Assembly: GCA_900320565.1 (NCBI GenBank) | Contig: ONSR01000004.1 | Span: 9,647-73,646, forward strand | Direction of reading: 5' to 3' | Length of the DNA: 64,000 nt | From: an uncultured Prevotellaceae bacterium | GTDB lineage: Bacteria > Bacteroidota > Bacteroidia > Bacteroidales > Bacteroidaceae | Shown here: positions 1-64,000 of the stretch, one piece after another | How positions within the stretch are numbered: the first letter of the stretch is position 1 | Layout: each line of letters opens with the position of its first letter | Notes under the pieces: generated by a model | The model's input: the letters and a program-made list of their open reading frames with translations, nothing else | Database searches by the model: none | What the model was told of the DNA's origin: nothing | Program-made: the position numbers and the translations under genes

Positions 1-1
1 G

Positions 2-316
2 AAATCTAATGGGGAGAATGGCTTCCAATACTTTGTTGAATCAATAACTGATGACAGTCTGATTCTGCTGGACGAACCCGAAAACAGCCTTTCTGCAATG
101 TGGCAGAAGGAACTGGCTGTATTCATTCGTGGCGCAGTCAAGGAGTTTCGGTGTCAGTTTATCATCGCTACACATTCCCCCTTTTTGCTTTCTATCCCAG
201 AAGCCAAAATCTATGATTTGGATGCCACGCCTATTCAGGAATCTACGTGGAACAAGTTGGAAAGTATGCGATGCTACTATGACTTGTTCAATAATAATAA
301 AAACTTGTTTGAATAA
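2..316 (+). CDS. ABC/AAA_21-like ATPase, C-terminal fragment (5' end outside window)
   Basis: Frame 2 is open from the window edge. Motifs SLILLDEPENSLS (Walker B/D-loop) and FIIATHSPFLL (H-loop). TAA at 314-316. Confidence 0.7.
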   Translation, partial: KSNGENGFQYFVESITDDSLILLDEPENSLSAMWQKELAVFIRGAVKEFRCQFIIATHSPFLLSIPEAKIYDLDATPIQESTWNKLESMRCYYDLFNNNKNLFE

Positions 317-329
317 AGACCACAGCACT

Positions 330-1124
330 ATGAACAGAAATTTAATCAACCTTGACAACCTTATGGCAATGTCCTGGAAAGACCTGGTTATGTTCCTTGC
401 CACTCACAATGCAGAGGAACGAATCTTACGTGCAATCATACGCACAAAACCCGAATCAGAATGGGAACAACTGATAGACGAAAACACTCCGCAGACAGTC
501 TCCCATGCTATTGACACTATCTATTGGGAAAAGAACGCCTTCACTCATAGATATGAAATCAAAGACCAGCCCAAATACCGCTCTTCTGATGAAGTCCTCC
601 GTGATTTCCTAAGTACAGGCAAACGCCAAATTGCACGCAAGGAGTTGCAAGTTCGATTGCAATATCTAACCCCATACGAACAAAAGAGAATTCTGTATGC
701 GTTTATGGATTCGGACACAAAGCTCGACCGCGCATTTGCCTGCAAGTATCTGGACAAGCATTTTGAACCTATGTATCTGAAAGCTATTGAAACGATTTGG
801 GGATTGTATCATGAATATGAAGCAGCCAAGGTTCTAACGCACTATGTTTCAGATGAGTTCATTGCTGAGCATTTCGAACAGTTGGCGGAAGACTACCGCT
901 ATTTACCAGTACGCTTACGTATGCCGGCAAGCTACCCGGTTGACCATTCAAGACTGGAGGCACACGAACTTATCTGTCTCTGTGCTCGTCAGCACTTGCC
1001 GCTTACAGAGCAGGAGGCTTCTGCTGTTTTGTCCACACCTTATACCAGCTCTGTATTATGGGCATTGGGTGAACTCGGCTTCACGAATATTATCCTGCGC
1101 CACTATAGGCAAATGTCGTCCTAA
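330..1124 (+). CDS. hypothetical protein, no recognisable family
   Basis: Track ORF 129..1124 trimmed to the first ATG after the upstream stop (MNRNLINLD...). AT-rich codon usage like its neighbours. Confidence 0.5.
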   Translation: MNRNLINLDNLMAMSWKDLVMFLATHNAEERILRAIIRTKPESEWEQLIDENTPQTVSHAIDTIYWEKNAFTHRYEIKDQPKYRSSDEVLRDFLSTGKRQIARKELQVRLQYLTPYEQKRILYAFMDSDTKLDRAFACKYLDKHFEPMYLKAIETIWGLYHEYEAAKVLTHYVSDEFIAEHFEQLAEDYRYLPVRLRMPASYPVDHSRLEAHELICLCARQHLPLTEQEASAVLSTPYTSSVLWALGELGFTNIILRHYRQMSS

Positions 1125-1184
1125 TAATTTGCTCACGTCAAAAGAAATTCCTAACTTTGCGAACAAATTTAATCTTATTAAACA

Positions 1185-2096
1185 ATGAATCTAGACTATC
1201 CAACGAGTTTTAATGAACTCTTTTCAATTGAATACCCATGTAGCGAAGCAGACAAGTACGTTGGTCAAGGTAATCCTGCATCAAAGATACTTATTATTGC
1301 AAAAGAATGCGCTGGGGAAATGACAGATAGCAATAAAGAGTTAACCATTCCCTATATTCGTGGGATTAGAGGGAATTTCGAGGATTGGAAAGAAAAGAGA
1401 TACCTCGATATAGAAGACTGGTTTGATGCTGGATGGGATTGGAACAAATACCATCCACGCGAACCTTTCAAAGGACAACTATTGTTGAGGGATAACAGGA
1501 AGCCCGATATCAAAGGTAGCAATAGAGGAACAAGCCCAACATGGTGTGCTTACCAGAAGTTTATTAATGAACTATTACCCCATGAATTAAAGGTTAAAAG
1601 GGGAGAGCCTCTCAATTTCTACAAATACTGCTTTATTTCTGAGCTAAGCAGTTATCCAAAGCCTAATAGCAGACAAGTGACAAAAGAGACGCTCGATTCC
1701 ATTAATGCTCGAATTAACAATCCCAGCGGAATCCTGCGACAGCGCTTCTTCAAGGAGTTTCCTGTTATAATTCTATCCTGCTACAAATACATTGACTGGT
1801 ATAATATTCCTATTATGGAATACTTCAATAATCCTGAATTAAACCTGAAGTATGAATACAAAGGTATAATCGTATCAGAGGAAAGATACAGAGGCAACTT
1901 GAAACTATATCAAAATCAATATAATAATTCTTTAGCAAAAGGCGAGTTTATAAATGTGCATGAAGGCATGGACTCTAATGGACAAAAACATTTGCTGCTT
2001 CATACAAGTCATTTCCAAATGAAAACTGACACTTTCCTAAAAGCTGTTGTTGATTTAGTTCGACCCCTTGTTTGCTTTCACATGAATAGGCAATAA
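1185..2096 (+). CDS. hypothetical protein with weak uracil-DNA-glycosylase-superfamily-like motif
   Basis: 303-aa ORF. VGQGNPASKILIIAKECAG resembles the family-4 UDG motif GEGNPxAxhMhhGEGPG. LLLHTSHF could correspond to the late HPS-type motif. Judged by eye only. Confidence 0.45.
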   Translation: MNLDYPTSFNELFSIEYPCSEADKYVGQGNPASKILIIAKECAGEMTDSNKELTIPYIRGIRGNFEDWKEKRYLDIEDWFDAGWDWNKYHPREPFKGQLLLRDNRKPDIKGSNRGTSPTWCAYQKFINELLPHELKVKRGEPLNFYKYCFISELSSYPKPNSRQVTKETLDSINARINNPSGILRQRFFKEFPVIILSCYKYIDWYNIPIMEYFNNPELNLKYEYKGIIVSEERYRGNLKLYQNQYNNSLAKGEFINVHEGMDSNGQKHLLLHTSHFQMKTDTFLKAVVDLVRPLVCFHMNRQ

Positions 2097-2325
2097 ATTT
2101 GCCCTTTTTCGGAAGAAAATTTCTTTCTGTCATTTTTTTTGCAAAATTTTATTGGAGTGTTGTTTTTTGTTCCGAAAAAGGATAGTGTCTTTGTTTTACC
2201 CTTTCCCCTTTTCATTATTTCATTTCTTCATTATTTCATTATTTCTTTGTACTTGCCTTCGTCGAGCTACTTTTGCACTCGACAATAAAAATAAAATTTT
2301 ATTTTGTATTGTCCTCGCTTTGTCG

Positions 2326-2333
2326 TACCTTTG
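2326..2333 (+). promoter_or_regulatory. Bacteroidota -7 box TAccTTTG (DEAD helicase)
   Basis: tacctttg lies 8 nt before the ATG at 2342. A second box, tacttttg, is at 2258-2265. Confidence 0.6.
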
Positions 2334-2341
2334 CAGCCGAT

Positions 2342-4216
2342 ATGAAAAACTTTAACGAATTGGGGCTTGCCGAACCGCTCTTGCAAGCCATCGGAGAGTT
2401 GGGATATGAGCACCCGATGCCTGTGCAGGAGGAAGTCATTCCATACCTGCTGAACAATGATACAGACCTTGTTGCTCTGGCACAGACCGGCACAGGAAAG
2501 ACGGCGGCTTATGGGCTTCCGCTGCTCCAACAGTTAGTCCATTCCGACGGACCGACAGTAGTTATACTCAGCCCGACACGCGAACTCTGTCTGCAGATTG
2601 CCGACGACTTGGAGGGCTTCAGCAAATATCTGCCTGAGACGGAAATCGTGGCTGTCTATGGCGGCACAAACATCGAGCCGCAGATACGTGCCCTGCAACA
2701 TGGCGTGGACATCATCGTGGCAACACCTGGCCGATTGATGGACCTGATGAACCGTGGTGTAGCAAACCTCTCGAAGGTGCAATACGTTGTGCTCGACGAG
2801 GCAGACGAGATGCTCTCGATGGGCTTCCAGGAAGAGCTGGACAGCATCCTCGCAGGCATTCCCAGCCAGCATCGCACCCTGCTCTTCAGCGCCACAATGA
2901 GTCAGGAGATAGAACGCATCGCACAGAACTACCTGACCGATGCCAAACAGATTCAAGTGGGCAGTCGCAACGAAGGCGCCGAGAACGTCAACCACATATA
3001 TTATATGGTACACGCGCGCGACAAGTATCTCGCCTTGAAGCGCGTCGTCGATTACTATCCCCGCATCTATGCCATCATCTTCTGCCGTACACGACTCGAG
3101 ACACAAGAGGTAGCTGACAACCTGATTCGCGACGGCTACAACGCCGATGCCTTGCACGGCGAATTGTCTCAGCAGCAGCGTGAACTCACGATGCAGAAGT
3201 TTCGTCGGCATCGCATCCAACTGCTTGTGGCAACTGATGTGGCAGCTCGAGGCCTTGATGTAGATGACCTGACACACGTCATCAATTACGGCATGCCCGA
3301 CGATGTGGAATACTACACGCATCGCTCTGGCAGAACAGGTCGCGCAGGCAAGAAAGGCACGAGCATTTGCATCATCGGTATTCGCGAGAAGAGTAAGATA
3401 AAGCAAATAGAGAAAGAAATACAGAAGACGTTCGAGCAAGGCACTTTGCCCGAGCCGCGCGACATCTGCACCAAGCAACTCTATCACGTTATCGACGACA
3501 TCGAGCGCATCGAAGTCGATGAGGAAGAGATTGCACCCTTCATGGAAGAAGTGCAGAAGCGTTGGGAATGGCTCGACAAGACTGACCTCATCAAGCGTGT
3601 GCTCTCCCGAGAGTTCGGTCGTTTCCTGCAATACTATGCAGTAGAGGCTCCCCTTTCATCTCCCCAAGAAGGGGAGAAATCATCCCGCTCAAGAGACAAG
3701 AGAGGTGCTGGGAAGCGAACAGCCGAGGAAGGCTACGTCCGTCTGTTCCTCAATGTTGGCAAGATAGACGGCATGTATGCCAGGGAAATCATCGGCCTCA
3801 TCAACAAGAATGTGCAAGGCGACAAGGTGGCTGTGGGACGTATCGACCTGATGAAGAACTTTTCGTTCATCGAGGTGAAGCAAGACGACCTAAACCGAGT
3901 CATGAAGGGCTTGAAGCATGGCGTAACAGTAAAGGGCAGAAGTGTGGTCTGCGACATAGCAACGGATGAACCTCAGCAGAAGGATAATAAGCCCATTCGC
4001 AAGGAAAAGCCTGCCAGCAAGCCTCACCAAGAGAAACGGGGCAAGCCGTCTCGCGAAGAGCGTGGCTACACGGCTCCTCGAGGCAAGAAGTATTATAAGA
4101 AAGAGGATTGGATGAAGTTCCTCAACCCAGATAAACCCAAGAAAAACAAACTGAAAGGCGAAGTTCCCGACTTTAGCGAAGAAGGTTGGGCAAGACGCAA
4201 GCCAAAGAAGAAATAA
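2342..4216 (+). CDS. DEAD-box ATP-dependent RNA helicase with Lys/Arg-rich C-terminal tail
   Basis: MKNFNELGL start, AQTGTGKT (Walker A), VLDEADEM (DEAD box), HRSGRTGRAG motif VI. Track ORF trimmed to the ATG just after the promoter box. Confidence 0.9.
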   Translation: MKNFNELGLAEPLLQAIGELGYEHPMPVQEEVIPYLLNNDTDLVALAQTGTGKTAAYGLPLLQQLVHSDGPTVVILSPTRELCLQIADDLEGFSKYLPETEIVAVYGGTNIEPQIRALQHGVDIIVATPGRLMDLMNRGVANLSKVQYVVLDEADEMLSMGFQEELDSILAGIPSQHRTLLFSATMSQEIERIAQNYLTDAKQIQVGSRNEGAENVNHIYYMVHARDKYLALKRVVDYYPRIYAIIFCRTRLETQEVADNLIRDGYNADALHGELSQQQRELTMQKFRRHRIQLLVATDVAARGLDVDDLTHVINYGMPDDVEYYTHRSGRTGRAGKKGTSICIIGIREKSKIKQIEKEIQKTFEQGTLPEPRDICTKQLYHVIDDIERIEVDEEEIAPFMEEVQKRWEWLDKTDLIKRVLSREFGRFLQYYAVEAPLSSPQEGEKSSRSRDKRGAGKRTAEEGYVRLFLNVGKIDGMYAREIIGLINKNVQGDKVAVGRIDLMKNFSFIEVKQDDLNRVMKGLKHGVTVKGRSVVCDIATDEPQQKDNKPIRKEKPASKPHQEKRGKPSREERGYTAPRGKKYYKKEDWMKFLNPDKPKKNKLKGEVPDFSEEGWARRKPKKK

Positions 4217-4224
4217 TAAACACA

Positions 4225-6369
4225 ATGAAGAAAATATTCCTTTGCGCCATTCTATGCGCAATTACATCCCTTTCCCGTGCCGACGAAGGCATGTGGATGC
4301 TGAATCGTATTGACGAGAAAACGGCTGCAGCCATGAAAAGCCTTGGCCTGCAACTTACGCCCGACCAACTCTACAGTACTGAACATGCAAGCCTCAAGGA
4401 CTGTGTGGTCGATTTCGGAGACTTCTGCTCCGGCGTCGTGGTGAGTCAAGACGGACTTGTTTTCACGAATCATCACTGCGGATACGGCGCCATCCAGAGT
4501 CTTTCGACACCCGAAGACGACATCCTGACGAACGGCTTTGTGGCCCACAAACGCAAGATGGAACGCCCCGTCGATGGGCTGTTCGTGAAGTTCCTGCAGC
4601 GCACGGAAGAATGTACAGAACGTATCATGCAGGCACTGGATGAGGTTTACAAGGCTCATCCCGACGAGTCGAAGGCCGAACTCAGCAAGCAATACACAGA
4701 CAGCATCATGGGTGCCGTCGAGAAGGAACTGCAGGAAGCCAACCCGGGACTTGAGTGCCTGGTGAAACGCTACTATAGCAGCAATGCTTTCTATGCAAGC
4801 TTCTACAAGATCTATCGCGACATCCGACTCGTCTTCACCGCAACTGAGACGCTCGGCAAGTTCGGCGGCGACACCGACAACTGGATGTGGCCTCGCCAGA
4901 CCTGCGACTTTAGCGTGTTCCGCATCTATGCCGACAAGAAGGGAGAGCCTGCCGACTATAGTCCGAAGAACGTGCCTCTGCGCTGCAAGAACTACGCCCG
5001 CATCGCCACAGACGGCTTCCAGAATGGTGACTTCTGCATGACTGTTGGCTACCCGGGAAGCACCAGCCGATACCTCAGTTCATGGGGAATCGACGAACGC
5101 GTCAATGCCATCAATGTCAGCACAATACAGGTCAGAGGCAAGAAGCAAGAGGTGTGGAAGCGCTTCATGGACGCCGACCGAGCCGTCGGCATCAAGTACG
5201 CCAGCAAATGGGCCAGCAGCAGTAACTACTGGAAGAACAGCATCGGCATGAACAAAGCCATAGCCGACCTCGAAGTCATCAAGCAGAAACAGCAACTCGA
5301 GGACAAAGTCAGACAATGGTACGGCAGCCGAGCCGACCTCTCCGAACGCTTCGGCGAGATGTTCCAAATGCTTGAAGAAGCTTACGGAAAGCGTCGCGAC
5401 GATGTCTTCGCTGCAGGTTTCTTCCGTGAGACCTTCATGCGAGGCATCGAACTCTATCGCGTAGCCAACATGATTAACTCGATGCCCCAAGATGCAGACA
5501 GCACCGAGGCAGCTCAAGTGCGCAGTCGCATGGAGTCCTTCTTCAAGGATTATGACGCCAAACTCGACGAGGCCACGATGATTGCTCTGCTGCGAAACTA
5601 CCGCAAGCAAGTGCCCGACAAAGACTACCTGCCCGAGTGCTACAACACCATCGACAGCCTGTATGGGGGCGACGAGGCAGCCTACGCACACGATGTCTTT
5701 GCCCGAACCATCTGCTTAGACCCGTCGGCTGTGGATAAGGTGCTGGCCGACAGCACCCTGCGCGACACTGACCTCGGACTGCTTTATGCAGATGGCATCC
5801 CCACGAAGTTTCAGGAGATAAGTGGCAGCTGTCGCGATGCTTCCACCATCATCGACTATAACGAGCACCTACTGACGCAGGCACTCCTCGAGATGGACCA
5901 GGAGAATCCACACTACAGCGACGCCAACTTCACCATGCGACTCTCTTACGGCTACATCCAAGACTACACGGCTGGAGGCACGCACCACCAGTACTACACC
6001 AATGCGCAAAGCCTGCTCGACAAAGCCGCCAAGCAGGGAGAGATAGAAGACTACAAGCTGGAGGACGACATCATCAGCCTGCTCCAGAAAGGCGACTGGG
6101 GACGCTATGCCGACAAGACGACCGGCGACATGCATCTCTGCTTCCTCTCCAACAACGATATCACGGGTGGCAACTCTGGCTCGCCCATGTTCAACGGCAA
6201 AGGAGAACTATTGGGTCTGGCCTTCGACGGCAACTGGGAGGCCATGTCGGGCGACATCTCGTTCGACAGCAACCTGCAGCGCTGCATCGGAGTCGATGTC
6301 CGCTTTGTCCTCTTCGTTATAGACAAATGGGGAAAAGCCAAGAAGCTTATTAAAGAGCTAAAGCCTTAA
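4225..6369 (+). CDS. S46 family dipeptidyl-peptidase (DPP7/DPP11-like)
   Basis: Signal peptide followed by ADEGMWML, and GGNSGSPMFNGKGELLGLAFDGNWE near the C-terminus. Both are typical of peptidase S46. Confidence 0.85.
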   Translation: MKKIFLCAILCAITSLSRADEGMWMLNRIDEKTAAAMKSLGLQLTPDQLYSTEHASLKDCVVDFGDFCSGVVVSQDGLVFTNHHCGYGAIQSLSTPEDDILTNGFVAHKRKMERPVDGLFVKFLQRTEECTERIMQALDEVYKAHPDESKAELSKQYTDSIMGAVEKELQEANPGLECLVKRYYSSNAFYASFYKIYRDIRLVFTATETLGKFGGDTDNWMWPRQTCDFSVFRIYADKKGEPADYSPKNVPLRCKNYARIATDGFQNGDFCMTVGYPGSTSRYLSSWGIDERVNAINVSTIQVRGKKQEVWKRFMDADRAVGIKYASKWASSSNYWKNSIGMNKAIADLEVIKQKQQLEDKVRQWYGSRADLSERFGEMFQMLEEAYGKRRDDVFAAGFFRETFMRGIELYRVANMINSMPQDADSTEAAQVRSRMESFFKDYDAKLDEATMIALLRNYRKQVPDKDYLPECYNTIDSLYGGDEAAYAHDVFARTICLDPSAVDKVLADSTLRDTDLGLLYADGIPTKFQEISGSCRDASTIIDYNEHLLTQALLEMDQENPHYSDANFTMRLSYGYIQDYTAGGTHHQYYTNAQSLLDKAAKQGEIEDYKLEDDIISLLQKGDWGRYADKTTGDMHLCFLSNNDITGGNSGSPMFNGKGELLGLAFDGNWEAMSGDISFDSNLQRCIGVDVRFVLFVIDKWGKAKKLIKELKP

Positions 6370-6381
6370 GTCATTCTCGAC

Positions 6382-7044
6382 TCACAGCTTATCGCCGTAT
6401 GCTAAGTCGCCCGCGTCGCCAAGACCCGGCACGATGTAGCTGCGCTCATTGAGGACGGGATCGATGGCAGCGCACCAAAGCTCCACTTCTTCGTACTCGC
6501 CAAAGCTCTTCTGTATGTGTGCAACGCCTTCCTCACTGGCAATGACGCTTACCAGGATGGCACGACGCGGCCTTCCGTTCTTGAGAAAAGCAACCAGCCC
6601 CAGCTCCAGACTATAACCCTTTGCCAGCATAGGATCGACGATGATGAGCGTCTTGTCGGTCAAATCGGGCGAAGCCATATACTCCACATTCACGCCCACC
6701 TTGCTGCATTCCTTGTCCTTATAGTATCGGAAGGCACTAACGAAGCCATTCTCCGCATGGTCAAAGACATTGAGGAAGCCCTGATGGAAGGGCAGTCCGG
6801 CGCGAAAGATGGTGGCCAGCACAATGTTCTCCGAGAGGCGTTGGCACTTGCACTCGGCCAACGGCGTCTGCACCGTCGTCTCCTTATAACTGAGGTCTTT
6901 GCTTATTTCGAACGCCATCATTTCCCCGATGCGCTCCAAGTTCCGGCGGAAGCGCATGCGATCCTGCTGAATCTGTACATCCCTGAGTTCACTCACATAC
7001 TGGTTGATGACGCTCGGCGTCTCGCTCATATTGACTACTTTCAT
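6382..7044 (-). CDS. upp: uracil phosphoribosyltransferase
   Basis: 220-aa ORF with a Upp-like N-terminus (VINQYVSELRD...RMRFRRNLERIGE) and a PRPP-binding stretch LIIVDPMLAKGYS. Confidence 0.85.
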   Translation of the reverse strand: MKVVNMSETPSVINQYVSELRDVQIQQDRMRFRRNLERIGEMMAFEISKDLSYKETTVQTPLAECKCQRLSENIVLATIFRAGLPFHQGFLNVFDHAENGFVSAFRYYKDKECSKVGVNVEYMASPDLTDKTLIIVDPMLAKGYSLELGLVAFLKNGRPRRAILVSVIASEEGVAHIQKSFGEYEEVELWCAAIDPVLNERSYIVPGLGDAGDLAYGDKL

Positions 7045-7071
7045 GGTCGTTTAATTTAATATTGCTGCATG

Positions 7072-7079
7072 CAAAGATA
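7072..7079 (-). promoter_or_regulatory. -7 box TAtcTTTG (upp)
   Basis: The reverse complement of caaagata lies 28 nt upstream of the start at 7044. Confidence 0.55.
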
Positions 7080-7172
7080 TAAAAAAGATTGAAGATTATG
7101 GACTGCAAGCCCTAGATTTTTATGTCTAAATGCAAAGTTTGCTTTGCAAAAAAGCACGCAAAACAAAAACTT

Positions 7173-7200
7173 TAAACTCTAAACTCTAAACTTTCAACTT
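7173..7200. repeat. heptamer array (taaactc)x4 abutting the pckA promoter
   Basis: taaactc taaactc taaactt tcaactt. The same array occurs at 20700-20727. Confidence 0.9.
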
Positions 7201-7207
7201 TATTTCG

Positions 7208-7215
7208 TACCTTTG
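7208..7215 (+). promoter_or_regulatory. -7 box TAccTTTG (pckA)
   Basis: Part of the 17-mer tcgtacctttgcagccg, which also occurs at 2322-2338. Preceded by a (taaactc)n array. Confidence 0.65.
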
Positions 7216-7271
7216 CAGCCGTTTAAGAGACAATATAATCTAAGTATAACTATAAATTCAACATCAAAACA

Positions 7272-8885
7272 ATGGCAACAGTTAATTTGGAACAGTACGG
7301 CATCACCGGTAGCACCGTGATTGCCCACAACCCCTCTTACGAGGAGCTCTACAAGGCTGAGATCGACCCCGCGCTCACAGGTTATGAGGTAGGACAGGAG
7401 ACAGAACTCGGCGCAGTAAACGTGATGACAGGCGTCTTCACAGGTCGTTCGCCCAAGGACAAGTACATCGTTGACAACGACGAGAGCCACAACAACGTAT
7501 GGTGGACCTCTGAGGAGTACAAGAACGACAACCACCCCATGAGCGAAGAGGTATGGGCTAAGGTAAAAGACATTGCTATCAAAGAGCTCTGCGGTAAGAA
7601 GCTTTATGTTGTTGACGCATTCTGCGGCGCAAACGAAGCTACTCGTCTGGCTGTTCGCTTCATTGTAGAGGTTGCTTGGCAGGCTCACTTCATCAAGAAC
7701 ATGTTCATCCAGCCCACAGAGAAGGAGCTTGCTGAGTTCAAGCCCAACTTCGTCATCTTCAACGCCAGCAAGGCTAAGGTTGAGAACTACAAGGAACTCG
7801 GCCTGAACTCCGACACTTGCGTAGCTTTCAACACAAAGGCTCGTCAGCAAGTCATCATCAACACCTGGTACGGCGGTGAGATGAAGAAGGGTATGTTCTC
7901 CATGCAGAACTACTACCTGCCTCTGCAGGGCATCGCTTCTATGCACTGCTCAGCCAACACCGATATGGAAGGTAAGAACACAGCTATCTTCTTCGGTCTC
8001 TCTGGCACAGGCAAGACAACCCTCTCTACCGACCCGAAGCGTCTCCTCATCGGCGACGACGAGCACGGATGGGACGACGAGGGCGTCTTCAACCTCGAAG
8101 GCGGTTGCTACGCTAAGGTTATCAACCTCTCTAAGGAGAACGAACCCGACATCTATGGTGCCATCAAGCGTAACGCTCTCCTCGAGAACGTAACAGTTGA
8201 CAAGGACGGCAAGATCGACTTCGCCGACAAGAGCGTCACCGAGAACACTCGCGTAAGCTATCCCATCGAGCACATCGAGAAGATTGTGAAGAAGGTCAAT
8301 GGTAAGAGCGCAGGCCCAGACGCAAAGAACGTCATCTTCCTCAGCGCAGATGCATTCGGCGTACTGCCTCCCGTATCTATCCTGACTCCCGAGCAGACCA
8401 AGTACTACTTCCTCTCTGGCTTCACAGCAAAGCTTGCTGGTACAGAGCGCGGCATCACAGAGCCCACTCCCACTTTCTCAGCTTGCTTCGGTCAGGCTTT
8501 CCTCGAGCTGCATCCCACAAAGTATGCTGAGGAACTCGTTAAGAAGATGGAGAAGAGTGGTGCTAAGGCTTACCTCGTTAACACAGGTTGGAACGGCACA
8601 GGCAAGCGCATCTCAATTCCCGACACACGTGGCATCATCGACGCAATCCTTGATGGCAGCATCCTGAAGGCTGAAACAAAGAAGATTCCTTTCTTCGACT
8701 TCGAGGTGCCCACAGCACTGCCCAACGTAAATCCCGCTATCCTCGATCCACGCGACACCTACGCAGAGGCAAGCATCTGGGAAGAGAAGGCAAAGGATCT
8801 CGCTGCCCGCTTCATTAAGAACTTCAAGAAGTACGAAGGCAACGAAGCTGGTAAGGCTCTCGTTGCTGCAGGTCCAAAGCTGTAA
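7272..8885 (+). CDS. pckA: phosphoenolpyruvate carboxykinase (ATP)
   Basis: 537 aa. [13 protein letters not shown] kinase-1a motif and IGDDEHGW. Confidence 0.95.
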
Positions 8886-8958
8886 GGCTGCAAGACCGAA
8901 AGGCAACGAGCTCTAAAAAGAGAACTCGTCCCTGCAGGCCCTCAGTTCTAAAAACACA

Positions 8959-9035
8959 GCACGCCTAGTTGGCAAACTAGGCGTGCCTAAATGATAAACA
9001 CAGCGTGCTTAGTTAACAAACTAAGCACGCTGTGT
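8959..9035. repeat. 22-bp phased array, GCACG family (3.5 units)
   Basis: gcacgcctagttggcaaactag / gcgtgcctaaatgataaacaca / gcgtgcttagttaacaaactaa / gcacgctgtgt. Confidence 0.85.
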
Positions 9036-9040
9036 TTTAT
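8998..9040 (+). terminator. rho-independent terminator of pckA
   Basis: 17-bp stem acacagcgtgcttagtt / aactaagcacgctgtgt with loop aaca, followed by a tttta run. Confidence 0.7.
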
Positions 9041-9083
9041 ATTACATTATAAATATATACGCGCGTACGCGAGGCAAGTCTTC

Positions 9084-9617
9084 TTACTGGAAGAACGAGA
9101 AGTTGACGCTGCCGTAACTGCGATGCTCGACGAAGCGGGGATGCTGGGAGAAATTGTTTGTCTTCCCATGTTCCAGCACAAAGAGTCCGCCTTCTTTGAG
9201 TAGGTTGCGGCTTAAGACAATGTCGGGCAGTTCAGGAAGTTGCGGCAGGGCGTAAGGCGGGTCGGCAAAGATGAAGTCGAACTGCTCACGGCACTTTGCC
9301 AGATACTGAAAGACATCACCACGGACGGGCAGTGCTGCTGTATCCTGCAACTTGTCGAGGAACTGCTTGATTAGGCGGTGATGACGTCCGTCGAGCTCAA
9401 CACTGATGACACGTCCGCAGCCACGACTGACGAGTTCCAACGTGATGCTGCCCGTACCAGAGAAGAGGTCGAGAGCCGTCGGCGCTTCGTCGAAGTCGAT
9501 ATAAGCCTGCAGAACATTGAAGAGATTCTCCTTCGCGAAGTCCGTCGTCGGACGTGCCGAGAAACTGCGAGGCACTTCGAAATGTCTGCCTTTGTATTTA
9601 CCTGTGATGATTCTCAT
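9084..9617 (-). CDS. rsmD: 16S rRNA (guanine966-N2)-methyltransferase RsmD
   Basis: MRIITGKYKGRHF..., LDLFSGTGS and FADPPY motifs. Start moved to the internal ATG (track start 9665 would overlap the upstream gene). Confidence 0.8.
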   Translation of the reverse strand: MRIITGKYKGRHFEVPRSFSARPTTDFAKENLFNVLQAYIDFDEAPTALDLFSGTGSITLELVSRGCGRVISVELDGRHHRLIKQFLDKLQDTAALPVRGDVFQYLAKCREQFDFIFADPPYALPQLPELPDIVLSRNLLKEGGLFVLEHGKTNNFSQHPRFVEHRSYGSVNFSFFQ

Positions 9618-9657
9618 TGCCTCTCCTATCTCCTCCCCTAAAGGAAGGGCTTCATTC

Positions 9658-10395
9658 TTAGTCAATATTAAGGAGATACTCCGCTAAAGTCTTCTTCAGT
9701 TCCTTCGTTGCGCCTTCCAGATGAAGGGCGTCCTTCTGCGGATGCAACTCGAGGGCTTTCCAGATGCCGAGCAGCAGGAAGGTCCGATCGTTGTCGTTCG
9801 AGGCATCTTGCGACGCTGCATATTGCAACTTGCCTCGGCGAAAGACGGCGATGAAGAAGCGCTGCTCGTCGAAGTGAACATAGATGTCTCGCTGCTCAAC
9901 GTCTTCCGGAGCAGGACGTTTCTCTTGCTGAGCGGCAAAACGCTCCAGTTGCTCGGCATCAGCGCAACATACCTTGACGTCGGGATAACACTCCTGCACG
10001 ATGCGAAGGATATCGCCATCGAGGCAGAATATCATCACGGCCTCGAGCGACGAGAGTATCTGATACTGCATGTCTGCCACGCTTGCCTGCTGACTTGGGA
10101 AGCAGAGGCGATAGAACGCAAGCATGTCGCTCTTGTTGAAGTGCTCAAGGGGAACGATGGTGGCGGAGCCTTCGACGACAAGTTCCGTGCTCTGGAAACG
10201 ATAGTCCATCAGGTAAGGCTTCTGCAAAGCCTGCCTCAGGACGTCGGCCGCAGCATCCTGTTTGGAGACAGGGAAGCGGTCGGTCTGTACTACAGAGCCA
10301 TCGAGGCCGTTCAGTACAGAAAAAGAAAATCCATCCGCACCTAAGCGGATGGATAGTCTATAGCTTGTGAAAGAATTACTCCCAGTTGCCAGCAT
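9658..10395 (-). CDS. DUF3822 family protein
   Basis: N-terminal YRLSIRLGADGFSFSV is typical of DUF3822. Start is ambiguous (10395 or 10422); both overlap the upstream gene end. Confidence 0.6.
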   Translation of the reverse strand: MLATGSNSFTSYRLSIRLGADGFSFSVLNGLDGSVVQTDRFPVSKQDAAADVLRQALQKPYLMDYRFQSTELVVEGSATIVPLEHFNKSDMLAFYRLCFPSQQASVADMQYQILSSLEAVMIFCLDGDILRIVQECYPDVKVCCADAEQLERFAAQQEKRPAPEDVEQRDIYVHFDEQRFFIAVFRRGKLQYAASQDASNDNDRTFLLLGIWKALELHPQKDALHLEGATKELKKTLAEYLLNID

Positions 10396-11065
10396 TGTTG
10401 TTCCAGTTGTTGCCGGCGTCACCGATTCTCAGGCCAGGATAAGCACCCTTGGCGTCAGCCTCTTCTGCACGATTGTAGATGAGGCGCTTGCCAGCCTTGC
10501 CCATTCCCTTGAGGAAGCTGCTGTCGGGAGCATTACACTCCATAACCTGAATGATGGTACCCGAGCGAGTGGTGTTGGGACAAGCAATGATTTCGAACGT
10601 GTCGCCCTGAGAGAAGGGGATGTAACGCAAGGAGTCGGCTACGAAGCCTTCGTAGTTGTAGAGCGAGTCCTGCAGCGAAACCCAGATGGTATCGCGCTTG
10701 AAACCTTGCAGGCCATTAGCAGCAATAGCTGCGGCATCACCGCTGTTTACGATGGCGGCTGCCTTTGCTTCGGTCAGGCCCTTGTTCATCTGATCCTCAG
10801 TCAGCAAGCCCTGCTTCATGACAACGGGCAGTTTGCCTTCCTTGACGAACTTGATAAGTTCCGACCAATCTGCGCAATAGACTCCGTCGTGCTGAGCCTT
10901 GTAGGCTTCCTCTGCACTACGAATCTCCATAAGACGGGCCTTTACAACATTCTCTCTGGCTGCGACTGTTGCGTCGAAGTCCTCGGTATCCTTGATGCTG
11001 CGCCAGCAGATGAAGAGCAAACCGGCTACACAGATACCTAAAATAAGATTTATTACCTTTTTCAT
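10376..11065 (-). CDS. hypothetical membrane-anchored protein
   Basis: MKKVINLILGICVAGLLFICW signal/anchor. Start chosen at the ATG 36 nt after a TActTTTG box. Confidence 0.6.
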   Translation of the reverse strand: MKKVINLILGICVAGLLFICWRSIKDTEDFDATVAARENVVKARLMEIRSAEEAYKAQHDGVYCADWSELIKFVKEGKLPVVMKQGLLTEDQMNKGLTEAKAAAIVNSGDAAAIAANGLQGFKRDTIWVSLQDSLYNYEGFVADSLRYIPFSQGDTFEIIACPNTTRSGTIIQVMECNAPDSSFLKGMGKAGKRLIYNRAEEADAKGAYPGLRIGDAGNNWNNNAGNWE

Positions 11066-11100
11066 ACGATATATGTAATTTATTTTGTATATTCGCATCG

Positions 11101-11108
11101 CAAAAGTA
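11101..11108 (-). promoter_or_regulatory. -7 box TActTTTG (operon 11065 to rsmD)
   Basis: The reverse complement of caaaagta lies 36 nt upstream of the start at 11065. Confidence 0.55.
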
Positions 11109-11157
11109 AAAATAATTATTCATATATCCACCAAAAAGGGCTTTTTTTTATAAAAGA

Positions 11158-12651
11158 ATGGCAATAAGTGAAGATTTAGGTGCCCTAATCAGGGAGAACT
11201 TCGACCATAAACCGACGAAAGAGCAGGAAAAAGCAATCATTTTGCTTGCCGACTTTTTGCTTTCAAGAGAGCGTGATACGGTTTTCCTCCTGAAAGGATA
11301 TGCCGGCACGGGCAAGACTTCTCTGCTGGCAGCCTTGGTGCGGACGCTCGGTATGTTGCAGCAAAGGGTCATGTTGCTTGCCCCAACCGGCAGGGCAGCC
11401 AAGGTGTTGTCGTCCTACGCGGGCGTTCCAGCATACACTATACACAGGAAGATCTACCGCCAGAAGTCTATCACGGACATGGATGTCTTTCAGAACGATG
11501 TCAACCTTAGGCAGGATACTCTGTTCATCGTAGATGAGGCGTCGATGATTGCGAATGATGCCCACGACACAACCGTCTTTGGTACTGGCCGTTTGCTCGA
11601 CGATTTGATGCACTACGTCTATTCCTGCGAGGGCTGCCGACTCGTGCTGGTGGGCGACACGGCACAGCTTCCGCCGGTCGGCGAGGAAGAGAGTCCGGCC
11701 CTGAGCCGCACGATGCTTGAGGGTTATGGGATGGAAGTGACGGAACTCCAGCTGACCCAAGTTGTCCGTCAACTCGAGGAGTCCGGCATTCTTTGGAACG
11801 CCACGATGCTGCGAAGCCTCATCCAGAACGACGAGATGTTCGAGTTTCCCAAGCTCAGAGGCAAGACCTTCCCCGACGTCAAAGCACTCCCCGGCGATGA
11901 ACTCATCGAGGCGCTCGAGCAGAGTTACCGTAAGTACGGAACCGACGGAACGATAGTCGTGACCCGAAGCAACAAGCGTGCCAATATATATAATAATGGT
12001 ATAAGAGCCCGCATCCTCGACCACGAAGAGGAACTCTCCAGCGGCGACCTGATTATGGTGGCGAAGAATAATTATTATTGGAATGACCGAGAACAGCAGC
12101 AAGGGGCAAGGGGCAAGGAGCAAGAGAACAGCAATCCTCTTGCCCCCTGCCCCTTGCCCCTTGCCCCTTTCTCCTTCATCGCCAACGGCGACATCGCGGT
12201 GGTTCGCCGACTTCGAAACGAGAGGTCGTTCTACGGATTCCGTTTCGCCGACGCCATCCTTGAGTTTCCCGACTACGACAACCGCGAGATGGAGGTCACC
12301 GTCCTGCTCGACACCCTGCAGAGCGAAGCGCCTGCCCTTACCCGACAACAGCAGGAAGCGCTCTTCCAGGGCGTTTGGGAGGACTATCCCGAACTGACGA
12401 ACCGACGCGACAGGATGAAGAAATTGCGCCAAGACCCCTACTACAACGCCCTGCAAATCAAGTATGCCTATGCCGTGACCTGTCATAAGGCTCAGGGCGG
12501 ACAATGGGAGCACGTCTATATCGACCAAGGTTACATCACCGAGGAGATGCTCACGCCCGACTATTTCCGCTGGCTCTACACAGCCATCACCCGCGCTACC
12601 GAACAGGTCTATCTCGTCAACTGGCCCGACTCGGCACTTTCCGACGCCTAA
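11158..12651 (+). CDS. RecD/Pif1-like ATP-dependent DNA helicase
   Basis: GYAGTGKT (Walker A), LFIVDEASMI (Walker B), VLVGDTAQLPPV, AVTCHKAQGGQWEHVYI. Confidence 0.85.
   Translation: MAISEDLGALIRENFDHKPTKEQEKAIILLADFLLSRERDTVFLLKGYAGTGKTSLLAALVRTLGMLQQRVMLLAPTGRAAKVLSSYAGVPAYTIHRKIYRQKSITDMDVFQNDVNLRQDTLFIVDEASMIANDAHDTTVFGTGRLLDDLMHYVYSCEGCRLVLVGDTAQLPPVGEEESPALSRTMLEGYGMEVTELQLTQVVRQLEESGILWNATMLRSLIQNDEMFEFPKLRGKTFPDVKALPGDELIEALEQSYRKYGTDGTIVVTRSNKRANIYNNGIRARILDHEEELSSGDLIMVAKNNYYWNDREQQQGARGKEQENSNPLAPCPLPLAPFSFIANGDIAVVRRLRNERSFYGFRFADAILEFPDYDNREMEVTVLLDTLQSEAPALTRQQQEALFQGVWEDYPELTNRRDRMKKLRQDPYYNALQIKYAYAVTCHKAQGGQWEHVYIDQGYITEEMLTPDYFRWLYTAITRATEQVYLVNWPDSALSDA
12096..12170. repeat. 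inverted heptamer arms (gcaaggg)n / (ccccttg)n inside the helicase gene
   Basis: Left arm 12099-12126 and right arm 12137-12167 are near-perfect reverse complements. Confidence 0.9.
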
Positions 12652-12693
12652 CCAGACGGGTCTCGTCACAAAAATTGACACGTCATCTTCGTT

Positions 12694-12759
12694 GCATATA
12701 CATGTATGTGCAATTGCATGTACATGTATATGCAATTGCAAGTACATGTACGTGCAATA
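12694..12759. repeat. 22-bp phased palindromic array, TACATGTA/TGCAATTGCA family (3 units)
   Basis: gcatatacatgtatgtgcaatt / gcatgtacatgtatatgcaatt / gcaagtacatgtacgtgcaata. A sister array lies at 32336-32401. Confidence 0.9.
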
Positions 12760-12876
12760 AACTTCCCCTGTCAAGTCGGATGCGACATCCTGCCGGAAGC
12801 GGTCATGAAATGTCGTTCCTTTACAAACAAAGGCAAAAAAATCGGCCCACATGATAGAAGTTACGGATATTTTTGC

Positions 12877-12884
12877 TAACTTTG
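12877..12884 (+). promoter_or_regulatory. -7 box TAacTTTG (rfbD operon)
   Basis: taactttg lies 27 nt upstream of the ATG at 12912. Confidence 0.55.
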
Positions 12885-12911
12885 TACACAGAATATAGTA
12901 TAAGAAAGGAA

Positions 12912-13883
12912 ATGAATATACTCGTTACAGGAGCGAACGGACAGTTGGGCAACGAGATGCGCATCGTGGCTAAGGACTCGGCGGACCATTACATCTTCAC
13001 CGACGTCACTCAGCAAGAAGGCGCAGAGACCACGTTCCTCGACATCACCGACCTCGACGCCATCCGCGCGATGGTCAAGGAGAACGACGTCCGCGCCATC
13101 GTAAACTGTGCCGCGTGGACTAACGTCGATGCAGCCGAGGCTCCCGAGAATCGTGCGCTCGTCGAGAAGCTCAATGCGACAGCCCCCGAGAACCTGGCTC
13201 GCGCCATGAAGGAAGTGGGCGGTTGGCTCGTGCAGATATCGACCGACTACGTGTTCGGCAAGGAGCCTTACAACACGCCTTGTCGCCCCGACCAGCAGGG
13301 CACACCGACCGGCGTCTATGGCGAAACGAAGAAGATGGGAGAGGAGCGAATCCAAAAAGTATTTAATGAAAAATTAAAAATTAAAAGTGAAAAATTAATA
13401 GCAAGCGAGGCAGAAGGTTCAATGGTCAATGGTCAATGGTCAATGGTCAATGGCGGCTACATCATCATCCGCACGGCCTGGCTCTACAGTGAATACGGCA
13501 AGAACTTCTGCAAGACGATGCTCAACCTCACGGCCACCAAGCCGCAGCTCAAGGTTGTCTTCGATCAATGCGGCACTCCGACGTATGCCCTCGACCTGGC
13601 ACGCGCGATACAAGTCATCCTCCAGAAGCCCGTGCAAGGCATCTACCACTTCTCGAACGAAGGCGTCTGCTCGTGGTACGACTTCACGCAGATGATTGCC
13701 CGCATCGCCGGACACAAGGACTGCGACATCCAGCCCTGCCTGTCTTCGGAATATCCAAGTCCCGTGAAGCGTCCCGCCTACTCCGTCCTCGACAAACGCA
13801 GCATCCGGGAAACCTTCGGCATCGAGGTTCCGTACTGGGTCGATTCACTCGAAAAATGCATTAAGAACATCATTGAAAATTGA
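12912..13883 (+). CDS. rfbD: dTDP-4-dehydrorhamnose reductase
   Basis: MNILVTGANGQLG start, YGETK, IIRTAWLYS. Carries a roughly 33-codon repeat insertion. Confidence 0.9.
   Translation: MNILVTGANGQLGNEMRIVAKDSADHYIFTDVTQQEGAETTFLDITDLDAIRAMVKENDVRAIVNCAAWTNVDAAEAPENRALVEKLNATAPENLARAMKEVGGWLVQISTDYVFGKEPYNTPCRPDQQGTPTGVYGETKKMGEERIQKVFNEKLKIKSEKLIASEAEGSMVNGQWSMVNGGYIIIRTAWLYSEYGKNFCKTMLNLTATKPQLKVVFDQCGTPTYALDLARAIQVILQKPVQGIYHFSNEGVCSWYDFTQMIARIAGHKDCDIQPCLSSEYPSPVKRPAYSVLDKRSIRETFGIEVPYWVDSLEKCIKNIIEN
13368..13453. repeat. mosaic element in rfbD: (aaaaatt)-type arm + spacer + (aatggtc)x4.7 arm
   Basis: gaaaaattaaaaattaaaagtgaaaaattaata ... aatggtcaatggtcaatggtcaatggtcaatgg. Confidence 0.9.
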
Positions 13884-13963
13884 AGATTGAACATTGAACA
13901 TTATTCCGACCCGAAGACTTAGGGCGCAGCCCAATGGTCAATGGTCAATGGTCAATGTTCAAT
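13872..13963. repeat. hairpin-type heptamer element across the rfbD stop and the rfbD-rfbC spacer
   Basis: Left arm attgaaa attgaag attgaac attgaac att, a 30-nt GC-rich spacer, right arm aatggtc x3 aatgttc aat. Confidence 0.9.
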
Positions 13964-13975
13964 AAAGAAAAACAT

Positions 13976-14536
13976 ATGGAAGTAATTAAGACCGCCATCG
14001 AAGGCGTACTTATCATAGAACCACGCATCTTCAGGGATGCACGCGGGTACTTCTTCGAATCATTCTCGCAAAGGGAGTTCGAAGAGAAAGTCGGCCCCAT
14101 CAACTTTGTACAAGATAACGAAAGCATGTCCTCTTATGGGGTGATGCGCGGACTGCACTTCCAGCGCCCACCCTACACGCAGAGCAAACTCGTTCGCTGC
14201 GTCAGGGGAGCCGTTCTGGACGTAGCCGTCGATATCCGCAAAGGGTCTCCGACCTACGGACAGCACGTCGCCGTCGAACTCACAGAAGAGAATCATCGTC
14301 AGTTCTTCATTTCGAAAGGCTTCGCCCATGGTTTTGCCGTACTGAGCGAGACTGCCGTCTTCCAGTACAAATGCGATGAGTTCTACCATCCCGAGGCAGA
14401 CGACGGTATCGCCATAACAGACCTAAGCCTCGGCATCGACTGGCGAATCCCCATGGAGAAGGCAATCCTGAGCGAAAAAGACACTAAGCATATTAACCTG
14501 AAGGACTTCGAAAGTCCGTTCACAGACCCTCTCTAA
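13976..14536 (+). CDS. rfbC: dTDP-4-dehydrorhamnose 3,5-epimerase
   Basis: FRDARGYFFESF, MRGLHFQ, KLVRCVRGAVLDVAVDIR. The track start at 13934 lies inside a heptamer array, so I trimmed it to MEVIKT. Confidence 0.9.
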   Translation: MEVIKTAIEGVLIIEPRIFRDARGYFFESFSQREFEEKVGPINFVQDNESMSSYGVMRGLHFQRPPYTQSKLVRCVRGAVLDVAVDIRKGSPTYGQHVAVELTEENHRQFFISKGFAHGFAVLSETAVFQYKCDEFYHPEADDGIAITDLSLGIDWRIPMEKAILSEKDTKHINLKDFESPFTDPL

Positions 14537-14555
14537 CTCCCCCTTAAAGGGGGAG
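14524..14555. repeat. left arm of the CCCCCTTAAAGGGGG palindromic element flanking the DUF559 gene
   Basis: agaccctctctaactcccccttaaagggggag is identical to 27911-27942. Confidence 0.9.
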
Positions 14556-14572
14556 AACACAGGCTGAAAACA

Positions 14573-14938
14573 ATGAAATGGCAAACGGCAGACACAATAG
14601 AATATGAACTTCTAAAAAGCCATTCAAAGGCAAAACGCGGCAATCAGACAGAAGCAGAGTCTGTTTTCTGGCAAATGGCGAAAGGCAGCGGACTAGGACA
14701 AAAGTGCAGAAGACAATACATTATCGGAGAGTATATCGTTGACTTCTTCTTTCGGCAATCAATGCTAATAGTGGAAATAGACGGAGGATACCACTTCACA
14801 GAAGAACAACAAAAGGAGGACATAACGAGACAAAACTGGTTGGAGCAAAAAGGATATAAAGTTCTGCGGTTCACCAACGAACAAGTCTTATATGACACAG
14901 ACAATATGATTAACGAATTAAAAAAGCATCTAATCTAA
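14573..14938 (+). CDS. DUF559 (Vsr-like endonuclease fold) protein
   Basis: YIVDFFF...LIVEIDGGYH...GYKVLRFTN pattern of DUF559. A/T-rich third codon positions, unlike the flanking rfb genes. Confidence 0.8.
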   Translation: MKWQTADTIEYELLKSHSKAKRGNQTEAESVFWQMAKGSGLGQKCRRQYIIGEYIVDFFFRQSMLIVEIDGGYHFTEEQQKEDITRQNWLEQKGYKVLRFTNEQVLYDTDNMINELKKHLI

Positions 14939-14939
14939 T

Positions 14940-16115
14940 ATGAGTAACAACAGTTCATCCCCCTTTAAGGGGGACAGAGGGGGTCTCAACATCGTCATAA
15001 CTGGTGGAGCCGGTTTCATCGGCAGTCACGTAGTACGCCTCTTTGTCAACAAGTACCCCGAATACAAGATCATCAACCTCGACAAGTTGACCTACGCAGG
15101 CAACCTCGCCAACCTCAAGGACATCGAGGACAAGCCCAACTACAAGTTCGTGAAGATGGACATCTGCGACTTCGACGCCTTCTACAAACTGATGCAGGAC
15201 GAGAAGATAGACGGCATCATCCACCTCGCAGCAGAGAGTCACGTGGACCGCAGCATCAAAGACCCCTTCACCTTTGCTCGCACGAATGTGATGGGAACAC
15301 TCTCCCTCCTGCAAGCTGCCAAGCTCTATTGGGAAAGCCTGCCAGAGCGGTACGAAGGCAAACGCTTCTATCACATCTCGACCGACGAGGTGTACGGCGC
15401 TCTGGAGATGACCAACCCGGAAGGCATAAAACCGCCTTTCACCACGACAGCCAGCAGTTCGGAGCATCATCTGGCATATGGCAAGGACTTCTTCTACGAG
15501 ACAACGAAGTACCAGCCACACAGTCCGTACTCCGCTTCGAAAGCCTCCAGCGACCACTTTGTCCGCGCTTTCCACGACACTTACGGCATGCCGACCATCG
15601 TCACGAACTGCTCCAACAACTACGGCCCCTATCAGTTCCCCGAGAAACTGATTCCTCTCTTCATCAACAACATACGCCATCGCAAGCCTCTTCCCGTTTA
15701 TGGTAAGGGCGAGAACGTGCGCGACTGGCTCTACGTCGAAGACCACGCTCGTGCCATCGACACGATCTTCCACAAGGGACAGATTGCCGAGACGTACAAC
15801 ATCGGCGGCTTCAACGAGTGGAAGAACATTGATATCATCAAGACTGTCATCAATACAGTTGACCGTTTGCTTGGCCGTCCAGAAGGAGCCGACATGGACC
15901 TCATCACATACGTCACAGACAGGCTTGGTCACGACGCACGCTACGCCATCGACTCCACCAAGCTGCAAAAGGAACTTGGATGGGAGCCGTCGCTCCAGTT
16001 CGAAGAGGGCATCGAAAAGACCGTCAAGTGGTACCTCGAGAACGAGGCTTGGATGGACAACATCACAAGCGGCGACTACGAGAAGTACTACGAGGAGATG
16101 TACAAGAATCGCTAA
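14940..16115 (+). CDS. rfbB: dTDP-glucose 4,6-dehydratase
   Basis: ITGGAGFIGSH, YSASKASSD and the long Bacteroidota-type form. The first roughly 16 codons are encoded by a repeat arm. Confidence 0.9.
   Translation: MSNNSSSPFKGDRGGLNIVITGGAGFIGSHVVRLFVNKYPEYKIINLDKLTYAGNLANLKDIEDKPNYKFVKMDICDFDAFYKLMQDEKIDGIIHLAAESHVDRSIKDPFTFARTNVMGTLSLLQAAKLYWESLPERYEGKRFYHISTDEVYGALEMTNPEGIKPPFTTTASSSEHHLAYGKDFFYETTKYQPHSPYSASKASSDHFVRAFHDTYGMPTIVTNCSNNYGPYQFPEKLIPLFINNIRHRKPLPVYGKGENVRDWLYVEDHARAIDTIFHKGQIAETYNIGGFNEWKNIDIIKTVINTVDRLLGRPEGADMDLITYVTDRLGHDARYAIDSTKLQKELGWEPSLQFEEGIEKTVKWYLENEAWMDNITSGDYEKYYEEMYKNR
14958..14986. repeat. right (inverted) arm of the element flanking the DUF559 gene
   Basis: tccccctttaagggggacagagggggtct is an imperfect reverse complement of the left arm. 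Confidence 0.85.
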
Positions 16116-16124
16116 GCAAAACAA

Positions 16125-17048
16125 GTGTTCATCACTTCCAGATTCAACCCCAAAGGCCTGCAGCTGCAACTGGTGTTGTTCCTGTTAGCGCCGCTCACGA
16201 TGATGACTTTCTCGCTTGGCTCCACGCGGGAAGTCTTCATCTCCCTTGTGGTGGCAGGTGTCTTGCTTGCCATCGCGCTGTGTGTCTGGGCTTTCCGTCT
16301 GAAGACAATCAGCGTCATGGACCAGGAACTGGAAGTGAAACATACCTGTCTACCCTTCCTGAAGCGTTACTATCGGCTGGCAGAATTCGACTCCTTTATT
16401 ATAGAAGAAGACGGAATATACGAGACGTTCTTCCTGCTCATCCAAGGGAAGCGGGCCGTCAAGCTGTCGTCAAAAATCTACAAGAACTATGCGGAGCTGA
16501 AGGAAGCGCTTTCGGTGGTCGGCCTTAAGGAATGGGGAACGGATGCCAATCGCGCAGTCGATTCGGTGTTTGCCAAAAGCCATCTCGCCGCCACCTTCGT
16601 GCTGTTCCTCTTAGTCCTCCTCTTTGTTGCAATTCCCATTATTGAGTATGTCGAAGACGGACAAGTGACGAAGAAGTCCTATTTCCTCATGTTAGTGGGC
16701 GGACTGATGTTTGTTCCCTTCTTCCTCTACGCGCTCTCCTGCTGCAAACGGCTCACCATCTGGCGCGGACATCTGGAGGTAAGGAGCCTGCTGACCCCGT
16801 GGAAGGTAGACTACTACTCACTCGACGACTTCGACTTCGCCTTGGAGGTCGTCACCCCATCGCACTTTGAGGAGGAGAAGTCGTTGTGGCTTGTCCGCGA
16901 CAACAAACTGGCTCTCAGCATTCCAAAGAACGTCTATGCAAACTACGATGTGTTGGAACATGCCATCGGCATCGTGCCGTCCGATACAATTAAGATGAGC
17001 TACTTCAAGAAGCTCAAATATCATTTAGGTAACACAATTGATTTCTGA
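16125..17048 (+). CDS. hypothetical integral membrane protein
   Basis: Several hydrophobic segments. The GTG start at 16125 is uncertain; ATG alternatives lie near 16200. Confidence 0.5.
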   Translation: MFITSRFNPKGLQLQLVLFLLAPLTMMTFSLGSTREVFISLVVAGVLLAIALCVWAFRLKTISVMDQELEVKHTCLPFLKRYYRLAEFDSFIIEEDGIYETFFLLIQGKRAVKLSSKIYKNYAELKEALSVVGLKEWGTDANRAVDSVFAKSHLAATFVLFLLVLLFVAIPIIEYVEDGQVTKKSYFLMLVGGLMFVPFFLYALSCCKRLTIWRGHLEVRSLLTPWKVDYYSLDDFDFALEVVTPSHFEEEKSLWLVRDNKLALSIPKNVYANYDVLEHAIGIVPSDTIKMSYFKKLKYHLGNTIDF

Positions 17049-17074
17049 GGAAGACATCAAAAGTAATACCCCCC

Positions 17075-17119
17075 AAAAAAGAAGCACCCAAACGACCAGA
17101 TTTGAGTGCTTCCTTTTTT
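17075..17119. terminator. bidirectional terminator between the membrane-protein gene and alaS
   Basis: Stem gaagcacccaaa / tttgagtgcttc (one mismatch), flanked by an A6 run and a T6 run. Confidence 0.7.
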
Positions 17120-17130
17120 ATGTTATGCCT

Positions 17131-19812
17131 TTATGCTGTGAGAAGCTCGATGAGTTTCTCGACGGCAGCATGTATGCCATCGGTGTTCTTGCCACCAGCT
17201 GTGGCGAAGTGAGGCTGGCCGCCGCCACCGCCTTGCATCAGTTGAGCAGCCTCGCGAATGTTCTTGCCGACGTTCACACCTGCTGCGACGGCACTATCCG
17301 AAGCTGCCGCCGTGAGCAAAGGCTTGCCGCCAGCAACGGAACCAATCACTACGATACTGTTCTCCACCTCTGCCCGGAGTTGGAAGGCAATGTCCTTAAC
17401 GAACTCCGGACCAAGTGGTGTGATAGCCTTCAAGACCTTGAAGCCGTTCACTTCCGTCTGCTTGGAGAGTATCTCTTTCTTGAGTTCAGCAGCCCTTTCG
17501 TGCATGATGTCTTCCACTTGCTTCTTGAGGTCAGCATTATCGTTGATGGCCTTCTGGATAGTTCCAACCAAGTCGGGAGCGTTATTGAAGAGCCCTCGCA
17601 GACCCGTTATCATGTCCTGCAACTTGTCCATCTGCTCTTCGACTGCCTTACCTGTTATGGCTTCGATACGACGCACACCTGCAGCCACACTGCTTTCCGA
17701 CATGATGCGAACCATACCGATGCAGCCTGTACTGCTTGCATGACAACCGCCGCAGAACTCGACACTCGTGCCGAACTGGATGACGCGCACCTTGTCGCCG
17801 TACTTCTCTCCGAAGAGGGCGATAGCGCCCAGCTTCTTGGCTTCCTCAATCGGCGTATCGCGATATTCCTGAAGAGGCAGGTTCTGACGGATGCGCTCAT
17901 TCACGAGGTGCTCCACCTCACGCAGCTGTTCGGGCGTCACCTTCTCGAAGTGAGAGAAGTCGAAGCGCAGGTAGTCGGGCGTCACAAGCGAGCCTTTCTG
18001 CTCCACATGGTCGCCGAGAACCTCCTTGAGGGCTTGGTCGAGGAGGTGCGTACAAGTGTGGTTGGCCTCGATAGCACGGCGACGCTCCACATCCACGCAA
18101 GCCATGAACTCGGCTTCAGGATTGCTTGGGATGCGCTCCAGCAAGTGAACACTTACGCCATTCTCTTTCTTGGTGTCAATCACCTTGATGGTCTCCTGCT
18201 CATTACAGATGACGCCTGAGTCGCCAACCTCGCCACCCATCTCTCCGTAGAAAGGAGTCTGGTCGAAGATTGCCTCGTAAACGACGCCTTTCTTCTGCTT
18301 CACCTCACGATACTTGACGATGTGGCAAGTGTATTCCGTGTAGTCGTAACCGACGAACTTCTGTTCTGATTGACCATTGACCATTGACGATTGACCATTA
18401 TTTTCTTCGGTGCCGGAATGGTCAATGGTCAATGATGAATGGTCAATGATGTGCCAATCGCCTGCCTCAACCTGGGCGGCATTGCGAGCACGCTCTTTCT
18501 GCTTCTGCATCTCAACGTTGAAGCCAGCCTCATCGACCGTTAGACCATTCTCGCGACAGATAAGTTCGGTGAGGTCCAAGGGGAAGCCATAGGTATCGAA
18601 AAGCGTGAAGGCTTTCTCGCCGGCAATCTCTGTCTTGCCTGCTGCCTTTGCCTCCTTCATCACACCATCCAGCAGTTTGATGCCTGTTTCGAGTGTGCGG
18701 AGGAAACTCTCTTCCTCTTCCTTCATCACTTTCGTAATGAGTTCCTTCTGACCTTCAAGTTCCGGATAGGTTGCTCCCATCTCCTGAATCAGGACGGGCA
18801 GCAGGCGGTAGATGAAGGCCTGCTTCTGTCCGAGGAAGGTATAGGCGTAGCGTACGGCGCGACGCAGAATGCGACGGATGACATAGCCGGCTTTTGCGTT
18901 GCCAGGAAGTTGACCGTCTGCGATGCTGAAAGCAATGGTGCGAAGATGGTCGGCCACTACTCTCATAGCCACATCGATGTCCTCCTTCTCGCCATAACGG
19001 AAGCCGCTGAGGTCGCCGATGGCTTTGATGATGGGCTGGAAGACGTCGGTATCGTAGTTGGACTGCTTGCCCTGAATGGCGCGAACCAAGCGTTCGAAGC
19101 CCATGCCGGTGTCGATAACGTTCATTCCAAGCGGTTCGAGATGTCCATCAGCCTTGCGCTCGTACTGCATGAAGACGATGTTCCAGATCTCGATAACCTG
19201 CGGGTCGTCCTTGTTGACGAGTTCGCGGCCAGGCACTTTAGCCTTTTCCTCAGCCGAACGACTATCGAGATGAATCTCCGAGCAAGGTCCGCAAGGACCT
19301 GTGTCGCCCATTTCCCAGAAGTTATCATGCTTGTTGCCGTTGATGATGTGGTCGGCCGGAACGTGCTTCAGCCAGTAGCCTGCAGCCTCATCATCGCGGA
19401 CAAGATTCTCTTCAGGACTGCCCTCGAAGACCGTCACATAGAGGTCCTTCGGGTCGAGCTTCAGCACATCAACGAGGTATTCCCACGCCATATCGATGGC
19501 TCCCTCCTTGAAATAGTCGCCGAACGACCAGTTGCCGAGCATCTCGAACATCGTGTGGTGATAGGTATCATGCCCGACTTCTTCCAGATCATTATGCTTT
19601 CCGCTGACACGCAGACACTTTTGGCTGTCCGCACGTCGGCGGGGTTCCGGGTCGCGAGTGCCAAGGATGATGTCCTTCCACTGGTTCATGCCGGCATTGG
19701 TAAACATCAGGGTCGGGTCATCCTTCACTACCATCGGGGCAGACGGAACAATCTTATGACCCTTCGACTCGAAGTACTTAAGGAACGAGTCGCGTATCTC
19801 ATTTGCTGTCAT
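17131..19812 (-). CDS. alaS: alanine--tRNA ligase
   Basis: [27 protein letters not shown] and the HTCTHLL editing motif. The first track ATG (19827) lies in a heptamer arm, so the second ATG is preferred. Confidence 0.95.
18369..18450. repeat. inverted heptamer arms (attgacc)n / (aatggtc)n inside alaS
   Basis: Arms at 18369-18399 and 18417-18450, separated by a 17-nt spacer. Confidence 0.9.
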
Positions 19813-19820
19813 AGTTCTAT

Positions 19821-19855
19821 AATTCATAATTCACAATTCATAATTCATAATCATT
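19821..19855. repeat. heptamer arm (aattcat)x5, left flank of the alaS/merR promoter region
   Basis: aattcat aattcac aattcat aattcat aatcatt. Confidence 0.9.
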
Positions 19856-19876
19856 CAATACGCATGAAAATGCGTG

Positions 19877-19884
19877 CAAATGTA
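19877..19884 (-). promoter_or_regulatory. -7 box TAcaTTTG (alaS)
   Basis: Reverse complement of caaatgta, upstream of the alaS start. Confidence 0.55.
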
Positions 19885-19937
19885 CGAAATATTTATGAAT
19901 TATGTGCTATGATTTGTAATTTAAGAATTATTTTTTG

Positions 19938-19945
19938 TATTTTTG
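19938..19945 (+). promoter_or_regulatory. -7 box TAttTTTG (merR-like gene)
   Basis: tatttttg lies 46 nt upstream of the ATG at 19992. Confidence 0.5.
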
Positions 19946-19951
19946 CAACAG

Positions 19952-19984
19952 AATTATGCATTATGAATTATAAATTATGAATTG
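19952..19984. repeat. heptamer arm (atgaatt)-type, right flank, inverted relative to 19821-19855
   Basis: aattatg cattatg aattata aattatg aatt. Confidence 0.9.
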
Positions 19985-19991
19985 ATTTAGT

Positions 19992-20336
19992 ATGGCATAC
20001 AATCCGAACAAAGACCTCAAGAAATTCTACGGCATAGCAGAAGTGGCCGAACAATTCAACGTGGCTGAGTCGTTGTTGCGCTTTTGGGAGAAAGAGTTCC
20101 CCAACATCAAGCCCCGCAAGAGCGGCAGAGGCGTGCGTATGTACACAAAGGAGGACATCGAGGAGGTGCGCCTCGTCTATAACCTGCTCAAGGTGCGCGG
20201 CATGAAGATTGCGGCTGCGAAGCAAGTCCTTAGCAAGAACAAGAAGGCAGCAAACGACACTTCCGAAATCATCAACCGTCTGCAATCCATCAAGACAGAG
20301 TTGCTGGAAATCAGCCGCGAACTGAAGGAACTCTAG
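19992..20336 (+). CDS. MerR family transcriptional regulator
   Basis: YGIAEVAEQFNVAESLLRFWEKEF...VRMYTKEDIEEV helix-turn-helix pattern. Confidence 0.8.
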   Translation: MAYNPNKDLKKFYGIAEVAEQFNVAESLLRFWEKEFPNIKPRKSGRGVRMYTKEDIEEVRLVYNLLKVRGMKIAAAKQVLSKNKKAANDTSEIINRLQSIKTELLEISRELKEL

Positions 20337-20341
20337 ACGCC

Positions 20342-20433
20342 CCCAGTTAAGTTGCCAAAGATAGCGTGTTAAGTTTGCAAAGATGGCACGTTAAGTTTGC
20401 AAAGATGGCACGTTAAGTTTGCAAGGATGGCGT
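20342..20433. repeat. 22-bp phased array, GCACG family (about 4 units)
   Basis: ...gcgtgttaagtttgcaaagatg / gcacgttaagtttgcaaagatg / gcacgttaagtttgcaaggatg. Confidence 0.9.
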
Positions 20434-20472
20434 GGGGCGTTTGACAACCATGCTGCACACGTCTTAAACAAT

Positions 20473-20501
20473 AAAAAGCGAAGCCTTTCGACTTCGCTTT
20501 T
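20473..20501 (-). terminator. terminator of tRNA-Val
   Basis: On the minus strand, hairpin aagcgaag...cttcgctt followed by TTTTT. Confidence 0.65.
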
Positions 20502-20505
20502 CTTG

Positions 20506-20580
20506 TGGGCGCTGAGGGATTCGAACCCCCGACCCTCTGCTTGTAAGGCAGACGCTCTGAACCAGCTGAGCTAAGCGCCC
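20506..20580 (-). tRNA. tRNA-Val (anticodon TAC)
   Basis: The reverse complement GGGCGCTTAGCTCAGCTGGTTCAGAGCGTCTGCCTTACAAGCAGAGGGTCGGGGGTTCGAATCCCTCAGCGCCCA folds as a cloverleaf. Anticodon loop is CTTACAA. Confidence 0.95.
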
Positions 20581-20610
20581 AAATGAGGTCTCCTCATCAA
20601 AATTGCGGTG

Positions 20611-20618
20611 CAAAGGTA
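20611..20618 (-). promoter_or_regulatory. -7 box TAccTTTG (tRNA-Val)
   Basis: The reverse complement of caaaggta lies about 30 nt upstream of the tRNA 5' end. Confidence 0.55.
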
Positions 20619-20699
20619 CGACAATCCCGCGACACATGCAAGTTTTTCGCCAAAAAAGTTTAACAGAAAAGCACGAAGAGTTAATAAAAGCAGAATTTC

Positions 20700-20727
20700 T
20701 AAACTCTAAACTCTAAACTCTAAACTT
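20700..20727. repeat. heptamer array (taaactc)x4 abutting the DUF2723 promoter
   Basis: taaactc x3 then taaactt. The array ends 7 nt before the -7 box, as at pckA. Confidence 0.9.
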
Positions 20728-20734
20728 TTTTTCG

Positions 20735-20742
20735 TACCTTTG
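20735..20742 (+). promoter_or_regulatory. -7 box TAccTTTG (DUF2723 gene)
   Basis: Same geometry as the pckA promoter: a (taaactc)n array ends 7 nt before the box. Confidence 0.6.
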
Positions 20743-20780
20743 CACGGAATTTACATACCTTATATATATAAGTACACGAA

Positions 20781-23700
20781 ATGAAGCATTTCAGACTAGT
20801 TGACAACCTGATGGGGTGGCTCACTTTCGCCATCGCTGCCTACGTCTATTGCAGCACGGTGGAACCTACCGCAAGCTTCTGGGACTGCCCCGAGTTCATA
20901 ACAACTGCTTACAAGCTTGAAGTCGGTCACCCACCTGGGGCACCTTTCTTCATGCTCACAGCCAACCTGTTCACCCAATTTGTGAGCGACCCCACGAAAG
21001 TCGCGCTGATGGTCAATATGATGAGTGCCCTCTTCAGCGCCGCTTGCATCATGTTCCTCTTCTGGAGCATCAGTCATCTGGTTCGCAAGCTGGTTGGGGA
21101 GAACGGAAGGGTGCAGAATCTGGCTCAACTCATCACGGTCGAGGCAAGCGCCCTGACTGGAGCCCTCGTCTATACCTTCAGCGACACCTTCTGGTTCAGC
21201 GCAGTAGAAGGTGAGGTTTATGCCTACAGTAGCCTCTTCACGGCTGTCGTTTTCTGGTTGATGCTCAAGTGGGAAGACCACGCCGACGAGCCTGGAAGTG
21301 ACCGTTGGCTCATCTTCATCGCTTATCTGACCGGCCTGAGCATCGGCGTTCACCTGCTGAACTTGCTCTGTCTGCCAGCCCTCGTGCTCATCTTCTACTA
21401 TCGGAAAGTGAAGAATGCCACAATGAAGGGAGCCATGTTGTCGTTGGTAGGCAGTGGAGTCCTCATTGCAGCTGTGCTCTACGGCATCGTTCCTGGTATC
21501 GTTAAGGTTGGCGGATGGTTCGAACTCCTCTTTGTGAACAAACTGAGCATGCCTTTCAATACAGGCGTCATCGTGTATATCGCCCTGCTTGTCGGCATTG
21601 TGCTTTGGAGCATTTGGGAGACTATCAAGCAGAAGAGCCGCATCCGCATGAACGTCTCATACCTGTTGAGCGTCGGCATGCTGGGCATCCCGTTCTACGG
21701 CTACGGCTGGCCAAGCATCGTATGCGGCATTATCGTGCTCGCACTCCTCTATGCCGCTCTTGGTTGGAAGAAAGAGGGCAAGCCCCTCGTCTCAGCACGT
21801 CTGATGAACACATCGCTGCTCTGCATGCTCATGATCATGATTGGCTACAGCTCGTACGCCGTGATTGTCATCCGTAGCTCTGCTAACACACCGATGGATC
21901 AGAACTCGCCCGAGGACATCTTCACCTTGGGAACTTACCTCAGTCGAGAGCAATACGGCGACCGTCCCCTACTCTACGGCCCCGCCTACACCAGCCAAGT
22001 GCTGCTCAAGCCCGACGGCAACTACTGTGTTCCTGTCAGCAAGCAAGGTGCTCCCGTCTATCAAAGGAAGGAGAAGCAGACACCCGACGAGCCCGACCGC
22101 TACGAGGTGCAACGCTACAAGACCGACTATGTCTATCAGCAGAACATGCTCTTCCCTCGTATGTATAGCGACCAGCATGCTGGAGCTTACGAGAGCTGGA
22201 TGGGTGGTGTGAAAGGCACCGTCAAGTCATACGAAAGGTGTGGCGAGATGGTTCAAATCAAGACACCGACCCAACTCGAGAACCTCCGCTTCTTCCTCAG
22301 CTATCAGGTCAACTTCATGTATTGGCGCTACTTCATGTGGAACTTTGCAGGAAGGCAGAACGACCTGCAGGGAAATGGCGAATGGGAACACGGCAACTGG
22401 ATTAGCGGCATTCCCTTCATCGACAATATGCGACTGGGAGATCAGAGCAAGCTGCCAAGCGAACTCCGCGAGAACAAAGGTCACAACGTCTTCTATTGCC
22501 TGCCACTCTTGCTCGGCCTCATCGGTCTGTTGTGGCAGCTCTTCAAGAACGACGAGAAGAATCAAGGCGAAGGCGAGAAGCAATTCGGTATCGTCTTCTT
22601 CCTCTTCTTCATGACCGGCCTCGCAATCGTGCTGTACCTCAACCAAACGCCCATGCAGCCTCGTGAACGCGACTATGCCTACGCCGGCTCGTTCTACGCA
22701 TATTCCATTTGGGTAGGACTCGGTGTGGCAGGTATCGCATACTACCTGCAGAAGCTTCTCAGGAACGAGATGGCCTGCGCAATACTCAGTCTGCTTTGCA
22801 TCCTCGTGCCCATCCAGATGGCAGGACAAACGTGGGACGACCACGATCGCAGTGGACGTTACACCTGCAGAGACTTCGGCCGCAACTATCTCGAATCGCT
22901 GTCTAAGGGCGACTTCCCCATCATCTATACGAACGGCGACAACGATACCTTCCCTCTTTGGTACGCACAGGAGACAGAAGGCTTCCGCACAGATGCCCGT
23001 GTCTGCAACCTCTCGTACCTGCAGACCGACTGGTACATCGACCAGATGAAGCGTCCTGCTTACGACTCACCTGCTGTTCCCATCAATTGGAGCCGCTTGC
23101 AATATGTGGCAGGCACAAGAGAAGGTGTCAGCGTTCGACCCGGAACCTTGGAACGACTCATCGAATCCTACAAGGACGACCCAGAGACGCTTCATAACAT
23201 CCTTGGCGACGACCCACACGAGCTCTCGAGCATCATGGAGAACTGGATACTTAGCGACAATCCCGAACTGCGCTTCATCCCCACAGACAGCATCGTCTTC
23301 ACCATTGACAAGGAGGCTGTGCGTCGCAGCGGAATGATGATGGCTGGCGACAGCATCCCAGATAAGATGCACATCAACCTCAAGGGAAAACGTGCCGTCT
23401 ATAAGAGCGAACTCATGATGTACGAGATGATTCTGCGATGCAACTGGGAGAGACCTATCTACATGGCTATGACTGTCGGCTCCGAGAACAAGGCAACCGT
23501 TCAGGACTACTTCGTTCAGGAAGGTCTCGCTTATCGCATCACGCCCTTCAACACAAGGAAGAGCGGCAAGGACATCGACACAGATAAGATGTACGAGAAC
23601 CTGATGACGCGCTTCTCCTTTGGCGGTGTTGACCAGCCGGGACTCTATCTCGACGAGACCGTAATGCGTATGTGCAACACACATCGCCGCATCTTCTCGC

Positions 23701-24158
23701 AACTGGCTTCAAGGCTGGTTCAGGAAGGCAAGCTCGACAAGGCCGAGAAGGTTGTGGAGAAGGCCGAGAAGGTCATTCCTCCGACATCTGTGCCTCACAG
23801 CTACAGCGGCGGCTCTCTTGAGTTGGCTCGTGTATGGAACGCTGTAGGCAAGAAGAAAGAAGCTTGCGACATCGCCTATCCCGTTGCCATTCAAGCCTCA
23901 GAGTATCTGGAGTGGTACATGAGTCTGCCTGGCAAGATGCTTCTGCTCAGCGAGAAGGATTGCATGTACTACCTCTATCAGATGCATGCCGCCCTGAGCA
24001 TCATGGAGAGTGCCGGCAGCGACAAGACGATGGAACTCGCCAAGAAGCTCGATCTCTACAACCAGATGCTTCAAGGCCGCCTCTATGGCAGTGTGGGCAT
24101 GGATGCAACTGAGGAGGAAGCTGAAGAGGAAGAAGTTTACGAGGACGACACACTATAA
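20781..24158 (+). CDS. DUF2723 (GT117-like) large membrane protein
   Basis: N-terminal TASFWDCPEFITTAYKLEVGHPPGAPFF is typical of DUF2723. Many transmembrane segments. 1125 aa. Confidence 0.8.
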   Translation: MKHFRLVDNLMGWLTFAIAAYVYCSTVEPTASFWDCPEFITTAYKLEVGHPPGAPFFMLTANLFTQFVSDPTKVALMVNMMSALFSAACIMFLFWSISHLVRKLVGENGRVQNLAQLITVEASALTGALVYTFSDTFWFSAVEGEVYAYSSLFTAVVFWLMLKWEDHADEPGSDRWLIFIAYLTGLSIGVHLLNLLCLPALVLIFYYRKVKNATMKGAMLSLVGSGVLIAAVLYGIVPGIVKVGGWFELLFVNKLSMPFNTGVIVYIALLVGIVLWSIWETIKQKSRIRMNVSYLLSVGMLGIPFYGYGWPSIVCGIIVLALLYAALGWKKEGKPLVSARLMNTSLLCMLMIMIGYSSYAVIVIRSSANTPMDQNSPEDIFTLGTYLSREQYGDRPLLYGPAYTSQVLLKPDGNYCVPVSKQGAPVYQRKEKQTPDEPDRYEVQRYKTDYVYQQNMLFPRMYSDQHAGAYESWMGGVKGTVKSYERCGEMVQIKTPTQLENLRFFLSYQVNFMYWRYFMWNFAGRQNDLQGNGEWEHGNWISGIPFIDNMRLGDQSKLPSELRENKGHNVFYCLPLLLGLIGLLWQLFKNDEKNQGEGEKQFGIVFFLFFMTGLAIVLYLNQTPMQPRERDYAYAGSFYAYSIWVGLGVAGIAYYLQKLLRNEMACAILSLLCILVPIQMAGQTWDDHDRSGRYTCRDFGRNYLESLSKGDFPIIYTNGDNDTFPLWYAQETEGFRTDARVCNLSYLQTDWYIDQMKRPAYDSPAVPINWSRLQYVAGTREGVSVRPGTLERLIESYKDDPETLHNILGDDPHELSSIMENWILSDNPELRFIPTDSIVFTIDKEAVRRSGMMMAGDSIPDKMHINLKGKRAVYKSELMMYEMILRCNWERPIYMAMTVGSENKATVQDYFVQEGLAYRITPFNTRKSGKDIDTDKMYENLMTRFSFGGVDQPGLYLDETVMRMCNTHRRIFSQLASRLVQEGKLDKAEKVVEKAEKVIPPTSVPHSYSGGSLELARVWNAVGKKKEACDIAYPVAIQASEYLEWYMSLPGKMLLLSEKDCMYYLYQMHAALSIMESAGSDKTMELAKKLDLYNQMLQGRLYGSVGMDATEEEAEEEEVYEDDTL

Positions 24159-24189
24159 ACAGTATATCGTCACATAGTAACTAGGTATC

Positions 24190-24807
24190 GTGTTCATCGA
24201 GCAGCCTCCACGCATCTTCCGTTGGTTCTATCCCCACGCTTTGTGGCGGATAGACCCGCACAGGAAGGCTGTCTATCTTACCTTCGACGATGGTCCTATC
24301 CCCGAGGCTACACCATTCATCCTCGACACCCTGGACCGCTTCGAAGCAAAGGCAACCTTCTTCATGGTGGGTGACAATGCTGCCAAGTACCCGCATCTGT
24401 TCGAGGAGGTTCGCCTTCGTGGACACGCAATAGGCAACCATACCTACAACCACATCTCAGGCTTCCGCCACCGTCCCTGGACTTACCTTGCCAACATCAA
24501 GAAGGCCAACGACATCTTCCACACCAACCTCTTCCGACCTCCACACGGCTGGATCGGGATGGTGCAATATCGTGTCCTGCGATACATCGGCATAAAAGTC
24601 GTGATGTGGGACGTAGTGACACGCGACTACAGCCGCCTTCTAACTGCCGACGATGTTGTGAACAACGTGAAACGCTACACCCGAAACGGCAGCATCATCA
24701 CGCTTCACGACTCGCTCAAGAGCATCGACAAACTCAAACATGCCTTGCCAGAGATACTCGCTTGGCTGAAACAAGAAGGATATGAGTTCGGCATCATTGA
24801 ACAGTAA
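24190..24807 (+). CDS. polysaccharide deacetylase (NodB homology) family protein
   Basis: LTFDDGP motif and HTYNH. GTG start. Confidence 0.75.
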   Translation: MFIEQPPRIFRWFYPHALWRIDPHRKAVYLTFDDGPIPEATPFILDTLDRFEAKATFFMVGDNAAKYPHLFEEVRLRGHAIGNHTYNHISGFRHRPWTYLANIKKANDIFHTNLFRPPHGWIGMVQYRVLRYIGIKVVMWDVVTRDYSRLLTADDVVNNVKRYTRNGSIITLHDSLKSIDKLKHALPEILAWLKQEGYEFGIIEQ

Positions 24808-25681
24808 CGACATCAAAGCCCAGGCCTTGCGCTTGGGTTTTGTCGCTTGTGGACTGGCTAAGGCAGAGCCCGTTGCCGAGAGCTTTGCCCGTCGCTACCA
24901 GCATTGGCTCGACCTCGATTACTGTGGCGAGATGGATTACATGCGGCGTAATGTCGAGATGCGACTCCAGCCCGACCTCCTTGTGCCTGGCGTAAAGACC
25001 ATCGTAAGCATCGCCATGAACTTCATGCCCGAGAAGGCCCAGCCCGCCATCAGCCTTTATGCGCAAGGCAAAGACTATCACGATGTGATGAAACAAAGGA
25101 TGCAGGAACTCATGCAGGCTTGCAATCTCGAGGGCCGATGCTTTGTCGATACGGCACCCGTGCTGGAGCGTTATTGGGCCTGGAAGAGCGGCATCGGAAT
25201 CGTCACACAAAGCGGCTTGATTGCTGTGCCGGGTTATGGCCCGACAGTCTTCCTCGGAGAGCTTTTCCTGACTGCCGAAGCCGACCATTATGACCAGCCT
25301 CTCCCCAACTCCATGCCAGAAGAAATCGGCTGGACGAAAGTCTGTCCAGCCCTTACTCCCGAGGGGCTCGATGCACGTCTTTGTATCAGCTATCAGACCA
25401 TCGAGCATCGCGGGCCTTTGCCCGAAGAGTTAGAACTGAAGCGCACCTTCTATGGCTGCGACCGTTGCCTGCGTGCCACACCTCAATTCGCTGAGTCTCA
25501 GCCAACTACAGAGCAAGCCTTCCAACCCTCCGAAGCCTTGCAGAAGATGACAGCCGACGATTGGGAAAGCCTCACGGAAGAGCAGTACCGAACCCTCTTC
25601 AAAGGCTCAGCCGTCAAGCGAGCCAAGTTCGACGGCCTGAAGCGCAACATCGAACGATGGCTCAAACAACTTAAACCTTGA
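24782..25681 (+). CDS. queG: epoxyqueuosine reductase homolog with degenerate Fe-S motifs
   Basis: N-terminal LGFVACG, DARLCISYQTIE, YGCDRC and LFKGSAVKRAKFDGLKRNI are QueG-like. Several canonical cysteines are absent. Confidence 0.7.
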   Translation: MSSASLNSNDIKAQALRLGFVACGLAKAEPVAESFARRYQHWLDLDYCGEMDYMRRNVEMRLQPDLLVPGVKTIVSIAMNFMPEKAQPAISLYAQGKDYHDVMKQRMQELMQACNLEGRCFVDTAPVLERYWAWKSGIGIVTQSGLIAVPGYGPTVFLGELFLTAEADHYDQPLPNSMPEEIGWTKVCPALTPEGLDARLCISYQTIEHRGPLPEELELKRTFYGCDRCLRATPQFAESQPTTEQAFQPSEALQKMTADDWESLTEEQYRTLFKGSAVKRAKFDGLKRNIERWLKQLKP

Positions 25682-25691
25682 AAACATAACA

Positions 25692-25780
25692 CAGTACCTC
25701 GTCAGTACCACCACGGGGAAACTCCAGTACCACCGTAGGGAAACTCCAGTACCACCGTGGGAGTACTGGAGTTCCCCTAT
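25692..25780. repeat. 22-bp phased array, CAGTACCACC family
   Basis: cagtaccaccacggggaaactc / cagtaccaccgtagggaaactc / cagtaccaccgtgggagtactg, plus half units at both ends. Confidence 0.9.
25738..25776. terminator. hairpin between convergent queG and PHP genes
   Basis: gggaaactccagtac ... gtactggagttccc, a 14-bp stem formed by the last units of a 22-bp array. Confidence 0.55.
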
Positions 25781-25806
25781 AGTAAAATTTTAAAAGGACT
25801 GAGCCA

Positions 25807-26523
25807 TCATGCTCCAATATACGATAGGAAGCGGGCTGGGAAGTAGTTCATGATGAGCTCGTCGGGGAACTCTGTCTCCTGCAGCAACGGCCAGATGAAG
25901 CTGTAGTCGGCTATGGCGTAACTGATGTGGGCGTCGCTGCTCAGCACGACTGGCACTTCGTAACGCTTGCAAAGGCGCAGTATCTCGAGGTTGTTCCTGA
26001 GGGCCGTCTCCTTGTTTCGATTGGGATTCAGGCTGCTGTTGTTTATCTCGAGCAAGGTTTTCGACTCTTTTGCTGCCAGGACAATCGGCTCGAACAGGAG
26101 TTCTGCGGTGCCGTCGCCAGGATGCGAGATGATTTGCGTCCACGGATTACGGATAGCGTTTATCATGCCTTGGGTGTTCTCCTCAACGGTGCCGCCTTCC
26201 CAGCAGAGCAGATGAATGCCTGCGATACGGATATCGAGCATCTTGTAGTAATATTCATCGAGGTCGAGCGTGCCCTTTGTATCAAGAATGTTCAGCTCGG
26301 CTCCAAGCAGGAGACGCAGGTTTCCAAACCGTCGGGGCACCACATGCAGGTTGCGGAAATAGATGGGATTGCACGTTCCGGGAATGCCTGGAGCATGTTC
26401 CGTGATGCCAAGAATATCGAGGTTCTTTTGCTGAGCTGCTGCCACCATTTCCTGCAAGGAGCTGTAGGCGTGACCGCTCATTACGGTGTGGGTGTGGACG
26501 TCAAGTTTCAATTCATGTTTCAT
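25807..26523 (-). CDS. PHP-domain phosphatase (YcdX-like)
   Basis: LDVHTHTVMSGHAYS metal-binding start. ATGA overlap with the upstream gene. Confidence 0.75.
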   Translation of the reverse strand: MKHELKLDVHTHTVMSGHAYSSLQEMVAAAQQKNLDILGITEHAPGIPGTCNPIYFRNLHVVPRRFGNLRLLLGAELNILDTKGTLDLDEYYYKMLDIRIAGIHLLCWEGGTVEENTQGMINAIRNPWTQIISHPGDGTAELLFEPIVLAAKESKTLLEINNSSLNPNRNKETALRNNLEILRLCKRYEVPVVLSSDAHISYAIADYSFIWPLLQETEFPDELIMNYFPARFLSYIGA

Positions 26524-28184
26524 AATACACAATTCATAGTATCAGTGAAGGTTTTGCCTTCAAATGTAATAGCATAAGCGTGGAGCATCAGCCTTTCGCC
26601 AGGCTTGCCATAAAGTCTGTCGCCGAGTATCGGGTTGTTAAGTCCTTGTGGATGAGCGCAGTGAACGCGAAGCTGATGGGTGCGTCCGGTGATAGGACTG
26701 AGCTCGAGGAAAGCATGACCCTCCCTGTTTGCAAGGACTTTGTAATGTGTTTCGGCAGGCTTCCCATGCTCTCTATCCACCATCTGTCGAGGGCGGTCGT
26801 CGATATCGGGACGCAGAGGAAGGTTTATAGTTCCCTCTTGTCCGACAGGCATTTCCCTTTCGAGCAAGGCATGATAGACCTTGTGGATCTGTCGATGCAG
26901 GAAGAGGTCTTGCAACTTGTGGTACTTCTCTTCGGTCAACGCGACAAGCATCAAGCCACTTGTATCCATGTCGAGTCGATGCACAATGAGGGGGCCTTTT
27001 ACCGATGAAATGGCGCTTTTTATTGCATCTTGCACGTTTGGAAGGCCGTCCTTGCCTGGCACGGAAAGCATCCCTGCAGGCTTACTCACCACAGCCAACT
27101 CGCCATTATTATATATAATGTGTAGCTGAGCAAGCAGCTTCTCTTGGTCTGCAAGCAAAGGATTGGGTTCTACATCGAGCCCTTCGAGCATGTGCGTGAG
27201 GATGGGAAGGCATTTGCTTCGGCAAGCAGGATAGTAATGTCCGTCGAGTCTGACCTCATTTGTTGGCGAAGCTCCCACCCAGAACTCAGCCATACAAAGT
27301 GGTTGCAGACCTTCTTTATAAGCCGCTTGGAGCAATCGTGGTGCGCAACACTCCCCAGCCCCAGATGGTGGAATGGCTGGAGAGAAGAGGTTCAGCAACG
27401 ACTTCTCCTCGCCTCGTGCATTGAGGAAGGTGAACTGGCGGAACAACCATTGCTGCAAGGCGATGCTGCGCTCATGCCTTTCTTGCTGCAGCTGGTCTAT
27501 CTCTGCTTGTTGTTCTCGCAGATGGGCTTCATCATCAAACACACGTTGTTCCCAAGCTTGCCTCAGTCTGCGATACTCTGCCCTCTGGTGCTGGCTCTCT
27601 TTAATAAGGTTTTGTTTATTTTTTCCCAATTCATCGACAGAAATCGACTCTCGCTGAGCATCACGCATGGCCTTGCTTTGTCGCATAAACTCCCTGTAGG
27701 CTGCAAGTTCTTCGTCCATCTTCGCTCGCAAAGGGCTCGGGCTTAATGAACTCTCGAGATGTGCAATCCGACGATTGATGTCGCTGATGGCAGCCTCTTC
27801 CTCCTGGAAATAACAGCCCGGAGACATGAGGTCGAAGACTGGCGGAACGAAGTATTCGTGCTGGGTTTTGCCGTCAAGTGTGCCGGAGAAGGCAGCGAGA
27901 AACGAAAGCGAGACCCTCTCTAACTCCCCCTTAAAGGGGGAGGACACAGAATAAGAAGTCTCCCCTTTAAGGGGAGATTTAGAGGGGTCTACTATGAGTA
28001 CGCCGAGCATCTTTCCCTTTTGCAACTCGTCGTGCCACTCCTTTCGCTGACTGATATAGTGCTGCACCTCGTTTGCAGCGGCAACGCAGAGTGGGTGTGG
28101 TTCGTAGCAGAAGGGAAAGGTAAACTGCTTCGGAGCGTTTGTCGTCAGGACGCGAGGCGGTAAGGGATGTATAGTTACAGCCAT
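26520..28184 (-). CDS. RluA-family pseudouridine synthase, long form
   Basis: HRLDMDTSGLMLVA catalytic motif and HQLRVHCAH. Carries an 80-bp palindromic insertion. Confidence 0.8.
   Translation of the reverse strand: MAVTIHPLPPRVLTTNAPKQFTFPFCYEPHPLCVAAANEVQHYISQRKEWHDELQKGKMLGVLIVDPSKSPLKGETSYSVSSPFKGELERVSLSFLAAFSGTLDGKTQHEYFVPPVFDLMSPGCYFQEEEAAISDINRRIAHLESSLSPSPLRAKMDEELAAYREFMRQSKAMRDAQRESISVDELGKNKQNLIKESQHQRAEYRRLRQAWEQRVFDDEAHLREQQAEIDQLQQERHERSIALQQWLFRQFTFLNARGEEKSLLNLFSPAIPPSGAGECCAPRLLQAAYKEGLQPLCMAEFWVGASPTNEVRLDGHYYPACRSKCLPILTHMLEGLDVEPNPLLADQEKLLAQLHIIYNNGELAVVSKPAGMLSVPGKDGLPNVQDAIKSAISSVKGPLIVHRLDMDTSGLMLVALTEEKYHKLQDLFLHRQIHKVYHALLEREMPVGQEGTINLPLRPDIDDRPRQMVDREHGKPAETHYKVLANREGHAFLELSPITGRTHQLRVHCAHPQGLNNPILGDRLYGKPGERLMLHAYAITFEGKTFTDTMNCVL
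27911..27990. repeat. 80-bp palindromic element (CCCCCTTAAAGGGGG type) inside the rluA-family gene
   Basis: agaccctctctaactcccccttaaaggggga, a 17-nt loop, then tctcccctttaaggggagatttagaggggtct. Confidence 0.9.
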
Positions 28185-28732
28185 AGCACACCCTCCGGTC
28201 CCATATTAAAGAGCAAATCTACGATGCTGAGGTCGGGCAAGAACCCGTGTCGCGAAGCAAACATCTGGTAGTAGGGAGAATACTCTCTCCTGCCCTCCGT
28301 TAAAGGGGGAGCGTCCTCGAAAGCAATGGTTCGCGTAACGGGCTTCTCAATATCGAGCAGCGAGGCAACCAACATCATCAGTTCCTCGTTGAAATCGGCC
28401 ATGAAATCCCACTTCTTTTCGTAAAAAGGGGCGAATTCATCGGCATAATATTCAAAGAAAGGTGACTGCCTGTAGCTGCTCTCGAGGGCAACCCAATGCT
28501 GATGCCTCCAGTTGCCGTGATCGCTGATTCGCACGTCGCGCATCAAAGTCTTGCCTTCCATCTTCACAACAGGAACAGTGAGGGCAAGCGCTCCATTCGG
28601 GCTGTCTATCCAACAACGATTGCGAAGGGTTTGCTTCACGAAGTGGTCACAAACCTCGAGCCGCACTTCATCACTGCGATAGTAAGCGCTATAGTGAGAA
28701 ACAGGAGCGAGATAACAGCAAGGCAGAACCAT
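28175..28732 (-). CDS. WbqC family protein
   Basis: MVLPCCYLAPVSHYSAYY...HWVALESSYRQSPFFEYY pattern. Track ORF trimmed because it ran over lepB. Confidence 0.7.
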   Translation of the reverse strand: MVLPCCYLAPVSHYSAYYRSDEVRLEVCDHFVKQTLRNRCWIDSPNGALALTVPVVKMEGKTLMRDVRISDHGNWRHQHWVALESSYRQSPFFEYYADEFAPFYEKKWDFMADFNEELMMLVASLLDIEKPVTRTIAFEDAPPLTEGRREYSPYYQMFASRHGFLPDLSIVDLLFNMGPEGVLWL

Positions 28733-28790
28733 TGAACATTGACAATTGAAACATTGACCGTTTCTCCCCCTAAAGGGGGTTAGGGGGTCT
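28729..28790. repeat. composite element: heptamer arm + palindromic module, lepB-wbqC spacer
   Basis: ccattgaac attgaca attgaaa cattgacc, then tctccccctaaagggggttagggggtct. Confidence 0.8.
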
Positions 28791-30239
28791 TTACTTGATA
28801 TTGTCAACCAGCGAAAACAGGCGATTCCATCGAATATGATGGCCGCTGAACCATGTTCTGTCTGCGTCTGTGCTGAGCCAGATAAAGATAGGTTTGCCCA
28901 CGATATGGTCCTCGGGAACGAAGCCCCAGTAGCGCGAGTCGGCAGAACAATGGCGATTGTCGCCCTGCATCCAGTAGTAATCCATCTGGAAGGTGTATTC
29001 CGTAGCCTTCTGTCCATTGATGAGGATGTCGCCGCCGTCAGTTATCTTCAGGTCGTTGCCCTCATAAACACGAATGGGACGCTCGTAAACAGCGATGTTG
29101 TCCAACGTCAACTTGATGCTCTCGCCCTTCTTCGGAATCCAAATCGGGCCGTAGTTGTCGCAAGTCCAGCCTGTATAAGCGTTCTGCGGATACAGTCCCA
29201 TGTCGCGACTCTCAATGGGAGTGATGCTTTCCACATACTCGGTGTGAGCCTCCAGACCCTTCTTTGCCTCGGCAGTCAGAGGTATCTCGCCGCTTGCATA
29301 CAAGTCCTTTACGTCCTTGACACTCAGGCCAAGTTCATAGATAAGGGCATCTGGAAGATAATTCGTCTTGAGCTGAACGTGGTAATTGAACTGCACATTC
29401 TTGGGCGCAGGGTTCTCCTTGCCATCCAGATAGACTACCTTATCTCGTATCTCGAGCGTTTGTCCGGGAAGTCCGATGCAACGCTTCACGTAGTTCTCAC
29501 GACGGTCAACAGGACGCCAAGACACTTCTCCGTACTCTTGCGGAGCGAGTCGAATGTACTGACGACCCAGTTCATAGATGGTATTGTAGAACTGCCTCTG
29601 CTGCAACGGAGACATATCTTTCGGCTCAGGCAGCGTACCTGTCTGCTGCTGGTAGAGGCCTGCACCATAGCCATAACACATGGCATAGTACTCGGTCTGG
29701 TACCTTACGTTGCTGACCACAGTGTCGCCTGCGGGATAGTTGAACACGACGATATCGTTGAGCTGGACAGGCTTGGGCGTCACTCTCTTGTACTTCCATT
29801 GCGGCCACTCGATGTAGCTCTTGCCACCAAAGGGCAGCGTGTGCTGGCAAAGCGGCATGTGGAGTGGCGTCTGAGGCACGCGAGGTCCGTAACTCATCTT
29901 GCTTACGAGCAGATAGTCGCCTACGAGCAGACTCTTCTCGAGCGAGCTCGATGGAATGGTGTAATTCTGGAAGAAATAGAGGTTGACGAAGTAAACAGCC
30001 ACGAGCGCAAAGACGATTGCATCGACCCAGCTCATCACGGTCCTTACTACGGGGTTCTCCGCATCCTTCCACCACGTCCAGGGAATGCGACGAGTGACGT
30101 ATGCGTCGAAGATGAAAGGCACGATGATGAGTCCCCACCAGGCATCAACCCAGTAGAGGAAGGCAATGTAGAGGGCGATTGCAACGATGGCTTTTGCCCA
30201 ATCTTTCTTGGTAGCTTGGTATTTTTTCTTCTTTGTCAT
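28791..30239 (-). CDS. lepB: signal peptidase I
   Basis: SSSLEKSLLVGDYLLVSK (catalytic Ser box) and GDNRHCSADSRYWGFVP. Confidence 0.9.
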   Translation of the reverse strand: MTKKKKYQATKKDWAKAIVAIALYIAFLYWVDAWWGLIIVPFIFDAYVTRRIPWTWWKDAENPVVRTVMSWVDAIVFALVAVYFVNLYFFQNYTIPSSSLEKSLLVGDYLLVSKMSYGPRVPQTPLHMPLCQHTLPFGGKSYIEWPQWKYKRVTPKPVQLNDIVVFNYPAGDTVVSNVRYQTEYYAMCYGYGAGLYQQQTGTLPEPKDMSPLQQRQFYNTIYELGRQYIRLAPQEYGEVSWRPVDRRENYVKRCIGLPGQTLEIRDKVVYLDGKENPAPKNVQFNYHVQLKTNYLPDALIYELGLSVKDVKDLYASGEIPLTAEAKKGLEAHTEYVESITPIESRDMGLYPQNAYTGWTCDNYGPIWIPKKGESIKLTLDNIAVYERPIRVYEGNDLKITDGGDILINGQKATEYTFQMDYYWMQGDNRHCSADSRYWGFVPEDHIVGKPIFIWLSTDADRTWFSGHHIRWNRLFSLVDNIK

Positions 30240-30260
30240 TGTTGTTATAATAGTGATGAA

Positions 30261-30977
30261 TTAAAAGCTGAACAGGTCGGACATGGTAAGCAGGCCCGTG
30301 TGGTCTTTCGTATATTCTGCAGCCAGGACAGCTCCCATCGCGAAGCCTCGACGGTTGTGGGCATCGTGGGTGATGGTTATCATGTCCTCGGGAGAGTCGT
30401 AAGTAATGGTGTGAATGCCTGGCACCTCTTTCTGGCGGATGTCATCGATGCGGAGCACCTCAGGTTTCGTCTCGTGAAGTCCCCAACGCTGCTTGCGGTC
30501 GATGTTCTCCACAATCTGTTCTGCCAGCGTGATGGCTGTGCCTGATGGGGCATCGAGCTTGTGGATGTGATGCGTCTCGACGAGGTTGACGTCGTACTGC
30601 TCAAAGCCGTTCATGATTTTGGCCAAGTATTTGTTGACTGCCGAGAAGATAGCCACGCCCACACTAAAGTTGCTGGCCCAGAAGAGAGTCTTGCCCTCGT
30701 CGCTGCAAGCCTTGCGCACTTCTGCCTCATGCTCCTTCATCCAACCGGTACTTCCACTCACCACCTTGACGCCTGCAGCCCATGCCTTGAGGTAATTCTC
30801 GTAGGCTGTCCAAGGCGTAGTGAACTCGATGGCAACATCTGCACTTGCAAATGCGGGGCTATTGAACTCGTCTTGATTGTCGATATCGATAATGCTGACG
30901 ATTTCATGACCACGCGAAATGGCTATTTCCTCTATCATACGGCCCATCTTGCCGTACCCTATAAGTGCTATTTTCAT
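30261..30977 (-). CDS. dapB: 4-hydroxy-tetrahydrodipicolinate reductase
   Basis: MKIALIGYGKMG and ETHHIHKLDAPSGTA signatures. Confidence 0.9.
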   Translation of the reverse strand: MKIALIGYGKMGRMIEEIAISRGHEIVSIIDIDNQDEFNSPAFASADVAIEFTTPWTAYENYLKAWAAGVKVVSGSTGWMKEHEAEVRKACSDEGKTLFWASNFSVGVAIFSAVNKYLAKIMNGFEQYDVNLVETHHIHKLDAPSGTAITLAEQIVENIDRKQRWGLHETKPEVLRIDDIRQKEVPGIHTITYDSPEDMITITHDAHNRRGFAMGAVLAAEYTKDHTGLLTMSDLFSF

Positions 30978-30999
30978 ACGTTATTAAATAAATTTCATG

Positions 31000-31007
31000 C
31001 AAAAGTA
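31000..31007 (-). promoter_or_regulatory. -7 box TActTTTG (dapB operon)
   Basis: The reverse complement of caaaagta lies 22 nt upstream of the start at 30977. Confidence 0.55.
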
Positions 31008-31029
31008 CTGCTTTTCGCCCAATTTTACG

Positions 31030-31037
31030 TACTTTTG
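31030..31037 (+). promoter_or_regulatory. -7 box TActTTTG (DUF2851 gene)
   Basis: Divergent partner of the dapB promoter, 34 nt before the ATG at 31072. Confidence 0.55.
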
Positions 31038-31071
31038 TTTCACAAAATAAGTTAACAGAGCCAAAATAAGT

Positions 31072-32298
31072 ATGGAACGCCTGCTCCACTACGTCTGGAA
31101 GCACAAGATATTGCCCCTGAAACCACTCATCACGTCGGATGGGCAGACGGTCGAGGTCATCGACCCGGGTTTGCACAATCACAATCAGGGTCCCGACTTC
31201 TTCAATGCGAAGATTCGGCTGGCTGGAACGGTCTGGGCAGGCAATGTCGAGGTGCATCTTCGCTCGTCGGATTGGTACAGACACTGCCACGAGAGCGACC
31301 CGGCCTACAATAGCGTCATCCTGCACATCGTGGGAGAGATTGACGGAGAGGTCAGGACGCAGGAAGGGAAGGTACTTCCGCAGGTCCGGCTCGACATTCC
31401 TGAGAGCATCGTGCAGAGTTACGAGGAGCTCTGCCGAACTGAGGATTATCCCCGATGCCACCGCATAATTTCCTCGATTTCATCGATAAAAGTGCATCAG
31501 TGGATGGATGCTTTGCTGGTCGAGAGGCTGAAGGAAAGGTCGGAGCTGGTAGCCGCGAGGGCTGAAAGGACTGGTGGCGATTGGGAACGTGCCACGTTTG
31601 TGACCCTGAGCAGGAGTTTTGGCTTCGGTCTTAACGGCGATGCTTTCGAGCGTTGGGCCATGCGGATTCCACTTTCGGCAGCAGGCAAACATCGCGACGA
31701 CCTGTTCCAAATCGAGGCGCTCTTCCTCGGTATGGCGGGCCTCATCGAGGAGGTGAAAGCCGTCAAGAGCGAACAGGAAGTGGCACTCCTGCAGCAAGAG
31801 TTCGCCTTCCTCAAACACAAATTCAGCCTGGGAGATGCGATGGAAAGAGCTGATTGGCGTTTCCTCCGAACTCGCCCAAGCAACTTCCCCTCGATGCGCA
31901 TCCTGCAGATTGCGGAACTCTACCATAGCGGCCGGGCCCAGATGAGCAGCCTGCTGGAGGCAAAAAGCGTGGAGGAACTGCAGACTTGTCTGACGATAAA
32001 GGGAATGACGGCAGCCAGTCGTCGCCTACTTATTATAAATACTGTGGTGCCGCTGCTGTTCGCCTACGGTCGCCACACCAGCAACGAGGACATCTGCCAG
32101 CGCGCTATCCGGCTCCTGGAAACGCTTCCAGCAGAGAACAACTACATCCTGCGTCAATGGCAGGACTGCGGCCTGAAGGTCACAACGGCAGCCGACAGTC
32201 AGGCTCTCATACAGTTAAAACGCCAATACTGCGACAGGACGGACTGCCTCCGATGCCGCTTCGGATACGAATACCTCAAGCGAAGTGATCAAAGATAA
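31072..32298 (+). CDS. DUF2851 family protein
   Basis: MERLLHYVWKHK...NHNQGPDFFNAKIRL is a typical DUF2851 N-terminus. Confidence 0.75.
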   Translation: MERLLHYVWKHKILPLKPLITSDGQTVEVIDPGLHNHNQGPDFFNAKIRLAGTVWAGNVEVHLRSSDWYRHCHESDPAYNSVILHIVGEIDGEVRTQEGKVLPQVRLDIPESIVQSYEELCRTEDYPRCHRIISSISSIKVHQWMDALLVERLKERSELVAARAERTGGDWERATFVTLSRSFGFGLNGDAFERWAMRIPLSAAGKHRDDLFQIEALFLGMAGLIEEVKAVKSEQEVALLQQEFAFLKHKFSLGDAMERADWRFLRTRPSNFPSMRILQIAELYHSGRAQMSSLLEAKSVEELQTCLTIKGMTAASRRLLIINTVVPLLFAYGRHTSNEDICQRAIRLLETLPAENNYILRQWQDCGLKVTTAADSQALIQLKRQYCDRTDCLRCRFGYEYLKRSDQR

Positions 32299-32335
32299 CA
32301 TGGGGGATGAACAAACACGCCACGCAAAATTCTTT

Positions 32336-32401
32336 GCAGATACATGTATATGCAATTGCAAGTACATGTATGTGCAATTGCATATACATGTATGTGCAAT
32401 C
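32336..32401. repeat. 22-bp phased palindromic array, TACATGTA/TGCAATTGCA family (3 units)
   Basis: gcagatacatgtatatgcaatt / gcaagtacatgtatgtgcaatt / gcatatacatgtatgtgcaatc. Confidence 0.9.
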
Positions 32402-32477
32402 AACGCAACTCGCTTAGTTTGGCAATATAGCCGATGAAATGGGGCAAAATGGAATGTGAAATCTATTATTACGAAAT

Positions 32478-32888
32478 ATGAAGGAATACGCTTACCAACT
32501 GAAGATGAAAGTTCGCGACTATGAGTGCGACCTCGAGGGCATCGTCAACAATGCCAACTACCAACATTACATGGAGCACACCAGGCACGAATTCTTGCTC
32601 GAGGCGGGCATCAGCTTTGCCGAGATGTTGGAGCAGGACATCGTCTCCGTCGTGGCTCGCATCACGATTGACTACAAGACGCCGCTCCGCAGCCGCGATG
32701 AATTCGTCTCATGCCTCAATATAACTCAGGAAGGCGTCCGTTATGTCTTTCACCAAGACATCTATCGCGCCAGCGACATGAAGCTGGCTGCCAAGGGAAA
32801 AGTGGACGTCGTCTGCCTCGTCAAGGGCAAGCTAAGCCGCTGCCCAGAACTGGAGGAAAAACTGAAAGCCTACTATCCAGAAGTATGA
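32478..32888 (+). CDS. acyl-CoA thioesterase (4HBT/YbgC-like)
   Basis: 136 aa. VRDYECDLEGIVNNANYQHYMEHTRHEFL hot-dog fold pattern. Confidence 0.75.
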   Translation: MKEYAYQLKMKVRDYECDLEGIVNNANYQHYMEHTRHEFLLEAGISFAEMLEQDIVSVVARITIDYKTPLRSRDEFVSCLNITQEGVRYVFHQDIYRASDMKLAAKGKVDVVCLVKGKLSRCPELEEKLKAYYPEV

Positions 32889-34015
32889 CCGACCAGGAGA
32901 CTCTATACATGATGGCTTTGACGCAGGTTCCTTCGCTGAGCCTGACGAACCTGCATCTGCTGATTCAGGAGCTGGGTTCGGCTTCTGCCATCTACGAAAA
33001 CCGCAAGGACCTGAAACAAGTCTTGCCGTCTGCATCGAAGAAATTTCTCGATGGAATGGGCGATTTTTGCAATTATCTGAATCGAGCAGAGCAGGAACTC
33101 GAGTTCTGCCGAAAGGGTAAAATCAGATGTCTAGGCTTGAACGACGAGGACTATCCCGAGCGACTCCGTGACTGCAACGACGCTCCTGTCCTACTCTACT
33201 ATCGCGGCTCTGCCAATCTCAACACGCAACACATCGTCAGTATGGTGGGCACCAGGCAGATCACAAGCTACGGGAAGGACCTCTGCCGCACATTTGTCCG
33301 CGACCTGAAGCAGCTTTGTCCGGACGCTTTGGTGGTGAGCGGATTGGCTTACGGCGTGGATGTGAACTGTCATCGGGCTGCTCTGGAAGAGGGTTTGGAG
33401 ACTGTCGGCGTGCTGGCTCACGGGCTTGATCAGATATATCCGCGTCTTCATCGGGAGACCGCAAAACAGATGGTCGGTCAGGGCGGCTTGCTGACCGAGT
33501 TCATGTCGGCAACCGCGATTGACAAACGAAACTTCGTGCAGCGCAATCGCATCGTGGCAGGATTGTCGGATGCGGTCATCGTGGTGGAGAGCGCAACCAA
33601 GGGCGGCTCCCTCATCACCGCAGATATCGCCCTCAGCTACGACAGGCAAGTGTGGGCTTTTCCTGGTCGCATTCACGACAAATACTCGTCGGGATGCAAC
33701 AAACTCATCTTCTCGAACACCGCTACGCTGTTGACCGGAGCCGAAGATTTCTGCCTGGCAATGGGTTGGACGAGTGATGAAGCGCATCGGAAACAACTCA
33801 GCGAAGGCATACAACAAGAGCTCTTCGCAGACAACTACACAGCCGAGGAACAAATTGTATTACAGGCTCTTATGAAGGACGACAGCAAGCAAATCAACGT
33901 CCTTGCAGTCGAGACAAACATCCCAATTGGCGAACTCTCCAGCCTCCTCTTTTCGCTCGAGATGAAGGGGGCAGTTCAAATGCTCGTCGGAGGCAAGTAC
34001 AAATTGCGCCGATGA
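32885..34015 (+). CDS. dprA: DNA-processing protein DprA
   Basis: VVSGLAYGVDVNCHRAAL and GGSLITADIALSYDRQVWAFPG. Start is in an ATGA overlap with the thioesterase stop; the track extension is rejected. Confidence 0.85.
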   Translation: MTDQETLYMMALTQVPSLSLTNLHLLIQELGSASAIYENRKDLKQVLPSASKKFLDGMGDFCNYLNRAEQELEFCRKGKIRCLGLNDEDYPERLRDCNDAPVLLYYRGSANLNTQHIVSMVGTRQITSYGKDLCRTFVRDLKQLCPDALVVSGLAYGVDVNCHRAALEEGLETVGVLAHGLDQIYPRLHRETAKQMVGQGGLLTEFMSATAIDKRNFVQRNRIVAGLSDAVIVVESATKGGSLITADIALSYDRQVWAFPGRIHDKYSSGCNKLIFSNTATLLTGAEDFCLAMGWTSDEAHRKQLSEGIQQELFADNYTAEEQIVLQALMKDDSKQINVLAVETNIPIGELSSLLFSLEMKGAVQMLVGGKYKLRR

Positions 34016-34135
34016 AGCCCTCGCGATGTGACATATAGAACAAAAATAGGTCATTCGGTACATTAAGGGGGTCATAAAAATGTGCAAAGTGATGAAATTT
34101 TCTGCAAAAAGTTTGCATTGAAAGGAAATATTCCC

Positions 34136-34143
34136 TACCTTTG
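34136..34143 (+). promoter_or_regulatory. -7 box TAccTTTG with -33 TTTG at 34112-34115 (greA)
   Basis: 20-nt spacing between the TTTG and the TAccTTTG. Leaves a leader of about 135 nt. Confidence 0.6.
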
Positions 34144-34281
34144 CAAACGGCTAACATAAAAAAGGGAAAATGATAAGGGTTCCGACTTAGGCAGTTGGGA
34201 TTCTTCTTTTTTTTCGTCTTTTGACAAAAGCCGGCACACTATATATATAGATAATGTATAACTAAAACATAAACGAATTAA

Positions 34282-34749
34282 ATGGCTTACATGACACAAA
34301 AAGGCTACGACGAGCTCGTGGCAAAGTTGCAGCACATGGAAAGCATCGACAGACCCGCAGCAAGCGCTGCCATCGCAGAGGCTCGCGACAAGGGAGACCT
34401 GTCGGAGAATGCTGAATATGATGCTGCCAAGGAACACCAGAGCAAGCTCGAGACAGAGATTGCCATGCTCAAGAAGACTATTATCGAGGCAAAGATTATT
34501 GACACCACGCACCTCGACACAAGCACAGTACAGATCCTCTCTACTGTCGAACTGCGCAACGTGAAGAACAAAATGACAATGAAGTACACGATTGTCAGCG
34601 CCACGGAGGCAGACCTCCGCAGCGGCAAGATAAGCGTGGAGACCCCTATTGCCAAGGGTTTGCTGGGCAAGAAGGTTGGCGACATCGCCGAAATCAAAGT
34701 GCCTCAAGGCACCATTCAACTCGAAGTGGTAAGTATCTCGTTTGACTGA
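34282..34749 (+). CDS. greA: transcription elongation factor GreA
   Basis: YMTQKGYDELVAKL...GDLSENAEYDAAKE. Confidence 0.95.
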   Translation: MAYMTQKGYDELVAKLQHMESIDRPAASAAIAEARDKGDLSENAEYDAAKEHQSKLETEIAMLKKTIIEAKIIDTTHLDTSTVQILSTVELRNVKNKMTMKYTIVSATEADLRSGKISVETPIAKGLLGKKVGDIAEIKVPQGTIQLEVVSISFD

Positions 34750-34792
34750 ATGAAGTGATTCGCCAAATCGTAAATAGTAAATCGTCAAATCG
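34748..34792. repeat. intergenic mosaic element: gaatgaag arm + spacer + (aaatcgt)n arm
   Basis: gaatgaagtga ttcgcc aaatcgt aaatagt aaatcgt caaatcg. Same module pair as queA insertion 3. Confidence 0.85.
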
Positions 34793-34801
34793 AAAATAAA
34801 T

Positions 34802-35194
34802 ATGGCAAGTATCTTTTCACGTATTGTGGCTGGCGAGATTCCCAGCTACAAGATTGCTGAGGACGACCGTTACTACGCTTTCCTCGACATCAGCCCCTTG
34901 CAAAAGGGTCATACCCTCGTGATTCCCAAGCGAGAAGTGGACTATATCTTCGACCTCGAAGACGATGAACTCGCAGGACTTCAAGTGTTTGCAAAGAAGG
35001 TGGCACGTGCCATCAAGAAGGCCATCCCCTGTGTGAAGGTGGGACAATGCGTGCTCGGACTGGAAGTGCCTCACGCCCACATCCACCTCGTTCCCATGCA
35101 GAGCGAGGCCGACATGCGTTTCACAAATCCGCATCTGACGCTCTCCCCCGAGGAATTCGAGCAGATTGCCGAAAGCATTCGAAAGGAAATCTAA
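34802..35194 (+). CDS. HIT family protein
   Basis: Histidine triad HAHIHLVP. IFSRIVAGEIPSYKI. Confidence 0.9.
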   Translation: MASIFSRIVAGEIPSYKIAEDDRYYAFLDISPLQKGHTLVIPKREVDYIFDLEDDELAGLQVFAKKVARAIKKAIPCVKVGQCVLGLEVPHAHIHLVPMQSEADMRFTNPHLTLSPEEFEQIAESIRKEI

Positions 35195-35220
35195 ATACTC
35201 ACAACTAAACAAGATACATC

Positions 35221-35913
35221 ATGAAAGCAAGAATCATCACCGCCGTAGCATTGCTCAGCATCGCTCTCGGCATACAAGCACAGAAACATGAATTCGCTAA
35301 CTGGAAACGTTACGCTGATGCCAACAAGGAACTTGGCGCTCCTGCCAAAGGCGAGAAACGCGTCGTACTGATGGGCAACTCCATTACCGACGGCTGGCCT
35401 CGCACGCGTCCTGAGTTCTTCAAGGACAACAATCTCATCGGCCGCGGCATCGGCGGACAGACCAGCTACCAGTTCCTCCTCCGCTTCCGCGAGGACGTCA
35501 TCAACCTGCAGCCCAAGGTCGTTGTCATCAACTACGGCACAAACGACATCGCTGAGAACACCGGAGCATACGACGAGGACTTGACCTACGGCAACGTTCT
35601 CTCGATGGTTGAACTCGCCAAGTATCACAAGTGCAAGGTCATCCTGACCAGCTGTCTCCCTGCCGGCGGCTTTAGTTGGCGTCCTTCCGTAACCGACAGC
35701 ATGGACAAGATACGCAAGCTTAATGCTCGTGTGCAGGCTTATGCAAAGGCAAACAAGATTCCATACGTCGATTACTTCAGCGCAATGGTGAATGACGAAG
35801 GCACAGCCATGAAGGCAGAACTGGCCAACGACAATCCTGGAGTACATCCCAATGCCAAGGGCTACGAGGTTATGGAGAACCTGCTGCTGCCCGTCATTAA
35901 GAAACTTCGCTAA
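35221..35913 (+). CDS. SGNH/GDSL-type hydrolase with signal peptide
   Basis: Block I MGNSITDGW, block III YGTNDI, block V D..GVHPN. Confidence 0.8.
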   Translation: MKARIITAVALLSIALGIQAQKHEFANWKRYADANKELGAPAKGEKRVVLMGNSITDGWPRTRPEFFKDNNLIGRGIGGQTSYQFLLRFREDVINLQPKVVVINYGTNDIAENTGAYDEDLTYGNVLSMVELAKYHKCKVILTSCLPAGGFSWRPSVTDSMDKIRKLNARVQAYAKANKIPYVDYFSAMVNDEGTAMKAELANDNPGVHPNAKGYEVMENLLLPVIKKLR

Positions 35914-35921
35914 CACATCTC

Positions 35922-36998
35922 ATGGCAGACAACAAGTATTGTCTCATCCTGGCTGGAGGCAACGGAAGTCGCCTCTGGCCTATCAGCCGAACAGTAAAGC
36001 CCAAGCAGTTCCTCGACCTCTTTGGCACGGGGCGCACCTTGCTGCAGCAGACCTACGATCGCGTCGCTAAGTTCATCGACCCGTCGCATATCTACGTCAG
36101 CACGAACGTGGCTTATCTGCCGCTGGTCTATGAACAGTTGCCCGAGGTGGACGACATGCACATCCTGGAAGAGCCGCTGCGCCGAGGCACATTGGCAGCT
36201 GTGGCATGGGGCTCGGTGTTCATCGCAACACAAGATCCGCAGGCAACACTGTTCGTCACACCTTCCGACCAGCTCATCCTGAAAGAGGAAGAGTACCGGC
36301 AGGACGTGCTCGACGGACTGGAGTTCGCCAGTGAAAACGACGGACTTCTCGTGATGGGCATCACGCCTTCGCGACCTGAAACGGGCTACGGCTACATCCA
36401 GATGAACGACGATGAGCCGCTCAGTCACGACATTTTCCCCGTGAAATCATTCACCGAGAAGCCCAACGACGAGTTCGCCAACATCTTCATGCAGGAAGGC
36501 AACTTCCTTTGGAACACCGGTTTGCTGTGCTTCAGCAGTCGCGTCATGCTGGACAATCTGTTTATGCTCGTGCCTGAGTATCGCATCGAGATACCCCGCA
36601 TGATGGCAGAAGCCGAGAGTGCCGACCCGAAACTGGTGCCCGAGAGCTTCAACGTGCTACCCAACTACAACATGGACGTCAGCATCCTGGAGCGCAGCGA
36701 GCACGTCTATGTGCAGCGCGGACACTTCGGCTGGGCCGACATCGGCACGTGGGCAAGCATCGGCAAGGACGCTCCGAGCGACGACGAAGGCAACGTCCTG
36801 ATGGGCACCAACGCATATCTATACGAGTGTTCGGGCAACATCATACGCTTGCCAGAAGGTCACACAGCCGTCATAAAAGGGCTGAAGGACTACGTCATTG
36901 CAGAAGAGGGAGAGTTCCTCATGATTTGTCCGCGCCAGGACGACGCAGCAATGCGCCGCATGCACACCGACACAAAGTTCGGCGACACTAAGAGCTAA
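35922..36998 (+). CDS. mannose-1-phosphate guanylyltransferase-like nucleotidyltransferase
   Basis: LAGGNGSRLWPISR signature of the ManC/NTP_transferase family. Confidence 0.8.
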   Translation: MADNKYCLILAGGNGSRLWPISRTVKPKQFLDLFGTGRTLLQQTYDRVAKFIDPSHIYVSTNVAYLPLVYEQLPEVDDMHILEEPLRRGTLAAVAWGSVFIATQDPQATLFVTPSDQLILKEEEYRQDVLDGLEFASENDGLLVMGITPSRPETGYGYIQMNDDEPLSHDIFPVKSFTEKPNDEFANIFMQEGNFLWNTGLLCFSSRVMLDNLFMLVPEYRIEIPRMMAEAESADPKLVPESFNVLPNYNMDVSILERSEHVYVQRGHFGWADIGTWASIGKDAPSDDEGNVLMGTNAYLYECSGNIIRLPEGHTAVIKGLKDYVIAEEGEFLMICPRQDDAAMRRMHTDTKFGDTKS

Positions 36999-37003
36999 TG
37001 CTC

Positions 37004-37090
37004 AATTCATAATTCATAATTCATAGTTAGGGACGCCTGCAAACAGGGCGAAAGAAATAATTATGAATTGATAACTATGAATTATGAATT
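37004..37090. repeat. hairpin-type (aattcat)n / (atgaatt)n element between convergent genes
   Basis: Left arm 37004-37029, GC-rich spacer, right arm 37058-37090. Confidence 0.9.
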
Positions 37091-37104
37091 AAGTACTGCT
37101 TCTT

Positions 37105-37869
37105 TCACTTGTTCAGCGTCCACAAAGACATTCCGAACAGGTTTATCATCACGGATAACGTCTTCCGTCCAATTTTCCGAACAGGTTTATCATCACGGAT
37201 AACGTCTTCCGTCCAATTGGGTTCATTGAAGAACTCATTGGGTTGGAAGACGTGCAGTTTATAGAACTTCGTCAGGTTTAGGCGAAGTTCTGTTGTTATT
37301 GCGGGCTTGAGGGAGAAGGGTTTATCCTGCTTCCAAGCGATAGCTTGCACGCAAAGGCGCTCCAAATCGTTGACCTGCGAGCGGTCGAAAGCCTCAACGA
37401 AGAGCTTGCTGTTGGGTTCTATGATGCCCGAGAAACGCAGTCGCCAGCTCGCACCCTCCGCGCTCATCAGCGAGACTTGCATGTAGTAGTTGCTGTCGTT
37501 CACAAGGTACGACTCGAAGCCCGTGCTGGAGATCTCCTTCACCTCATCAGGTAAGAAAGACAGATAGAGGTTGAGCCGCTCCCCTTCCCTGCGTTCGAGG
37601 GGCTTGGGCTTGAACGTTATCGGCTTCTCTTCAGACTCTTCCGGTTCCTTTGCTTTGGCGGCTTGACTGGGGAGAGGCTTCTCCCTTTCAATCGTGTTCA
37701 CCTTTCCGATATCGTATTCTTCGTTGCCAACAACTACTACATCTTGCTTGAGCATCGGTATCTCGAACCCGTCCTCATCCTCCACGAGGACAATGTTCTT
37801 CCCTTGGAAGCCACTTACCGTGCCTCCTCCCACCTCGGAGAGGAAGCGCACTTTATCGCCTATCTTCAT
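37105..37869 (-). CDS. DUF2027 domain protein; 3' end altered by a 44-bp tandem duplication
   Basis: MKIGDKVRFLSEVGGGTVSGFQGKNIVLVEDEDGFEIPM is a typical DUF2027 start. The last roughly 24 codons are read out of the ancestral frame. Confidence 0.7.
   Translation of the reverse strand: MKIGDKVRFLSEVGGGTVSGFQGKNIVLVEDEDGFEIPMLKQDVVVVGNEEYDIGKVNTIEREKPLPSQAAKAKEPEESEEKPITFKPKPLERREGERLNLYLSFLPDEVKEISSTGFESYLVNDSNYYMQVSLMSAEGASWRLRFSGIIEPNSKLFVEAFDRSQVNDLERLCVQAIAWKQDKPFSLKPAITTELRLNLTKFYKLHVFQPNEFFNEPNWTEDVIRDDKPVRKIGRKTLSVMINLFGMSLWTLNK
37131..37218. repeat. perfect 44-bp direct tandem duplication
   Basis: ttccgaacaggtttatcatcacggataacgtcttccgtccaatt occurs twice back to back (37131-37174 and 37175-37218). 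Confidence 0.95.
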
Positions 37870-37883
37870 AAGGAACTACCGAA

Positions 37884-38756
37884 TCAAAGCTCGGCGTCGC
37901 TACACTGGAAGGTTGTGCCTCGACGGATATCACCTGTCTGCAGGCCAAGCTTCAGCCACTTCATGCGCTGCTTTGAGGTGCCATGAGTAAAGGTCTCTGG
38001 TTGAGAATAGCCGCGGGCCTTCTCCTGCAAATAGTTGTCGCCAATGACTTGAGCACAACGGATTGCTTCCTCAAGATCGCCGTCCTCCAGGCTGCCGAAC
38101 ATCTTGTTGTCGTGATAAGCCCAGACGCCTGCATAGAAATCGGCAAGGAGTTCGAGGCGGACACTCAGTTTGTTGGCCTCTGTCTGGTTGAGTTTCGACA
38201 TCTGCTGATGCACTTTGCCAAGCGTTCCGAGCAGGTATTCAACGTGGTGTCCCACTTCGTGAGCGATGACATATGCATAGGCGAAATCGCCGTCAGCACC
38301 CAGCTGCTGCTTCATCGACGTGAAGAACGAGAGGTCGATGTAGAGGCATTGGTCGGCTGAACAATAGAACGGACCCATGCTTGCCGAACCGTTGCCGCAG
38401 CCAGTCTGTACTGCACCTGTATAGAGCACCATCTTTGGCGGCTCGTATGTGCGGCCAAGTTTCTTGAACTCCTCAGTCCAAACGTCCTCCGTACCGGCAA
38501 GAATCTGCTTCGAGAAGGTGGCGAGTTGCTGTTCTTCCTCTGTGAACTCGCGTCCACCTTCTGCCTGTTCCGTCACGTTTCCCATCATGCTTGGTGCCAA
38601 ACTAATGATGTCGGCAAGGTTCAGACTACCCTTCGACATGAATGTCATAACGAGGGCAATGATGATGCCTACTATGCCGACGCCACCTGCTTTAGCAGCC
38701 GTCATGCCACGACGGTCGTCGACGTTTGTACTTTCTCTTCTTCCTGTCAGTTTCAT
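37884..38756 (-). CDS. neutral zinc metallopeptidase (YpfJ-like)
   Basis: HEVGHH zinc motif, an N-terminal TM segment and the RRGTTFQCSD tail typical of the family. Confidence 0.8.
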   Translation of the reverse strand: MKLTGRRESTNVDDRRGMTAAKAGGVGIVGIIIALVMTFMSKGSLNLADIISLAPSMMGNVTEQAEGGREFTEEEQQLATFSKQILAGTEDVWTEEFKKLGRTYEPPKMVLYTGAVQTGCGNGSASMGPFYCSADQCLYIDLSFFTSMKQQLGADGDFAYAYVIAHEVGHHVEYLLGTLGKVHQQMSKLNQTEANKLSVRLELLADFYAGVWAYHDNKMFGSLEDGDLEEAIRCAQVIGDNYLQEKARGYSQPETFTHGTSKQRMKWLKLGLQTGDIRRGTTFQCSDAEL

Positions 38757-38800
38757 AGGTTTGTGAGTTTTTAGTTTTGTTTGTTAGTTAATTCTGCCTG

Positions 38801-38808
38801 CAAATATA
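38801..38808 (-). promoter_or_regulatory. -7 box TAtaTTTG (zinc metallopeptidase operon)
   Basis: The reverse complement of caaatata lies 45 nt upstream of the start at 38756. Confidence 0.55.
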
Positions 38809-38882
38809 GCAAAAAAAGACAAACAGTAGGTCATTTTGCATCTTAATTCTTCGAACTTCTTTCTTAATTCTTATTTTCTTTG

Positions 38883-38890
38883 TAATTTTG
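38883..38890 (+). promoter_or_regulatory. -7 box TAatTTTG (queA)
   Basis: Only 10 nt before the ATG at 38901. Confidence 0.55.
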
Positions 38891-38900
38891 CAGCCGTTTT

Positions 38901-40241
38901 ATGGACACGAAACACATTCAAATACGCGACTACGACTACGCTTTGCCTGAAGACCGCATAGCGAAGTTCCCCTTGCCCGAGCGAGACAGCAGCAAATTGC
39001 TTGTCTATGAAGGTGGGAAGATTAGCGAGACTCAGTTCCGTTCCCTGCCTTCGTTGTTGCCCGAGGGCAGTTTGATGGTCTTCAACAATACGCGCGTCAT
39101 TCAGGCGAGACTGCATTTCAGGAAGAAGCCTCCCCAGCCCCCTTTAGGGGGAGACCTTCGTGCAGAGGAAATCGCAAATAGCAAATCGTCAAATAGTCAA
39201 TGCCTTGGGGCCCTCATCGAAATATTCCTTCTGGAGCCGGCCAACCCTGTGGAGTATCAGGAGAACTTCGCCAGAAAGGGAAGTTGCTCGTGGTATTGCC
39301 TCGTGGGCAACTCGAAGAAGTGGAAGGAAGGAGCCTTGACAAGGGAATTCAAAATTCAAAATTCAAAATTCAAACTCACGGCGGAGCGCATTGGAACACA
39401 TGGCACGAGCCAGGAAATCAGGTTCAATTGGGACGCTAACCTGACTTTCGCCGAAGTTATCGATACCGTCGGAGAACTTCCCATCCCGCCATATCTCAAC
39501 AGGAAGACTGAGGAGAGCGACAAGACAACCTACCAAACGGTCTATTCCAAGATAAAGGGTTCGGTAGCGGCTCCTACTGCAGGACTGCATTTCACGAAGC
39601 GCGTTCTGGCTGACATCGATGCGAAAGGCATCGAGCGAGAAGAAGTGACGCTTCATGTGGGCGCCGGAACATTCCGACCCGTCAAGAGTGAAGACATCGG
39701 CGGGCACGATATGCACACCGAACACATTGCCGTCCATCGCCACACCATCGAGCGAATCTTGGCTCATAATGGCGAGGCAATTGCCGTAGGAACCACCAGC
39801 GTCCGCACCCTCGAAAGCCTGTATTATATGGGAGTGCTGGCATGGCAAATGAAGAATGAAGAATTAAGAATGAAGAATGACGGGCGGGACGAAATCGTAA
39901 ATTGTAAATTGTCAAATTGTCAATCACTTCACGTTCCCCAGTGGATGCCATATGAGTACGACAACTCGCTCTCGACAATAGAGGCTCTCACTGCCCTACT
40001 CCGGTACATGGACGAGCGAGGCGAGGAGGTGATCCACTCCAGCACACAAATCATTATTGCCCCTGGCTACAAGTATCACATCGTACGTCGCATGATAACC
40101 AACTTCCACCAGCCGCAGAGCACACTGCTGCTGCTCGTCAGCGCCTTTATTGGTGATGCTTGGCACGACGTCTATGACTACGCCCTCAGCCACGACTTCC
40201 GCTTCCTCAGCTATGGTGACAGCTCGATGCTCGTGCCCTAG
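38901..40241 (+). CDS. queA: S-adenosylmethionine:tRNA ribosyltransferase-isomerase
   Basis: DYDYALPEDRIA, ELPIPPYL, VAAPTAGLHFT, VGTTSVRTLES, NFHQPQSTLLLLVSAF. At 446 aa it is lengthened by repeat insertions. Confidence 0.9.
   Translation: MDTKHIQIRDYDYALPEDRIAKFPLPERDSSKLLVYEGGKISETQFRSLPSLLPEGSLMVFNNTRVIQARLHFRKKPPQPPLGGDLRAEEIANSKSSNSQCLGALIEIFLLEPANPVEYQENFARKGSCSWYCLVGNSKKWKEGALTREFKIQNSKFKLTAERIGTHGTSQEIRFNWDANLTFAEVIDTVGELPIPPYLNRKTEESDKTTYQTVYSKIKGSVAAPTAGLHFTKRVLADIDAKGIEREEVTLHVGAGTFRPVKSEDIGGHDMHTEHIAVHRHTIERILAHNGEAIAVGTTSVRTLESLYYMGVLAWQMKNEELRMKNDGRDEIVNCKLSNCQSLHVPQWMPYEYDNSLSTIEALTALLRYMDERGEEVIHSSTQIIIAPGYKYHIVRRMITNFHQPQSTLLLLVSAFIGDAWHDVYDYALSHDFRFLSYGDSSMLVP
39135..39204. 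repeat. queA insertion 1: palindromic module + (aaatcgc/aaatagc)n arm
   Basis: cagccccctttagggggagacc ... aaatcgc aaatagc aaatcgt caaatag tcaatg. Confidence 0.85.
39346..39374. repeat. queA insertion 2: (aattcaa)x4
   Basis: aattcaa aattcaa aattcaa aattcaa a, encoding FKIQNSKFK. Confidence 0.85.
39849..39925. repeat. queA insertion 3: (gaatgaa)n arm + cgggcgggacg spacer + (aaattgt)n arm
   Basis: atgaagaatgaagaattaagaatgaagaatga cgggcgggacg aaatcgtaaattgtaaattgtcaaattgtcaatc. Confidence 0.9.
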
Positions 40242-40253
40242 TAGAAAAACATA

Positions 40254-40335
40254 GCATGCCTAGTTGCTCAACTAGGCACGTCTAGTTTGCCATTTAGACA
40301 CGTCTAGTTTGCTAATTAGACGTGCCTAATTTTTT
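40254..40335. repeat. 22-bp phased array, GCACG family (about 3.5 units)
   Basis: gcatgcctagttgctcaactag / gcacgtctagtttgccatttag / acacgtctagtttgctaattag / acgtgcctaatttttt. Confidence 0.9.
40274..40335 (+). terminator. probable queA terminator built from a 22-bp array
   Basis: Outer stem aggcacgtcta / tagacgtgcct followed by aatttttt. Confidence 0.55.
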
Positions 40336-40451
40336 AACGAAACACGCTCCGTCTATCCACTTATCATACCAAAATACACAACCAGCCTGCAAAATAGTGC
40401 AATTTCTGTGTTTTTCTTGGCAAAAATTGTACTATTATAATGAATAATGTG

Positions 40452-40459
40452 TATCTTTG
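40452..40459 (+). promoter_or_regulatory. -7 box TAtcTTTG (GH115 pair)
   Basis: 30 nt before the ATG at 40490. The track ATG at 40457 lies inside the box. Confidence 0.55.
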
Positions 40460-40489
40460 CAGCAAAGAACACATCAAACCATTCTGAGC

Positions 40490-43400
40490 ATGAAGACAAG
40501 ATTCATCCTCCTGATTGCCCTTTTCCTGCAACTCACTTCGCTGACGATGAAAGCCGACGAGCTGGAGGTTGTGACCACCCCAGTCGATGGCTGTTTTTCC
40601 ATTGCAGGAGCCACAACTGCCGACAAGGCCATCGTCCTCTACGATGCCAACGATGCTGAAGTGGTGACCACAGTAGCCGACTGCCTCCTCTCAGACCTGA
40701 AAGCGGTAACAGGAAAGACGTTCCAGAAGTACAAGACGGAGCCCACAACGCTCAAGAACCCCATCATCGTGGGCACTATCGGGCAGTCGAGTCACATCGA
40801 TCAGCTCATTGCACAAGGCAAGATAGACGTGAGCGACGTCGAAGGCAAATGGGAAGCCTTTGGCATGCAAGTTATTGACAATCCCATGGAAGGCGTGGCA
40901 AAAGCACTCGTCATCTTCGGCTCGCAACCTCGCGCAACAGCTTATGGAATGTTCGAACTCAGCCGTATGGCGGGTGTCTCGCCGTGGATATGGTGGGCAG
41001 ACGTCACACCTGCCAAGAAGACGAAGCTCTACGTGACGCCTGGCAGACGTGTCTTCGGTTCACCTTCAGTCAAGTTTCGTGGCATTTTTGTGAACGACGA
41101 GGACTGGGGCTTACGACCCTGGGGAGCAAGAAACCTCGACACGGAACTGGGCAACTTCGGTCCTAAGACCTACGCCGTCATCATGGAACTTCTGCTCCGC
41201 CTCAGGGCGAATACCCTTTGGCCGGCAATGCACCCGGGCTCAAGAGCGTTCTGGTATGAGAAGACGAACATCCCCCTCATCATGAAGTACGACATCTACA
41301 TGGGCTCCAGCCACTGCGAACAGATGCTCTGCAACAATGAATACGAGTGGGAACGCTTTGGAGGTCATCGCGACGAGGACTGGGTTTGGCATTCGAACAA
41401 AGAGATGATTATGCGCTACTGGGCTGCTCGCATCAGCGAAAGTAAAGACAGAAACGGCATCTATACGCTGGGCATGCGAGCCGTACACGACGCTGGAATG
41501 AACGGTTACAACACCCTCGAGGAGAAGGTCGCCGCGCTGACCGACATCATTGCACACCAGCGACAACTCATCGCAGACAGCATCGGCGACCCAACAACCG
41601 TGCCACAAATCTTCATCCCCTACAAGGAAGTACTCACTGCATACAATGCCGGTCTGCAAATACCCGAGGACGTCACGCTGATGTGGGTCGACGACAATCA
41701 CGGCTACATACGTCAGATGCCAACACCAGAAGAGCAGGCCCGTTCGGGCGGCAACGCCATATACTACCACCTCTCATATTGGGGCACGCCTGCCGGTTAT
41801 CTCTGGCTCAGCACCATCTCGCCCTCGCTTTGCAGCTACGAATTGAGCAAAGCCTATAGCCAAGGCATGCGAAACCAATGGATCATCAATGTGGGCGACA
41901 TCAAACCTGCCGAAGAAGAACTGGAGTTCTGCATGGACCTGGCCTGGGATATCAACAGCTGGCCCCCAGAGAAAGCACACAAATACACTCGGGCATGGGC
42001 AGCGAGAACCTTTGGAGAAGAGTATGCCGACGAAATCAGTGAGATAAAGATGGCTTACTACCGTCTTGGCATCGCCGCCAAGCCGGAGCACGTTCACCTC
42101 TGCTACTTCGACCACTCCAACGCACAAATAGATGCTCGCATCGCCGAGTATCAAGACATATATAATAAGGTAGTGGCGCTGCGCTCTCGTATCCCTTCCT
42201 CTCTCAGTAATGCCTACTACGAACTCATCGAATATCCCGTCCGTGGTTGTGCCGACCAGAACATCAAAATTCTCAGAGGACGACAGAGTTTCGTCTATGC
42301 CTGGGCAGGACAAGGCGAGAAGGCACTCTCATATTCGGCTGCCGCACAAGCGGCCTTCGACGAGATTGTCACGATGACCGACAAGTTCAACACTGGCATA
42401 GCCGGAGGCAAATGGAACTACATGATGAGCTACAAGCCGAACAACATGAGCCAGCACCTGATGCCGTCTGTCGCCTCGGCAGCCGACGTGTCCGAAACCG
42501 AAAGCACCATCGTCCAACCGGACATCACAATTCTCCCTGGAGGCAGCTACAGTAGTGCAAGCAGCAGCGTGGTCAGCCTGACGGGATTAGGTCTTGCCGG
42601 AAGCACAGCAACCGTCTGGCCCTTAGATCTGACTGCCTATACTTCTTGTTCACAGGCACCTTACGCAGAATACTCAATACCCGTGCAAAAAGGACTCAAC
42701 GTCATACAGGTGCGCTGCCTCCCGACCTTCCCACTCAACACGACATACGACCTGAGAGTCGGCATCTCGGTTGATGGCAAAACGCCCTCTGTCCTCTCTG
42801 TAAAGACAACAGCAATGACCACCCCTTGGGACGAAACCGTCGTGCAAGGATACATGCGTGCTGCCGTACATTACACCAGCATGAAGGACCAGACGGTGCC
42901 CGTTCGCGTCTATTTCATGGACCCAGGCTCCACCGTGTGTGCCATGGCAAGCATTCCATTCGGAAGCGATGCAGAAGACTTAACAACAACTCTTCTAACG
43001 AATGCAGACTTCGAATACAACTCCTCGGGAGCACTCAACCCACAAGGCAATATAGGGCGAGGCGTGCCTAAAGGCTGGACAGCGACTGGCAAGATGAAAG
43101 GCAACTCGTGGGGCGTCAACCAGGATGCCAAACAGATATACGGCATCAACACCTATTGGGCAACAAGCACACCTATGCCCGAAGTCTATGAGTTCTCACA
43201 AACCATTCCAGCCAGCAAGATAGAACCCGGCACATACCTGGTCAGTTGTCTGCTGGGTGTACTCAAGGACAAACTAGGCACCTGCCGTCTCTTCGCCAAT
43301 GACAAGGTTCAATACTACGGCAAGGAGAGCGATTATGTGTCAAGCGTCTTCACCTCTGGCGAAACGCAAACTTTTGCCAGCTATGTCGGTTCGGGCGATG

Positions 43401-43714
43401 GCAGGATGATTCTCAAGCCCATGGAAGTCATTGTGACCGTTACCGAAGGAGAAGACCTGAGTCTCGGCATCCGCACCAGCAACCATAGAGCCGACGGCTC
43501 ACGCGTCACCAGCAACAACCATGGATGCTTCAAGGTGGACCACTTCCGCATCCAACGCATCGATGCAGAAGACCCAACAAGCATAAAGAACCCTCTGTCG
43601 AAAGCAAGAGAGGGAGCCGTTTACGACTTGCGAGGTCGTATTATAACAAATGGCAGATTACCCAGCGGCATCTATATCAAAGATGGACGAAAAAAGCTTA
43701 TCATAAGAAAATAA
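40490..43714 (+). CDS. GH115 family glycoside hydrolase (alpha-glucuronidase-like) with T9SS C-terminal sorting domain
   Basis: Signal peptide, FRGIFVNDEDWGL, LRLRANTLWPAM. The tail VYDLRGRIITNGRLPSGIYIKDGRKKLIIRK is CTD-like. Confidence 0.8.
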   Translation: MKTRFILLIALFLQLTSLTMKADELEVVTTPVDGCFSIAGATTADKAIVLYDANDAEVVTTVADCLLSDLKAVTGKTFQKYKTEPTTLKNPIIVGTIGQSSHIDQLIAQGKIDVSDVEGKWEAFGMQVIDNPMEGVAKALVIFGSQPRATAYGMFELSRMAGVSPWIWWADVTPAKKTKLYVTPGRRVFGSPSVKFRGIFVNDEDWGLRPWGARNLDTELGNFGPKTYAVIMELLLRLRANTLWPAMHPGSRAFWYEKTNIPLIMKYDIYMGSSHCEQMLCNNEYEWERFGGHRDEDWVWHSNKEMIMRYWAARISESKDRNGIYTLGMRAVHDAGMNGYNTLEEKVAALTDIIAHQRQLIADSIGDPTTVPQIFIPYKEVLTAYNAGLQIPEDVTLMWVDDNHGYIRQMPTPEEQARSGGNAIYYHLSYWGTPAGYLWLSTISPSLCSYELSKAYSQGMRNQWIINVGDIKPAEEELEFCMDLAWDINSWPPEKAHKYTRAWAARTFGEEYADEISEIKMAYYRLGIAAKPEHVHLCYFDHSNAQIDARIAEYQDIYNKVVALRSRIPSSLSNAYYELIEYPVRGCADQNIKILRGRQSFVYAWAGQGEKALSYSAAAQAAFDEIVTMTDKFNTGIAGGKWNYMMSYKPNNMSQHLMPSVASAADVSETESTIVQPDITILPGGSYSSASSSVVSLTGLGLAGSTATVWPLDLTAYTSCSQAPYAEYSIPVQKGLNVIQVRCLPTFPLNTTYDLRVGISVDGKTPSVLSVKTTAMTTPWDETVVQGYMRAAVHYTSMKDQTVPVRVYFMDPGSTVCAMASIPFGSDAEDLTTTLLTNADFEYNSSGALNPQGNIGRGVPKGWTATGKMKGNSWGVNQDAKQIYGINTYWATSTPMPEVYEFSQTIPASKIEPGTYLVSCLLGVLKDKLGTCRLFANDKVQYYGKESDYVSSVFTSGETQTFASYVGSGDGRMILKPMEVIVTVTEGEDLSLGIRTSNHRADGSRVTSNNHGCFKVDHFRIQRIDAEDPTSIKNPLSKAREGAVYDLRGRIITNGRLPSGIYIKDGRKKLIIRK

Positions 43715-43735
43715 CACACATAAACAATAAGAATC

Positions 43736-46700
43736 ATGAAATCGAAATCACTCCTTTCCATGCTGCTTATGCTCTTCGCACTTGCAGCTAAGTCCGACGA
43801 GCTGCAGGTCGTGACCTCGCCCGTCGATGGTTGTTTCACCATAGCCGGTTCCGTATTTTCCGACAAATGCATCGTGCTCTATGACGCCAACGATGCAGAG
43901 GTGGTGACGACGGTAACCGATTGTCTCCTCTCGGACCTGAAGGCAGTCACGAAAAAGACGTTCCAAAAGTACAAGACCGAGCCCACGTCGCTCAAGAATC
44001 CCATCATCGTGGGCACCATCGGGCAGTCGAGCCACATCGACCAACTCATAGCCAATGGCAAACTGGACGTGAGCGGCGTCCGAGGCAAATGGGAAGTTTT
44101 TGGCATGCAGGTCATTGACAATCCCATGGAAGGCGTGGAGCGAGCACTCGTCATCTTTGGTTCTCAGCCAAGGAGCACAGCTTACGGCATGTTCCACCTC
44201 AGCCGCATGATGGGCGTTTCGCCTTGGATTTGGTGGGCCGACGTCACTCCAACCACCAAGACACAACTCTATGTGACGCCAGGCAGATATGTTTCCAGCA
44301 CACCTTCCGTCAAGTTCCGAGGCATCTTCCTCAACGACGAGGACTTCGGCTTGCAGCCTTGGGCAAAGAACAAGATGGAAGATGCTTCCGTGAAGAACAT
44401 CGGCCCAAAGACCTACGCCGCTATTATGGAACTGTTGTTGCGCCTTAGAGCCAACACGCTATGGCCCGCCATGCACGCTTGCAGCCGTGCTTTCTGGGAC
44501 TTGAAGACTAACATCCCGCTCATCATGAAGTACGACATCTACATGGGCTCCAGCCATTGCGAGCAGATGTTGCGCGATAACGAATGGGAATGGAACCGTT
44601 ACGGCGGCCACTACAACGACGACTGGAACTGGAAGACTAACAGGGAGATGGTCAAACGCTACTGGGCTGAGCGCGTGGGCGAAAGCCGTGGAAAGAACGC
44701 CATATACACCCTCGGCATGCGAGGCGTACACGATACAGGCATCAACGGCTACAGTTCAACGGCCGAAAGAGTAGCCGCCCTGACCGACATCATTGCCTAT
44801 CAGCGCCAACTCCTTGCCGATAGCATTGGCGACCCTACTACCATCCCGCAGATATTCATTCCCTACAAGGAGGTGCTCGACGCTTATAATGCAGGTCTGC
44901 AAGTGCCCGAGGACGTCACACTGATGTGGGTGGACGACAATCACGGCTACATTCGCCAGATGCCCAAACCTGCCGAGCAAGCCCGTTCTGGCGGCAATGC
45001 AGTCTATTATCATCTCTCTTATTGGGGAAGCCCAGCATCTTACCTTTGGCTCAGCACCATATCGCCCTCCTTATGCAGCTATGAACTCAGCAAAGCCTAT
45101 GACCAAGGCGTGCGCGACCAATGGATAATTAATGTGGGCGACATCAAGCCTGCTGAGGAAGAACTGGAGTTCTGCATGGACCTGGCCTGGGACATAAACA
45201 GCTGGACACCCCAGCGTGCCCACCTCTACACACACGACTGGGCGGCACGAACCTTTGGCGAGGAATATGCCGACGACATCAATGAGATAAAGATGGCATA
45301 CTATCGCCTCGGCATTGCAGCCAAGCCGGAGCATGTCCAGCTGTGTCACTTCGACCATTCCAACGAACAGGTCGATGCTCGAATCGCCGAGTATCAGGAT
45401 CTCTATCAGAAGGCTGTGGCACTTCGTTCACGCATCCCATCGGCACTTCGCAACGCGTATTATGAGCTCATCGAGTACCCCGTTTGTGCATGCGCAGACC
45501 AGAACATCAAGCTGCTTCGCGCTCGTCAGAGCTTCGTTTATGCTTGGGCTGGACAAGGCGAGAAAGCGCTCGACTATGCACAGAAAGCACAGAATGCCTT
45601 CGACGAAATCGTTACGCTCACCAATAAATACAACAACGGCATCGCCAGCGGCAAGTGGAGCGGCATGATGAGCTACAAGCCTAACAACTGGAGCCAACAC
45701 TTGATGCCGGCAGTTGCCACGTCGAGTGATGTGGCGGAACAGCAGAGCACGCTCTTGGAACCCAACATAACAATCGTGGCCGGAGGTAGTTATACGAGTG
45801 CCTCCGCTACTGTGACGACCCTTGAAGGCTTGGGCATTCGTGGCACGACAGCAACCGTCTGGCCCCTCGACATGCGGGCCTACACCACTGCTGGCAGCGC
45901 TCCTTACGCCGAATATACTGTGCCAGTGAGGAAAGGCCTCAACGTCATACAGGTTCGTTGCCTGCCGACCTTCCCCATCAACACAACCTACGACCTACGC
46001 GCAGGCATCTCCGTCGATGGACAAACGGCACAGGTCATCTCCATCAAGTGCTCGGCCATGACCGACACATGGGACGAAACCGTTGCCCTCGGCTATTTCC
46101 CCGCCTCCGTTCACTACACGAGCACGGAGGACAAGACGGTGAGCGTTCGAGTCAGCTTCATGGATCCCGGCCTCTGTATCAGTGCTGTGGCGAGCATTCC
46201 ATTCAGTGCCGGAGGCGAAGACCTTACGGACCTACTGACGAATCCCGACTTCGAGTATGGCAACAGCGGCAACCTCAACGCTCAAGGCAGCCTGACGCGT
46301 GGTGTACCCAAGGGTTGGACGGCGACCGGAACGATGAACGGAAATTCCTGGGGCATCAACCAGGATGCCAAGCACCTCTACGGCATAAATATTTATTGGG
46401 CAAGTGCAAAGCCCATGCCAAACGTGTATGAACTCTCGCAAACCATTCCTGCCAGCAAGCTTGGGGCAGGCACATACCTCGTCACATGCTTGCTCGGCAC
46501 TCAGAAAGACAAGCTGGCAAACTGCCGACTCTTCGCCAACAAGAACGTGCAATACTACGGCAAGGAGAGCGACTACACAGCCTCAATGCTCACGTCGGGC
46601 GAGACGAACACCTTCGCAGGCTACGGGCCTTCCGGCTCTGGCAAGATGACCTTGCATCCGATGGCTGTCATGGTGACCCTCAAGGCTGGCGAGAGCTTGA

Positions 46701-46975
46701 AAATCGGCATCCGCTCAAGCAACTTCAAGGCCGACGGAACACGCTCCACAAACGACAGTCACGGTTGGTTCAAGGTGGACCATTTCCGCCTGCAACGCAT
46801 CGATGCGAAAGACGAAGCGACCTCGATGAGGGAAGATGTAAGAAGTAAGAGGGAAGAGGGGACTGTCACCCTCTACGACTTGCAAGGACGCATGCTCCCT
46901 TTTGGTTTATCCCGTCAGAACGGCCTGCTCATTATGCGTCGTCCTGACGGGAGCGTCATCAAGCTGGCCAAATAG
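43736..46975 (+). CDS. GH115 family glycoside hydrolase, tandem paralog, with T9SS C-terminal sorting domain
   Basis: Collinear with the upstream paralog along its full length (FRGIFLNDEDFGL, LRLRANTLWPAM). CTD-like tail LYDLQGRML... Confidence 0.8.
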   Translation: MKSKSLLSMLLMLFALAAKSDELQVVTSPVDGCFTIAGSVFSDKCIVLYDANDAEVVTTVTDCLLSDLKAVTKKTFQKYKTEPTSLKNPIIVGTIGQSSHIDQLIANGKLDVSGVRGKWEVFGMQVIDNPMEGVERALVIFGSQPRSTAYGMFHLSRMMGVSPWIWWADVTPTTKTQLYVTPGRYVSSTPSVKFRGIFLNDEDFGLQPWAKNKMEDASVKNIGPKTYAAIMELLLRLRANTLWPAMHACSRAFWDLKTNIPLIMKYDIYMGSSHCEQMLRDNEWEWNRYGGHYNDDWNWKTNREMVKRYWAERVGESRGKNAIYTLGMRGVHDTGINGYSSTAERVAALTDIIAYQRQLLADSIGDPTTIPQIFIPYKEVLDAYNAGLQVPEDVTLMWVDDNHGYIRQMPKPAEQARSGGNAVYYHLSYWGSPASYLWLSTISPSLCSYELSKAYDQGVRDQWIINVGDIKPAEEELEFCMDLAWDINSWTPQRAHLYTHDWAARTFGEEYADDINEIKMAYYRLGIAAKPEHVQLCHFDHSNEQVDARIAEYQDLYQKAVALRSRIPSALRNAYYELIEYPVCACADQNIKLLRARQSFVYAWAGQGEKALDYAQKAQNAFDEIVTLTNKYNNGIASGKWSGMMSYKPNNWSQHLMPAVATSSDVAEQQSTLLEPNITIVAGGSYTSASATVTTLEGLGIRGTTATVWPLDMRAYTTAGSAPYAEYTVPVRKGLNVIQVRCLPTFPINTTYDLRAGISVDGQTAQVISIKCSAMTDTWDETVALGYFPASVHYTSTEDKTVSVRVSFMDPGLCISAVASIPFSAGGEDLTDLLTNPDFEYGNSGNLNAQGSLTRGVPKGWTATGTMNGNSWGINQDAKHLYGINIYWASAKPMPNVYELSQTIPASKLGAGTYLVTCLLGTQKDKLANCRLFANKNVQYYGKESDYTASMLTSGETNTFAGYGPSGSGKMTLHPMAVMVTLKAGESLKIGIRSSNFKADGTRSTNDSHGWFKVDHFRLQRIDAKDEATSMREDVRSKREEGTVTLYDLQGRMLPFGLSRQNGLLIMRRPDGSVIKLAK

Positions 46976-47098
46976 CTAAGTTCGTAAACACGGCACGTCG
47001 AATTGCTCAACAAGGTACGTCGATTTGCTCAACAAGGTACGTCGATTTGCCCAACAAGGTACGTCGATTTGCCCAAAGCGGCACGTCGATTTGTTCCA
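46971..47098. repeat. 22-bp phased array, GCACG family (about 5 units)
   Basis: gcacgtcgaattgctcaacaag / gtacgtcgatttgctcaacaag / gtacgtcgatttgcccaacaag / gtacgtcgatttgcccaaagcg / gcacgtcgatttgttcca. Confidence 0.9.
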
Positions 47099-48013
47099 CT
47101 ACTCGAAGGTGATGTAGTGACGAAGCCTGTCGAGGTCGGTGCTTCGGAAGCCTTCGAGGCGCGAGAGCTCGTCGAGCGAGTGCAAATCACCCTTGTTACG
47201 ACGGTGCTCGAAGATGGCTTTGGCTTGATAGAAATTGAGGTACGGATGCTTCATCAACTGCTGAACTGAGAGTTTGTTGACGTTTATCTTTCTGATTTCG
47301 ACTGGCGAAACGCTCATGTACTTCAGCACGGAATCGGGCAACTCGATGGCTTCCATGGCCTGCTCGACGTTGACAAATCCGCCAAGCTGCCTTCTGTAAG
47401 CCACGATTCGGGCGGCTCGTTTGGATGCGATGCCTGGAATCATCTTCAGCTGCGAAGTGTCGGCCGTGTTGATGTCGATGGTCTGGCCGAACGCTATCTT
47501 CTCTTGTCTGGGTAGAGAATCCCTTCTGATTTCCCTGATTTCTGCAGTCAATTGCTCTGGAGAGGCATCTTCTTGGTAAGACTTTCGCGGTTCAGGCTGC
47601 ACATATTGGAACTCTTTCGCAATTCTTATACAAGGCTTCAGGCGCTCCCATTGCTCGTTGGTCATATTGGGAACCCGCATGAAATCTTCCGGCGTATGGT
47701 ATCGCCCAAGCTTGGCTCGGTAGCGATAAATGCTGCGGACCTGCCAAGGAGAGAGTCCCAAGCGCAATAAAGTAGTAGAGTCTGCCGTGTTGGGGTCGAA
47801 GGGGAAGGACTCTACCTGACGCTCTTTTTCTGCGTATGTGATTGATTTTACTGGCTTTCCATACCACTCTCTATTCGTTTCGACCTGCTTTGTGGGCTCT
47901 GAAGGCTTCTTCCATTGCATGACGGAATAGACGATTATCCCTATCAGCAGTACCCATTCGATGACGAGCAGGGCCCGACGCTGTGCGTTGGTGAGTGTGG
48001 GCAAGCGTTTCAT
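47099..48013 (-). CDS. ComEA-like helix-hairpin-helix DNA-binding protein
   Basis: TM anchor followed by repeated HhH units (INTADTSQLKMIPGIASKRAARIVAYR...). Start is in an ATGA overlap with the upstream transporter stop. Confidence 0.7.
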   Translation of the reverse strand: MKRLPTLTNAQRRALLVIEWVLLIGIIVYSVMQWKKPSEPTKQVETNREWYGKPVKSITYAEKERQVESFPFDPNTADSTTLLRLGLSPWQVRSIYRYRAKLGRYHTPEDFMRVPNMTNEQWERLKPCIRIAKEFQYVQPEPRKSYQEDASPEQLTAEIREIRRDSLPRQEKIAFGQTIDINTADTSQLKMIPGIASKRAARIVAYRRQLGGFVNVEQAMEAIELPDSVLKYMSVSPVEIRKINVNKLSVQQLMKHPYLNFYQAKAIFEHRRNKGDLHSLDELSRLEGFRSTDLDRLRHYITFE

Positions 48014-49362
48014 GAGAGGATTTCCTGCAGGAAGACTGCTGCGATGGCGAGCGGTGCGACGTATCGGATGATGAAGTAATAGAGTCGGAACAGGCGGAAG
48101 CGAATGGTGCCGCCGTTCGTCAACTCGTTCTCCACAAGCTTCCTGTCCAGATACCAACCCGTGAAGAGGCAGATGATGATGCCGCCTATGGGAAGGATGA
48201 TCTTAGAGGCTGTGAAGTCGAACAGCTCGAAGATGTTCAAGCCGAAGAGCGTCACGTCGCTCCAGATGCCGAAGGAGAGCGAGCAGGCAACGCCAAGTGT
48301 CATGCAAGCGACGGACACCGCGATGGCTGCTTTCTTGCGCGAGATGTGGAAAGCCTCCAAGACGTAAGCCGTCACACTCTCGTGCAAAGACATTGCACTG
48401 GTGAGTGCCGCCAGCAAGAGCAACAGGTAGAAGAAGCTCGAGAAGATGTATCCGAGCCAAGGCAAATGACTGAATGCGATGTTGAACACGCTGGGAAGTG
48501 TGATGAAGACCAAGCCCGGACCGGCATCCACGCTGACCTCCTCGACGCTGAACACTGCGGGGAAGATGATGAAGCCGGCAAGGATGGCGACTATCGTATC
48601 GATGACGCTGACGCCAACAGCCGTCTTGGGCAACCTGGTGTCGGCTCGGAAATAAGATGCATAGGTACAGAGGCAGCCCATCGCAAGGCTGAGGGAGAAG
48701 AAGGCTTGACCAACCGCGCTGAGTATCACACTAGCCGTCAGCTTCGAGAAGTCTGGCTTAAGCAGGAACTTCAAGCCTTGCGAAGAGCCCGGCATACTGA
48801 AGGAACAGACCACGAGAATACCGATGATGAGGAGCAGCAAGGGCATCATAATCTTCGAGAAACGCTCGATGCCGGACTGAACTCCCCTGGCTATGATGAA
48901 ATGCGTCAACGCCATGAAAGCCACTCCTGCCAGTATCGGCATCCAAGGGTCGCTGACGAAACCATTGAAGACATCGCTGTAATCGCGGTCCGCCTGCAGC
49001 CTGCCGGCCACACTCTCAATGAGGTAGAAGAGCGTCCAACCGCTGATGACGATGTAATAGCTCAGTATCATGAACGCGACAAACACGCCGGCAATGCCCT
49101 CGATGCGCCACCACTTGCCCGGCGCGAGCTTGGCAAAGGCCGAGATCGTGTTGGCATGTGTGTGCCGGCCAATGAGGAACTCGCTCATCATGACAGGGAT
49201 GCCAATCACGGCAATGCAGATGAGATAGATGAAGATGAACGCCGCGCCGCCATTGTTGCCGACCTCCGTCGGGAAACGCCACACGTTGCCCAAACCGACG
49301 GCCGAGCCTGCGGATGCCAACACGGCTCCCAACTTGCTGCCAAAATTATGCCTTGTTTCCAC
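48010..49362 (-). CDS. sodium-dependent transporter, SNF/NSS family
   Basis: GSAVGLGNVWRFP signature. Multi-TM. Confidence 0.85.
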   Translation of the reverse strand: METRHNFGSKLGAVLASAGSAVGLGNVWRFPTEVGNNGGAAFIFIYLICIAVIGIPVMMSEFLIGRHTHANTISAFAKLAPGKWWRIEGIAGVFVAFMILSYYIVISGWTLFYLIESVAGRLQADRDYSDVFNGFVSDPWMPILAGVAFMALTHFIIARGVQSGIERFSKIMMPLLLLIIGILVVCSFSMPGSSQGLKFLLKPDFSKLTASVILSAVGQAFFSLSLAMGCLCTYASYFRADTRLPKTAVGVSVIDTIVAILAGFIIFPAVFSVEEVSVDAGPGLVFITLPSVFNIAFSHLPWLGYIFSSFFYLLLLLAALTSAMSLHESVTAYVLEAFHISRKKAAIAVSVACMTLGVACSLSFGIWSDVTLFGLNIFELFDFTASKIILPIGGIIICLFTGWYLDRKLVENELTNGGTIRFRLFRLYYFIIRYVAPLAIAAVFLQEILS

Positions 49363-49370
49363 GTCGTTTC

Positions 49371-49403
49371 AATTCATAATTCTTAATTCATAATTCATAA
49401 TTA
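49371..49403. repeat. single heptamer arm (aattcat)x5 between the two SNF genes
   Basis: aattcat aattctt aattcat aattcat aattatc. Confidence 0.85.
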
Positions 49404-49421
49404 TCTCGTTTCGTCTGCTGC

Positions 49422-50822
49422 TCACTTCATGAAGAGCGGGAAAAGTTCGTTCACGAATATGACGAGTATGCCGATGGGGGCAACCCAACGGATGAGGAAA
49501 AGCAGCGGTTTCATCGCACGAATCGAGATGCTGCCGTCGTTGGTCAACTGCGCATCGACGAGTTTCCTGTCGAGCCACCAGCCGACAAACATAGTTATCA
49601 GCAGTCCGCCCAAAGGCATCAGGAACTTCGTGACTGTATAGTCGAACAAATCAAAGAAGCCGCGACCGAAGATGGTCACTTCCTGCCAAGGTCCGAAGGA
49701 CAGCGAACAGAAGCTGCCCAGCACGAGGCAGACGATGGTGACGATGGCTGCAGCGCGCTTCCTGCTGTGGCTGAAGTGCTCGGAAATGAAGGCGGTGCAG
49801 ATCTCGTGCATGCTTATGCTGCTCGTCAAAGCTGCCAGCAGGAGCAAGACATAAAAGAGGAGCGAGAAGATGTAACCCGCGACGGGCATATCTCCGAAAG
49901 TGAGCAGGAAGACGTTCGGCAGGGTGATGAAGACGAGGCCGGGGCCTGCGTCGGGCGCTATGCCTACGCTAAACACCGTGGGGAATATGATGAATCCGCT
50001 CAGCACGGCAACCATCGTATCGATGATGCAGACGTTCATGGCCGAACTCACCAGTCTTGTTTCGTTGTTGAAATAGGATGCGTAGGTCACCAGGCAACCC
50101 AAGCCGACGCTCAGCGAAAAGAAGGCTTGGCCCATGGCCCCAAGTATGACTTCGGGCGTAACCTTGCTCAGGTCGGGTTTCAGCAGGAAGCGGATGCCTT
50201 CGCTTGCGCCTGGCATCATCAACGAGAAGCAGACCAGGAGCACGATTATCGCGAGAAGCATGGGCATCATGAGTTTCGAGTATCGCTCGATGCCGTGCCG
50301 AATGCCTCGGGCCACGACGAGGTGCGTCAAGAGGAGGAACACTGCAACGTATAGGATGGGCTGCAACGGGTCGGAAACAAACGCGTTGAAAGCGGCCGCA
50401 AAGTCAGCAGGCTGTTGTCCGTTGTCTGCAGTCTGTAGTCCCTGCAACTGACCGAGAGCCGATTGTATGGTGTAGTGAAGGGTCCATCCGGCTACCACAG
50501 AATAGAAAGACAGCACAAGGAATCCGCCCAGCACACCCATGATGCCGGCTGCCACCCATAGCTTGCCGGGCGCAAGCTTCTGGAAGGCTCCGATGGCGTT
50601 GCTGCGTGCGGAGCGTCCGATAACGAACTCGCTTATCATGACCGGCATGGCAATCAGGAAGATGAATCCCAGATAGATGAGGATGAAAGCAGCCCCGCCG
50701 CCCTTTCCCACCTCGGTGGGGAAGCGCCAGATGTTGCCCAAACCGACAGCTGAACCTGCCGCCGCCAATATGACTCCCAGCTGGCTTCCGAAACTTCCTC
50801 TTGATGCGTTACCTGATTGCAT
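49422..50822 (-). CDS. sodium-dependent transporter, SNF/NSS family (paralog)
   Basis: GSAVGLGNIWRFP. Start trimmed to MQSGN, downstream of a TAtaTTTG box. Confidence 0.85.
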   Translation of the reverse strand: MQSGNASRGSFGSQLGVILAAAGSAVGLGNIWRFPTEVGKGGGAAFILIYLGFIFLIAMPVMISEFVIGRSARSNAIGAFQKLAPGKLWVAAGIMGVLGGFLVLSFYSVVAGWTLHYTIQSALGQLQGLQTADNGQQPADFAAAFNAFVSDPLQPILYVAVFLLLTHLVVARGIRHGIERYSKLMMPMLLAIIVLLVCFSLMMPGASEGIRFLLKPDLSKVTPEVILGAMGQAFFSLSVGLGCLVTYASYFNNETRLVSSAMNVCIIDTMVAVLSGFIIFPTVFSVGIAPDAGPGLVFITLPNVFLLTFGDMPVAGYIFSLLFYVLLLLAALTSSISMHEICTAFISEHFSHSRKRAAAIVTIVCLVLGSFCSLSFGPWQEVTIFGRGFFDLFDYTVTKFLMPLGGLLITMFVGWWLDRKLVDAQLTNDGSISIRAMKPLLFLIRWVAPIGILVIFVNELFPLFMK

Positions 50823-50850
50823 ATGGCTGTATTTTTCTCTAAATTCGTTG

Positions 50851-50858
50851 CAAATATA
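50851..50858 (-). promoter_or_regulatory. -7 box TAtaTTTG (SNF transporter operon)
   Basis: The reverse complement of caaatata lies 28 nt upstream of the start at 50822. Confidence 0.55.
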
Positions 50859-50871
50859 CATAAAAAAGCCG

Positions 50872-50879
50872 TACATTTG
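50872..50879 (+). promoter_or_regulatory. -7 box TAcaTTTG (vanZ-like gene)
   Basis: 28 nt before the ATG at 50908. Divergent from the SNF promoter. Confidence 0.55.
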
Positions 50880-50907
50880 CAGCAAAATACGGAAAAAGAG
50901 TCGTTAT

Positions 50908-51279
50908 ATGCTACACAAATACCTACGCCGCTACCCTATCGCACTTCTCGTGGCAGCCTGCATCGTGTTGCTCTCGCTGTTGCCCATACCGGATATGAAG
51001 GTCGATGTGAATGTTCCGCTTGCCGACAAATGGACACACATGGTGATGTACGGCGTGCTGACGCTCATCATCTGGTTCGAATACCGACGCTCGCACAGCC
51101 AATGGAACGCGCAGAAGTTGGTGCTTTATGCTTTCCTGGCACCCATCGCATTTGGCGGGCTGATGGAATTGGCACAGCTGTATCTGACCACTTGCCGCAG
51201 CGGCGAATGGCTCGACTTTGCCGCCAACACCATCGGCGTCTGCATCGGTACCGTCGGCGGGCTGCTTATGAAAAGGTGA
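50908..51279 (+). CDS. VanZ family protein
   Basis: 123 aa, four hydrophobic segments, DKWTHMVMYGVL pattern. Trimmed from the track ORF to the ATG after the promoter box. Confidence 0.65.
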   Translation: MLHKYLRRYPIALLVAACIVLLSLLPIPDMKVDVNVPLADKWTHMVMYGVLTLIIWFEYRRSHSQWNAQKLVLYAFLAPIAFGGLMELAQLYLTTCRSGEWLDFAANTIGVCIGTVGGLLMKR

Positions 51280-51353
51280 ATAGGTAAAAAAGTAAAAAGG
51301 TGAAAAACTGTTGATTCAGTCTTTCACCTTTTCAATTTTATATCTTTTCAATT
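51269..51353. repeat. hairpin-type A-rich heptamer element between convergent vanZ-like and vanX-like genes
   Basis: Core stem aaaggtgaaa / tttcaccttt. The arms contain the stop codons of both genes. Confidence 0.8.
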
Positions 51354-52139
51354 CTCCAACTGCCGTACCGGGAAGTTGAAGTAGGTATCGGGGAAGGGTT
51401 CGTCGGCTAGCGTGAAGTGCCACCATTCCGTGGGGAACGGCTTGAAGCCGTGACGCATCATGGCCTCGCGAAGAATCATACGGTTGCAGAACTGCTCGGG
51501 CGTAATGCTGCGACCGACGGGGCTCTCGCTGTTGTCGCCCGTGAATTCCTGAGTCTCGGGGTTGCCACAGAAGTCGGGATGGCTCTCGGGACCGAACCAA
51601 TCGAACGTTCCGCCCATATCCACCTCCTTTTCCGTCCGCATGTCGAAGAGCGTGAGGTCAACTGTAGAACCTCGCGTATGCCCACTCTTGGCACAAATAT
51701 ACTCCCTCTCGAAGAGCACGCTCTTGTCCAGGTCGGGATAGAAGAACTGCCGCATCAGGGTGTCCGGAATGTTTTCTGCCCAGCGCCAGAAGTGGTCGAC
51801 GGCCTGCTGAGGACGATAAGCGTCGTAAATCTTCAAGCGATAGCCTAAGGCCTTTAACTCTTCGCTGACTGCCCTGAGACTGTCTGCAGCCTTGCGCGTC
51901 AGCAGAGCCGTGGGCTCGAGGTAGCCGTCGATGCGTGCTCCGACGAAGTTGTATGTGCTGAAGTACCTGATTTCCAGGATGGCGTCGGGCACAGCGTCGG
52001 TCAGCGTAACGAACTGGCTGGAGTCTTCCTCTGGACAGGAAGGACGGTTCTGGAAGTAATTAACGACACGCATACCGATATATGCGAGTACGATTGGCAG
52101 GGCGATGGCCGCCAGCAAATACAATAAGGTTTTCTTCAT
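51348..52139 (-). CDS. D-alanyl-D-alanine dipeptidase (VanX/M15D-like)
   Basis: YDAYRPQQAV, SGHTRGSTVDLTL and EWWHFTL motifs. Confidence 0.8.
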   Translation of the reverse strand: MKKTLLYLLAAIALPIVLAYIGMRVVNYFQNRPSCPEEDSSQFVTLTDAVPDAILEIRYFSTYNFVGARIDGYLEPTALLTRKAADSLRAVSEELKALGYRLKIYDAYRPQQAVDHFWRWAENIPDTLMRQFFYPDLDKSVLFEREYICAKSGHTRGSTVDLTLFDMRTEKEVDMGGTFDWFGPESHPDFCGNPETQEFTGDNSESPVGRSITPEQFCNRMILREAMMRHGFKPFPTEWWHFTLADEPFPDTYFNFPVRQLEN

Positions 52140-52154
52140 AACATAATGTGTCTT

Positions 52155-52245
52155 TCATCCCCCTATAGGGGAAGAGCCAACGCCCTATAGGGGAATGCTC
52201 ACTCCCCTATAGGGGATTTAGCACTCCTCCCTAAGGGGATTTTTA
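52155..52245. repeat. 22-bp phased array of CCCCTATAGGGG palindromes (4 units)
   Basis: Palindrome centres at 52165/66, 52187/88 and 52209/10, plus a degenerate fourth near 52232. Confidence 0.9.
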
Positions 52246-53709
52246 TTTAACCAGAATCTTCTTGCGCTGAAAGATGTAGAGGCCGCTGTCGAGCTCATGC
52301 ACCTGCTCCTCCGTAGCATCCCTCATGACCAGTCTCCCGTCAGGGGTATAGACGTCGGAGGGGATGTTGCACTCGTCTTCATTGACACTCTCGACGGGAG
52401 TCGCATCCATATCACGAGCGGGGAACATCAGCATGAGGGCTGGCATACCGCTGGCTCCGTAGCTCTCCACAACATCGGTCGATGCAGTGGCCTGAGCAAA
52501 GTTACCCTTCTGGATGCCTCGCGTCGTATCCATATTGGTATAAGCCTTCTGGATGTTTCTGCGGATGTGCCCCATATATCTATTCACCCATGTATCACTC
52601 AAACCGCAATCGTAGATGAGCAACTTCATATACTGAGCATAGATAGCCGTATAGATGCCCTGTTCGTATCCGTTCTCGTACTTGAGGATACTGCTGGTGC
52701 ACATCTTGTTCATCACATAGTTGGCACCTCTCTGGGCATTTGTCAGATACGCCTGTTCGTGCGTCAGCAGGTAAAGCAAGCAGCTGGCACCGATGTAGGT
52801 GGCCTGATTATAGAGGTGGTCGGAGTACTCAGGGCCGCCGCCATGAATGCCGTCAGCCACCTGTCCAAGTGCCATACCACCGCTCGTTGTCTTGCGGACA
52901 AGAGTCCCATCTGCCCAAGCATATATCTCCTTCGCCTTCTCGAGGTACCACTCCTTGGTCTGTCGAGTGGGACGGGCTTCAGTGGGTGGAGTCCTCCCCT
53001 CTGGCACTAAGCGGTGAAGCAAGCAGGCCGCAATGACTGTCGGGAAGTTGATGCATGCCGAGCGGAAGTCGCCAGCCTTATGAGGATTGGCATGAGCGAT
53101 GGGCTGCCATTCCCAGAACATGCCTCCTCCTGATGCTCCAGGGAAACGCGCAGGGTCGGCATACGAGCCATCGTCGCCCACCGCTTCCGAGCCATACCAC
53201 ACGCGGCAGAAACTCTTCTCGGAATAGTTGAGGTAAGCATTCGAGCCGAAGGCCTCGTAGGCACGTGCCAATGCACACGTCCACCACATGATATCGTCAT
53301 AGACAAACCAGCCGTTGTTCGTGTTAGGATTGTCGAAGTCGAAGTTCACATAGTGCGCCTTCTCGCCATTATAAATGCTGTTATGTAGCCTCTTGTATTT
53401 ATTCGCGCGTGTCCGGTCACCCTCAAGTATGGCACGATTGTAGGCATTGATGACCATGTCATACATGATAGCCTGGCACCAGATAGCGGCAGCACAACCG
53501 CTGACATCGTTATCACGATAGCCATTGCCGCGGTGGTCGGCATTGGGCTGCTTGGTGTCGGCCTTATAAATGTTGCGTGTCTTGTCAAGGAACGCGTTGT
53601 TAAAGTCATCATAAGCCTTCCACTGTGCCTCATCGTCGTAGGTGACAGCAACCTGAGCACTGGCATAGCCCACGCATGCCAGCATGGAGAGGAGGAGAAG
53701 CTTTCTCAT
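52243..53709 (-). CDS. GH76-like alpha-1,6-mannanase with T9SS C-terminal sorting domain
   Basis: AAIWCQAIMYD and YDDIMWWTCALARAYEAFG are GH76-like. Tail VYTPDGRLVMRD...GLYIFQRKKILVK. Confidence 0.7.
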   Translation of the reverse strand: MRKLLLLSMLACVGYASAQVAVTYDDEAQWKAYDDFNNAFLDKTRNIYKADTKQPNADHRGNGYRDNDVSGCAAAIWCQAIMYDMVINAYNRAILEGDRTRANKYKRLHNSIYNGEKAHYVNFDFDNPNTNNGWFVYDDIMWWTCALARAYEAFGSNAYLNYSEKSFCRVWYGSEAVGDDGSYADPARFPGASGGGMFWEWQPIAHANPHKAGDFRSACINFPTVIAACLLHRLVPEGRTPPTEARPTRQTKEWYLEKAKEIYAWADGTLVRKTTSGGMALGQVADGIHGGGPEYSDHLYNQATYIGASCLLYLLTHEQAYLTNAQRGANYVMNKMCTSSILKYENGYEQGIYTAIYAQYMKLLIYDCGLSDTWVNRYMGHIRRNIQKAYTNMDTTRGIQKGNFAQATASTDVVESYGASGMPALMLMFPARDMDATPVESVNEDECNIPSDVYTPDGRLVMRDATEEQVHELDSGLYIFQRKKILVK

Positions 53710-53784
53710 AGTTATTGCTTTTTAGTGACCCTAAAACCTTAAGGTCATTGGCCTTATTTCTTTTTCTTACCCTTTGCCGCAGGC

Positions 53785-56016
53785 TTATATTCCTTGCTGA
53801 AGGAATAAGGTGCTGCATCGGCCGACGTGCCGCGCTGCTGGTTGGGCTGCGACTGCATGGTGTAGTCCATCTTCATGGCCATACTCTGCACCGTTGACCT
53901 TGAGAGTGCCTACATAGCGGTTCACGTCGCTCTGCTGAGGAGCAGTGATGACCACCTGCTTGCCATTCTCGAGATGGAGTGTCATCTTCTTGAAGTAAGG
54001 CGCACCAAGCACATACTCGCCGCTGCCGGGGCAGACGGGATAGAAGCCCATCGCCGTGAAGATATACCAGGCGGATGTCTGTCCATTGTCTTCGTCACCA
54101 CAATAGCCATCGGCATGAGCATTATACATACGATTCATGGTCTCACGAAGCCAGTACTGTGTCTTCCAAGGCTGACCACTGTACGCGTACATATATATCA
54201 TGTGCTGGATGGGCTGATTGCCGTGGGCATAGTTACCCATATTCATAATCTGCATCTCGCGTATCTCGTGGATGACGCCGCCATAGTAGCTGTCGTCGAA
54301 GATGGGAGGCAGAATGAACACACTGTCCAGCATCTGGTTGAAGACATCGTTGCCTCCCATGAGGTCGATAAGGCCCTGTGGATCATGGAACACGCTCCAA
54401 GAGTAGTGCCAACTATTGCCTTCTGTGAAAGCATCGCCCCACTTGAAGGGATTGAAGTTGGGCGCCCACTCGCCATTGGCCAGCTTGCCGCGCATCAGGT
54501 TATGGCTCTTGTCGAAGAGATTCTTGTAGTTAAAGGCATGCTCGGCATAGACCTTGATTTCCTTCTCTGGCTTGCCGAGTGCCTGACCGAGCTTGTAGAT
54601 GCTCCAGTCATCGAAAGCATACTCGAGGGTACGAGCTGCGCTCTCATTGATGCTGTCATAGGGAACATAGCCCAACTTGTTGTAGGTCTGCCACTGCTTA
54701 CGGCCGCTTGTCGTGCGAGGCAGGTCGGCATTAGCGCCATGCTTCACTGCATCCCAAAGTGCGTCAATATCATAGCCGCGGATGCCCTTGAGGTAAGCGT
54801 CGGCCACTACACTTGCGGAGTTGTTGCCCACCATGCATGCACGATGACCCGGCGCACTCCATTCGGGCAGGAAGCCACTCTCTTTGTAAGCATTCGCCCA
54901 GCCTTCCTGCATCTTCTGGCTCATACTGGGGTACATCAGATTGACCAGTGGGAAGAGGGCGCGGAAGGTGTCCCAGAAGCCTGTGTCGGCAAAGAGATAG
55001 CCCGGCAGCACCTCGCCGTTGTAGGGACTGTAGTGCACGACCTCGCCCTTCGCATTAATCTCGAAGAAGCTGCGAGGGAAAAGGGTGCTGCGATAGAGGC
55101 AGCTGTAGAAGGTACGAAGCCTATCGACATCGCTGTTGTCGTCCACATCGATGACACTCAGCACCTTGTTCCATTCCTGACGGCCAGCCTCGGAAACTTC
55201 CTCCAGACTCTTATTGCCAAGTTCCTTGAGGTTCTGTTCTGCCTGCTCGATGCTGATGAAGGAACTGGCCACACGCACGTTGATCTGTTCGCCGCGCTTT
55301 GTCTGGAAGCCCACAGCTGCAGCTGCGTGCTTGCTCTTCATCTCGAGGTCCTTACTCTCCTTGCCTTCATCTGCTGTTGAGGTGTAAGTGAAAGGACGGT
55401 CGAACTGCAGGACGAAGTAGTTCTTGAAGTTGCGGGGAACGCCTCCGCTGTTGCGTGTGGTATAGCCCACTACCTTGTTCTCGCCAGGGATTACCTTGAC
55501 GTAAGAGCCGCGGTCGAAGGCATCGACAATGACGAAACTCTTGCCCTCGGGCATGGTAAAGCGGAAGATGGCAGCACGATTGGTGGGAGCTATCTCGGTC
55601 GTGATGTCGTAGTCGGCAAGATACACCTTGTAGTAGTGTGGCTTGCTGACCTCTGCCTTGTGGCTGAACCAACTGGCGCGACGGTCCTCGTCATAGATGG
55701 GAGCCTCGCCGCATTCGGGCATGATGTTGAACATTGCATAGTCGTTCATCCAAGGACTTGGCTGGTGAGTCTGCTTGAAGCCGCGTATCTTCTCGGCATC
55801 ATAGGTATAGCACCATCCGTTGCCCATCTTGCCTGTCTGAGGCGTCCAGAAGTTCATGCCCCAAGGCACGGCGATGGCGGGATAGGTATTACCTGTGGAG
55901 AGTCCGCCTGTGGAGTGTGAGCCGACGAGCGGATTAACGTACTGCACAGGGTCGTCTATGGCGTAAGTGCTTACGCAAAGGAGTGCGGCAATGGTTGCCA
56001 GAATGAGTTTCTTCAT
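53785..56016 (-). CDS. GH92 alpha-mannosidase; the last roughly 25 codons are probably out of frame
   Basis: VNPLVGSHSTGG...TYPAIAVPWGMNFWTPQT and GDEDNGQTSAWYIFTAMGFYPVCPG. See the finding on the 3' end. Confidence 0.8.
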   Translation of the reverse strand: MKKLILATIAALLCVSTYAIDDPVQYVNPLVGSHSTGGLSTGNTYPAIAVPWGMNFWTPQTGKMGNGWCYTYDAEKIRGFKQTHQPSPWMNDYAMFNIMPECGEAPIYDEDRRASWFSHKAEVSKPHYYKVYLADYDITTEIAPTNRAAIFRFTMPEGKSFVIVDAFDRGSYVKVIPGENKVVGYTTRNSGGVPRNFKNYFVLQFDRPFTYTSTADEGKESKDLEMKSKHAAAAVGFQTKRGEQINVRVASSFISIEQAEQNLKELGNKSLEEVSEAGRQEWNKVLSVIDVDDNSDVDRLRTFYSCLYRSTLFPRSFFEINAKGEVVHYSPYNGEVLPGYLFADTGFWDTFRALFPLVNLMYPSMSQKMQEGWANAYKESGFLPEWSAPGHRACMVGNNSASVVADAYLKGIRGYDIDALWDAVKHGANADLPRTTSGRKQWQTYNKLGYVPYDSINESAARTLEYAFDDWSIYKLGQALGKPEKEIKVYAEHAFNYKNLFDKSHNLMRGKLANGEWAPNFNPFKWGDAFTEGNSWHYSWSVFHDPQGLIDLMGGNDVFNQMLDSVFILPPIFDDSYYGGVIHEIREMQIMNMGNYAHGNQPIQHMIYMYAYSGQPWKTQYWLRETMNRMYNAHADGYCGDEDNGQTSAWYIFTAMGFYPVCPGSGEYVLGAPYFKKMTLHLENGKQVVITAPQQSDVNRYVGTLKVNGAEYGHEDGLHHAVAAQPAARHVGRCSTLFLQQGI

Positions 56017-56030
56017 TGTGTTTTGCTTTT

Positions 56031-56062
56031 TAGGATGTCCTAGGCTTTCTTAGGAAACCTAG
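56031..56062. repeat. 10-bp phased CCTAGG array (3 units), DUF1080-GH92 spacer
   Basis: taggatgtcc taggctttct taggaaacct ag. Confidence 0.85.
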
Positions 56063-56064
56063 TA

Positions 56065-56823
56065 TTACAGTTCCTTAATCTTTACGTTCTTGTACCAAAC
56101 CTCGTCGCCGTGGTCCTGCAGGAGGATGCGGCCGTCGCGATTGCCGAAGTCGGGCCAGTTCTTATACTTGCTGTAGGCCACGAGTGCATTCCACTCTTGG
56201 GTGTTGCGCTCGTACTCAAGCAGCTTCACGCCATTGAGCCAGTGCTCTACATGGTTACCCTTCACGATGACCATGGCGGTGTTCCATGCAGTGATGTCGA
56301 AAGGCTTCTGCTCGGGAGCGGGGATGAGGTCATAGAGCGAGCCGAGCTTGCGATTGCCCTTCACGCCAAGCTTGGCATCGGGATGACGCAGGTCGTCGAG
56401 CACCTGGAACTCGCAGCCGATGGCACTGCCTTCGCCCTGGTTCATGTCGGGATCGACGAAGTACTTGATGCCGCTGTTGGCGCCCTCGGTAATCTTGAAA
56501 TCAACCTTGAGGATGAAGTTGTGGTAGATCTTGTCGGTCACGATGTCGCCGCCATTGCCGCTCTCGGCGCCATTGGCTTTCTCGACCTTGAGCACACCGT
56601 CCTCGATGCGCCATCCCTTTTGGGGGAAGGTCTGCAGCTTTGCACCGCGCCAGCCATTGGTTGTCTTGCCGTCCCAAAGGAGTTTCCAGCCTTCGCGCTG
56701 CTCCTGTTCTGTGAGCACGTTATCAGTCGTTGGCACGGGAGCAGGCTGTTCTACTACTTTCTTTACTTTTGCAGATGCAGGCAGAATGGCCAGCATCATC
56801 ATAGCTAATACTATCTTTTTCAT
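56065..56823 (-). CDS. DUF1080 (3-keto-disaccharide hydrolase family) protein with signal peptide
   Basis: [16 protein letters not shown]...[10 protein letters not shown]...NSGIKY...[13 protein letters not shown] pattern. Confidence 0.75.
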
Positions 56824-56840
56824 TGTGTTTGTTTATTTAT

Positions 56841-56890
56841 AGGAGGCCCTAGGAAGTCCTAGGCTTTCCTAGGATGTCCTAGAATGTCCT
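56841..56890. repeat. 10-bp phased CCTAGG array (5 units), oxidoreductase-DUF1080 spacer
   Basis: aggaggccct aggaagtcct aggctttcct aggatgtcct agaatgtcct. Confidence 0.9.
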
Positions 56891-56893
56891 TGT

Positions 56894-58324
56894 TTAGTCA
56901 ATCTTATAGAACTCTTCCCATCCTCTGCGAGGAGGCATGCCGCTGAGCATAGCGTTGGCGAACTCGTTGTTGGTGAACTTCTTTGTCCTTGGATCGAAGA
57001 AGAGCTGGGTGTTCAGGCGCTGGGCGATGACACCGAGGCAGAAGACCTGGCACAGCACACCTGCAATCTGGAACGGAGAACGCGTCTTCTCTTCTCCCTT
57101 GCAGGCACGCAGGAAGTTGACATAATGGTTGCTCGGGCTCTTGGGAACCTCGGGCAGTTTGTCCTTCATGGCTTCTGCCTTCTCCTTCGGGATAATCTCG
57201 AGCGTGCTGCCGTGGCTGGCTCCCTTGAAGGTAAGGTCGCGTCCGTAGATAATCTTACCTGGGTTGAGCTTCTGCTTCGTGTATTCGCCCTGACCGCTTG
57301 CGGGGATGCCGTCGGCCAACTTACTCTCGCCATATCCTTCGGGCAATGGGGGCAGGTTGTCCGTGCCGTCGTACCAGATGACGTCGCAAGGAGGCATGTT
57401 GCCACGAGCGCCGAAGCGGAACTCGATGGTGCTGCTGAAGGGATAGAAGAACTCATTGTGGTTCTTCGCGTACTTCATGTTGATTTCGTAGGGCAGGCCG
57501 AGGTTGAGGAACTCGTGAACCGTGTCGAGCAGATGGGCTCCCCAGTCGCCAAGAGCTCCCATTCCAAAGTCGTACCAGCTACGCCAATCGCCCTGATGAT
57601 AGAGCTTGCTGAAGTTGTGGTAGCGGATGCCTCCGTGCCAGGTGTCATAGTCCATACCTTCGGGGATAGGATCGCCCTCGGGCATCTTGGTCATGTTCCA
57701 GTCGTACTTGTGCCAACGACGGTCGTTGTTCATATGAGCCACCACCTTGGTCACGTCCTTGATGATGCCAGCTTCCTGCCAAGCTTTGAACTGGAAGTAG
57801 TTAGCCTCGGAGTGTCCCTGGTTGCCCACCTGAGTGGCGAGTTCGGGGTGACGGTTAGCCATCTCGATGAGGATTTCGCCCTCCTGGAAAGTACGGATAA
57901 GGGGTTTCTCGCAATAGACATGCTTGCCGTGCTTCATGGCAGCCATGCAGACGAAGAAGTGCGTATGGTCGGGCACACTGACAGCCACAGCGTCGAAGTG
58001 GTCGCTATACTCGTCGAAGAGTTTGCGGAAGTCCGTGTAACGCTTGGCATTGGGATACATCTTCAATGCCTTCTCGCACTGCTTGCCCTTCAGATCGACG
58101 TCGCAGAGAGCCACGACATCCACCATGTTTGTCTTGGCGAACTCGTCGATGTTCTGCTGACCGCGATTACCGATACCGATGTAGGCAATCCTTACTTTCT
58201 CATTCTTAGGCTCTGGAGCAGGCTGCACCTTTTTCTTCTTGGCAGCCAACATCGAACCGGGAGCCACAGCCAAACCAGCCGTAGCCAGTCCCATTCCCTT
58301 AAGGAAATCTCTTCTTGTTGACAT
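56894..58324 (-). CDS. Gfo/Idh/MocA family oxidoreductase with twin-arginine signal
   Basis: MSTRRDFLKGMGLATAGLAVA TAT signal. IAYIGIGNRGQ Rossmann start. VYCEKPL. Confidence 0.85.
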   Translation of the reverse strand: MSTRRDFLKGMGLATAGLAVAPGSMLAAKKKKVQPAPEPKNEKVRIAYIGIGNRGQQNIDEFAKTNMVDVVALCDVDLKGKQCEKALKMYPNAKRYTDFRKLFDEYSDHFDAVAVSVPDHTHFFVCMAAMKHGKHVYCEKPLIRTFQEGEILIEMANRHPELATQVGNQGHSEANYFQFKAWQEAGIIKDVTKVVAHMNNDRRWHKYDWNMTKMPEGDPIPEGMDYDTWHGGIRYHNFSKLYHQGDWRSWYDFGMGALGDWGAHLLDTVHEFLNLGLPYEINMKYAKNHNEFFYPFSSTIEFRFGARGNMPPCDVIWYDGTDNLPPLPEGYGESKLADGIPASGQGEYTKQKLNPGKIIYGRDLTFKGASHGSTLEIIPKEKAEAMKDKLPEVPKSPSNHYVNFLRACKGEEKTRSPFQIAGVLCQVFCLGVIAQRLNTQLFFDPRTKKFTNNEFANAMLSGMPPRRGWEEFYKID

Positions 58325-58365
58325 AAAATTACGCTATTTATTGTGAATTTTATACTTTTTGCGCA

Positions 58366-58373
58366 CAAATATA
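58366..58373 (-). promoter_or_regulatory. -7 box TAtaTTTG (Gfo/Idh/MocA-DUF1080-GH92 operon)
   Basis: The reverse complement of caaatata lies 42 nt upstream of the start at 58324. Confidence 0.55.
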
Positions 58374-58461
58374 GTAAAAATAATCGCACAAACAAATGTT
58401 TCCTTGTTAAAAAATGTGCAAGATGGCTTATTTTTCATATTCAGCCTGCATAAAGGAGCAA

Positions 58462-58552
58462 AACATCCCCTATAGGGGAAATGCAAACGCCCTATAGGGG
58501 AATGACAATCCCTCCATAGGGGAATCGCAATTCCCCTATAGGGCGTTGAACG
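58462..58552. repeat. 22-bp phased array of CCCCTATAGGGG palindromes (4 units)
   Basis: Centres at 58472/73, 58494/95, 58516/17 and 58538/39. Unit aaacgccctataggggaatg nearly matches unit caacgccctataggggaatg at 52178. Confidence 0.9.
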
Positions 58553-58605
58553 GCCCGAAACGCCGCCTTGAGATATGTCCCCTAAGTCTTTGAGTAAGGA
58601 GCCAT

Positions 58606-58642
58606 AAAGAAGGGAGGTGCCTACTCTGTGGCACCTCCCTTC
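58606..58642 (-). terminator. hairpin after the 52-aa small ORF
   Basis: 13-bp stem gaagggaggtgcc / ggcacctcccttc. Weak T tract (ttta) on the minus strand. Confidence 0.5.
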
Positions 58643-58667
58643 CTATATAGAACAGATGAGTTGTGAA

Positions 58668-58826
58668 TCACCAGCCAAAGTCCCAGCCGTCTTCGCCGAC
58701 GGCTTCTTCTTTGACGAATTCCTCGTTGCCGGGTTCGTCCGACATCTGTATGCTTGTTACCAGAAGTGCATCAGCCACCTCGGCCATGTCCACCTTTACG
58801 ATGGGTGAAATATATGTCTTTTTCAT
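58668..58826 (-). CDS. small ORF (52 aa), paralog of 63039..63218; not in ORF track
   Basis: My translation: MKKTYISPIVKVDMAEVADALLVTSIQMSDEPGNEEFVKEEAVGEDGWDFGW*. The ATG lies 1 nt after the upstream stop, and a hairpin follows the ORF. Confidence 0.45.
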   Translation of the reverse strand: MKKTYISPIVKVDMAEVADALLVTSIQMSDEPGNEEFVKEEAVGEDGWDFGW

Positions 58827-58910
58827 CTTACTTGAGTATCTTTTTGCCGTTAATGATGTTGACGCCTTTCTGCATCTTGTTCATGCGCTGACCTGCAAGG
58901 TTGTAGATGG
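58807..58910. repeat. about 104-bp dispersed duplicate (partner 63199..63302): CTD end, stop codon, start of small ORF
   Basis: Collinear by eye with roughly one mismatch per ten bases over the first 85 bp or so. Confidence 0.8.
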
Positions 58911-61900
58911 ATTGACCATTGACCATTGACCATTTACTATTGAGGTCGCTGATGCCAGTCTCATCGTCACCGAAGATGATATTGAAGGCTTTGACGCTGG
59001 AAGACTCTTCGATATGGCTGCGGAAGCCAGTCACATTCTCGCCTGTGTAAGGTTTGAAGGCAGGACCACTCTGCAGGGTATATACATTTGCTGCGATGCT
59101 TGTCCTGGCCTTTGTAGCCACACTGCCCACGAGGTCGCTCGTGTAATCAGCCTCATTGCTCTCGACGGTGAAGTCGTAAGTGCCTTCCGCTGCCTCAACA
59201 AGGACGCCTGTGCCTGCCTTCACGGCTTCTACTTCGTCAAAGTGGATGTATGTGTCGTTCAGGGTGGCGGCATAGAGTTTAACTCCTGCAGGAGCCGTCA
59301 GTCCGACGGGGCTGTAGAAGGTGGCCAGGCCAAGGCTCTTGACGGTAACGGGCACGGAGGTGACATCCTCTACAATCCAAGCATAGCCCTGATCGTTGTT
59401 GTAGCCGCTGCCACGGTCGATGGTGCCGTTGCTGTCCCTATGATAGGTGTAGCGGCTATTCGTCTGGATGGTGTATTTGCCCTCGTAGTAGCTGTTAGGC
59501 TCGATGGCTGCCTTGTAGTTGGTGCCAACAGGAGCCAGACCCTTGGCGTTGCCGTCGAGGTACTGTCCTGTCGTGTAAGACACCAGTCCGTCGTTGCTAT
59601 AGAACCAGAGCGTGGATGCCTCGTCGGCAGCTGCCACCTTAACCTCGCCGCTAACGACTGCCAGATAGGCTTCGGACTGCGTGCTCTTGAAGCGGTAGAA
59701 ATGTCCGGGGCGAGGAGTCTTCACTGCCTCGGCCTCTGCCTGCGCCTTGTCGAAGAAGTATTGGTTCAAGGTGATGTCCTTGATGTTGTGCGCCTTCTGA
59801 TAAACAAGGCAATAGCCTGTCGGAAGGTGGGTTTCGTCCTTTGCACTCTCCTCGAAGAGGATGTCCATTGTGCCGTCGCCATTGCCAAGGAGAATGGAGT
59901 ATGCTCCCCAGTTGTGTGTCACGTTCATGCCTTGCGTCCAGCTTGCACCGCCAGCAGTAGAGAAGTCGGCTGTGGTGAAGCCCGTTGCCTTGGGCAGGGC
60001 GATGAAGTAATACTGAATCTCGCGACGCTGCGGGCTGCTGGTCATAGGAGCCGTCTCGACGATGACGGTGTTCTTCTCGCCGTAAGCATCGTAGGCTTCT
60101 ACCATCTCCACGTCACCATTGCAGGACGTGGCGGCAGCATTGTTCCACTGGTTGGTGGGTCCCCACTGGCCTGTAGCCGTGTCGAAGTCGCTATAGTTGA
60201 ATACATTCACATAGCGAGAGGTGCTGCCCTTGCCGACAAGCAGAAGGTCGCCGTCGGGAAGTTCCACTACATGTGCCTCGTCGCCATTGTTGGCAATCTG
60301 GCCGCCAAGCACTTTCCATGTGGCGCCGAAGTCGTCGGAATAGACCACCACGTCGCCGCCGTTCACGTCAACAGCATTGTAGATACGGTTGTACTGGGCG
60401 CCTTCTGCCTTGCGAACAGACTGGATAATTCTGCCACTGGTGAAGAAGGAACGCACGATGCCGCTGCTGCCGTCGGCTGCACGGATGCCTGCATCCACGA
60501 ATGCCTGCATGAGGGCTGGCTGGATGTATTCGTAGTTGCCCCATGTCTCGCCGCCGTCGGTAGAGCGCCAGGCAACACATCCTTGCTGCTGCTGGCTGAC
60601 GTCAGGGTTATAGACAGAGCTCGTCCAGCGGGCATTACCGCCGCAGCAAACCATCAGGACGTCGTTGCCGGAGTTGCCGGGCGTATTGTCTGCCACAGCT
60701 GCAGGGTCGCCGAAGCTCCACTCGATGACGTTTGCTGTGTTCACGCCCCAGTTGCCCTGTGCCACACGGATGGCAGGACTCCATGTCTCGCCGCCGTCGT
60801 CACTGTAGCGACGCTCGATGCTCGTCGGGCCAATGCCCACATCGGTGTTGCCGGGACGGTAGTCGGCAAAGGCAATGATGCGACCGCTCTTTGTGCGGAT
60901 GATGGCAGGCAAACGATAGGCTTCGGTCATGTCTTCGTTGTAGTCGTACCAAAGGTTCAGGCCGTTGCCTGTGGAAGCCGTGTAGTTAGCCACAAGGGTA
61001 GCGCCGTCGGCCACTGAGGTAAGTTCACCGGCCTCAATGCTTGTGCCATAGTCTGTGCCGTCGATTGTGAAGCCCGTGAAGTCGTAGCCGCGATAGCTCG
61101 TAGCAATGGCGGTGAAGGTCATGTCGAGGTATTGCAGTCCCGTCACCTCGGTGTCGGCATAGAGATACTTGTTGAAGGTAGAGCCGTCGCTCAGTGCCAT
61201 AGTAATCTTGCCTGCACGTGTGTTCTCAGCCTCTGTGGCACCAGTCACGTTGACGGAAAGGTTGATGGTCTTCGTGTTGAGCAGGACTTCGATGGTTGCA
61301 ATGACATTGGTGGGGTCGAAGTCAGCTGCAGCGATGATGGCACAGGAGTTGCCTTCGTCTGTTGTCGTCCATGTATCGAATATCGCGCCTGTTGTCTTGC
61401 CTGATGTCGCATTCAGTGTCTTGCCGTTGCCTTGAATCTTGAACAAGCCGTGCGACACGCTGGTCAATGTGATTGCGACGGGAATGTTGCCTAAAGCCGT
61501 ACCGTCGCAGGAGACGAACTTCTCCTCTGCTATGCTCCAGAGGTAATACTTGCCTTCGTAGGAAATGATGGCGAAGTTGTTGACGCTATAAGCGCTGTTC
61601 TTAACCGTATTGGCCAGGCTGCCGTCAACAGTGGTATAAGTGCCGCGCGGGCACTTGATGGTGTAAGCCTTGCTGTTGCTCAACTCGCTGAGAGCCTCCA
61701 CAAGACCTTCCTTCTTATTTATATTAACCTTGATGGTGGTGTTTGCATCAGCAATGGTGCCTTCGGTCGTGATGTCGTAGGCAAAAGTGCTGTAGCCGTT
61801 GGTGAAGTCAGCAGGGATGTTGATGCTGCTGTTAGGCATGACGGTCTCTGTATGGGTCAGACCAGTAGCCACGCCGTTGACGTACTGTTCGTATGTCACA

Positions 61901-62934
61901 TCAATGGTGACAGTAGGAACCTCGACGGTCGTCTCATAGACATACCAGACGTTGTTGCCGCTGGTGCCGCTTACTGTGCCGCTGCCCCAGAAGGCGAGAC
62001 CATAGCCTGCACCGTTGTTATCGACGATGCTGCCGCTGGTGCTGTTCAGGTTCCAACCGAAGTAGCTACCGCTGCCGCCGTTGCTGTTATAGAAGGCGTA
62101 TGTGCCGGCGCTACCCTTGGAGGCAGTAGTCTTCAAGCTACCGTCAATCCAGACTCCGTTGGCAAACTGCATGTTGTACAGTCCTTCGCCTGCGCTGAAG
62201 AAGCGGACGAGGTAGGCAGCATTGTTCTTCGCATTTGTCTCGTTGAGAGAAGCTGGGGTGACAGTTGCTGCTGCACGCATCACGGTGTTGCCTGCACCTG
62301 CGTCGTACATGGGAGACTCGCCATTACGCACCTGCGTCACGATGTACCACTTGGTGTTGTCTGCCACATCGGTAACGGCGCTGATGCTCGACACCTTTTC
62401 ACCGACAGTGAGGAAGGCGTCGTCGGCAATGACTGGCTTCCACTGGGCGAACGCAGGGTCTTCGGTCAGTGTGATGGTGAATGAAGAGATGGCAATGCCG
62501 CTGTTGGGCGTGCTCTGCTGGAACGAAGTACTTGCTGTAGAGAGTCCCGAGACGGTGAGTGTCGTTGTTCCGCTTGTGGCGAACGATGTGGCCGTGCCGC
62601 CTGCAGCGGGCGTCAACGTCTGAGCTCCGCTCTGAGCAGTACCGGTGATGGTGTAGCCGGTGATGAGATAACCAGCCTGTGCCGTGAGGGTGTAGGTACA
62701 GCCCGAAGCACCGGAATAGATGTAGCCGGTAGAGACGGCGATGTTGTTTGCACCCACGGAGAGCGTCACTTGCGGGTCTGTTGCAGTGGACACCCACTTG
62801 CTTGCCCATGTGCCTGCTCCGTTGGTTGCCGTGTACGAACCTGTGCTCTTGCTGTAGGTCACAGTGTACTCCGTTGCCCACACACTAATGGTGCCAAGCA
62901 AGGCGGTGAGTAATAGGATAAGATTTTGTTTCAT
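58828..62934 (-). CDS. Asp-box (BNR) sialidase-like exo-glycosidase, 1368 aa, with T9SS C-terminal sorting domain
   Basis: Signal peptide. YRLPAIIRT (RIP-like). Asp boxes SDDGGETW, STDGGETW, SDDFGATW. Tail IYNLAGQRMNKMQKGVNIINGKKILK. Confidence 0.65.
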   Translation of the reverse strand: MKQNLILLLTALLGTISVWATEYTVTYSKSTGSYTATNGAGTWASKWVSTATDPQVTLSVGANNIAVSTGYIYSGASGCTYTLTAQAGYLITGYTITGTAQSGAQTLTPAAGGTATSFATSGTTTLTVSGLSTASTSFQQSTPNSGIAISSFTITLTEDPAFAQWKPVIADDAFLTVGEKVSSISAVTDVADNTKWYIVTQVRNGESPMYDAGAGNTVMRAAATVTPASLNETNAKNNAAYLVRFFSAGEGLYNMQFANGVWIDGSLKTTASKGSAGTYAFYNSNGGSGSYFGWNLNSTSGSIVDNNGAGYGLAFWGSGTVSGTSGNNVWYVYETTVEVPTVTIDVTYEQYVNGVATGLTHTETVMPNSSINIPADFTNGYSTFAYDITTEGTIADANTTIKVNINKKEGLVEALSELSNSKAYTIKCPRGTYTTVDGSLANTVKNSAYSVNNFAIISYEGKYYLWSIAEEKFVSCDGTALGNIPVAITLTSVSHGLFKIQGNGKTLNATSGKTTGAIFDTWTTTDEGNSCAIIAAADFDPTNVIATIEVLLNTKTINLSVNVTGATEAENTRAGKITMALSDGSTFNKYLYADTEVTGLQYLDMTFTAIATSYRGYDFTGFTIDGTDYGTSIEAGELTSVADGATLVANYTASTGNGLNLWYDYNEDMTEAYRLPAIIRTKSGRIIAFADYRPGNTDVGIGPTSIERRYSDDGGETWSPAIRVAQGNWGVNTANVIEWSFGDPAAVADNTPGNSGNDVLMVCCGGNARWTSSVYNPDVSQQQQGCVAWRSTDGGETWGNYEYIQPALMQAFVDAGIRAADGSSGIVRSFFTSGRIIQSVRKAEGAQYNRIYNAVDVNGGDVVVYSDDFGATWKVLGGQIANNGDEAHVVELPDGDLLLVGKGSTSRYVNVFNYSDFDTATGQWGPTNQWNNAAATSCNGDVEMVEAYDAYGEKNTVIVETAPMTSSPQRREIQYYFIALPKATGFTTADFSTAGGASWTQGMNVTHNWGAYSILLGNGDGTMDILFEESAKDETHLPTGYCLVYQKAHNIKDITLNQYFFDKAQAEAEAVKTPRPGHFYRFKSTQSEAYLAVVSGEVKVAAADEASTLWFYSNDGLVSYTTGQYLDGNAKGLAPVGTNYKAAIEPNSYYEGKYTIQTNSRYTYHRDSNGTIDRGSGYNNDQGYAWIVEDVTSVPVTVKSLGLATFYSPVGLTAPAGVKLYAATLNDTYIHFDEVEAVKAGTGVLVEAAEGTYDFTVESNEADYTSDLVGSVATKARTSIAANVYTLQSGPAFKPYTGENVTGFRSHIEESSSVKAFNIIFGDDETGISDLNSKWSMVNGQSIYNLAGQRMNKMQKGVNIINGKKILK
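58911..58934. repeat. (attgacc)x3.4 heptamer tract inside the T9SS tail-coding region of the sialidase-like gene
   Basis: attgacc attgacc attgacc attt, read on the minus strand as KWSMVNGQS. Confidence 0.9.
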
Positions 62935-63038
62935 GTTGGTTTATATTTGTTCTTTATAATATATATAATAATGTATTGAGAGCAAAGGGAGGTGCCTGCA
63001 TAGGCATCTCCCTAATACTATCGCTCTAGCGGCAATGT

Positions 63039-63218
63039 TTACCACTCATTGTCCCAAACATTCTTGTCGGTGATAGATGTGTTTTCTTCCTTGACCCAGC
63101 CGCCACTGGTGCCAGAGGCTGTTTCTCCTGTCAAATCTACAGGAATGGATTCAGCGAGCATCTGAATGCCGCGCAACTCAACGAGTATGAACTCGGGGGA
63201 AATATATGTCTTTTTCAT
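63039..63218 (-). CDS. small ORF (59 aa), paralog of 58668..58826; not in ORF track
   Basis: My translation: MKKTYISPEFILVELRGIQMLAESIPVDLTGETASGTSGGWVKEENTSITDKNVWDNEW*. The ATG lies 1 nt after the upstream stop. Confidence 0.45.
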   Translation of the reverse strand: MKKTYISPEFILVELRGIQMLAESIPVDLTGETASGTSGGWVKEENTSITDKNVWDNEW

Positions 63219-63302
63219 GTTACTTGAGAATCTTTTTGCCGTTAATAATGTTGATACCTTTCTGCATCTTGTTCATGCGCTGACCAGCGACATTATAGAT
63301 AG
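63199..63302. repeat. partner copy of 58807..58910
   Basis: gaaatatatgtctttttcat(g/c)ttacttgag(a/t)atctttttgccgttaat... is shared. Confidence 0.8.
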
Positions 63303-64000
63303 CACCCTCTGTTGTCTGTTGTCCATTGTCAATAGTCTGAATAGAGGTTGCATCATCCTCGAAGTCGAGAGCAAAGCCCTTGACACCACTGTTGTTGAGC
63401 TTCGATGCTTCAAGGTAAGCACGATTAGCCTTCAACGTTGTACCATCCCAGAGATAAAAACCAACTTTGTCGTTAGCTTTACCTAAGAAGTAATCTGTTT
63501 CTGCAGTAACTGTTTTTTCTAAATATGTGCCAGTGAGAGCAGTTGTTGTTAGCGGTGAAGTTACATATGCAGCATTGCTGGCAATAGTAGCAACAACTGT
63601 TCCTTCCGTATGACGCAAGAAAATAGGCGTGCCTGCGGGAACAACGCTCATGGCATCGCTCATTGTCAATCCGTTCTTGGCTCCGTTCAGTGTTAGTGTA
63701 TAAGCGCAAGCTGTCGAAAGAGTTACGTCATAGGGTAAGCATGCGGTAGCATAATAGTAACCGTCACCACCATCATTAAGGGTAATTGTTACAGACTCGG
63801 CAACTTCAAATTTCCAGTTTGCGTCTGGTGTATCAGATGTCCAAGCACTGACTTCACCATTATATACAGTATAGTACGAACCGTTGTCAGCAGAACTCGT
63901 ACGAATCATAGCGTATCCTGGATATTGAACTTCTAACGTAAAATAAGATGCCGGAGATGCATCTGCGAGTGATACAGCACGTCCTCCAGCAGCCACTTGA
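63220..64000 (-). CDS. T9SS-sorted surface protein, C-terminal fragment (5' end outside window)
   Basis: Frame is open to the window edge. The C-terminal 170 aa are collinear with the end of the 1368-aa protein. Tail IYNVAGQRMNKMQKGINIINGKKILK. Confidence 0.7.
   Translation of the reverse strand, partial: QVAAGGRAVSLADASPASYFTLEVQYPGYAMIRTSSADNGSYYTVYNGEVSAWTSDTPDANWKFEVAESVTITLNDGGDGYYYATACLPYDVTLSTACAYTLTLNGAKNGLTMSDAMSVVPAGTPIFLRHTEGTVVATIASNAAYVTSPLTTTALTGTYLEKTVTAETDYFLGKANDKVGFYLWDGTTLKANRAYLEASKLNNSGVKGFALDFEDDATSIQTIDNGQQTTEGAIYNVAGQRMNKMQKGINIINGKKILK

Follow-up and report, generated by a model that had tools for sequence, protein, structure and literature searches.

Hairpin-Forming Repeat Elements Around a DUF559 Nuclease Gene in a Rumen Bacteroidales Bacterium: A Possible Family of Selfish DNA

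The repeats in a 64,000-nt window of DNA from a cattle-rumen Bacteroidales bacterium, on a contig evidently from a metagenome assembly, sort into three co-occurring classes, namely a G/C palindromic mini-element, heptamer arrays, and 22-bp palindromic arrays. The best reading, to which a probability of about 0.5 is assigned, is that they belong to a family of selfish hairpin elements that is associated with a nuclease, resembles REPINs and Rickettsia palindromic elements (RPE), and is tolerated in proteins as translated loops.

Repeat Census

The dominant repeats of the window are arrays with periods of 7 nt (20–24 arrays) and 22 nt (8 arrays). Tandem Repeats Finder reported 24 period-7 rows of 3–6 copies each and nine period-22 rows corresponding to eight arrays; it also picked up a single 44-nt duplication and, at 56840, a single clear period-10 array. 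After rows were merged and at least 2.5 copies required, the census comprised periods 7 (20 arrays), 22 (8), 8 (2), and 10 (2), and no others. A strict scan of the window detected 14 period-7 arrays and none with periods of 5, 6, or 8–12; moreover, 50 dinucleotide-preserving shuffles of the window contained no arrays, and no enrichment of periods above 3 other than 7 and 22 was seen in the window. The repeat abundance described in the initial annotation is confirmed by this census, the shuffles, and independent assemblies. Pfam also confirms the in-frame repeat sites in the RecD-like helicase, RmlD, AlaRS, QueA, GH115, and the BNR protein. In loci that bear the G/C element, all three classes reach 5–6 times the density seen in other Bacteroidales loci, with 0.25 versus 0.044 period-7 arrays per kb and 0.056 versus 0.012 period-22 arrays per kb.

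The G/C Palindromic Mini-Element

The mini-element is a defined and dispersed sequence that is found in both orientations, resides in frame within genes, and is polymorphic in its presence or absence. It appears to be a reduced copy of a small cassette with a nuclease gene, and this points to selfish DNA of a previously undescribed kind. It is a 78–80-nt palindrome, AGACCCCTCTAAATCTCCCC-TTAAA-GGGGAGA...GGGGGAGTTAGAGAGGGTCT, arranged as an inverted dimer of hairpin units of ~34 nt, each composed of a GACCCCTCTAA tail and a C4–5/TTAAA/G4–5 hairpin. The consensus was built from 23 metagenome copies; 49 unique copies are known, with a modal length of 78 nt and a 68–69-nt variant. Across 24 aligned copies, which occupy unrelated genes in one orientation or the other, the 78-nt element is 92% conserved, and its hairpin is kept by compensated changes; at positions 52–64, for instance, 18 copies have a CG pair and 6 a UA pair, and no copy is unpaired. 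All 35 complete rumen-metagenome copies are embedded in frame in long ORFs (223–1297 codons, many different genes), in either orientation, the baseline for random windows in open frames being 87.7%. The two orientations generate two peptide families, DPSKSPLKGE... and ...VSPLRGDLEGS. Insertion flanks are A-rich/T-rich, and no target-site duplication was found at the 35 complete copies.

In the window, a complete 80-nt copy (27911–27990, minus strand) maintains the reading frame of a pseudouridine synthase gene (26520–28184), where it is translated as DPSKSPLKGETSYSVSSPFKGELERVS; it is 94% identical to the consensus, and the orthologous sites are filled in L200, L249, and L257. Units or remnants occur at 14524–14555, 14956–14987 (blastn match 14958–14974), 28763–28795, and 39130–39168. 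The palindromes CCCCCTTAAAGGGGG, previously listed as modules in their own right, are real, but they are fragments of this larger element. Hybrid and nested forms exist as well. In the hybrid at 28730–28795 (plus strand), a CATTGAA-like heptamer arm is joined to the right half of a G/C unit, TCTCCCCCTAAAGGGGGTTAGGGGGTCT, and an apparently orthologous site in L312 holds the complete 78-nt element, the downstream flank, TTACTTGAT, being shared; a half unit is likewise fused to a heptamer arm at 39130–39200.

The likeness of the window repeats to REP/BIME and to Rickettsia palindromic elements, proposed earlier, is apt. The mini-element resembles a REPIN as an inverted doublet of ~34-nt imperfect palindromes totalling 78–80 nt, and RPEs in its in-frame residence in genes; it differs from REPs in having neither a GTAG nor a CGTC tag.

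The DUF559 Nuclease Cassette

The best clue is a gene for a DUF559 protein, a Vsr-like PD-(D/E)XK nuclease, and the initial suggestion to consider such a gene was largely borne out, as it is physically bracketed by mini-element units. The cassette (14524–14987, plus strand) consists of an inverted unit (14524–14555), the ORF (14573–14938), and a second inverted unit (14956–14987) whose translation gives the downstream epimerase a new N-terminus. Pfam assigns the ORF to DUF559/MTES_1575, and its product matches PDB 3HRL (E = 2e-14) and, weakly, 3R3P. The 464-nt block is missing in the closest relative, L001, which has 22–23 nt in its place. Orthologs in several species keep the flanking units, and in L341, a single case with a clearly different gene neighbourhood, they also surround DUF559. 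Moreover, DUF559 homologs with 33–39% identity on two high-GC contigs (61–63% GC), apparently unrelated to the window, have analogous inverted hairpin units, of different sequence, on either side. The closest homologs examined (P0140, P0141, P0147, and P0232) all occupy the conserved locus rmlC–DUF559–epimerase and, thus, the gene shows no visible sign of multiple copies or recent mobility within this clade. The DUF559/Vsr clade contains a homing endonuclease (PMC3424549). Judging from this arrangement in the sequence, DUF559 may be the mobilising enzyme; alternatively, it could be an ordinary repair nuclease located within a repeat hotspot.

Insertion Hotspots in QueA and AlaRS

QueA contains four hotspots, three of them with length-variable inserts, and AlaRS contains one. 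The mini-element family is present at QueA sites 1, 3, and 4 and in AlaRS, with both orientations used. Insert size is quantised in classes of +15, +22, and +29 amino acids, the usual gain being ~22. Since this +22 is constant for unrelated cassettes and the slot boundaries are identical, simple insertion is insufficient as an explanation. Heptamer and G/C cassettes share these protein hotspots and the same length class, which, together with the half G/C units fused to heptamer arms, largely upholds the initial view of the repeats as one modular system.

At QueA hotspot 1 (39130–39200, plus strand), the left half of a G/C unit and an AAATCGC-type arm are translated in frame (PQPPLGGDLRAEEIANSKSSNSQC). 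Hotspot 2 (39346–39374, plus strand) holds (AATTCAA)x4, translated as EFKIQNSKFKL; its last three and a half units are identical in four taxa whose genes are 77–97% identical, the first unit shows differences at two positions in the more distant two of these taxa, and P0070 has KWTMDNGQWTL there. Site 3 shows a presence/absence difference between L193 and L194. The 84-nt cassette at hotspot 4 (39842–39925, plus strand) comprises (AATGAAG)x5, the spacer GGGCGGGACG, and an AAATYGT arm, and an AATTAAG variant unit removes an in-frame TGA. L192, 97% identical, is without this cassette and has 18 nt in its place (a net difference of 66 nt), and L193 matches it at 80 of 84 positions, the flanks being 83% identical. 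In AlaRS, a hairpin with (ATTGACC)n/(AATGGTC)n arms (18369–18451, minus strand) lies in frame; the L001 site is empty and 63 nt shorter, and other fillings are a GACAACA array in L078 and a 78-nt G/C element in L268.

Heptamer Arrays

Further in-frame arrays include a hairpin with (GCAAGGG)n/(CTTGCCC)n arms in the RecD-like helicase (12099–12169, plus strand) and two unlike arms, (AATTAAA)n and (TCAATGG)5, in RmlD (13365–13453, plus strand), where L001 is 66 nt shorter. Other arrays lie within the genes for GH115 ((GAGGGAA)n, 46828–46860, plus strand) and the BNR-repeat protein ((ATTGACC)n, 58911–58943, minus strand). Near-inverted arms, (CATTGAA)n and (CAATGGT)n (13871–13963, plus strand), lie across the stop codon of rmlD and the 5' leader of rmlC; they are absent in L001, and L086 has the right arm only, in a different upstream context. 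Between two convergent genes, inverted (AATTCAT)n/(ATGAATT)n arms (37004–37091) differ from L192 by one 7-nt unit. Downstream of a peptidase M15 gene, a (TGAAAAGG)n arm is accompanied by an inverted partner (51269–51335), and in the relative L237 similar arms flank an interposed G/C element. The arms had been described as usually paired, which is true of about half only.

Five sense-oriented arrays end 4–12 nt before a start codon, and two abut a promoter -7 box. An inverted (GAATTAT)n pair (19809–19983) lies 9–11 nt upstream of the divergent alaS and MerR-like start codons, each array in sense orientation to its own start codon and both absent in L001. Another (GAATTAT)n array (49371–49402, minus strand) is found 8 nt upstream of a SNF-family transporter gene, whose start codon is backed by a 450-aa ortholog in L193, and an AAATCGT module (34765–34797, plus strand) 4 nt upstream of a HIT-family gene. 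The (AAACTCT)n array at 7167–7202 (plus strand) is directly upstream of the promoter box of the PEPCK gene, which we take to be a TAnnTTTG-type Bacteroidetes promoter, and a (TCTAAAC)x4 array (20698–20726, plus strand) directly precedes the box TACCTTTGCA; this array and its promoter are 100% conserved with L001, whereas the adjoining intergenic DNA diverges. The higher conservation of some arrays relative to the sequence around them hints at a host function.

The reported recurrence of gaatgaa + aaatYgt at 34748 and 39849 holds only in part: 34748 has a single GAATGAAG copy beside the AAATCGT array, but the module AAATCGY-AAATWGY-AAATYGTC-AAATNGTC does recur at 34765, 39169, and 39892. Sharing of the same unit is ten times commoner within a genome than between genomes, and no flanking homology was found among same-unit arrays. 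One unit excepted, arrays are stable among strains with 97–100% identity. Presence/absence differences between the window and L001 concern alaS, rmlD, and the rmlD–rmlC and alaS–merR spacers. Bacteroidales loci and viral contigs that lack the G/C element also contain heptamer arrays; since the arrays occur without it and their flanks are not shared, they may arise independently by slippage. The heptamer construction had been considered unassignable; nevertheless, PMC4679880 and PMC4692102, which both cite Mrazek 2007, describe heptanucleotide repeats as over-represented in Calothrix, in Xanthomonas and Nostoc (GGGAATC/GGGGAYT), and in Beggiatoaceae, Cyanobacteria, and Bacteroidetes (TAACTGA), and give slippage as their proposed cause.

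Arrays with 22-bp and 10-bp Periods

The period-22 arrays belong to at least six sequence families rather than the four first proposed, and Porphyromonas gingivalis has BrickBuilt, a mini-element with a 23-nt minisatellite (PMC4596501), which speaks against the view that the 22-bp phase is unassignable. Three copies (66 nt) of the palindromic unit TTGCAnnTACATGTAnnTGCAA form an intergenic array (12692–12758) that folds as one long hairpin (z = -8.1), and a second such array lies at 32334–32400; L001 has TTATAGATACATGTATGTATAA x3, with a compensated change, at the site orthologous to the former and at one other site. Several arrays follow stop codons: GTTAAGTTTGCAAAGATGGCAC x3.9 within a G/C stem (20346–20431, plus strand), 10 nt past the stop codon of a gene whose L001 ortholog is followed by a different 22-bp array; an array with a hairpin at its end (25703–25762, plus strand); and, after queA, CACGTCTAGTTTGCCAnTTAGA hairpins and a T run (40260–40321, plus strand). 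An array of 4.9 copies between convergent genes (46987–47093) folds weakly (z = -1.9). About four copies of a 12-nt palindrome, CCCCTATAGGGG, with a 10-nt spacer make up the array at 52159–52242, and a second array of this type lies at 58467–58543. The 10-bp array (56840–56890) contains CCTAGG palindromes. The tie of the 22-bp arrays to the other two classes consists of co-occurrence and the 66-nt size only.

Origin of the Repeats and Alternative Explanations

According to the preferred reading, small hairpin-forming selfish DNA cassettes would have colonised the genomes of a clade of rumen Bacteroidales, and the 78–80-nt element would be an internally deleted, non-autonomous form of the ~460-nt DUF559 cassette. 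DUF559, or a partner enzyme, would make breaks, and elements would be copied in during repair by a homing-like or break-repair route, unlike classical transposition. Such a route would account for the absent target-site duplication, the replacement of 12–23 nt of target, and the use of either orientation. Copies would survive where the frame is kept in tolerant surface loops, and be translated there. Heptamer arrays may represent a second module, one that supplies equally sized cassettes with hairpin arms and can replace a G/C half-unit; they would vary by 7-nt slippage, of which only 21-nt steps would survive in genes, and would also be retained beside start codons and promoters. Heptamer slippage would be a process linked to the hairpin elements. 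The 22-bp palindromic arrays would be a third hairpin class, at gene ends, and a causal link of the nuclease to both kinds of array is suggested by this model. Weighing against this reading are the single locus shared by the closest examined DUF559 homologs, the heptamer arrays in loci devoid of the G/C element, the stability of arrays among close strains, the constant +22 at identical slot boundaries, and the higher conservation of some arrays.

It is unlikely that a RAYT (tyrosine HUH, IS200/IS605-like) or an IS transposase encoded elsewhere mobilises the elements as REP/REPIN- or MITE-type DNA, with DUF559 as a passenger or hotspot neighbour. The REPIN-like inverted doublets would fit this explanation, IS200/IS605-type single-strand transposition typically leaves no target-site duplication either, PMC3733652 documents intragenic REPs as well as CGTC REPs that lack an enzyme, the closest examined DUF559 homologs are fixed at one locus, and the enzyme may lie beyond the window. 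However, no transposase or RAYT was found within the 64 kb, the GTAG/CGTC tag is absent, replacement of 12–23 nt of target is not a feature of these enzymes, and repeated chance bracketing of DUF559, by other sequences on the two high-GC contigs too, is improbable. A lineage-specific mutational bias without mobility, acting in situ on unconstrained spacers and protein loops through polymerase slippage in 7-nt steps, 22-nt duplications, and palindrome-building template switching, appears quite unlikely. This bias would be consistent with the slippage proposed for the heptanucleotide repeats over-represented in many bacteria, the single-unit indel and the fresh 44-nt (2 x 22) duplication separating the window from L192, the unshared flanks, the arrays in viral contigs, and the resemblance of the left arm at QueA site 4 to empty-site codons (QGNEE vs QMKNEE). 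Nevertheless, it fails to explain a 78-nt sequence so conserved in unrelated genes (at least 35 in-ORF copies), one cassette family at three QueA sites, a 7-7-8-8 module common to three window sites, and the ten-fold excess of within-genome unit sharing.

More doubtful still is that the repeats are host-functional elements under selection, in which arrays at start codons and promoters tune translation or transcription, gene-end hairpins terminate transcription or stabilise mRNA, and in-frame cassettes serve as useful linkers. The arrays positioned before start codons and -7 boxes, the conserved TAAACTC array and promoter, the near-identity of the QueA site-2 array in four taxa, the 95% conservation of the site-4 cassette, and the strong folding of 22-bp arrays after stop codons all favour selection, and start-codon TAACTGA repeats have been proposed as regulator binding sites (PMC4679880). 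However, close relatives differ in presence or absence within essential genes, one protein slot is filled by unrelated sequences, and both orientations are in use; as origin and spread would be left unexplained, selection complements the other readings rather than replacing them. Finally, an artefact of sequencing or assembling low-complexity DNA has a negligible probability: metagenome assembly may collapse or expand such repeats, yet reading frames are kept, other species hold orthologous elements, and identical arrays recur in same-species independent assemblies (99.8–100% identity) and in at least eight contigs that stem from independent samples and were built with independent assemblers.

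Repeat Content of the Window and Its Relatives

Tandem Repeats Finder returned 24 rows of period 7 and nine of period 22 (eight arrays) in the window, together with a single 44-nt duplication and one clear array of period 10. With rows merged and a minimum of 2.5 copies imposed, the periods that remained were 7 (20 arrays), 22 (8), 8 (2), and 10 (2), and no others. A strict scan of the window found 14 arrays of period 7 and none of periods 5, 6, or 8–12, and no period-7 array appeared in 50 dinucleotide shuffles of the same sequence. Head-to-tail 7-nt units are over-represented here relative to other unit lengths, as is characteristic of heptanucleotide SSR/STRR repeats. An assembly artefact is excluded, since same-species contigs from independent samples (99.8–100% identity) carry identical arrays. 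All genes annotated in the window have housekeeping or glycan-use functions. Those with arrays inside their reading frames encode a RecD-like helicase, RmlD, alanyl-tRNA synthetase (AlaRS), QueA (at three positions), a GH115 enzyme, and a BNR protein. Apart from one tRNA, an Rfam scan of the window gave no known RNA family.

At species level, the closest genome is that of the rumen MAG RUG12391 (locus L001), with an AlaRS identity of 93%. At about 88–90% DNA identity, this relative lacks the window elements in alaS (63 nt shorter) and rmlD (66 nt shorter); over the matching 22 kb, the window has nine heptamer arrays and five G/C palindromes, against one and none in L001. Locus L192, 97% identical to the window, shows only three repeat-related differences, namely one 7-nt unit in the array at 37059–37091, a window-specific 44-nt (2 × 22) duplication at 37131–37218, and the 84-nt cassette at QueA site 4, in place of which L192 has 18 nt. 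The duplication is a perfect 44-nt tandem near the 3' end of a DUF2027 gene (37105–37869, minus strand), whose frame it shifts and whose C-terminus it alters (254 aa, vs. 247 aa called in L192). Moreover, the repeat classes co-occur: loci with the G/C element described below carry 0.25 period-7 and 0.056 period-22 arrays per kb, compared with 0.044 and 0.012 in a set of 80 Bacteroidales species loci.

A 78-nt Palindromic Mini-Element

The initial annotation had listed CCCCCTTAAAGGGGG palindromes as modules in their own right. The palindromes are real but not separate, being pieces of a larger defined element, the G/C element, for which 49 unique copies with the common consensus AGACCCCTCTAAATCTCCCCTTAAAGGGGAGACTTCCTGnCCTGAGTCCTCCCCCTTTAAGGGGGAGTTAGAGAGGGTCT were collected from 120 loci retrieved with one hairpin 19-mer as metagenome query. 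Its length from GACCC to GGGTC has a mode of 78 nt, with a 68–69-nt variant and longer composites, and the modal form is an inverted doublet consisting of a ~34-nt unit, a spacer of ~11 nt, and the inverted unit. Each unit folds into a 7-bp stem with a 5-nt loop (96.7% of cells paired in 24 copies), and the ends read AGACCC...GGGTCT, within terminal inverted repeats AGACCCCTCTAA... and ...TTAGAGAGGGTCT. Pairing of the right hairpin is kept by compensated changes, pair 52–64 being CG in 18 copies, UA in six, and unpaired in none; the left hairpin, fixed by the search pattern, is uninformative in this respect. The window holds one full copy (27911–27990, minus strand) inside a pseudouridine synthase gene, as well as four further units or unit remnants.

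All 35 complete copies (≤85 nt) lie inside open frames of 223–1297 codons in different genes, compared with 87.7% of random windows from the same loci. Only the stop-free frames of the element are used, on both strands, giving the peptide families DPSKSPLKGE...FKGELEGV and KTLSNSPLKGE...VSPLRGDLEGS. Judging from these preserved frames, an in-frame palindrome would be compatible with translation, as in the Rickettsia palindromic elements (RPE). Translational bypass or splicing of the inserts is unnecessary as an explanation, since all copies are in frame, free of stops, and of lengths divisible by three. The 35 complete copies are preceded by A-rich (5') and followed by T-rich (3') flanks, which contain no target-site duplication; filled and empty sites differ instead by the replacement of 12–23 nt of target.

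Protein searches with the element peptide gave three weak matches in a word-indexed search and seven at E ≤ 0.001 in an exhaustive one, a low number that reflects the shortness of the query, so that neither serves as a census. The proteins P0124 (1305 aa) and P0125 (1200 aa) contain seven and five separate stretches, respectively, that match the element peptide, and each may be a single gene with many element copies. No autonomous element in the form of distant paired ends was found among the fetched loci. One of these, L242 (MWVV01002069.1, 6854 nt), repeats a ~120-nt sequence with a GGGGTCTCCCCTTAAAGGGGAGAGACCC hairpin at both of its ends and may be a circular molecule. The literature yielded nothing specific on the G/C element sequences, nor on heptamer repeats in Prevotella or Bacteroidales.

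The DUF559 Cassette

To our knowledge, DUF559 is a large protein family without an assigned role. The DUF559 gene of the window (14573–14938) has inverted element units on both sides, at 14524–14555 and 14956–14987. This 464-nt block stands between conserved flanks (TTCAC on one side and AACATCGTC on the other) where L001 has 22–23 nt that include the epimerase start codon; the window has a new start codon, which together with the right unit supplies the epimerase N-terminus MSNNSSSPFKGDRGGL. A predicted nuclease ORF is therefore inserted at an exact position in one genome and missing from it in the other, with the flanks conserved, as in homing genes. The encoded protein matches PDB 3HRL (E = 2e-14), and its match to the homing endonuclease PDB 3R3P is marginal (E = 0.08); the Vsr/DUF559 clade includes a homing endonuclease (PMC3424549).

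In other species, orthologues of 77–98% identity retain the two units and always occupy this one locus, so that the gene is not visibly mobile at present. A multicopy or recently mobile DUF559 gene is likewise unsupported, since the identical protein and three close homologues were always found at the rmlC–epimerase locus. DUF559 is again embedded among units in L341, where the gene context is clearly different, and in L339, a variant of the epimerase locus with an unassigned upstream gene. Moreover, two high-GC contigs (61–63% GC), retrieved as chance matches of the 19-mer, each encode a DUF559 homologue of 33–39% identity (L288, about 330–860; L278), flanked by inverted CCCTCTCCCC-TTAAA-GGGGAGAGGG hairpins and GGGGTGAGGGG/CCCCTCACCCC. 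Short forms of this second hairpin unit without the gene are common in other non-rumen matches (L240, L250, L263, L267, and others). Given the bracketing of DUF559 by units and the high-GC analogues, the 78-nt element looks like a gene-less derivative of the DUF559 cassette.

Insertion Hotspots in QueA and AlaRS

QueA of this clade has 402–503 residues, compared with 346–347 in solved bacterial QueA structures, and an alignment of 120 homologues located four insertion hotspots. Empty sites at three of these comprise 5, 7, or 8 residues, and filled ones most often have 22 more, giving 27, 29, or 30; this increment holds across many unrelated insert sequences, with side classes of +15 and +29 (±21 nt). 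The G/C cassette family is present at sites 1, 3, and 4, all three of which are occupied in the homologue P0064, while heptamer-arm hairpins recur at sites 3 and 4 (NEELRMKN...SDSSLFTLHSS). Both orientations are used, since the reverse complement of the site-4 cassette in locus L194 encodes a peptide family found elsewhere. At this same site, the heptamer cassette of the window (39842–39925) and L193 and the G/C cassette of L194 are both 84 nt long with identical slot boundaries. We have no explanation for this coincidence, which argues for cassette replacement and against independent insertion. AlaRS has one hotspot, where the window carries a heptamer hairpin, L078 a GACAACA array, and L268 the 78-nt G/C element.

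QueA hotspot 2 (39346–39374) is a fixed slot of 15 residues that reads EFKIQNSKFKL, KWTMDNGQWTL, TLTIDHSTLTI, and others in different lineages; its heptamer array seems to have been rewritten at constant length.

Heptamer and 22-bp Arrays

The vocabulary of heptamer units is A/T-rich and specific to the genome (AATGGTC, AATTCAT, AAATCGT, and others); arrays more than 1 kb apart share units in 7% of cases within one genome vs. 0.7% between genomes. Arrays of the same unit have no common flanks, yet a 7-7-8-8 module occurs at three sites. Within genes, variant units eliminate stop codons (ATTCATC in alaS, AATTAAG in queA). Hybrids of a G/C half-unit and a heptamer arm occupy 28730–28795 and 39130–39200; L312 has a full G/C element at the apparent orthologous site of the former, and in L237 a G/C element lies between arms resembling those of the window at 51269–51335. 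Other Bacteroidales loci and viral contigs contain heptamer arrays as well, though less densely. Period 7 is dominant in 92 viral loci (243 arrays), and a 12.7-kb viral sequence of 34% GC (L128, IMGVR_UViG_3300035392_000147) has 14 period-7 arrays of the related units TAATTCA, ATAACTC, and TGAGTTA.

The locus L086 (1–260) encodes an identical RmlC protein next to a different upstream gene. Its (CAATGGT)n leader arm is kept, and the other side is a different, AGTTTAA-like heptamer array, an arrangement that suggests recombination breakpoints at the spacers between arms.

The eight 22-bp arrays of the window follow stop codons or occupy the space between genes, and the majority fold into long hairpins. 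They had been annotated as four sequence families sharing the period, a number that has to be raised to at least six. In other Bacteroidales, period 22 is prominent among long periods (18 arrays vs. at most eight at neighbouring periods). A palindromic TTGCAnnTACATGTAnnTGCAA × 3 array has two copies in the window, and L001 has TTATAGATACATGTATGTATAA × 3 twice, one of them at the orthologous site; the change from TTGCAnnTACATGTAnnTGCAA to TTATAGATACATGTATGTATAA keeps the symmetry and occurred in concert. Three 22-bp copies amount to 66 nt, the same quantum as that of in-frame inserts, an agreement that may be meaningful or fortuitous. The CCCCTATAGGGG arrays do not represent a CRISPR array, since their 10-nt spacers resemble each other and cas genes are absent; they also have no Rfam match. 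Tn7/Mu end sites or plasmid iterons were rejected as a source of the period as well, since there are many unrelated units, all chromosomal and intergenic, with no transposase or replication gene.

Comparison with Known Systems and Interpretation

The data are best accounted for by a family of selfish hairpin cassettes linked to a predicted nuclease of the DUF559 family. As we infer the mechanism and the role of the enzyme, the cassettes would spread through a break-and-repair route and would be tolerated as translated loops once inserted, and the heptamer arrays would serve as an interchangeable arm module slipping in 7-nt steps. A wider proposal is that DUF559 nucleases are the engines of cross-phylum palindromic mini-elements, which would spread by nuclease-made breaks and templated repair with neither transposase nor target duplication, that the rumen clade specialised in in-frame insertion into essential genes, and that heptamer and 22-bp arrays are repair by-products or alternative arms. 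We advance this proposal tentatively and consider it less likely than not.

The alternative that a RAYT or IS transposase encoded outside the window mobilises the elements draws on their likeness to the REP/REPIN–RAYT systems of Pseudomonas and Enterobacteria (PMC3116915, PMC3733652), namely imperfect palindromes in inverted ~80-nt doublets forming long hairpins, many dispersed copies with concerted evolution within a genome, and a putative enzyme gene bracketed by units, as in a 'REPtron'. The G/C element is indeed built as a REP is, from a 20–40-nt imperfect palindromic stem-loop unit doubled in inverse orientation around a short spacer. However, its ends carry neither the GTAG nor the CGTC tag, and, whereas REPs are mostly extragenic, all of its complete copies are intragenic and in frame. 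Moreover, target nucleotides are replaced upon insertion, unlike in REP/REPIN–RAYT, and the partner of REPs is a Y1 HUH transposase, while the bracketed gene here encodes a DUF559/Vsr-like PD-(D/E)XK protein, a predicted nuclease; no transposase, Y1 transposase (RAYT), or reverse transcriptase gene was found in the 64-kb window. MITEs share the terminal inverted repeats but produce a target-site duplication of fixed length, in place of which the G/C element replaces target sequence. A longer partner with G/C element ends does exist, as expected of a MITE (14524–14987), and encodes a nuclease-fold protein in the place of a known transposase.

A purely mutational origin of the repeats is a second alternative. 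Length changes by whole units, as expected from slippage, are seen in the single 7-nt indel relative to L192 and in insert classes 7 aa (21 nt) apart; strains of 99.8–100% identity show no variation in array length. Retention of the repeats for a host function is a third, to which arrays close to expression signals are relevant: five, in sense orientation, end 4–12 nt ahead of a start codon, three of them being (GAATTAT)n, two abut a promoter -7 box, and the (TCTAAAC)×4 array fused to a promoter box is common to L001 and the window and 100% conserved. Elements of the rmlD–rmlC and alaS–merR spacers, in turn, are missing from L001. Heptanucleotide repeats elsewhere, such as STRR (Calothrix/Nostoc), GGGAATC (Xanthomonas), and TAACTGA (Beggiatoaceae, Cyanobacteria, Bacteroidetes), are likewise tandem 7-nt units in 2–6 or more copies at many loci per genome, some in inverted pairs and often a few nt upstream of start codons, and slippage has been proposed for them (PMC4692102, PMC4679880). 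Unlike these, the present genome uses several A/T-rich units instead of one, and its arrays form the arms of ~66–84-nt hairpin cassettes, are joined to G/C hairpin units, and occur in frame in essential genes. By analogy, the parallel between heptamer arrays near start codons and the unexplained repeats of Beggiatoaceae and Cyanobacteria suggests that a mechanism may be held in common.

The selfish-cassette reading has a close precedent in the RPE, reportedly described by Ogata et al. in 2000, which are selfish palindromes of ~100–150 nt that sit in frame in housekeeping genes and add translated peptide loops to their products, and for which we know of no associated transposase. The present elements are 66–84 nt long, belong to another phylum, and have probably unrelated sequences; they also differ in having several interchangeable module types, including heptamer arms, a candidate nuclease partner, quantised insert sizes, and recurrent use of one protein site. 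Judged by phylum and length, homology to the RPE-1 to RPE-8 consensus is unlikely; RPE-4 and RPE-6 have been classed as CGTC REPs (PMC3733652). The I-Bth0305I-type 'EDxHD' Vsr-like homing genes (PDB 3R3P; PMC3424549) are similar in that a small PD-(D/E)XK gene is present or absent at a precise site with no target duplication, and a break-repair route is what we propose here; unlike in those, there is no intron or intein, and the bracketing hairpins also occur as many gene-less mini-copies. BrickBuilt of Porphyromonas gingivalis consists of tandem 23-nt bricks without spacers, with a leader and a tail bearing small inverted ends, and is always intergenic (PMC4596501). It resembles the 22-bp arrays in its Bacteroidales host, its intergenic head-to-tail units of ~22–23 nt without spacers near gene ends, and the promoter-like motifs within units, but the period here is 22 and not 23, and there are many unrelated units per genome, most of them palindromic and typically in ~3 copies. 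Since each of the closest analogues (REPIN/RAYT, RPE, heptanucleotide repeats, and BrickBuilt) has at least one defining feature that is absent or not established here, the elements are placed as a variant of them, and there is a genuine possibility that their association with a nuclease marks out something new.

The physical linkage of DUF559 to dispersed hairpin elements provides this family with a testable function and possibly points to a new route of DNA mobility. Core enzymes of an abundant rumen lineage, namely QueA and also AlaRS, RmlD, and a pseudouridine synthase, gain 20–100 residues from the elements, and this recurrent, size-quantised insertion at fixed protein sites constitutes a natural experiment on insertion tolerance. 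The elements also bear on gene calling, protein family models, strain typing, and metagenome assembly.

Other Features of the Window

The tRNA gene at 20506–20580 (minus strand) adjoins a 22-bp array and a promoter-linked heptamer array, and is nearly identical in L001, while the surrounding spacers diverge. Two pairs of tandem paralogues are also present, one encoding GH115 enzymes (40490–43714 and 43736–46975, ~74–78% identical in DNA) and the other SNF-family sodium symporters (48010–49362 and 49422–50885).

Follow-up and report, generated by a model that had tools for sequence, protein, structure and literature searches.

The segment considered here, a hairpin of roughly 70 bases that consists of 7-base repeats and lies within a helicase gene, is probably one copy of a palindromic cassette that is both dispersed and non-autonomous, i.e., a translated selfish passenger which resembles the Rickettsia palindromic elements (RPEs) but is built of heptamer repeats. 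To the helicase it adds ~15 residues (GQGARGKEQ...PLAPCPLPLAP). The cassette, as proposed, would consist of (GCAAGGR)x4, a short loop (consensus GAGAATACC...CAATCCTC), and (YCCTTGC)x4, and would form part of a larger population, that of the ~30-nt heptamer-array modules of a rumen Bacteroidales lineage. The DNA analysed, described here as the ‘window’, is a 64-kb stretch from a MAG of an uncultured rumen Bacteroidales, designated G000 in the genome set. The features of relevance are the following, with the basis of each in brackets:

11158-12651, + strand: host gene, an intact SF1B helicase (Dda/RecD2-like) of 497 aa (ORF list, Pfam, NCBIfam, Foldseek)
12064-12081, + strand: KNNYYW block, residues 303-308, bordering the variable loop on its left (ortholog alignments)
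12082-12174, + strand: variable loop, residues 309-339 (ortholog alignments, AlphaFold2)
12099-12126, + strand: left arm, GCAAGGG GCAAGGG GCAAGGA GCAAGAG, encoding GARGKEQE (TRF, inverted-repeat comparison)
12127-12136, + strand: hairpin loop AACAGCAATC, a short form of the family loop (comparison with other copies)
12137-12169, + strand: right arm, CTCTTGC CCCCTGC CCCTTGC CCCTTGC CCC, encoding PLAPCPLPLAP (TRF, inverted-repeat comparison)
12143-12167, - strand: sole canonical G-quadruplex motif of the 64-kb window, which reads GGGGCAAGGGGCAAGGGGCAGGGGG and lies on the helicase gene's template strand (in-silico G4 scan)
12175-12192, + strand: FIANGD block, residues 340-345, bordering the variable loop on its right (ortholog alignments)

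The 497-aa ORF matches Pfam AAA_30 (2e-27) and UvrD_C_2 (1e-21) as well as NCBIfam RecD2 (1e-41, which is under the equivalog cut-off), and the best Foldseek matches are T4 Dda (3UPU), DSH9, and RecD2. With a match present in each of the 31 related genomes searched, this helicase is a core gene of the order, and its catalytic motifs are invariant over a 32-sequence alignment. The variable loop, that is, the stretch between the KNNYYW and FIANGD blocks, is 93 nt long here, 48 nt in the nearest element-free orthologs, and 24 nt in distant orthologs. The original prediction located the element directly ahead of IANGD in a RecD-like helicase, with the frame kept, and the ORF indeed is open through it, reading ...NDREQQQGARGKEQENSNPLAPCPLPLAPFSFIANGD. 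The 75-nt cassette is stop-free in all six frames. As this holds for the GCAAGGR subfamily, any copy with a net length divisible by three can sit in a gene and be translated, and the cassette, as judged from the reading frame, would be translated as an extra helicase loop. AlphaFold2 gives a mean pLDDT of 84.8 for the protein and values under 50 for insert residues 316-336, which in the model lie between strands 298-303 and 346-358 of the beta-barrel domain. The insert is predicted, that is, to be a disordered, structurally tolerant surface loop of that beta-barrel (SH3-like 2B) domain, and most likely would have little effect on the enzyme.

The arms, at 12099-12126 and 12137-12164, are each 28 nt long and are separated by 10 nt, with 26 of 28 positions (93%) complementary, as seen also with TRF, which reports GCAAGGG x3.7 at 12099-12124 and CTTGCCC x4.4 at 12139-12169. 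As single-stranded DNA the element is predicted to fold at -33.2 kcal/mol, versus -14.0 +/- 2.3 for shuffled versions (z -8.2; 0/200 as good), and as RNA at -60.2 kcal/mol (z -9.3). The arms’ near-perfect inversion, which had been claimed at the outset, therefore holds, the complementarity being high and the fold strong. A role as an intrinsic terminator is rejected, as nothing terminator-like was found between 11000 and 13000. Also borne out is the claim that A/T-rich elements possess a like heptamer-arm architecture, e.g., at 13871-13963, 18369-18448, and 37004-37091 of the window, which supports the helicase element as their G/C-rich counterpart.

The arm had been suggested, in addition, to carry GGGG three times on the coding strand and there to fit a G-quadruplex-like pattern. 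Only two GGGG runs are present, however, the third unit being GGAG, and a canonical four-run motif was looked for on that arm and is absent (G4Hunter 1.29); in-silico prediction puts the canonical motif on the antisense strand only. Across the family such a motif is found in 3 of 17 GCAAGGR arrays, four G-tracts not being a family property. A coding-strand G-quadruplex is consequently rejected, given an antisense motif, a very stable hairpin as its rival, and presence in that few of the family's arrays.

Exact runs of at least three units number 155 in the genome for period 7, versus 5-12 for periods 4-6, 8, and 9. TRF reports 716 arrays of 7-nt units, in 148 unit classes, with 81% of arrays possessing 4-5 units (median 32 nt). 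An inverted partner no more than 150 nt away is seen with 93-113 of 594 arrays (16-19%), versus 1-3 in a reversed control. The original prediction was that architecture rather than sequence is what is conserved. This holds for period and size, which are constant (7 nt and 4-5 units) across ~700 arrays and all unit classes. It does not hold for the hairpin, which is not an invariant feature, as inverted pairing is found in only that minority of arrays and as GCAAGGR copies mostly are single arms. Nor does it hold within the GCAAGGR subfamily, where a degree of sequence, i.e., register and loop motif, is kept as well.

A search for other GCAAGGG-type arrays had been set beforehand as a test, and 16 further arrays of this unit were found, for a total of 17 in G000, four of which are full hairpins. 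These arrays are nearly all intragenic, in regions that encode loops and linkers of unrelated housekeeping proteins; among the hosts are SufB, RsmB, HsdR, a HemN-like protein, and MutL (in its linker), the ORFs of which remain open through their elements. They keep one common register (AGGRGCA...GCAAG|A), and the loop motif is common to the full copies in unrelated genes and to copies in genus g28. Among 301 genomes of the family, GCAAGGR matches occur in four (17, 18, 22, and 1 matches), with essentially none in the control. AAGGGGC arrays sit in an ORF-open context in 12 of 12 cases, compared with 19% for arrays as a whole and 73% for random sites. The enrichment reaches only p = 0.023 if tested against that 73%, and p = 0.12 with the AAGGAGC class included (15/17). 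Units which are stop-free on both strands are found in ORFs 50% of the time; where both strands have stops, the figure is 4%.

Ortholog alignment, also proposed at the outset as a check, finds that the nearest orthologs lack the segment altogether, rather than possessing it without its repeat structure: at 85-88% amino acid identity, these carry TEREQAANGVNSDSMA in place of the cassette. The G016 ortholog does possess the cassette, there 21 nt longer, a difference that lies in the hairpin loop. Among 33 close relatives, 10 are without any element and 23 have an insert in this helicase loop. These inserts are of at least seven types among sister species, at least six of them unrelated to type A, with type A (n=7) being the cassette described here, types B-F comprising four to five kinds of nested C5-T/A-G5 palindrome, and type G an AATTCAA array. 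Stems are 28 bp in type A and 40 bp in type D. The type-A alleles, which are found in different species, are in frame in all seven cases (six distinct sequences), and changes in arm and loop length between orthologs come in steps of 3, 21, or 42 nt.

Upon mapping the inserts to a gene tree from which the loop had been left out, type A requires six changes for six rows, at least three of which are forced by well-supported branches, with three changes required for type D, three for type E, and two for type B. Insert types are as scattered on the tree as are shuffled labels. Inserts of the same type nevertheless are 83-98% identical, versus 78-87% for the gene and 51-73% (~60%) for flanking third positions, with insert identity inflated somewhat by the alignment of low-complexity arrays and with the alignment of arms ambiguous because array lengths differ; element-free loops diverge at the same pace as the gene. 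This high conservation of inserts could reflect selection on DNA, RNA, or peptide instead of recent spread. That alleles came to share an insert type by ordinary homologous recombination over a longer stretch of the gene is not supported, as the 150-nt flanks show the same identity (0.82/0.81) whether the alleles compared are of one type or of different types. Short-patch exchange may occur inside of the conserved, 18-30-nt border blocks. Intragenomic gene conversion is an unlikely homogeniser, since G000 copies in different genes diverge more in their loops than do orthologous copies between species.

At the filled sites which were compared with empty ones, i.e., in HemN, SufB, RsmB, and the helicase, no target duplication is seen, and 0-33 nt of the target have been replaced. 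Mobilisation of a RAYT or IS200 type is rejected for now, as PF01797, the Y1 transposase profile, has no match in G000, with the control matched in 6 of 14 genomes. Nor were GCAAGGR arms seen to flank a gene in G000, in which the search by transposase profile covered the Y1 type. Spread would seem to take place without a classical cut-and-paste transposase, given the lack of target duplication, the replacement of target bases, and the lack of a Y1 match; it may occur instead by break repair or by short-patch recombination that is anchored in the KNNYYW- and FIANGD-coding blocks. Mobility is read here from distribution, as neither a mobilising enzyme nor an insertion intermediate was identified.

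Long hairpins may be the better tolerated because the genus seems to be without SbcCD, a hairpin nuclease. SbcC has no match in G000, the one SbcD-like match (20.7 bits) is weak and sub-threshold, and a search of six genomes of the genus turned up no SbcD; as the genome set consists of MAGs throughout, with G000 at 89% completeness, absences such as those of SbcCD or a transposase are provisional. Over 71 genomes of the family, SbcD absence versus AATTCAT-array presence yields an odds ratio of 0.25 at p = 0.055, related genomes not being independent of one another, and SbcD is present in two genomes of genus g37 that are rich in arrays. A link between SbcD loss and array presence is a lead only.

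What might the many inserts at one loop mean if they are not, as preferred here, copies of a passenger? One unlikely reading is that the loops of the helicase, alaS, SufB, and others are sites of cassette exchange. Unrelated hairpin cassettes would then swap, by hairpin-targeted break-and-repair or by a novel enzyme, spreading between co-resident rumen species without their flanking DNA and favoured by SbcCD loss. Such cassettes would be mobile DNA that homes to existing intragenic hairpins and not to a sequence.

Decidedly unlikely is that the helicase loop is adaptively hypervariable, i.e., is under diversifying selection, e.g., for escape from phage-encoded inhibitors of RecD-like helicases, with hairpin cassettes as raw material that is swapped between co-resident species by short-patch recombination. 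The diversity of insert types at this one loop, found in over two thirds of the close relatives, would be expected of it, as would the conflict between insert distribution and gene tree, the conservation of inserts well above that of neutral sites, and the conserved blocks to either side that could act as recombination anchors. The same cassettes, however, are found in loops of SufB, HemN, RsmB, and MutL, proteins with no obvious arms-race role, the insert peptide is predicted to be disordered, and ten species do without any insert.

Very unlikely is that nothing moves at all, with arrays made in place by slippage on 7-nt units, as local simple-sequence repeats (the long SSRs of Mrazek et al.), and the inverted arm by fold-back template switching. 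Heptanucleotide repeats are the top class of long SSR in many bacteria, with slippage their proposed cause, according to PMC4679880 (citing Mrazek 2007), and the number of units per arm does differ between orthologs, by 21- and 42-nt steps. Array size is sharply peaked rather than broad, however, and one unit and one register recur in 17 arrays in unrelated genes, with the full copies possessing a common, non-repetitive loop motif that is found in another genus as well. The distribution over genomes, moreover, is patchy.

Highly improbable, lastly, is a regulatory or switch element, whether an mRNA hairpin or antisense G-quadruplex that modulates transcription or translation, or instead 7-nt slippage that toggles the gene as a contingency locus: to be set against the very stable RNA hairpin (-60 kcal/mol), the canonical motif on the template strand, the G-quadruplexes which four-unit G-rich heptamers of Xanthomonas and Nostoc form in vitro (PMC4692102), and the frame shift that heptamer slippage would cause are nearest orthologs without the element and others with unrelated inserts, implying no conserved helicase-specific role, along with the rarity of canonical G4 motifs among family arrays, a site that is not terminator-like, and type-A alleles that are without exception in frame.

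If the helicase segment is a passenger, as is preferred here, then the closest likeness is to the RPEs (Ogata et al. 2000, by way of PMC10969869), which are ~150 bp in length and possess a conserved, peptide-coding consensus in an intracellular alphaproteobacterium. In common with these are dispersed palindromes that lie in frame in unrelated housekeeping genes and that supply, for the cassette as read from its sequence, an extra and putatively fold-compatible peptide; for neither is a transposase known. Found here, that is, are a multi-copy family, hairpin formation, in-frame positions in intact ORFs, and, in the AlphaFold2 model, a tolerant surface position. Unlike RPEs, the cassette is 70-90 nt, has tandem-heptamer arms, is open in six frames, often is a half element, and belongs to free-living rumen Bacteroidales. 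Given these differences in size and architecture, the cassette is not claimed as a member of the RPE families proper.

Resemblance is seen also to heptanucleotide long SSRs, i.e., those of Xanthomonas and Nostoc, with their GGGNATC and GGGGA(C/T)T heptamer repeats (Rehm et al. 2015, PMC4692102), the cyanobacterial STRRs, and the heptamer excess seen in general (Mrazek 2007, cited in PMC4679880). With these are shared 7-nt tandem units, a preference for about four of them, many copies per genome, a population that is mostly non-coding, and a G-rich variant with four G-tracts. The GCAAGGR class differs, however, in being nearly all intragenic and, by its reading frames, presumably translated, and 16-19% of arrays are paired in inverted orientation, with a loop between them that is specific to the family. 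Like MITEs and REP/BIME sequences, cassettes are small, non-coding in origin, hairpin-forming, and dispersed, with inverted terminal arms and polymorphism between relatives. Unlike MITEs, they show no target-site duplication in three comparisons with empty sites, replace target bases, and have no parent IS that was seen; unlike REP/BIME sequences, they lie inside of genes (as with the ORF-open AAGGGGC arrays, 12/12), with no RAYT/Y1 transposase found in G000. With PARCELs they share dyad-symmetric coding DNA that is translatable in either orientation and a punctate phylogenetic distribution which suggests horizontal spread, but a PARCEL is an amphipathic domain of 25 residues, found in long tandem tracts within membrane-targeted accessory ORFs, whereas the cassette is a single short insert in loops of core enzymes.

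The TAACTGA heptamers of Beggiatoaceae, Cyanobacteria, and some Bacteroidetes are direct repeats found just upstream of start codons and almost never inverted (PMC4679880). The likeness is that of short sets (2-6) of one heptamer, abundant and patchy over phyla, Bacteroidetes included (PMC4679880); the difference is that TAACTGA is one fixed unit, whereas the arrays here fall into 148 unit classes and include hairpin pairs and copies within genes. The distribution of XisH/XisI tracks TAACTGA repeats (PMC4679880), and these proteins have no match in G000, but nor do they in the control genomes. In the literature searched there was no description of heptamer-armed, in-frame hairpins from Prevotella or other Bacteroidales.

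Should the passenger reading be true, then rumen and gut Bacteroidales hold an abundant class of translated palindromic passengers, such as so far have been documented mainly in Rickettsia. The class would be a tractable one, with its heptamer-array arms, one subfamily open in six frames, and one protein loop in which sister species carry no fewer than seven different inserts. It would represent as well a natural experiment in the tolerance of essential enzymes to insertion, in the entry of new disordered segments into proteins, and in the persistence and turnover of hairpin DNA, the latter possibly tied to SbcCD loss. Loops which bear cassettes would be unreliable as phylogenetic characters, and, as a matter of annotation, cassettes would account for many of the low-complexity GQGARGKEQ and PLAPCPLP stretches that are found in MAG proteins.

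Located at 12096-12170, within a helicase gene, is an element, the 'cassette', which we read with fair confidence as a palindromic 'passenger', i.e., as an insert that presumably is both translated and mobile, which resembles Rickettsia palindromic elements (RPEs) in its working, and which is made of heptamer-array modules. Read directly, the sequence is as described in the original prediction. Inverted heptamer arms, as delimited by a repeat search, span 12099-12126 and 12137-12164 (28 nt each, 93% complementary, with a 10-nt spacer), with TRF recognizing tandem units of GCAAGGG x3.7 and CTTGCCC x4.4. The fold is -33.2 kcal/mol (z -8.2) for the DNA strand and -60.2 kcal/mol (z -9.3) for RNA. 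The element is indeed in frame, within an ORF at 11158-12651 (+) of 497 aa that encodes ...KNNYYWNDREQQQGARGKEQENSNPLAPCPLPLAPFSFIANGD..., and all six frames of the 75-nt cassette are open. An antisense open frame at 11263-12852 (-), 529 aa, spans the whole helicase gene plus cassette, and most likely is no gene but a product of composition together with the six-frame-open cassette.

Three GGGG runs had also been claimed for the coding strand, but only two are present in the arm on that strand, which lacks any canonical quadruplex motif. In-silico prediction does return one canonical motif, at 12143-12167, the only one within the 64-kb window, but this is found on the minus rather than the coding strand. 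The G-quadruplex idea is incidental. A 10-nt exact direct repeat, GAGAACAGCA, flanks the left arm (12089-12098 and 12124-12133). Its upstream copy is native gene sequence, present as well in element-less orthologs, while its downstream copy probably came about when the loop lost 21 nt compared with the allele of a related genome (G016), whose helicase has the same cassette with a loop longer by 21 nt. The repeat thus likely is not a target duplication.

The host protein belongs to the SF1B helicases and is Dda/RecD2-like. AAA_30 and UvrD_C_2 domains are present; its best-scoring NCBIfam model is RecD2, yet far under the equivalog cut-off; and the structures closest to its AlphaFold2 model (mean pLDDT 84.8, pTM 0.82) are T4 Dda, DSH9, and RecD2. 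The helicase is present in 31/31 related genomes, with invariant catalytic motifs. In the model, insert residues 316-336 are the sole long stretch at pLDDT <50, sitting between strands 298-303 and 346-358 of a small beta-barrel domain; in distant orthologs the loop is 8 residues long. Any effect of the insert on the helicase is presumed. All genomes compared are MAGs, the relatives being Prevotellaceae/Bacteroidaceae from rumen and gut; the genome under study (G000; 2.63 Mb, 89% complete) has near-identical DNA in RUG11599, an uncultured rumen Bacteroidales MAG.

In ortholog alignments, the nearest element-less orthologs (85-88% aa identity) carry TEREQAANGVNSDSMA in the loop. Element-less are 10/33 of the closest species-level relatives. 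The cassette itself (type A) is seen in seven relatives, three of them with left arm and loop start triplicated in 42-nt steps. Nested C5-T/A-G5 palindromes of four to five kinds (types B-F), with stems of up to ~40 bp, occur in 11 relatives, an AATTCAA array (type G) in two, and an unclassified insert in one more. On a gene tree built without the loop, insert types scatter as much as do shuffled labels: type A needs six changes for its six rows, D three, E three, and B two, with at least three changes of type A forced by well-supported branches alone. Same-type inserts are 83-98% identical, versus 78-87% for the genes overall and 51-73% at third positions, while element-less loops diverge much as the gene does. 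Flanks of 150 nt are equally alike whatever the type (0.82/0.81 identity for same-type alleles vs 0.82/0.81 for different types), so the insert does not travel on a long recombination tract. There may instead be either short-patch exchange bounded by the conserved KNNYYW and FIANGD codons, re-acquisition at the site, or an old and constrained insert.

Filled-versus-empty comparisons of HemN (27 nt inserted), RsmB (84 nt for 18), SufB, and the helicase (93 for 48) reveal no target-site duplication, and often target bases are replaced. The SufB loop of G016 (L103) holds half of a type-E CCTCCAAAGGAGGGGGG palindrome where G000 has a GCAAGGR array, i.e., one loop again re-used by different elements. 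A Y1 (RAYT/IS200) transposase search of the 89%-complete G000 gave no match. Lacking both target duplication and Y1 enzyme, the cassette departs from MITE/REP on two points. XisH and XisI searches gave no match, with control searches equally silent. SbcC had no match in G000 and SbcD only a sub-threshold one of 20.7 bits, while Bacteroides thetaiotaomicron and most controls match. SbcD was not found in any of the six searched genomes of the genus, nor in G205, also GCAAGGR-rich; 39/71 family genomes have it. SbcD absence and AATTCAT arrays are weakly linked (p = 0.055, kinship uncorrected), with exceptions. A missing hairpin nuclease plausibly would be a permissive factor; that cassette exchange is targeted to hairpins, in lineages without SbcCD, we consider unlikely.

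Other copies of the array occur in many unrelated genes: SufB, a HemN-like radical-SAM protein, RsmB, the MutL linker, HsdR, a glycosidase-like protein, an AddB-like protein, membrane proteins, and a signal peptide. Any special tie of the cassette to the helicase therefore is incidental. That the loop is an adaptive, hypervariable one seems unlikely. Throughout GCAAGGR arrays there is one register (AGGRGCA...GCAAG, then A), and the loop motifs GAGAATACC... and ...CAATCCTC are common to full hairpins (RsmB, contig C113, helicase alleles) and to a copy from another genus. These thus are copies of one element, often cut to half, rather than independent slippage products, and slippage in place is accordingly improbable. 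A regulatory or phase switch is the least credible of these readings. In 9/11 single arms the coding strand is the G-rich one (GQGARGK...; p = 0.065), and the two with a C-rich coding strand both lie within hydrophobic contexts.

The MutL linker holds a second full, in-frame GCAAGGR hairpin just beyond the window (G000:C49:78040-78135), the site in G322 being occupied by a diverged copy. The cassette-bearing RsmB region is almost identical in DNA between G000 (C111) and G322 (L110) despite HemN proteins that are only 80% identical, suggesting recent exchange of that region. In G205, of another genus, one open reading frame contains three arrays with the same unit, one C-rich (9 units) and two G-rich, lying in inverted orientation ~420 nt apart (L116, G205:C43:18157-19309); this could be an inversion-prone gene segment.

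Three consecutive GCAAGGR units, allowing one mismatch, are found in 4/301 genomes of the family (G000 17, G322 18, G205 22, G237 1); a reversed control pattern has zero matches in those four and three in one other genome. AATTCAT arrays occur in 11/71 genomes and 9/35 genera. The phenomenon thus is family-wide yet patchy.

Within G000, period 7 has 155 exact runs of three units or more, versus 5-12 for periods 4-6, 8, and 9. By TRF there are 716 arrays of period 7, which fall into 148 unit classes, 81% of the arrays having 4-5 units (median length 32 nt). Inverted partners lie within 150 nt for 93-113 of 594 testable arrays, versus 1-3 in a reversed-sequence control, and many A/T-rich pairs have the loop core aggctacgccc in common. 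C5...G5 palindrome cores number 58 versus 4 for a G...C control. The array population overall avoids genes: 19% are in an ORF-open context (one frame open for 150 nt to each side) versus 73% of random positions. For the GCAAGGG class this is 12/12 and for GCAAGGA 3/5; units stop-free on both strands lie in ORFs in 50% of cases versus 4% for those with stops on both. Such modules have been described, without explanation, from other bacteria (PMC4692102; PMC4679880, citing Mrazek 2007). The likeness of the passenger to Rickettsia palindromic elements (PMC10969869) is one of working; as it differs in size and in its architecture of heptamer-array modules, it is not placed within RPE families proper.

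Nearby, at 13365-13453 and 13871-13963, lie two non-complementary in-frame heptamer arms of rfbD (AATTAAA, TCAATGG) and a CATTGAA/CAATGGT hairpin that occupies the spacer between rfbD and rfbC, ending ~10 nt upstream of the likely rfbC start. Tandem arrays of 22-nt period, ~3 units each, make up 358 TRF rows genome-wide, with 10 exact runs at period 22 versus 0-1 at neighbouring periods (19-24). One is directly 3' of the helicase stop codon, and some 22-nt units contain a CCCCTATAGGGG palindrome.

Arrays of 22-nt period in the window
12692-12758, 22-nt-period array
20346-20431, 22-nt-period array
25703-25762, 22-nt-period array
32334-32400, 22-nt-period array
40260-40321, 22-nt-period array
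46987-47093, 22-nt-period array
52159-52242, 22-nt-period array
58467-58543, 22-nt-period array

Follow-up and report, generated by a model that had tools for sequence, protein, structure and literature searches.

The window, a 64,000-nt stretch of DNA from an uncultured rumen Prevotella-like bacterium, carries on its forward strand at positions 12912–13883 the rhamnose-synthesis gene rfbD (rmlD, dTDP-4-dehydrorhamnose reductase), an intact open reading frame (ORF) of 323 aa that hosts ~90 nt of translated heptamer repeats. The protein matches the Pfam family RmlD_sub_bind (E = 1.7e-82) in two stretches, with the break at the insert, and the GC content of the insert is 0.30–0.36 vs ~0.6 across the remainder of the gene. 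The repeats form part of a cassette, herein HEPT46, which we delimited as an exchanged patch at 13350–13453 (forward strand) and which is made up of a lead-in, a left arm, a linker, and a right arm. The lead-in 5′ of the left arm comprises 12 nt (caaaaagtattt, plus the following 3 nt). The left heptamer module (13365–13399, forward strand, 35 nt) consists of five units of the AATTAAA type, namely aatGaaa, aattaaa, aattaaa, agtGaaa, and aattaat, and is followed by a 19-nt linker (13400–13418, forward strand; agcaagcgaggcagaaggt) that is found only in this cassette. The right heptamer module (13419–13453, forward strand, 35 nt) is (TCAATGG)x5, a member of the AATGGTC family with 100% matches in Tandem Repeats Finder (TRF), and lies in the same orientation as the left one. 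This right module is free of stops in all three frames and is translated as MVNGQWS; read in the rfbD frame, positions 13357–13455 give VFNEKLKIKSEKLIASEAEGSMVNGQWSMVNGG, and the window RfbD has the peptide stretch SEAEGSMVNGQWSMVNGGYIIIR in the insert region. The letters of 13357–13455 agree exactly with those quoted in a preliminary description of this DNA, whose account of the insert as two heptamer arms is borne out by the 35-nt arrays on either side of the linker. Its figure of ~33 codons describes the altered stretch rather than the gain in length, which is 29 codons net (46 vs 17 aa), ~4 of the 33 being replaced ancestral codons.

A pure (AATTAAA)n left arm would bring TAA into frame at 13368–13370 and again at 13389–13391. 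Both codons actually read GAA, each in-frame stop having been lost by a T>G change (positions 13368 and 13389), whereas the same arm keeps its three TAAs in the other frames. The preliminary description was right that a would-be stop had been replaced but reported one altered unit, where there are two. These two units are 21 nt apart and lie within an 11-nt exact repeat, which would be consistent with a single repair followed by an in-frame 21-nt duplication. The two arms, AATTAAA and TCAATGG, had also been described as unable to pair with each other, and this holds: no inverted repeat was found in the rfbD insert, and its folding energy is no better than that of shuffled sequences (z = +0.67 for RNA, +0.65 for DNA), which rules out a hairpin or cruciform at this site. 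In agreement with the preliminary description, hairpins are also not a universal property of such elements in the genome as a whole, since most of 494 heptamer arrays are solitary and the 75 pairs of neighbouring arrays divide into 35 complementary, 35 non-complementary, and 5 with the same unit. No direct or inverted copy of the linker was found in the adjacent rfbD sequence within 13250–13560.

The blocks that flank the insert had been considered to be normally adjacent in RfbD. Of the 160 rfbD loci of Bacteroidales that we compared, drawn from both genomes and metagenomes, 147 have a segment from YGxTK to RTAW of 17 aa (LHGEQKIIATGCKYVII), in comparison with 46 aa in the window; the segment is thus not an ancestral loop present in distant RfbD proteins. 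In the solved structure 1VL0, alignment puts the insert site between residues 150 and 151. An AF2 model of the window RfbD has a mean pLDDT of 87.5 and a core that superposes on 1VL0 with a TM score of 0.95 and an rmsd of 1.7 Å, and its residues 156–178, which lie between the catalytic YxxxK helix (134–152) and the strand 182–188, have pLDDT values below 50. The insert is accordingly modelled as a disordered surface loop that follows the C terminus of the YxxxK helix and precedes the next β-strand; in the SDR fold, this end of the helix presumably points away from the active site. On the predicted structure, the insert sits in frame at a structurally permissive site of a housekeeping ORF. An intein or intron was rejected, as the insert amounts to 29–33 codons of low-complexity repeat with no Pfam domain inside; inteins and group I/II introns have sizes far above this.

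Heptamer modules of the kind seen in the cassette are dispersed throughout the 2.63-Mb genome, in which TRF gave 716 period-7 rows and ~500 period-7 arrays of ~150 unit types with a sharp length mode at 32–33 nt. Exact arrays of at least three copies number 151 for period 7, and no other period between 4 and 12 has more than 28. The phase in which the arrays start is constant as well (AATTATG, 53 of 78 arrays, p = 2e-38; AATGGTC, 18 of 32, p = 2e-9; AACTATG, 22 of 31) and is strongly non-random in seven of the ten largest families, which implies that the module is a unit of four heptamers plus 4–5 nt. Slippage is disfavoured as the explanation of the arrays, since it gives neither a peaked length nor a constant phase. 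The placement of a family follows its stop codons, in that families whose unit has stops on both strands lie between genes, for the most part ≤60 nt ahead of a start codon, while families that are open on one strand are genic and lie in the open orientation. Of the 388 extragenic heptamer arrays, 234 are ≤60 nt upstream of a start codon. Among 84 arrays deep in genes, 62 (74%) have a unit whose sense strand is free of stops, vs 27% of strands for intergenic arrays, and the would-be stops of the deep-genic arrays have been destroyed in 27 of 27 cases when in frame and in 16 of 75 cases when out of frame. The AATGGTC family, to which the right arm of HEPT46 belongs, counts ~30–39 genomic arrays depending on the method, mostly genic and sense (24 sense vs 6 antisense genic copies). 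Five sampled relatives from three genera have 4.5–25 heptamer arrays per 100 kb with a median length of 31–39 nt, and an exact 26-nt AATGGTC stretch (~3.7 units) occurs in 14 of 301 family genomes, covering five genera.

The genome was also screened for means by which such modules might be mobilised. Comparison of filled with empty sites revealed neither a target-site duplication nor a conserved boundary motif. The Y1/RAYT transposase family (PF01797) had no match in the source genome (G000), which is 89% complete, and matched in control genomes; a RAYT/IS200 mobiliser was therefore ruled out at this level of completeness. No autonomous master element was recognised among the 47 pairs of inverted arrays that lie 150–3000 nt apart; they bracket ordinary genes or intergenic boundaries, and one of these pairs encloses two small ORFs. 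Alongside the heptamer modules, the genome holds 358 arrays of 22-nt hairpin units.

The rfbD loop is occupied by 33 segment types within a single clade of rumen Prevotellaceae, and among homologues that are 82–100% identical to the window protein the segment is 23, 24, 29, 36, 38, 39, 45, 46, 47, 53, 61, or 68 residues long. At least ten cassette types of differing sequence share a length of exactly 46 residues and so exceed the common 24-residue form by 66 nt. This variety makes the loop a hot spot for cassettes in this clade. The cassettes of five loci (L165, L166, L167, L003, and L082) are G/C-rich nested palindromes; that of L161 (39 aa) joins a CCCCCTTTAGGGGG palindrome to an (aatggtc) arm as in the window, and that of L163 is a diverged version of the window type, in which (aattcaa)x5 replaces (aattaaa) at equal length and the right arm is conserved. 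The 24-aa form of L164 resembles a palindromic cassette cut down by deletion. Independently, a single 33-nt (aactcac) arm is present at the same loop site in Candidatus Physcocola equi (L011).

Two further hot spots lie close by. The junction between rfbD and rfbC is filled in the window by an element at 13871–13963 (forward strand) composed of (CATTGAA)4.6, a 29-nt spacer, and (CAATGGT)4.6, which provides the TGA stop of rfbD. L164 and L168 are without it, and there the two genes overlap, with a junction of 26 nt vs 114 nt in the window; filled junctions among relatives measure 65, 114–115, or 136–137 nt vs 26 nt when empty, and other relatives have different elements at this position. The second site is a cassette hot spot at 12096–12170 (forward strand) in the upstream gene for a RecD/Pif1-like helicase, where the segment spans 27 aa in L168 (the baseline), 42 aa in the window, and 49 aa (+66 nt) in five loci with different cassettes, the full set above the baseline being 40, 42, 49, 56, 64, and 70 aa. 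The helicase site has cassette families in common with the rfbD loop and a comparable series of increments, and its segment in L170, a 169-kb scaffold that is 95% identical to the window over 21 kb, is an entirely different one from that of the window. In the same comparison, an intergenic array at 19809–19851 differs by two units, which indicates that slippage does occur outside genes. At a distance of 0.7 kb downstream there is a DUF559 gene that some relatives have and others lack; it was rejected as a correlate, since L002 combines the gene with a different cassette and L001 gave no match.

The history of the cassette departs from that of its gene. Without its variable part, the window rfbD is 96.7% identical to that of its closest relative, L164, which has the 24-aa form and from which it diverges from position 13350 onward, and ~83% identical to those of L001 and L081, which carry the identical cassette. 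The window patch is identical at 104 of 104 positions to those of L170, L169, L001, and L081, with flanks that are 81–94% identical between backgrounds, and HEPT46 is thus found at 100% identity in three rfbD backgrounds (the L170 sequence, at 98% identity, also has the window cassette unchanged). The window and L001 differ at 163 positions of the gene (83% identity), not one of which falls in 13344–13453, and the chance of zero mismatches in these 110 nt at the flank divergence of 16.6% is ~2e-9. The reverse is seen for L169 and its sister L002, whose flanks are 97.9% and 97.5% identical and whose patches are only 37.5% identical, while the L169 patch equals that of the window throughout. In a maximum-likelihood tree of 20 rfbD sequences from which the variable part had been removed, the five cassette carriers fall in three places, and an AU test rejected a single carrier clade (delta lnL 203, p = 3.6e-50). 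Strong constraint does not account for the identity, since closely related alleles do carry substitutions in the cassette. These comparisons support the view that the cassette was recently swapped between lineages and is not an old part of the enzyme, and they are direct evidence against regarding in-frame repeats of this sort as fossils.

The limits of the exchanged patch fall between 13343 and 13350 on the left and between 13453 and 13459 on the right, giving a size of ≤117 nt against the L001 background and ≤~170 nt against the L169 background. All of the cassette-carrying sequences compared are metagenome assemblies; the mosaic is nevertheless probably not an assembly artefact, since independent assemblies agree on it (L170 and many protein records), and the patch flanks appear to share no k-mer long enough for a strain switch at the junctions. 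The short contig L171 stops precisely where the patch begins on the left, which would be expected if the cassette were common to several backgrounds in one sample. The composite as a whole matches only itself in the genome, in which the 19-nt linker has one copy and the dispersed parts of HEPT46 are the 33-nt arms only, and a 33-nt pattern spanning the linker was absent from 400 other sampled family genomes at ≤3 mismatches; a multi-copy element was rejected on these grounds. Every copy of the composite that we saw lies in rfbD at the loop site, which argues that it spread as an allele by short-patch exchange, without transposition.

Among strain-level alleles the cassette is stable in length. 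Across ~55 full-length alleles in six 90%-identity clusters, all have 46 residues except those of the L161-type cluster (39), and strain-to-strain polymorphism in multiples of 21 bp, for which the preliminary description had proposed a check, was found in none of these ~55 strain-level alleles as judged on their assemblies. Steps of ~21–22 nt do separate the lengths of different cassette types. Alleles within clusters differ by point changes, including amino-acid changes in the cassette; in one such difference, MVNGQW to MFNVQC, all units are altered together, which by the genetic code implies a change from aatggtc to aatgttc throughout. The only broken allele found (L172) has a T>G nonsense change in its left arm and no slip. 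Two ORFs that start inside the array were rejected as cases of phase variation, one resulting from the contig end of L171 and the other from the point nonsense of L172. Given that ~55 alleles show no length variation, the cassette is not a slippage switch.

We favour, at a probability of roughly 0.6, the reading that HEPT46 is a passenger, translated as part of RmlD within a loop that is permissive and disordered, and spread by allelic short-patch exchange. The cassette consists of two copies of the genome-wide kind of module (a heptamer repeated ~4.6 times, 32–35 nt, with constant ends), and it would be tolerated because the AATGGTC module is open in all three frames and the two in-frame TAAs of the other module have become GAA. 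The composite would then behave as an allele of a hypervariable site, moving between related Prevotellaceae lineages without any transposition of its own, through recombination or gene conversion whose junctions fall within the conserved flanks. For the enzyme, the cassette is probably neutral or selfish, and the exchange is presumably recombinational. Against plain recombination stands the length of the flanks shared with the L001 background (left ≤6–13 nt, right ~7 nt), which is very short for RecA-type recombination, although this would be less of a problem if the recipient already had a related cassette. Plain recombination also does not predict the same 66-nt increment in ten different cassettes, and this hints at a dedicated process. 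We therefore considered that a dedicated enzyme may read the boundaries or modules of the hot spot and write or replace cassettes of fixed size (66 nt, with modules of 32–33 nt), recombination merely mending the break; a homing-type or Vsr-like DUF559 nuclease, a recombinase, and a ruler-type polymerase are candidates. Such an enzyme would account for the gain of 66 nt at two unrelated hot spots (24 to 46 aa in rfbD, 27 to 49 aa in the helicase), the constancy of module length and phase over many unit sequences, the tight ends of the patch, and the changes of whole arms at equal length (AATTCAA to AATTAAA, AATGGTC to AATGTTC, CATTGAC to CATTGAA), and the variably present DUF559 gene lies nearby. 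However, no candidate enzyme is linked to the modules, the presence of DUF559 fails to track the cassette (L002, L001), no Y1/RAYT transposase was matched in the 89% complete genome, neither a duplicated target site nor a conserved boundary motif was seen, and the genes bracketed by inverted arrays are ordinary, with no autonomous element recognised among them; we consider an enzyme-driven exchange possible but rather unlikely. It is a similarly tentative suggestion that an undescribed process of Prevotellaceae lays modules of fixed length and phase, together with ~66-nt cassettes, at defined hot spots, and we are equally doubtful that this same writing or replacing process acts even in essential genes and swaps cassettes at constant length. 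If true, the rfbD loop would be a read-out of a ruler-type mobile-DNA mechanism that involves neither hairpins nor terminal inverted repeats.

The remaining explanations assign the cassette a role or a greater age. Selection for a functional insert that spread by its advantage, with the loop or its DNA or RNA serving, for example, to contact a protein, to bind a regulator, or to pause translation, would agree with the identity of the cassette in three backgrounds and with its open, in-frame state in all alleles but one, and the position of 234 of 388 extragenic arrays near start codons may reflect a role in expression there. We judge this improbable for the rfbD copy, as the same loop accommodates at least ten different cassettes and, in close relatives, forms of 24 aa or 17 aa, disorder is predicted for it, alleles within clusters gain amino-acid changes in the cassette, and RmlD is cytoplasmic. 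A contingency locus, in which (TCAATGG)x5 slips by one unit and thereby toggles rfbD and the rhamnose surface polysaccharide, is highly improbable. A perfect array of five heptamers within a gene for a surface polysaccharide would invite it, heptamer repeats are described as prone to slippage in other bacteria (Mrazek 2007, via PMC4679880; PMC8262952), and the array at 19809–19851 differs by two units between strains that are 95% identical; yet the ~55 alleles, drawn from many samples, are equal in length and unit number and vary by point changes only, the one broken allele arose by nonsense in the left arm and not by a slip, and modules of this type lie in dozens of housekeeping genes, where switching would be senseless. 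Least probable of all is an old, vertically inherited loop under strong constraint that was lost repeatedly elsewhere. The diverged cassette of L163, of equal length and with a conserved right arm, does show that some vertical descent occurs, but such a loop would need zero change in 110 nt, third codon positions included, between lineages that are 17% diverged (p ~2e-9), it conflicts with the cassette substitutions of closely related alleles and with the rejection of a single origin on the gene tree by the AU test, and 147 of 160 loci lack the insert.

Among described systems, the closest in behaviour to the passenger cassette that we favour are the Rickettsia palindromic elements (RPEs) of an intracellular alphaproteobacterium, which are ~100–150 bp long and palindromic and encode a conserved peptide (Ogata et al. 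2000, 2002, as reviewed in PMC10969869). Both are short dispersed repeats that lie in frame in unrelated housekeeping genes, are translated, are compatible with the fold, and have no visible mobilising gene (PMC10969869 for RPEs), and the likeness is one of behaviour only. In contrast, HEPT46 is ~90 nt of two non-complementary heptamer arrays with no palindrome, and it occupies a hot spot where many alternative cassettes occur and lineages have recently exchanged them; no recent turnover of RPEs is described in PMC10969869. By its over-representation of period 7, the cassette belongs to the descriptive class of prokaryotic heptanucleotide tandem repeats, whose copy number varies and which have been attributed to slippage (Mrazek 2007, via PMC4679880 and PMC4692102) and which include the STRR heptamers of cyanobacteria and the TAACTGA repeats of Beggiatoaceae, Cyanobacteria, and Bacteroidetes (PMC4679880). 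The two have in common that tandem 7-nt units exceed other periods and are mostly intergenic near start codons, and the argument that tolerance within genes is set by the stop codons in the orientation of the unit is shared with PMC4679880. They differ in that the arrays here have a constant length (32–33 nt) and phase across ~150 unit types, that ~84 of them lie deep in genes, and that the coding copy is length-invariant in ~55 alleles. Membership among slippage-type repeats was rejected on account of the missing copy-number polymorphism (~55 alleles), the peaked length, and the non-random phase. Likewise, contingency loci such as HMW1A of Haemophilus influenzae, which is phase-variable through heptanucleotides (PMC8262952), resemble the rfbD tract as a perfect heptamer tract in a gene for a surface structure, but their tracts vary in unit number within populations, whereas that of rfbD is length-invariant in all alleles seen.

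REPINs, which are extragenic, consist of two inverted REPs that form hairpins, and are linked to RAYTs (Bertels & Rainey 2011, PMC3116915), share with the modules described here the arrangement of two short modules and a spacer over ~100 nt, the occurrence as singlets and doublets, and hundreds of copies per genome. HEPT46, however, is intragenic, its arms do not pair, and its genome is without a Y1/RAYT match; we rejected membership because there are no inverted hairpin modules and PF01797 was not matched in a genome that is 89% complete. [quoted passage not shown] BrickBuilt, a MITE of Porphyromonas gingivalis that has a 23-nt minisatellite and leader and tail subunits and is intergenic (PMC4596501), is by its description similar to the 358 arrays of 22-nt hairpin units in the source genome, both being Bacteroidales tandem repeats of ~22–23-nt units without spacers; always intergenic, it is distinct from the element inside rfbD.

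In the open-access literature searched, no description of in-frame repeat cassettes of Prevotella, Prevotellaceae, or Bacteroidetes was found. The cassette can be classed among in-frame selfish repeats, and what is new about it is the recent exchange, the series of lengths at the hot spot, and the constant length and phase of its modules. A core metabolic enzyme here accepts a 29-residue stretch of repeat DNA, and at least ten alternative inserts of 22 residues in one loop among close relatives, which makes the rfbD loop a natural permissive site mapped in the RmlD/SDR fold. The presence of the 104-nt cassette in rfbD flanks that are up to ~19% diverged indicates that these repeats turn over about as quickly as rumen strains diverge, and the constant length and phase of ~500 modules makes their origin testable. 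For metagenomics, such cassettes break assemblies, split gene calls (as in L171 and L172), and inflate the diversity of protein clusters.

Across the whole source genome of the window, the heptamer modules (short, dispersed arrays of tandem 7-nt units) had a constant length of 32-33 nt as well as a start phase that was constant within each family, and most of them began with AA (AATTATG, AATGGTC, AACTATG, AATGAAG). This constancy in both length and start phase is contrary to what slippage predicts. Sense-oriented (AATTATG)n arrays directly adjoin start codons, and at gene ends the complementary sequence overlaps the stop codon (e.g., C67:15448-17404 and C18:11103-12535 of this genome). Whichever of the three frames is read, the AATTATG unit supplies both ATG and TGA, and the arrays therefore mark the borders of genes. 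A genuine copy-number change was observed outside genes, in the intergenic (aattcat/aattcac) array at 19809-19851, where the window is two units longer than the 95% identical strain L170.

Within genes, a second cassette hot spot was located at 12096-12170 on the forward strand, inside the helicase gene (11158-12651). Comparison of the loci showed that the stretch from NNYYW to FIANGD spans 27 aa in the relative L168, 42 aa in the window and 49 aa (66 nt more than in L168) in a group of five loci that carry different cassettes. Between the window and L170, the hot-spot segment is wholly replaced, with sharp edges. At the rfbD/rfbC junction (13871-13963, forward strand), a further element made up of (cattgaa)4.6, a spacer and (caatggt)4.6 provides the TGA stop of RfbD. 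This element is missing from the relatives L164 and L168, in which rfbD and rfbC overlap, and its arrival has cost RfbD ~10 C-terminal residues. The left arm of the L167 element reads (cattgac) and is complementary to the right arm, whereas the window carries C>A in every left-arm unit, which spoils its junction hairpin.

RfbD inserts were also found in other Bacteroidales. In Candidatus Physcocola equi (L011, rfbD at 1501-2472), pieces of a single heptamer family (aactcac, read as SQLTT) occupy three separate loops of this one RfbD, and the Bacteroidales loci L029, L057, L077 and L018 carry inserts at a second and a third loop. One metagenome allele (L172:1160-1175) has a T>G change in the left arm of the rfbD cassette, turning tta into an in-frame tga stop that splits the gene into two called ORFs; it may represent a pseudogene or an error.

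The DUF559 (Vsr-like endonuclease) gene between rfbC and rfbB (14573-14938) was considered as a correlate of the rfbD cassette and rejected, as its presence does not match the cassette distribution. It was found in the window, L170, L169 and L002 and was missing from L161, L163, L165, L167 and L168, and is therefore itself an insertion polymorphism.

The source genome of the window also contains 358 tandem arrays built from 22-nt units that are themselves small hairpins (in the window, e.g., 12692-12758, 20346-20431 and 46987-47093). Many different unit sequences occur, the arrays most often measure 67 nt (3 copies), and they are reminiscent of BrickBuilt, the 23-nt minisatellite of Porphyromonas gingivalis (PMC4596501). 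Relative to the window (~20503), L170 also contains a 110-nt insert (L170:17578-17687) that adjoins a putative tRNA-like 3' end and has a duplicated 21-nt end, and which looks like an integration scar.
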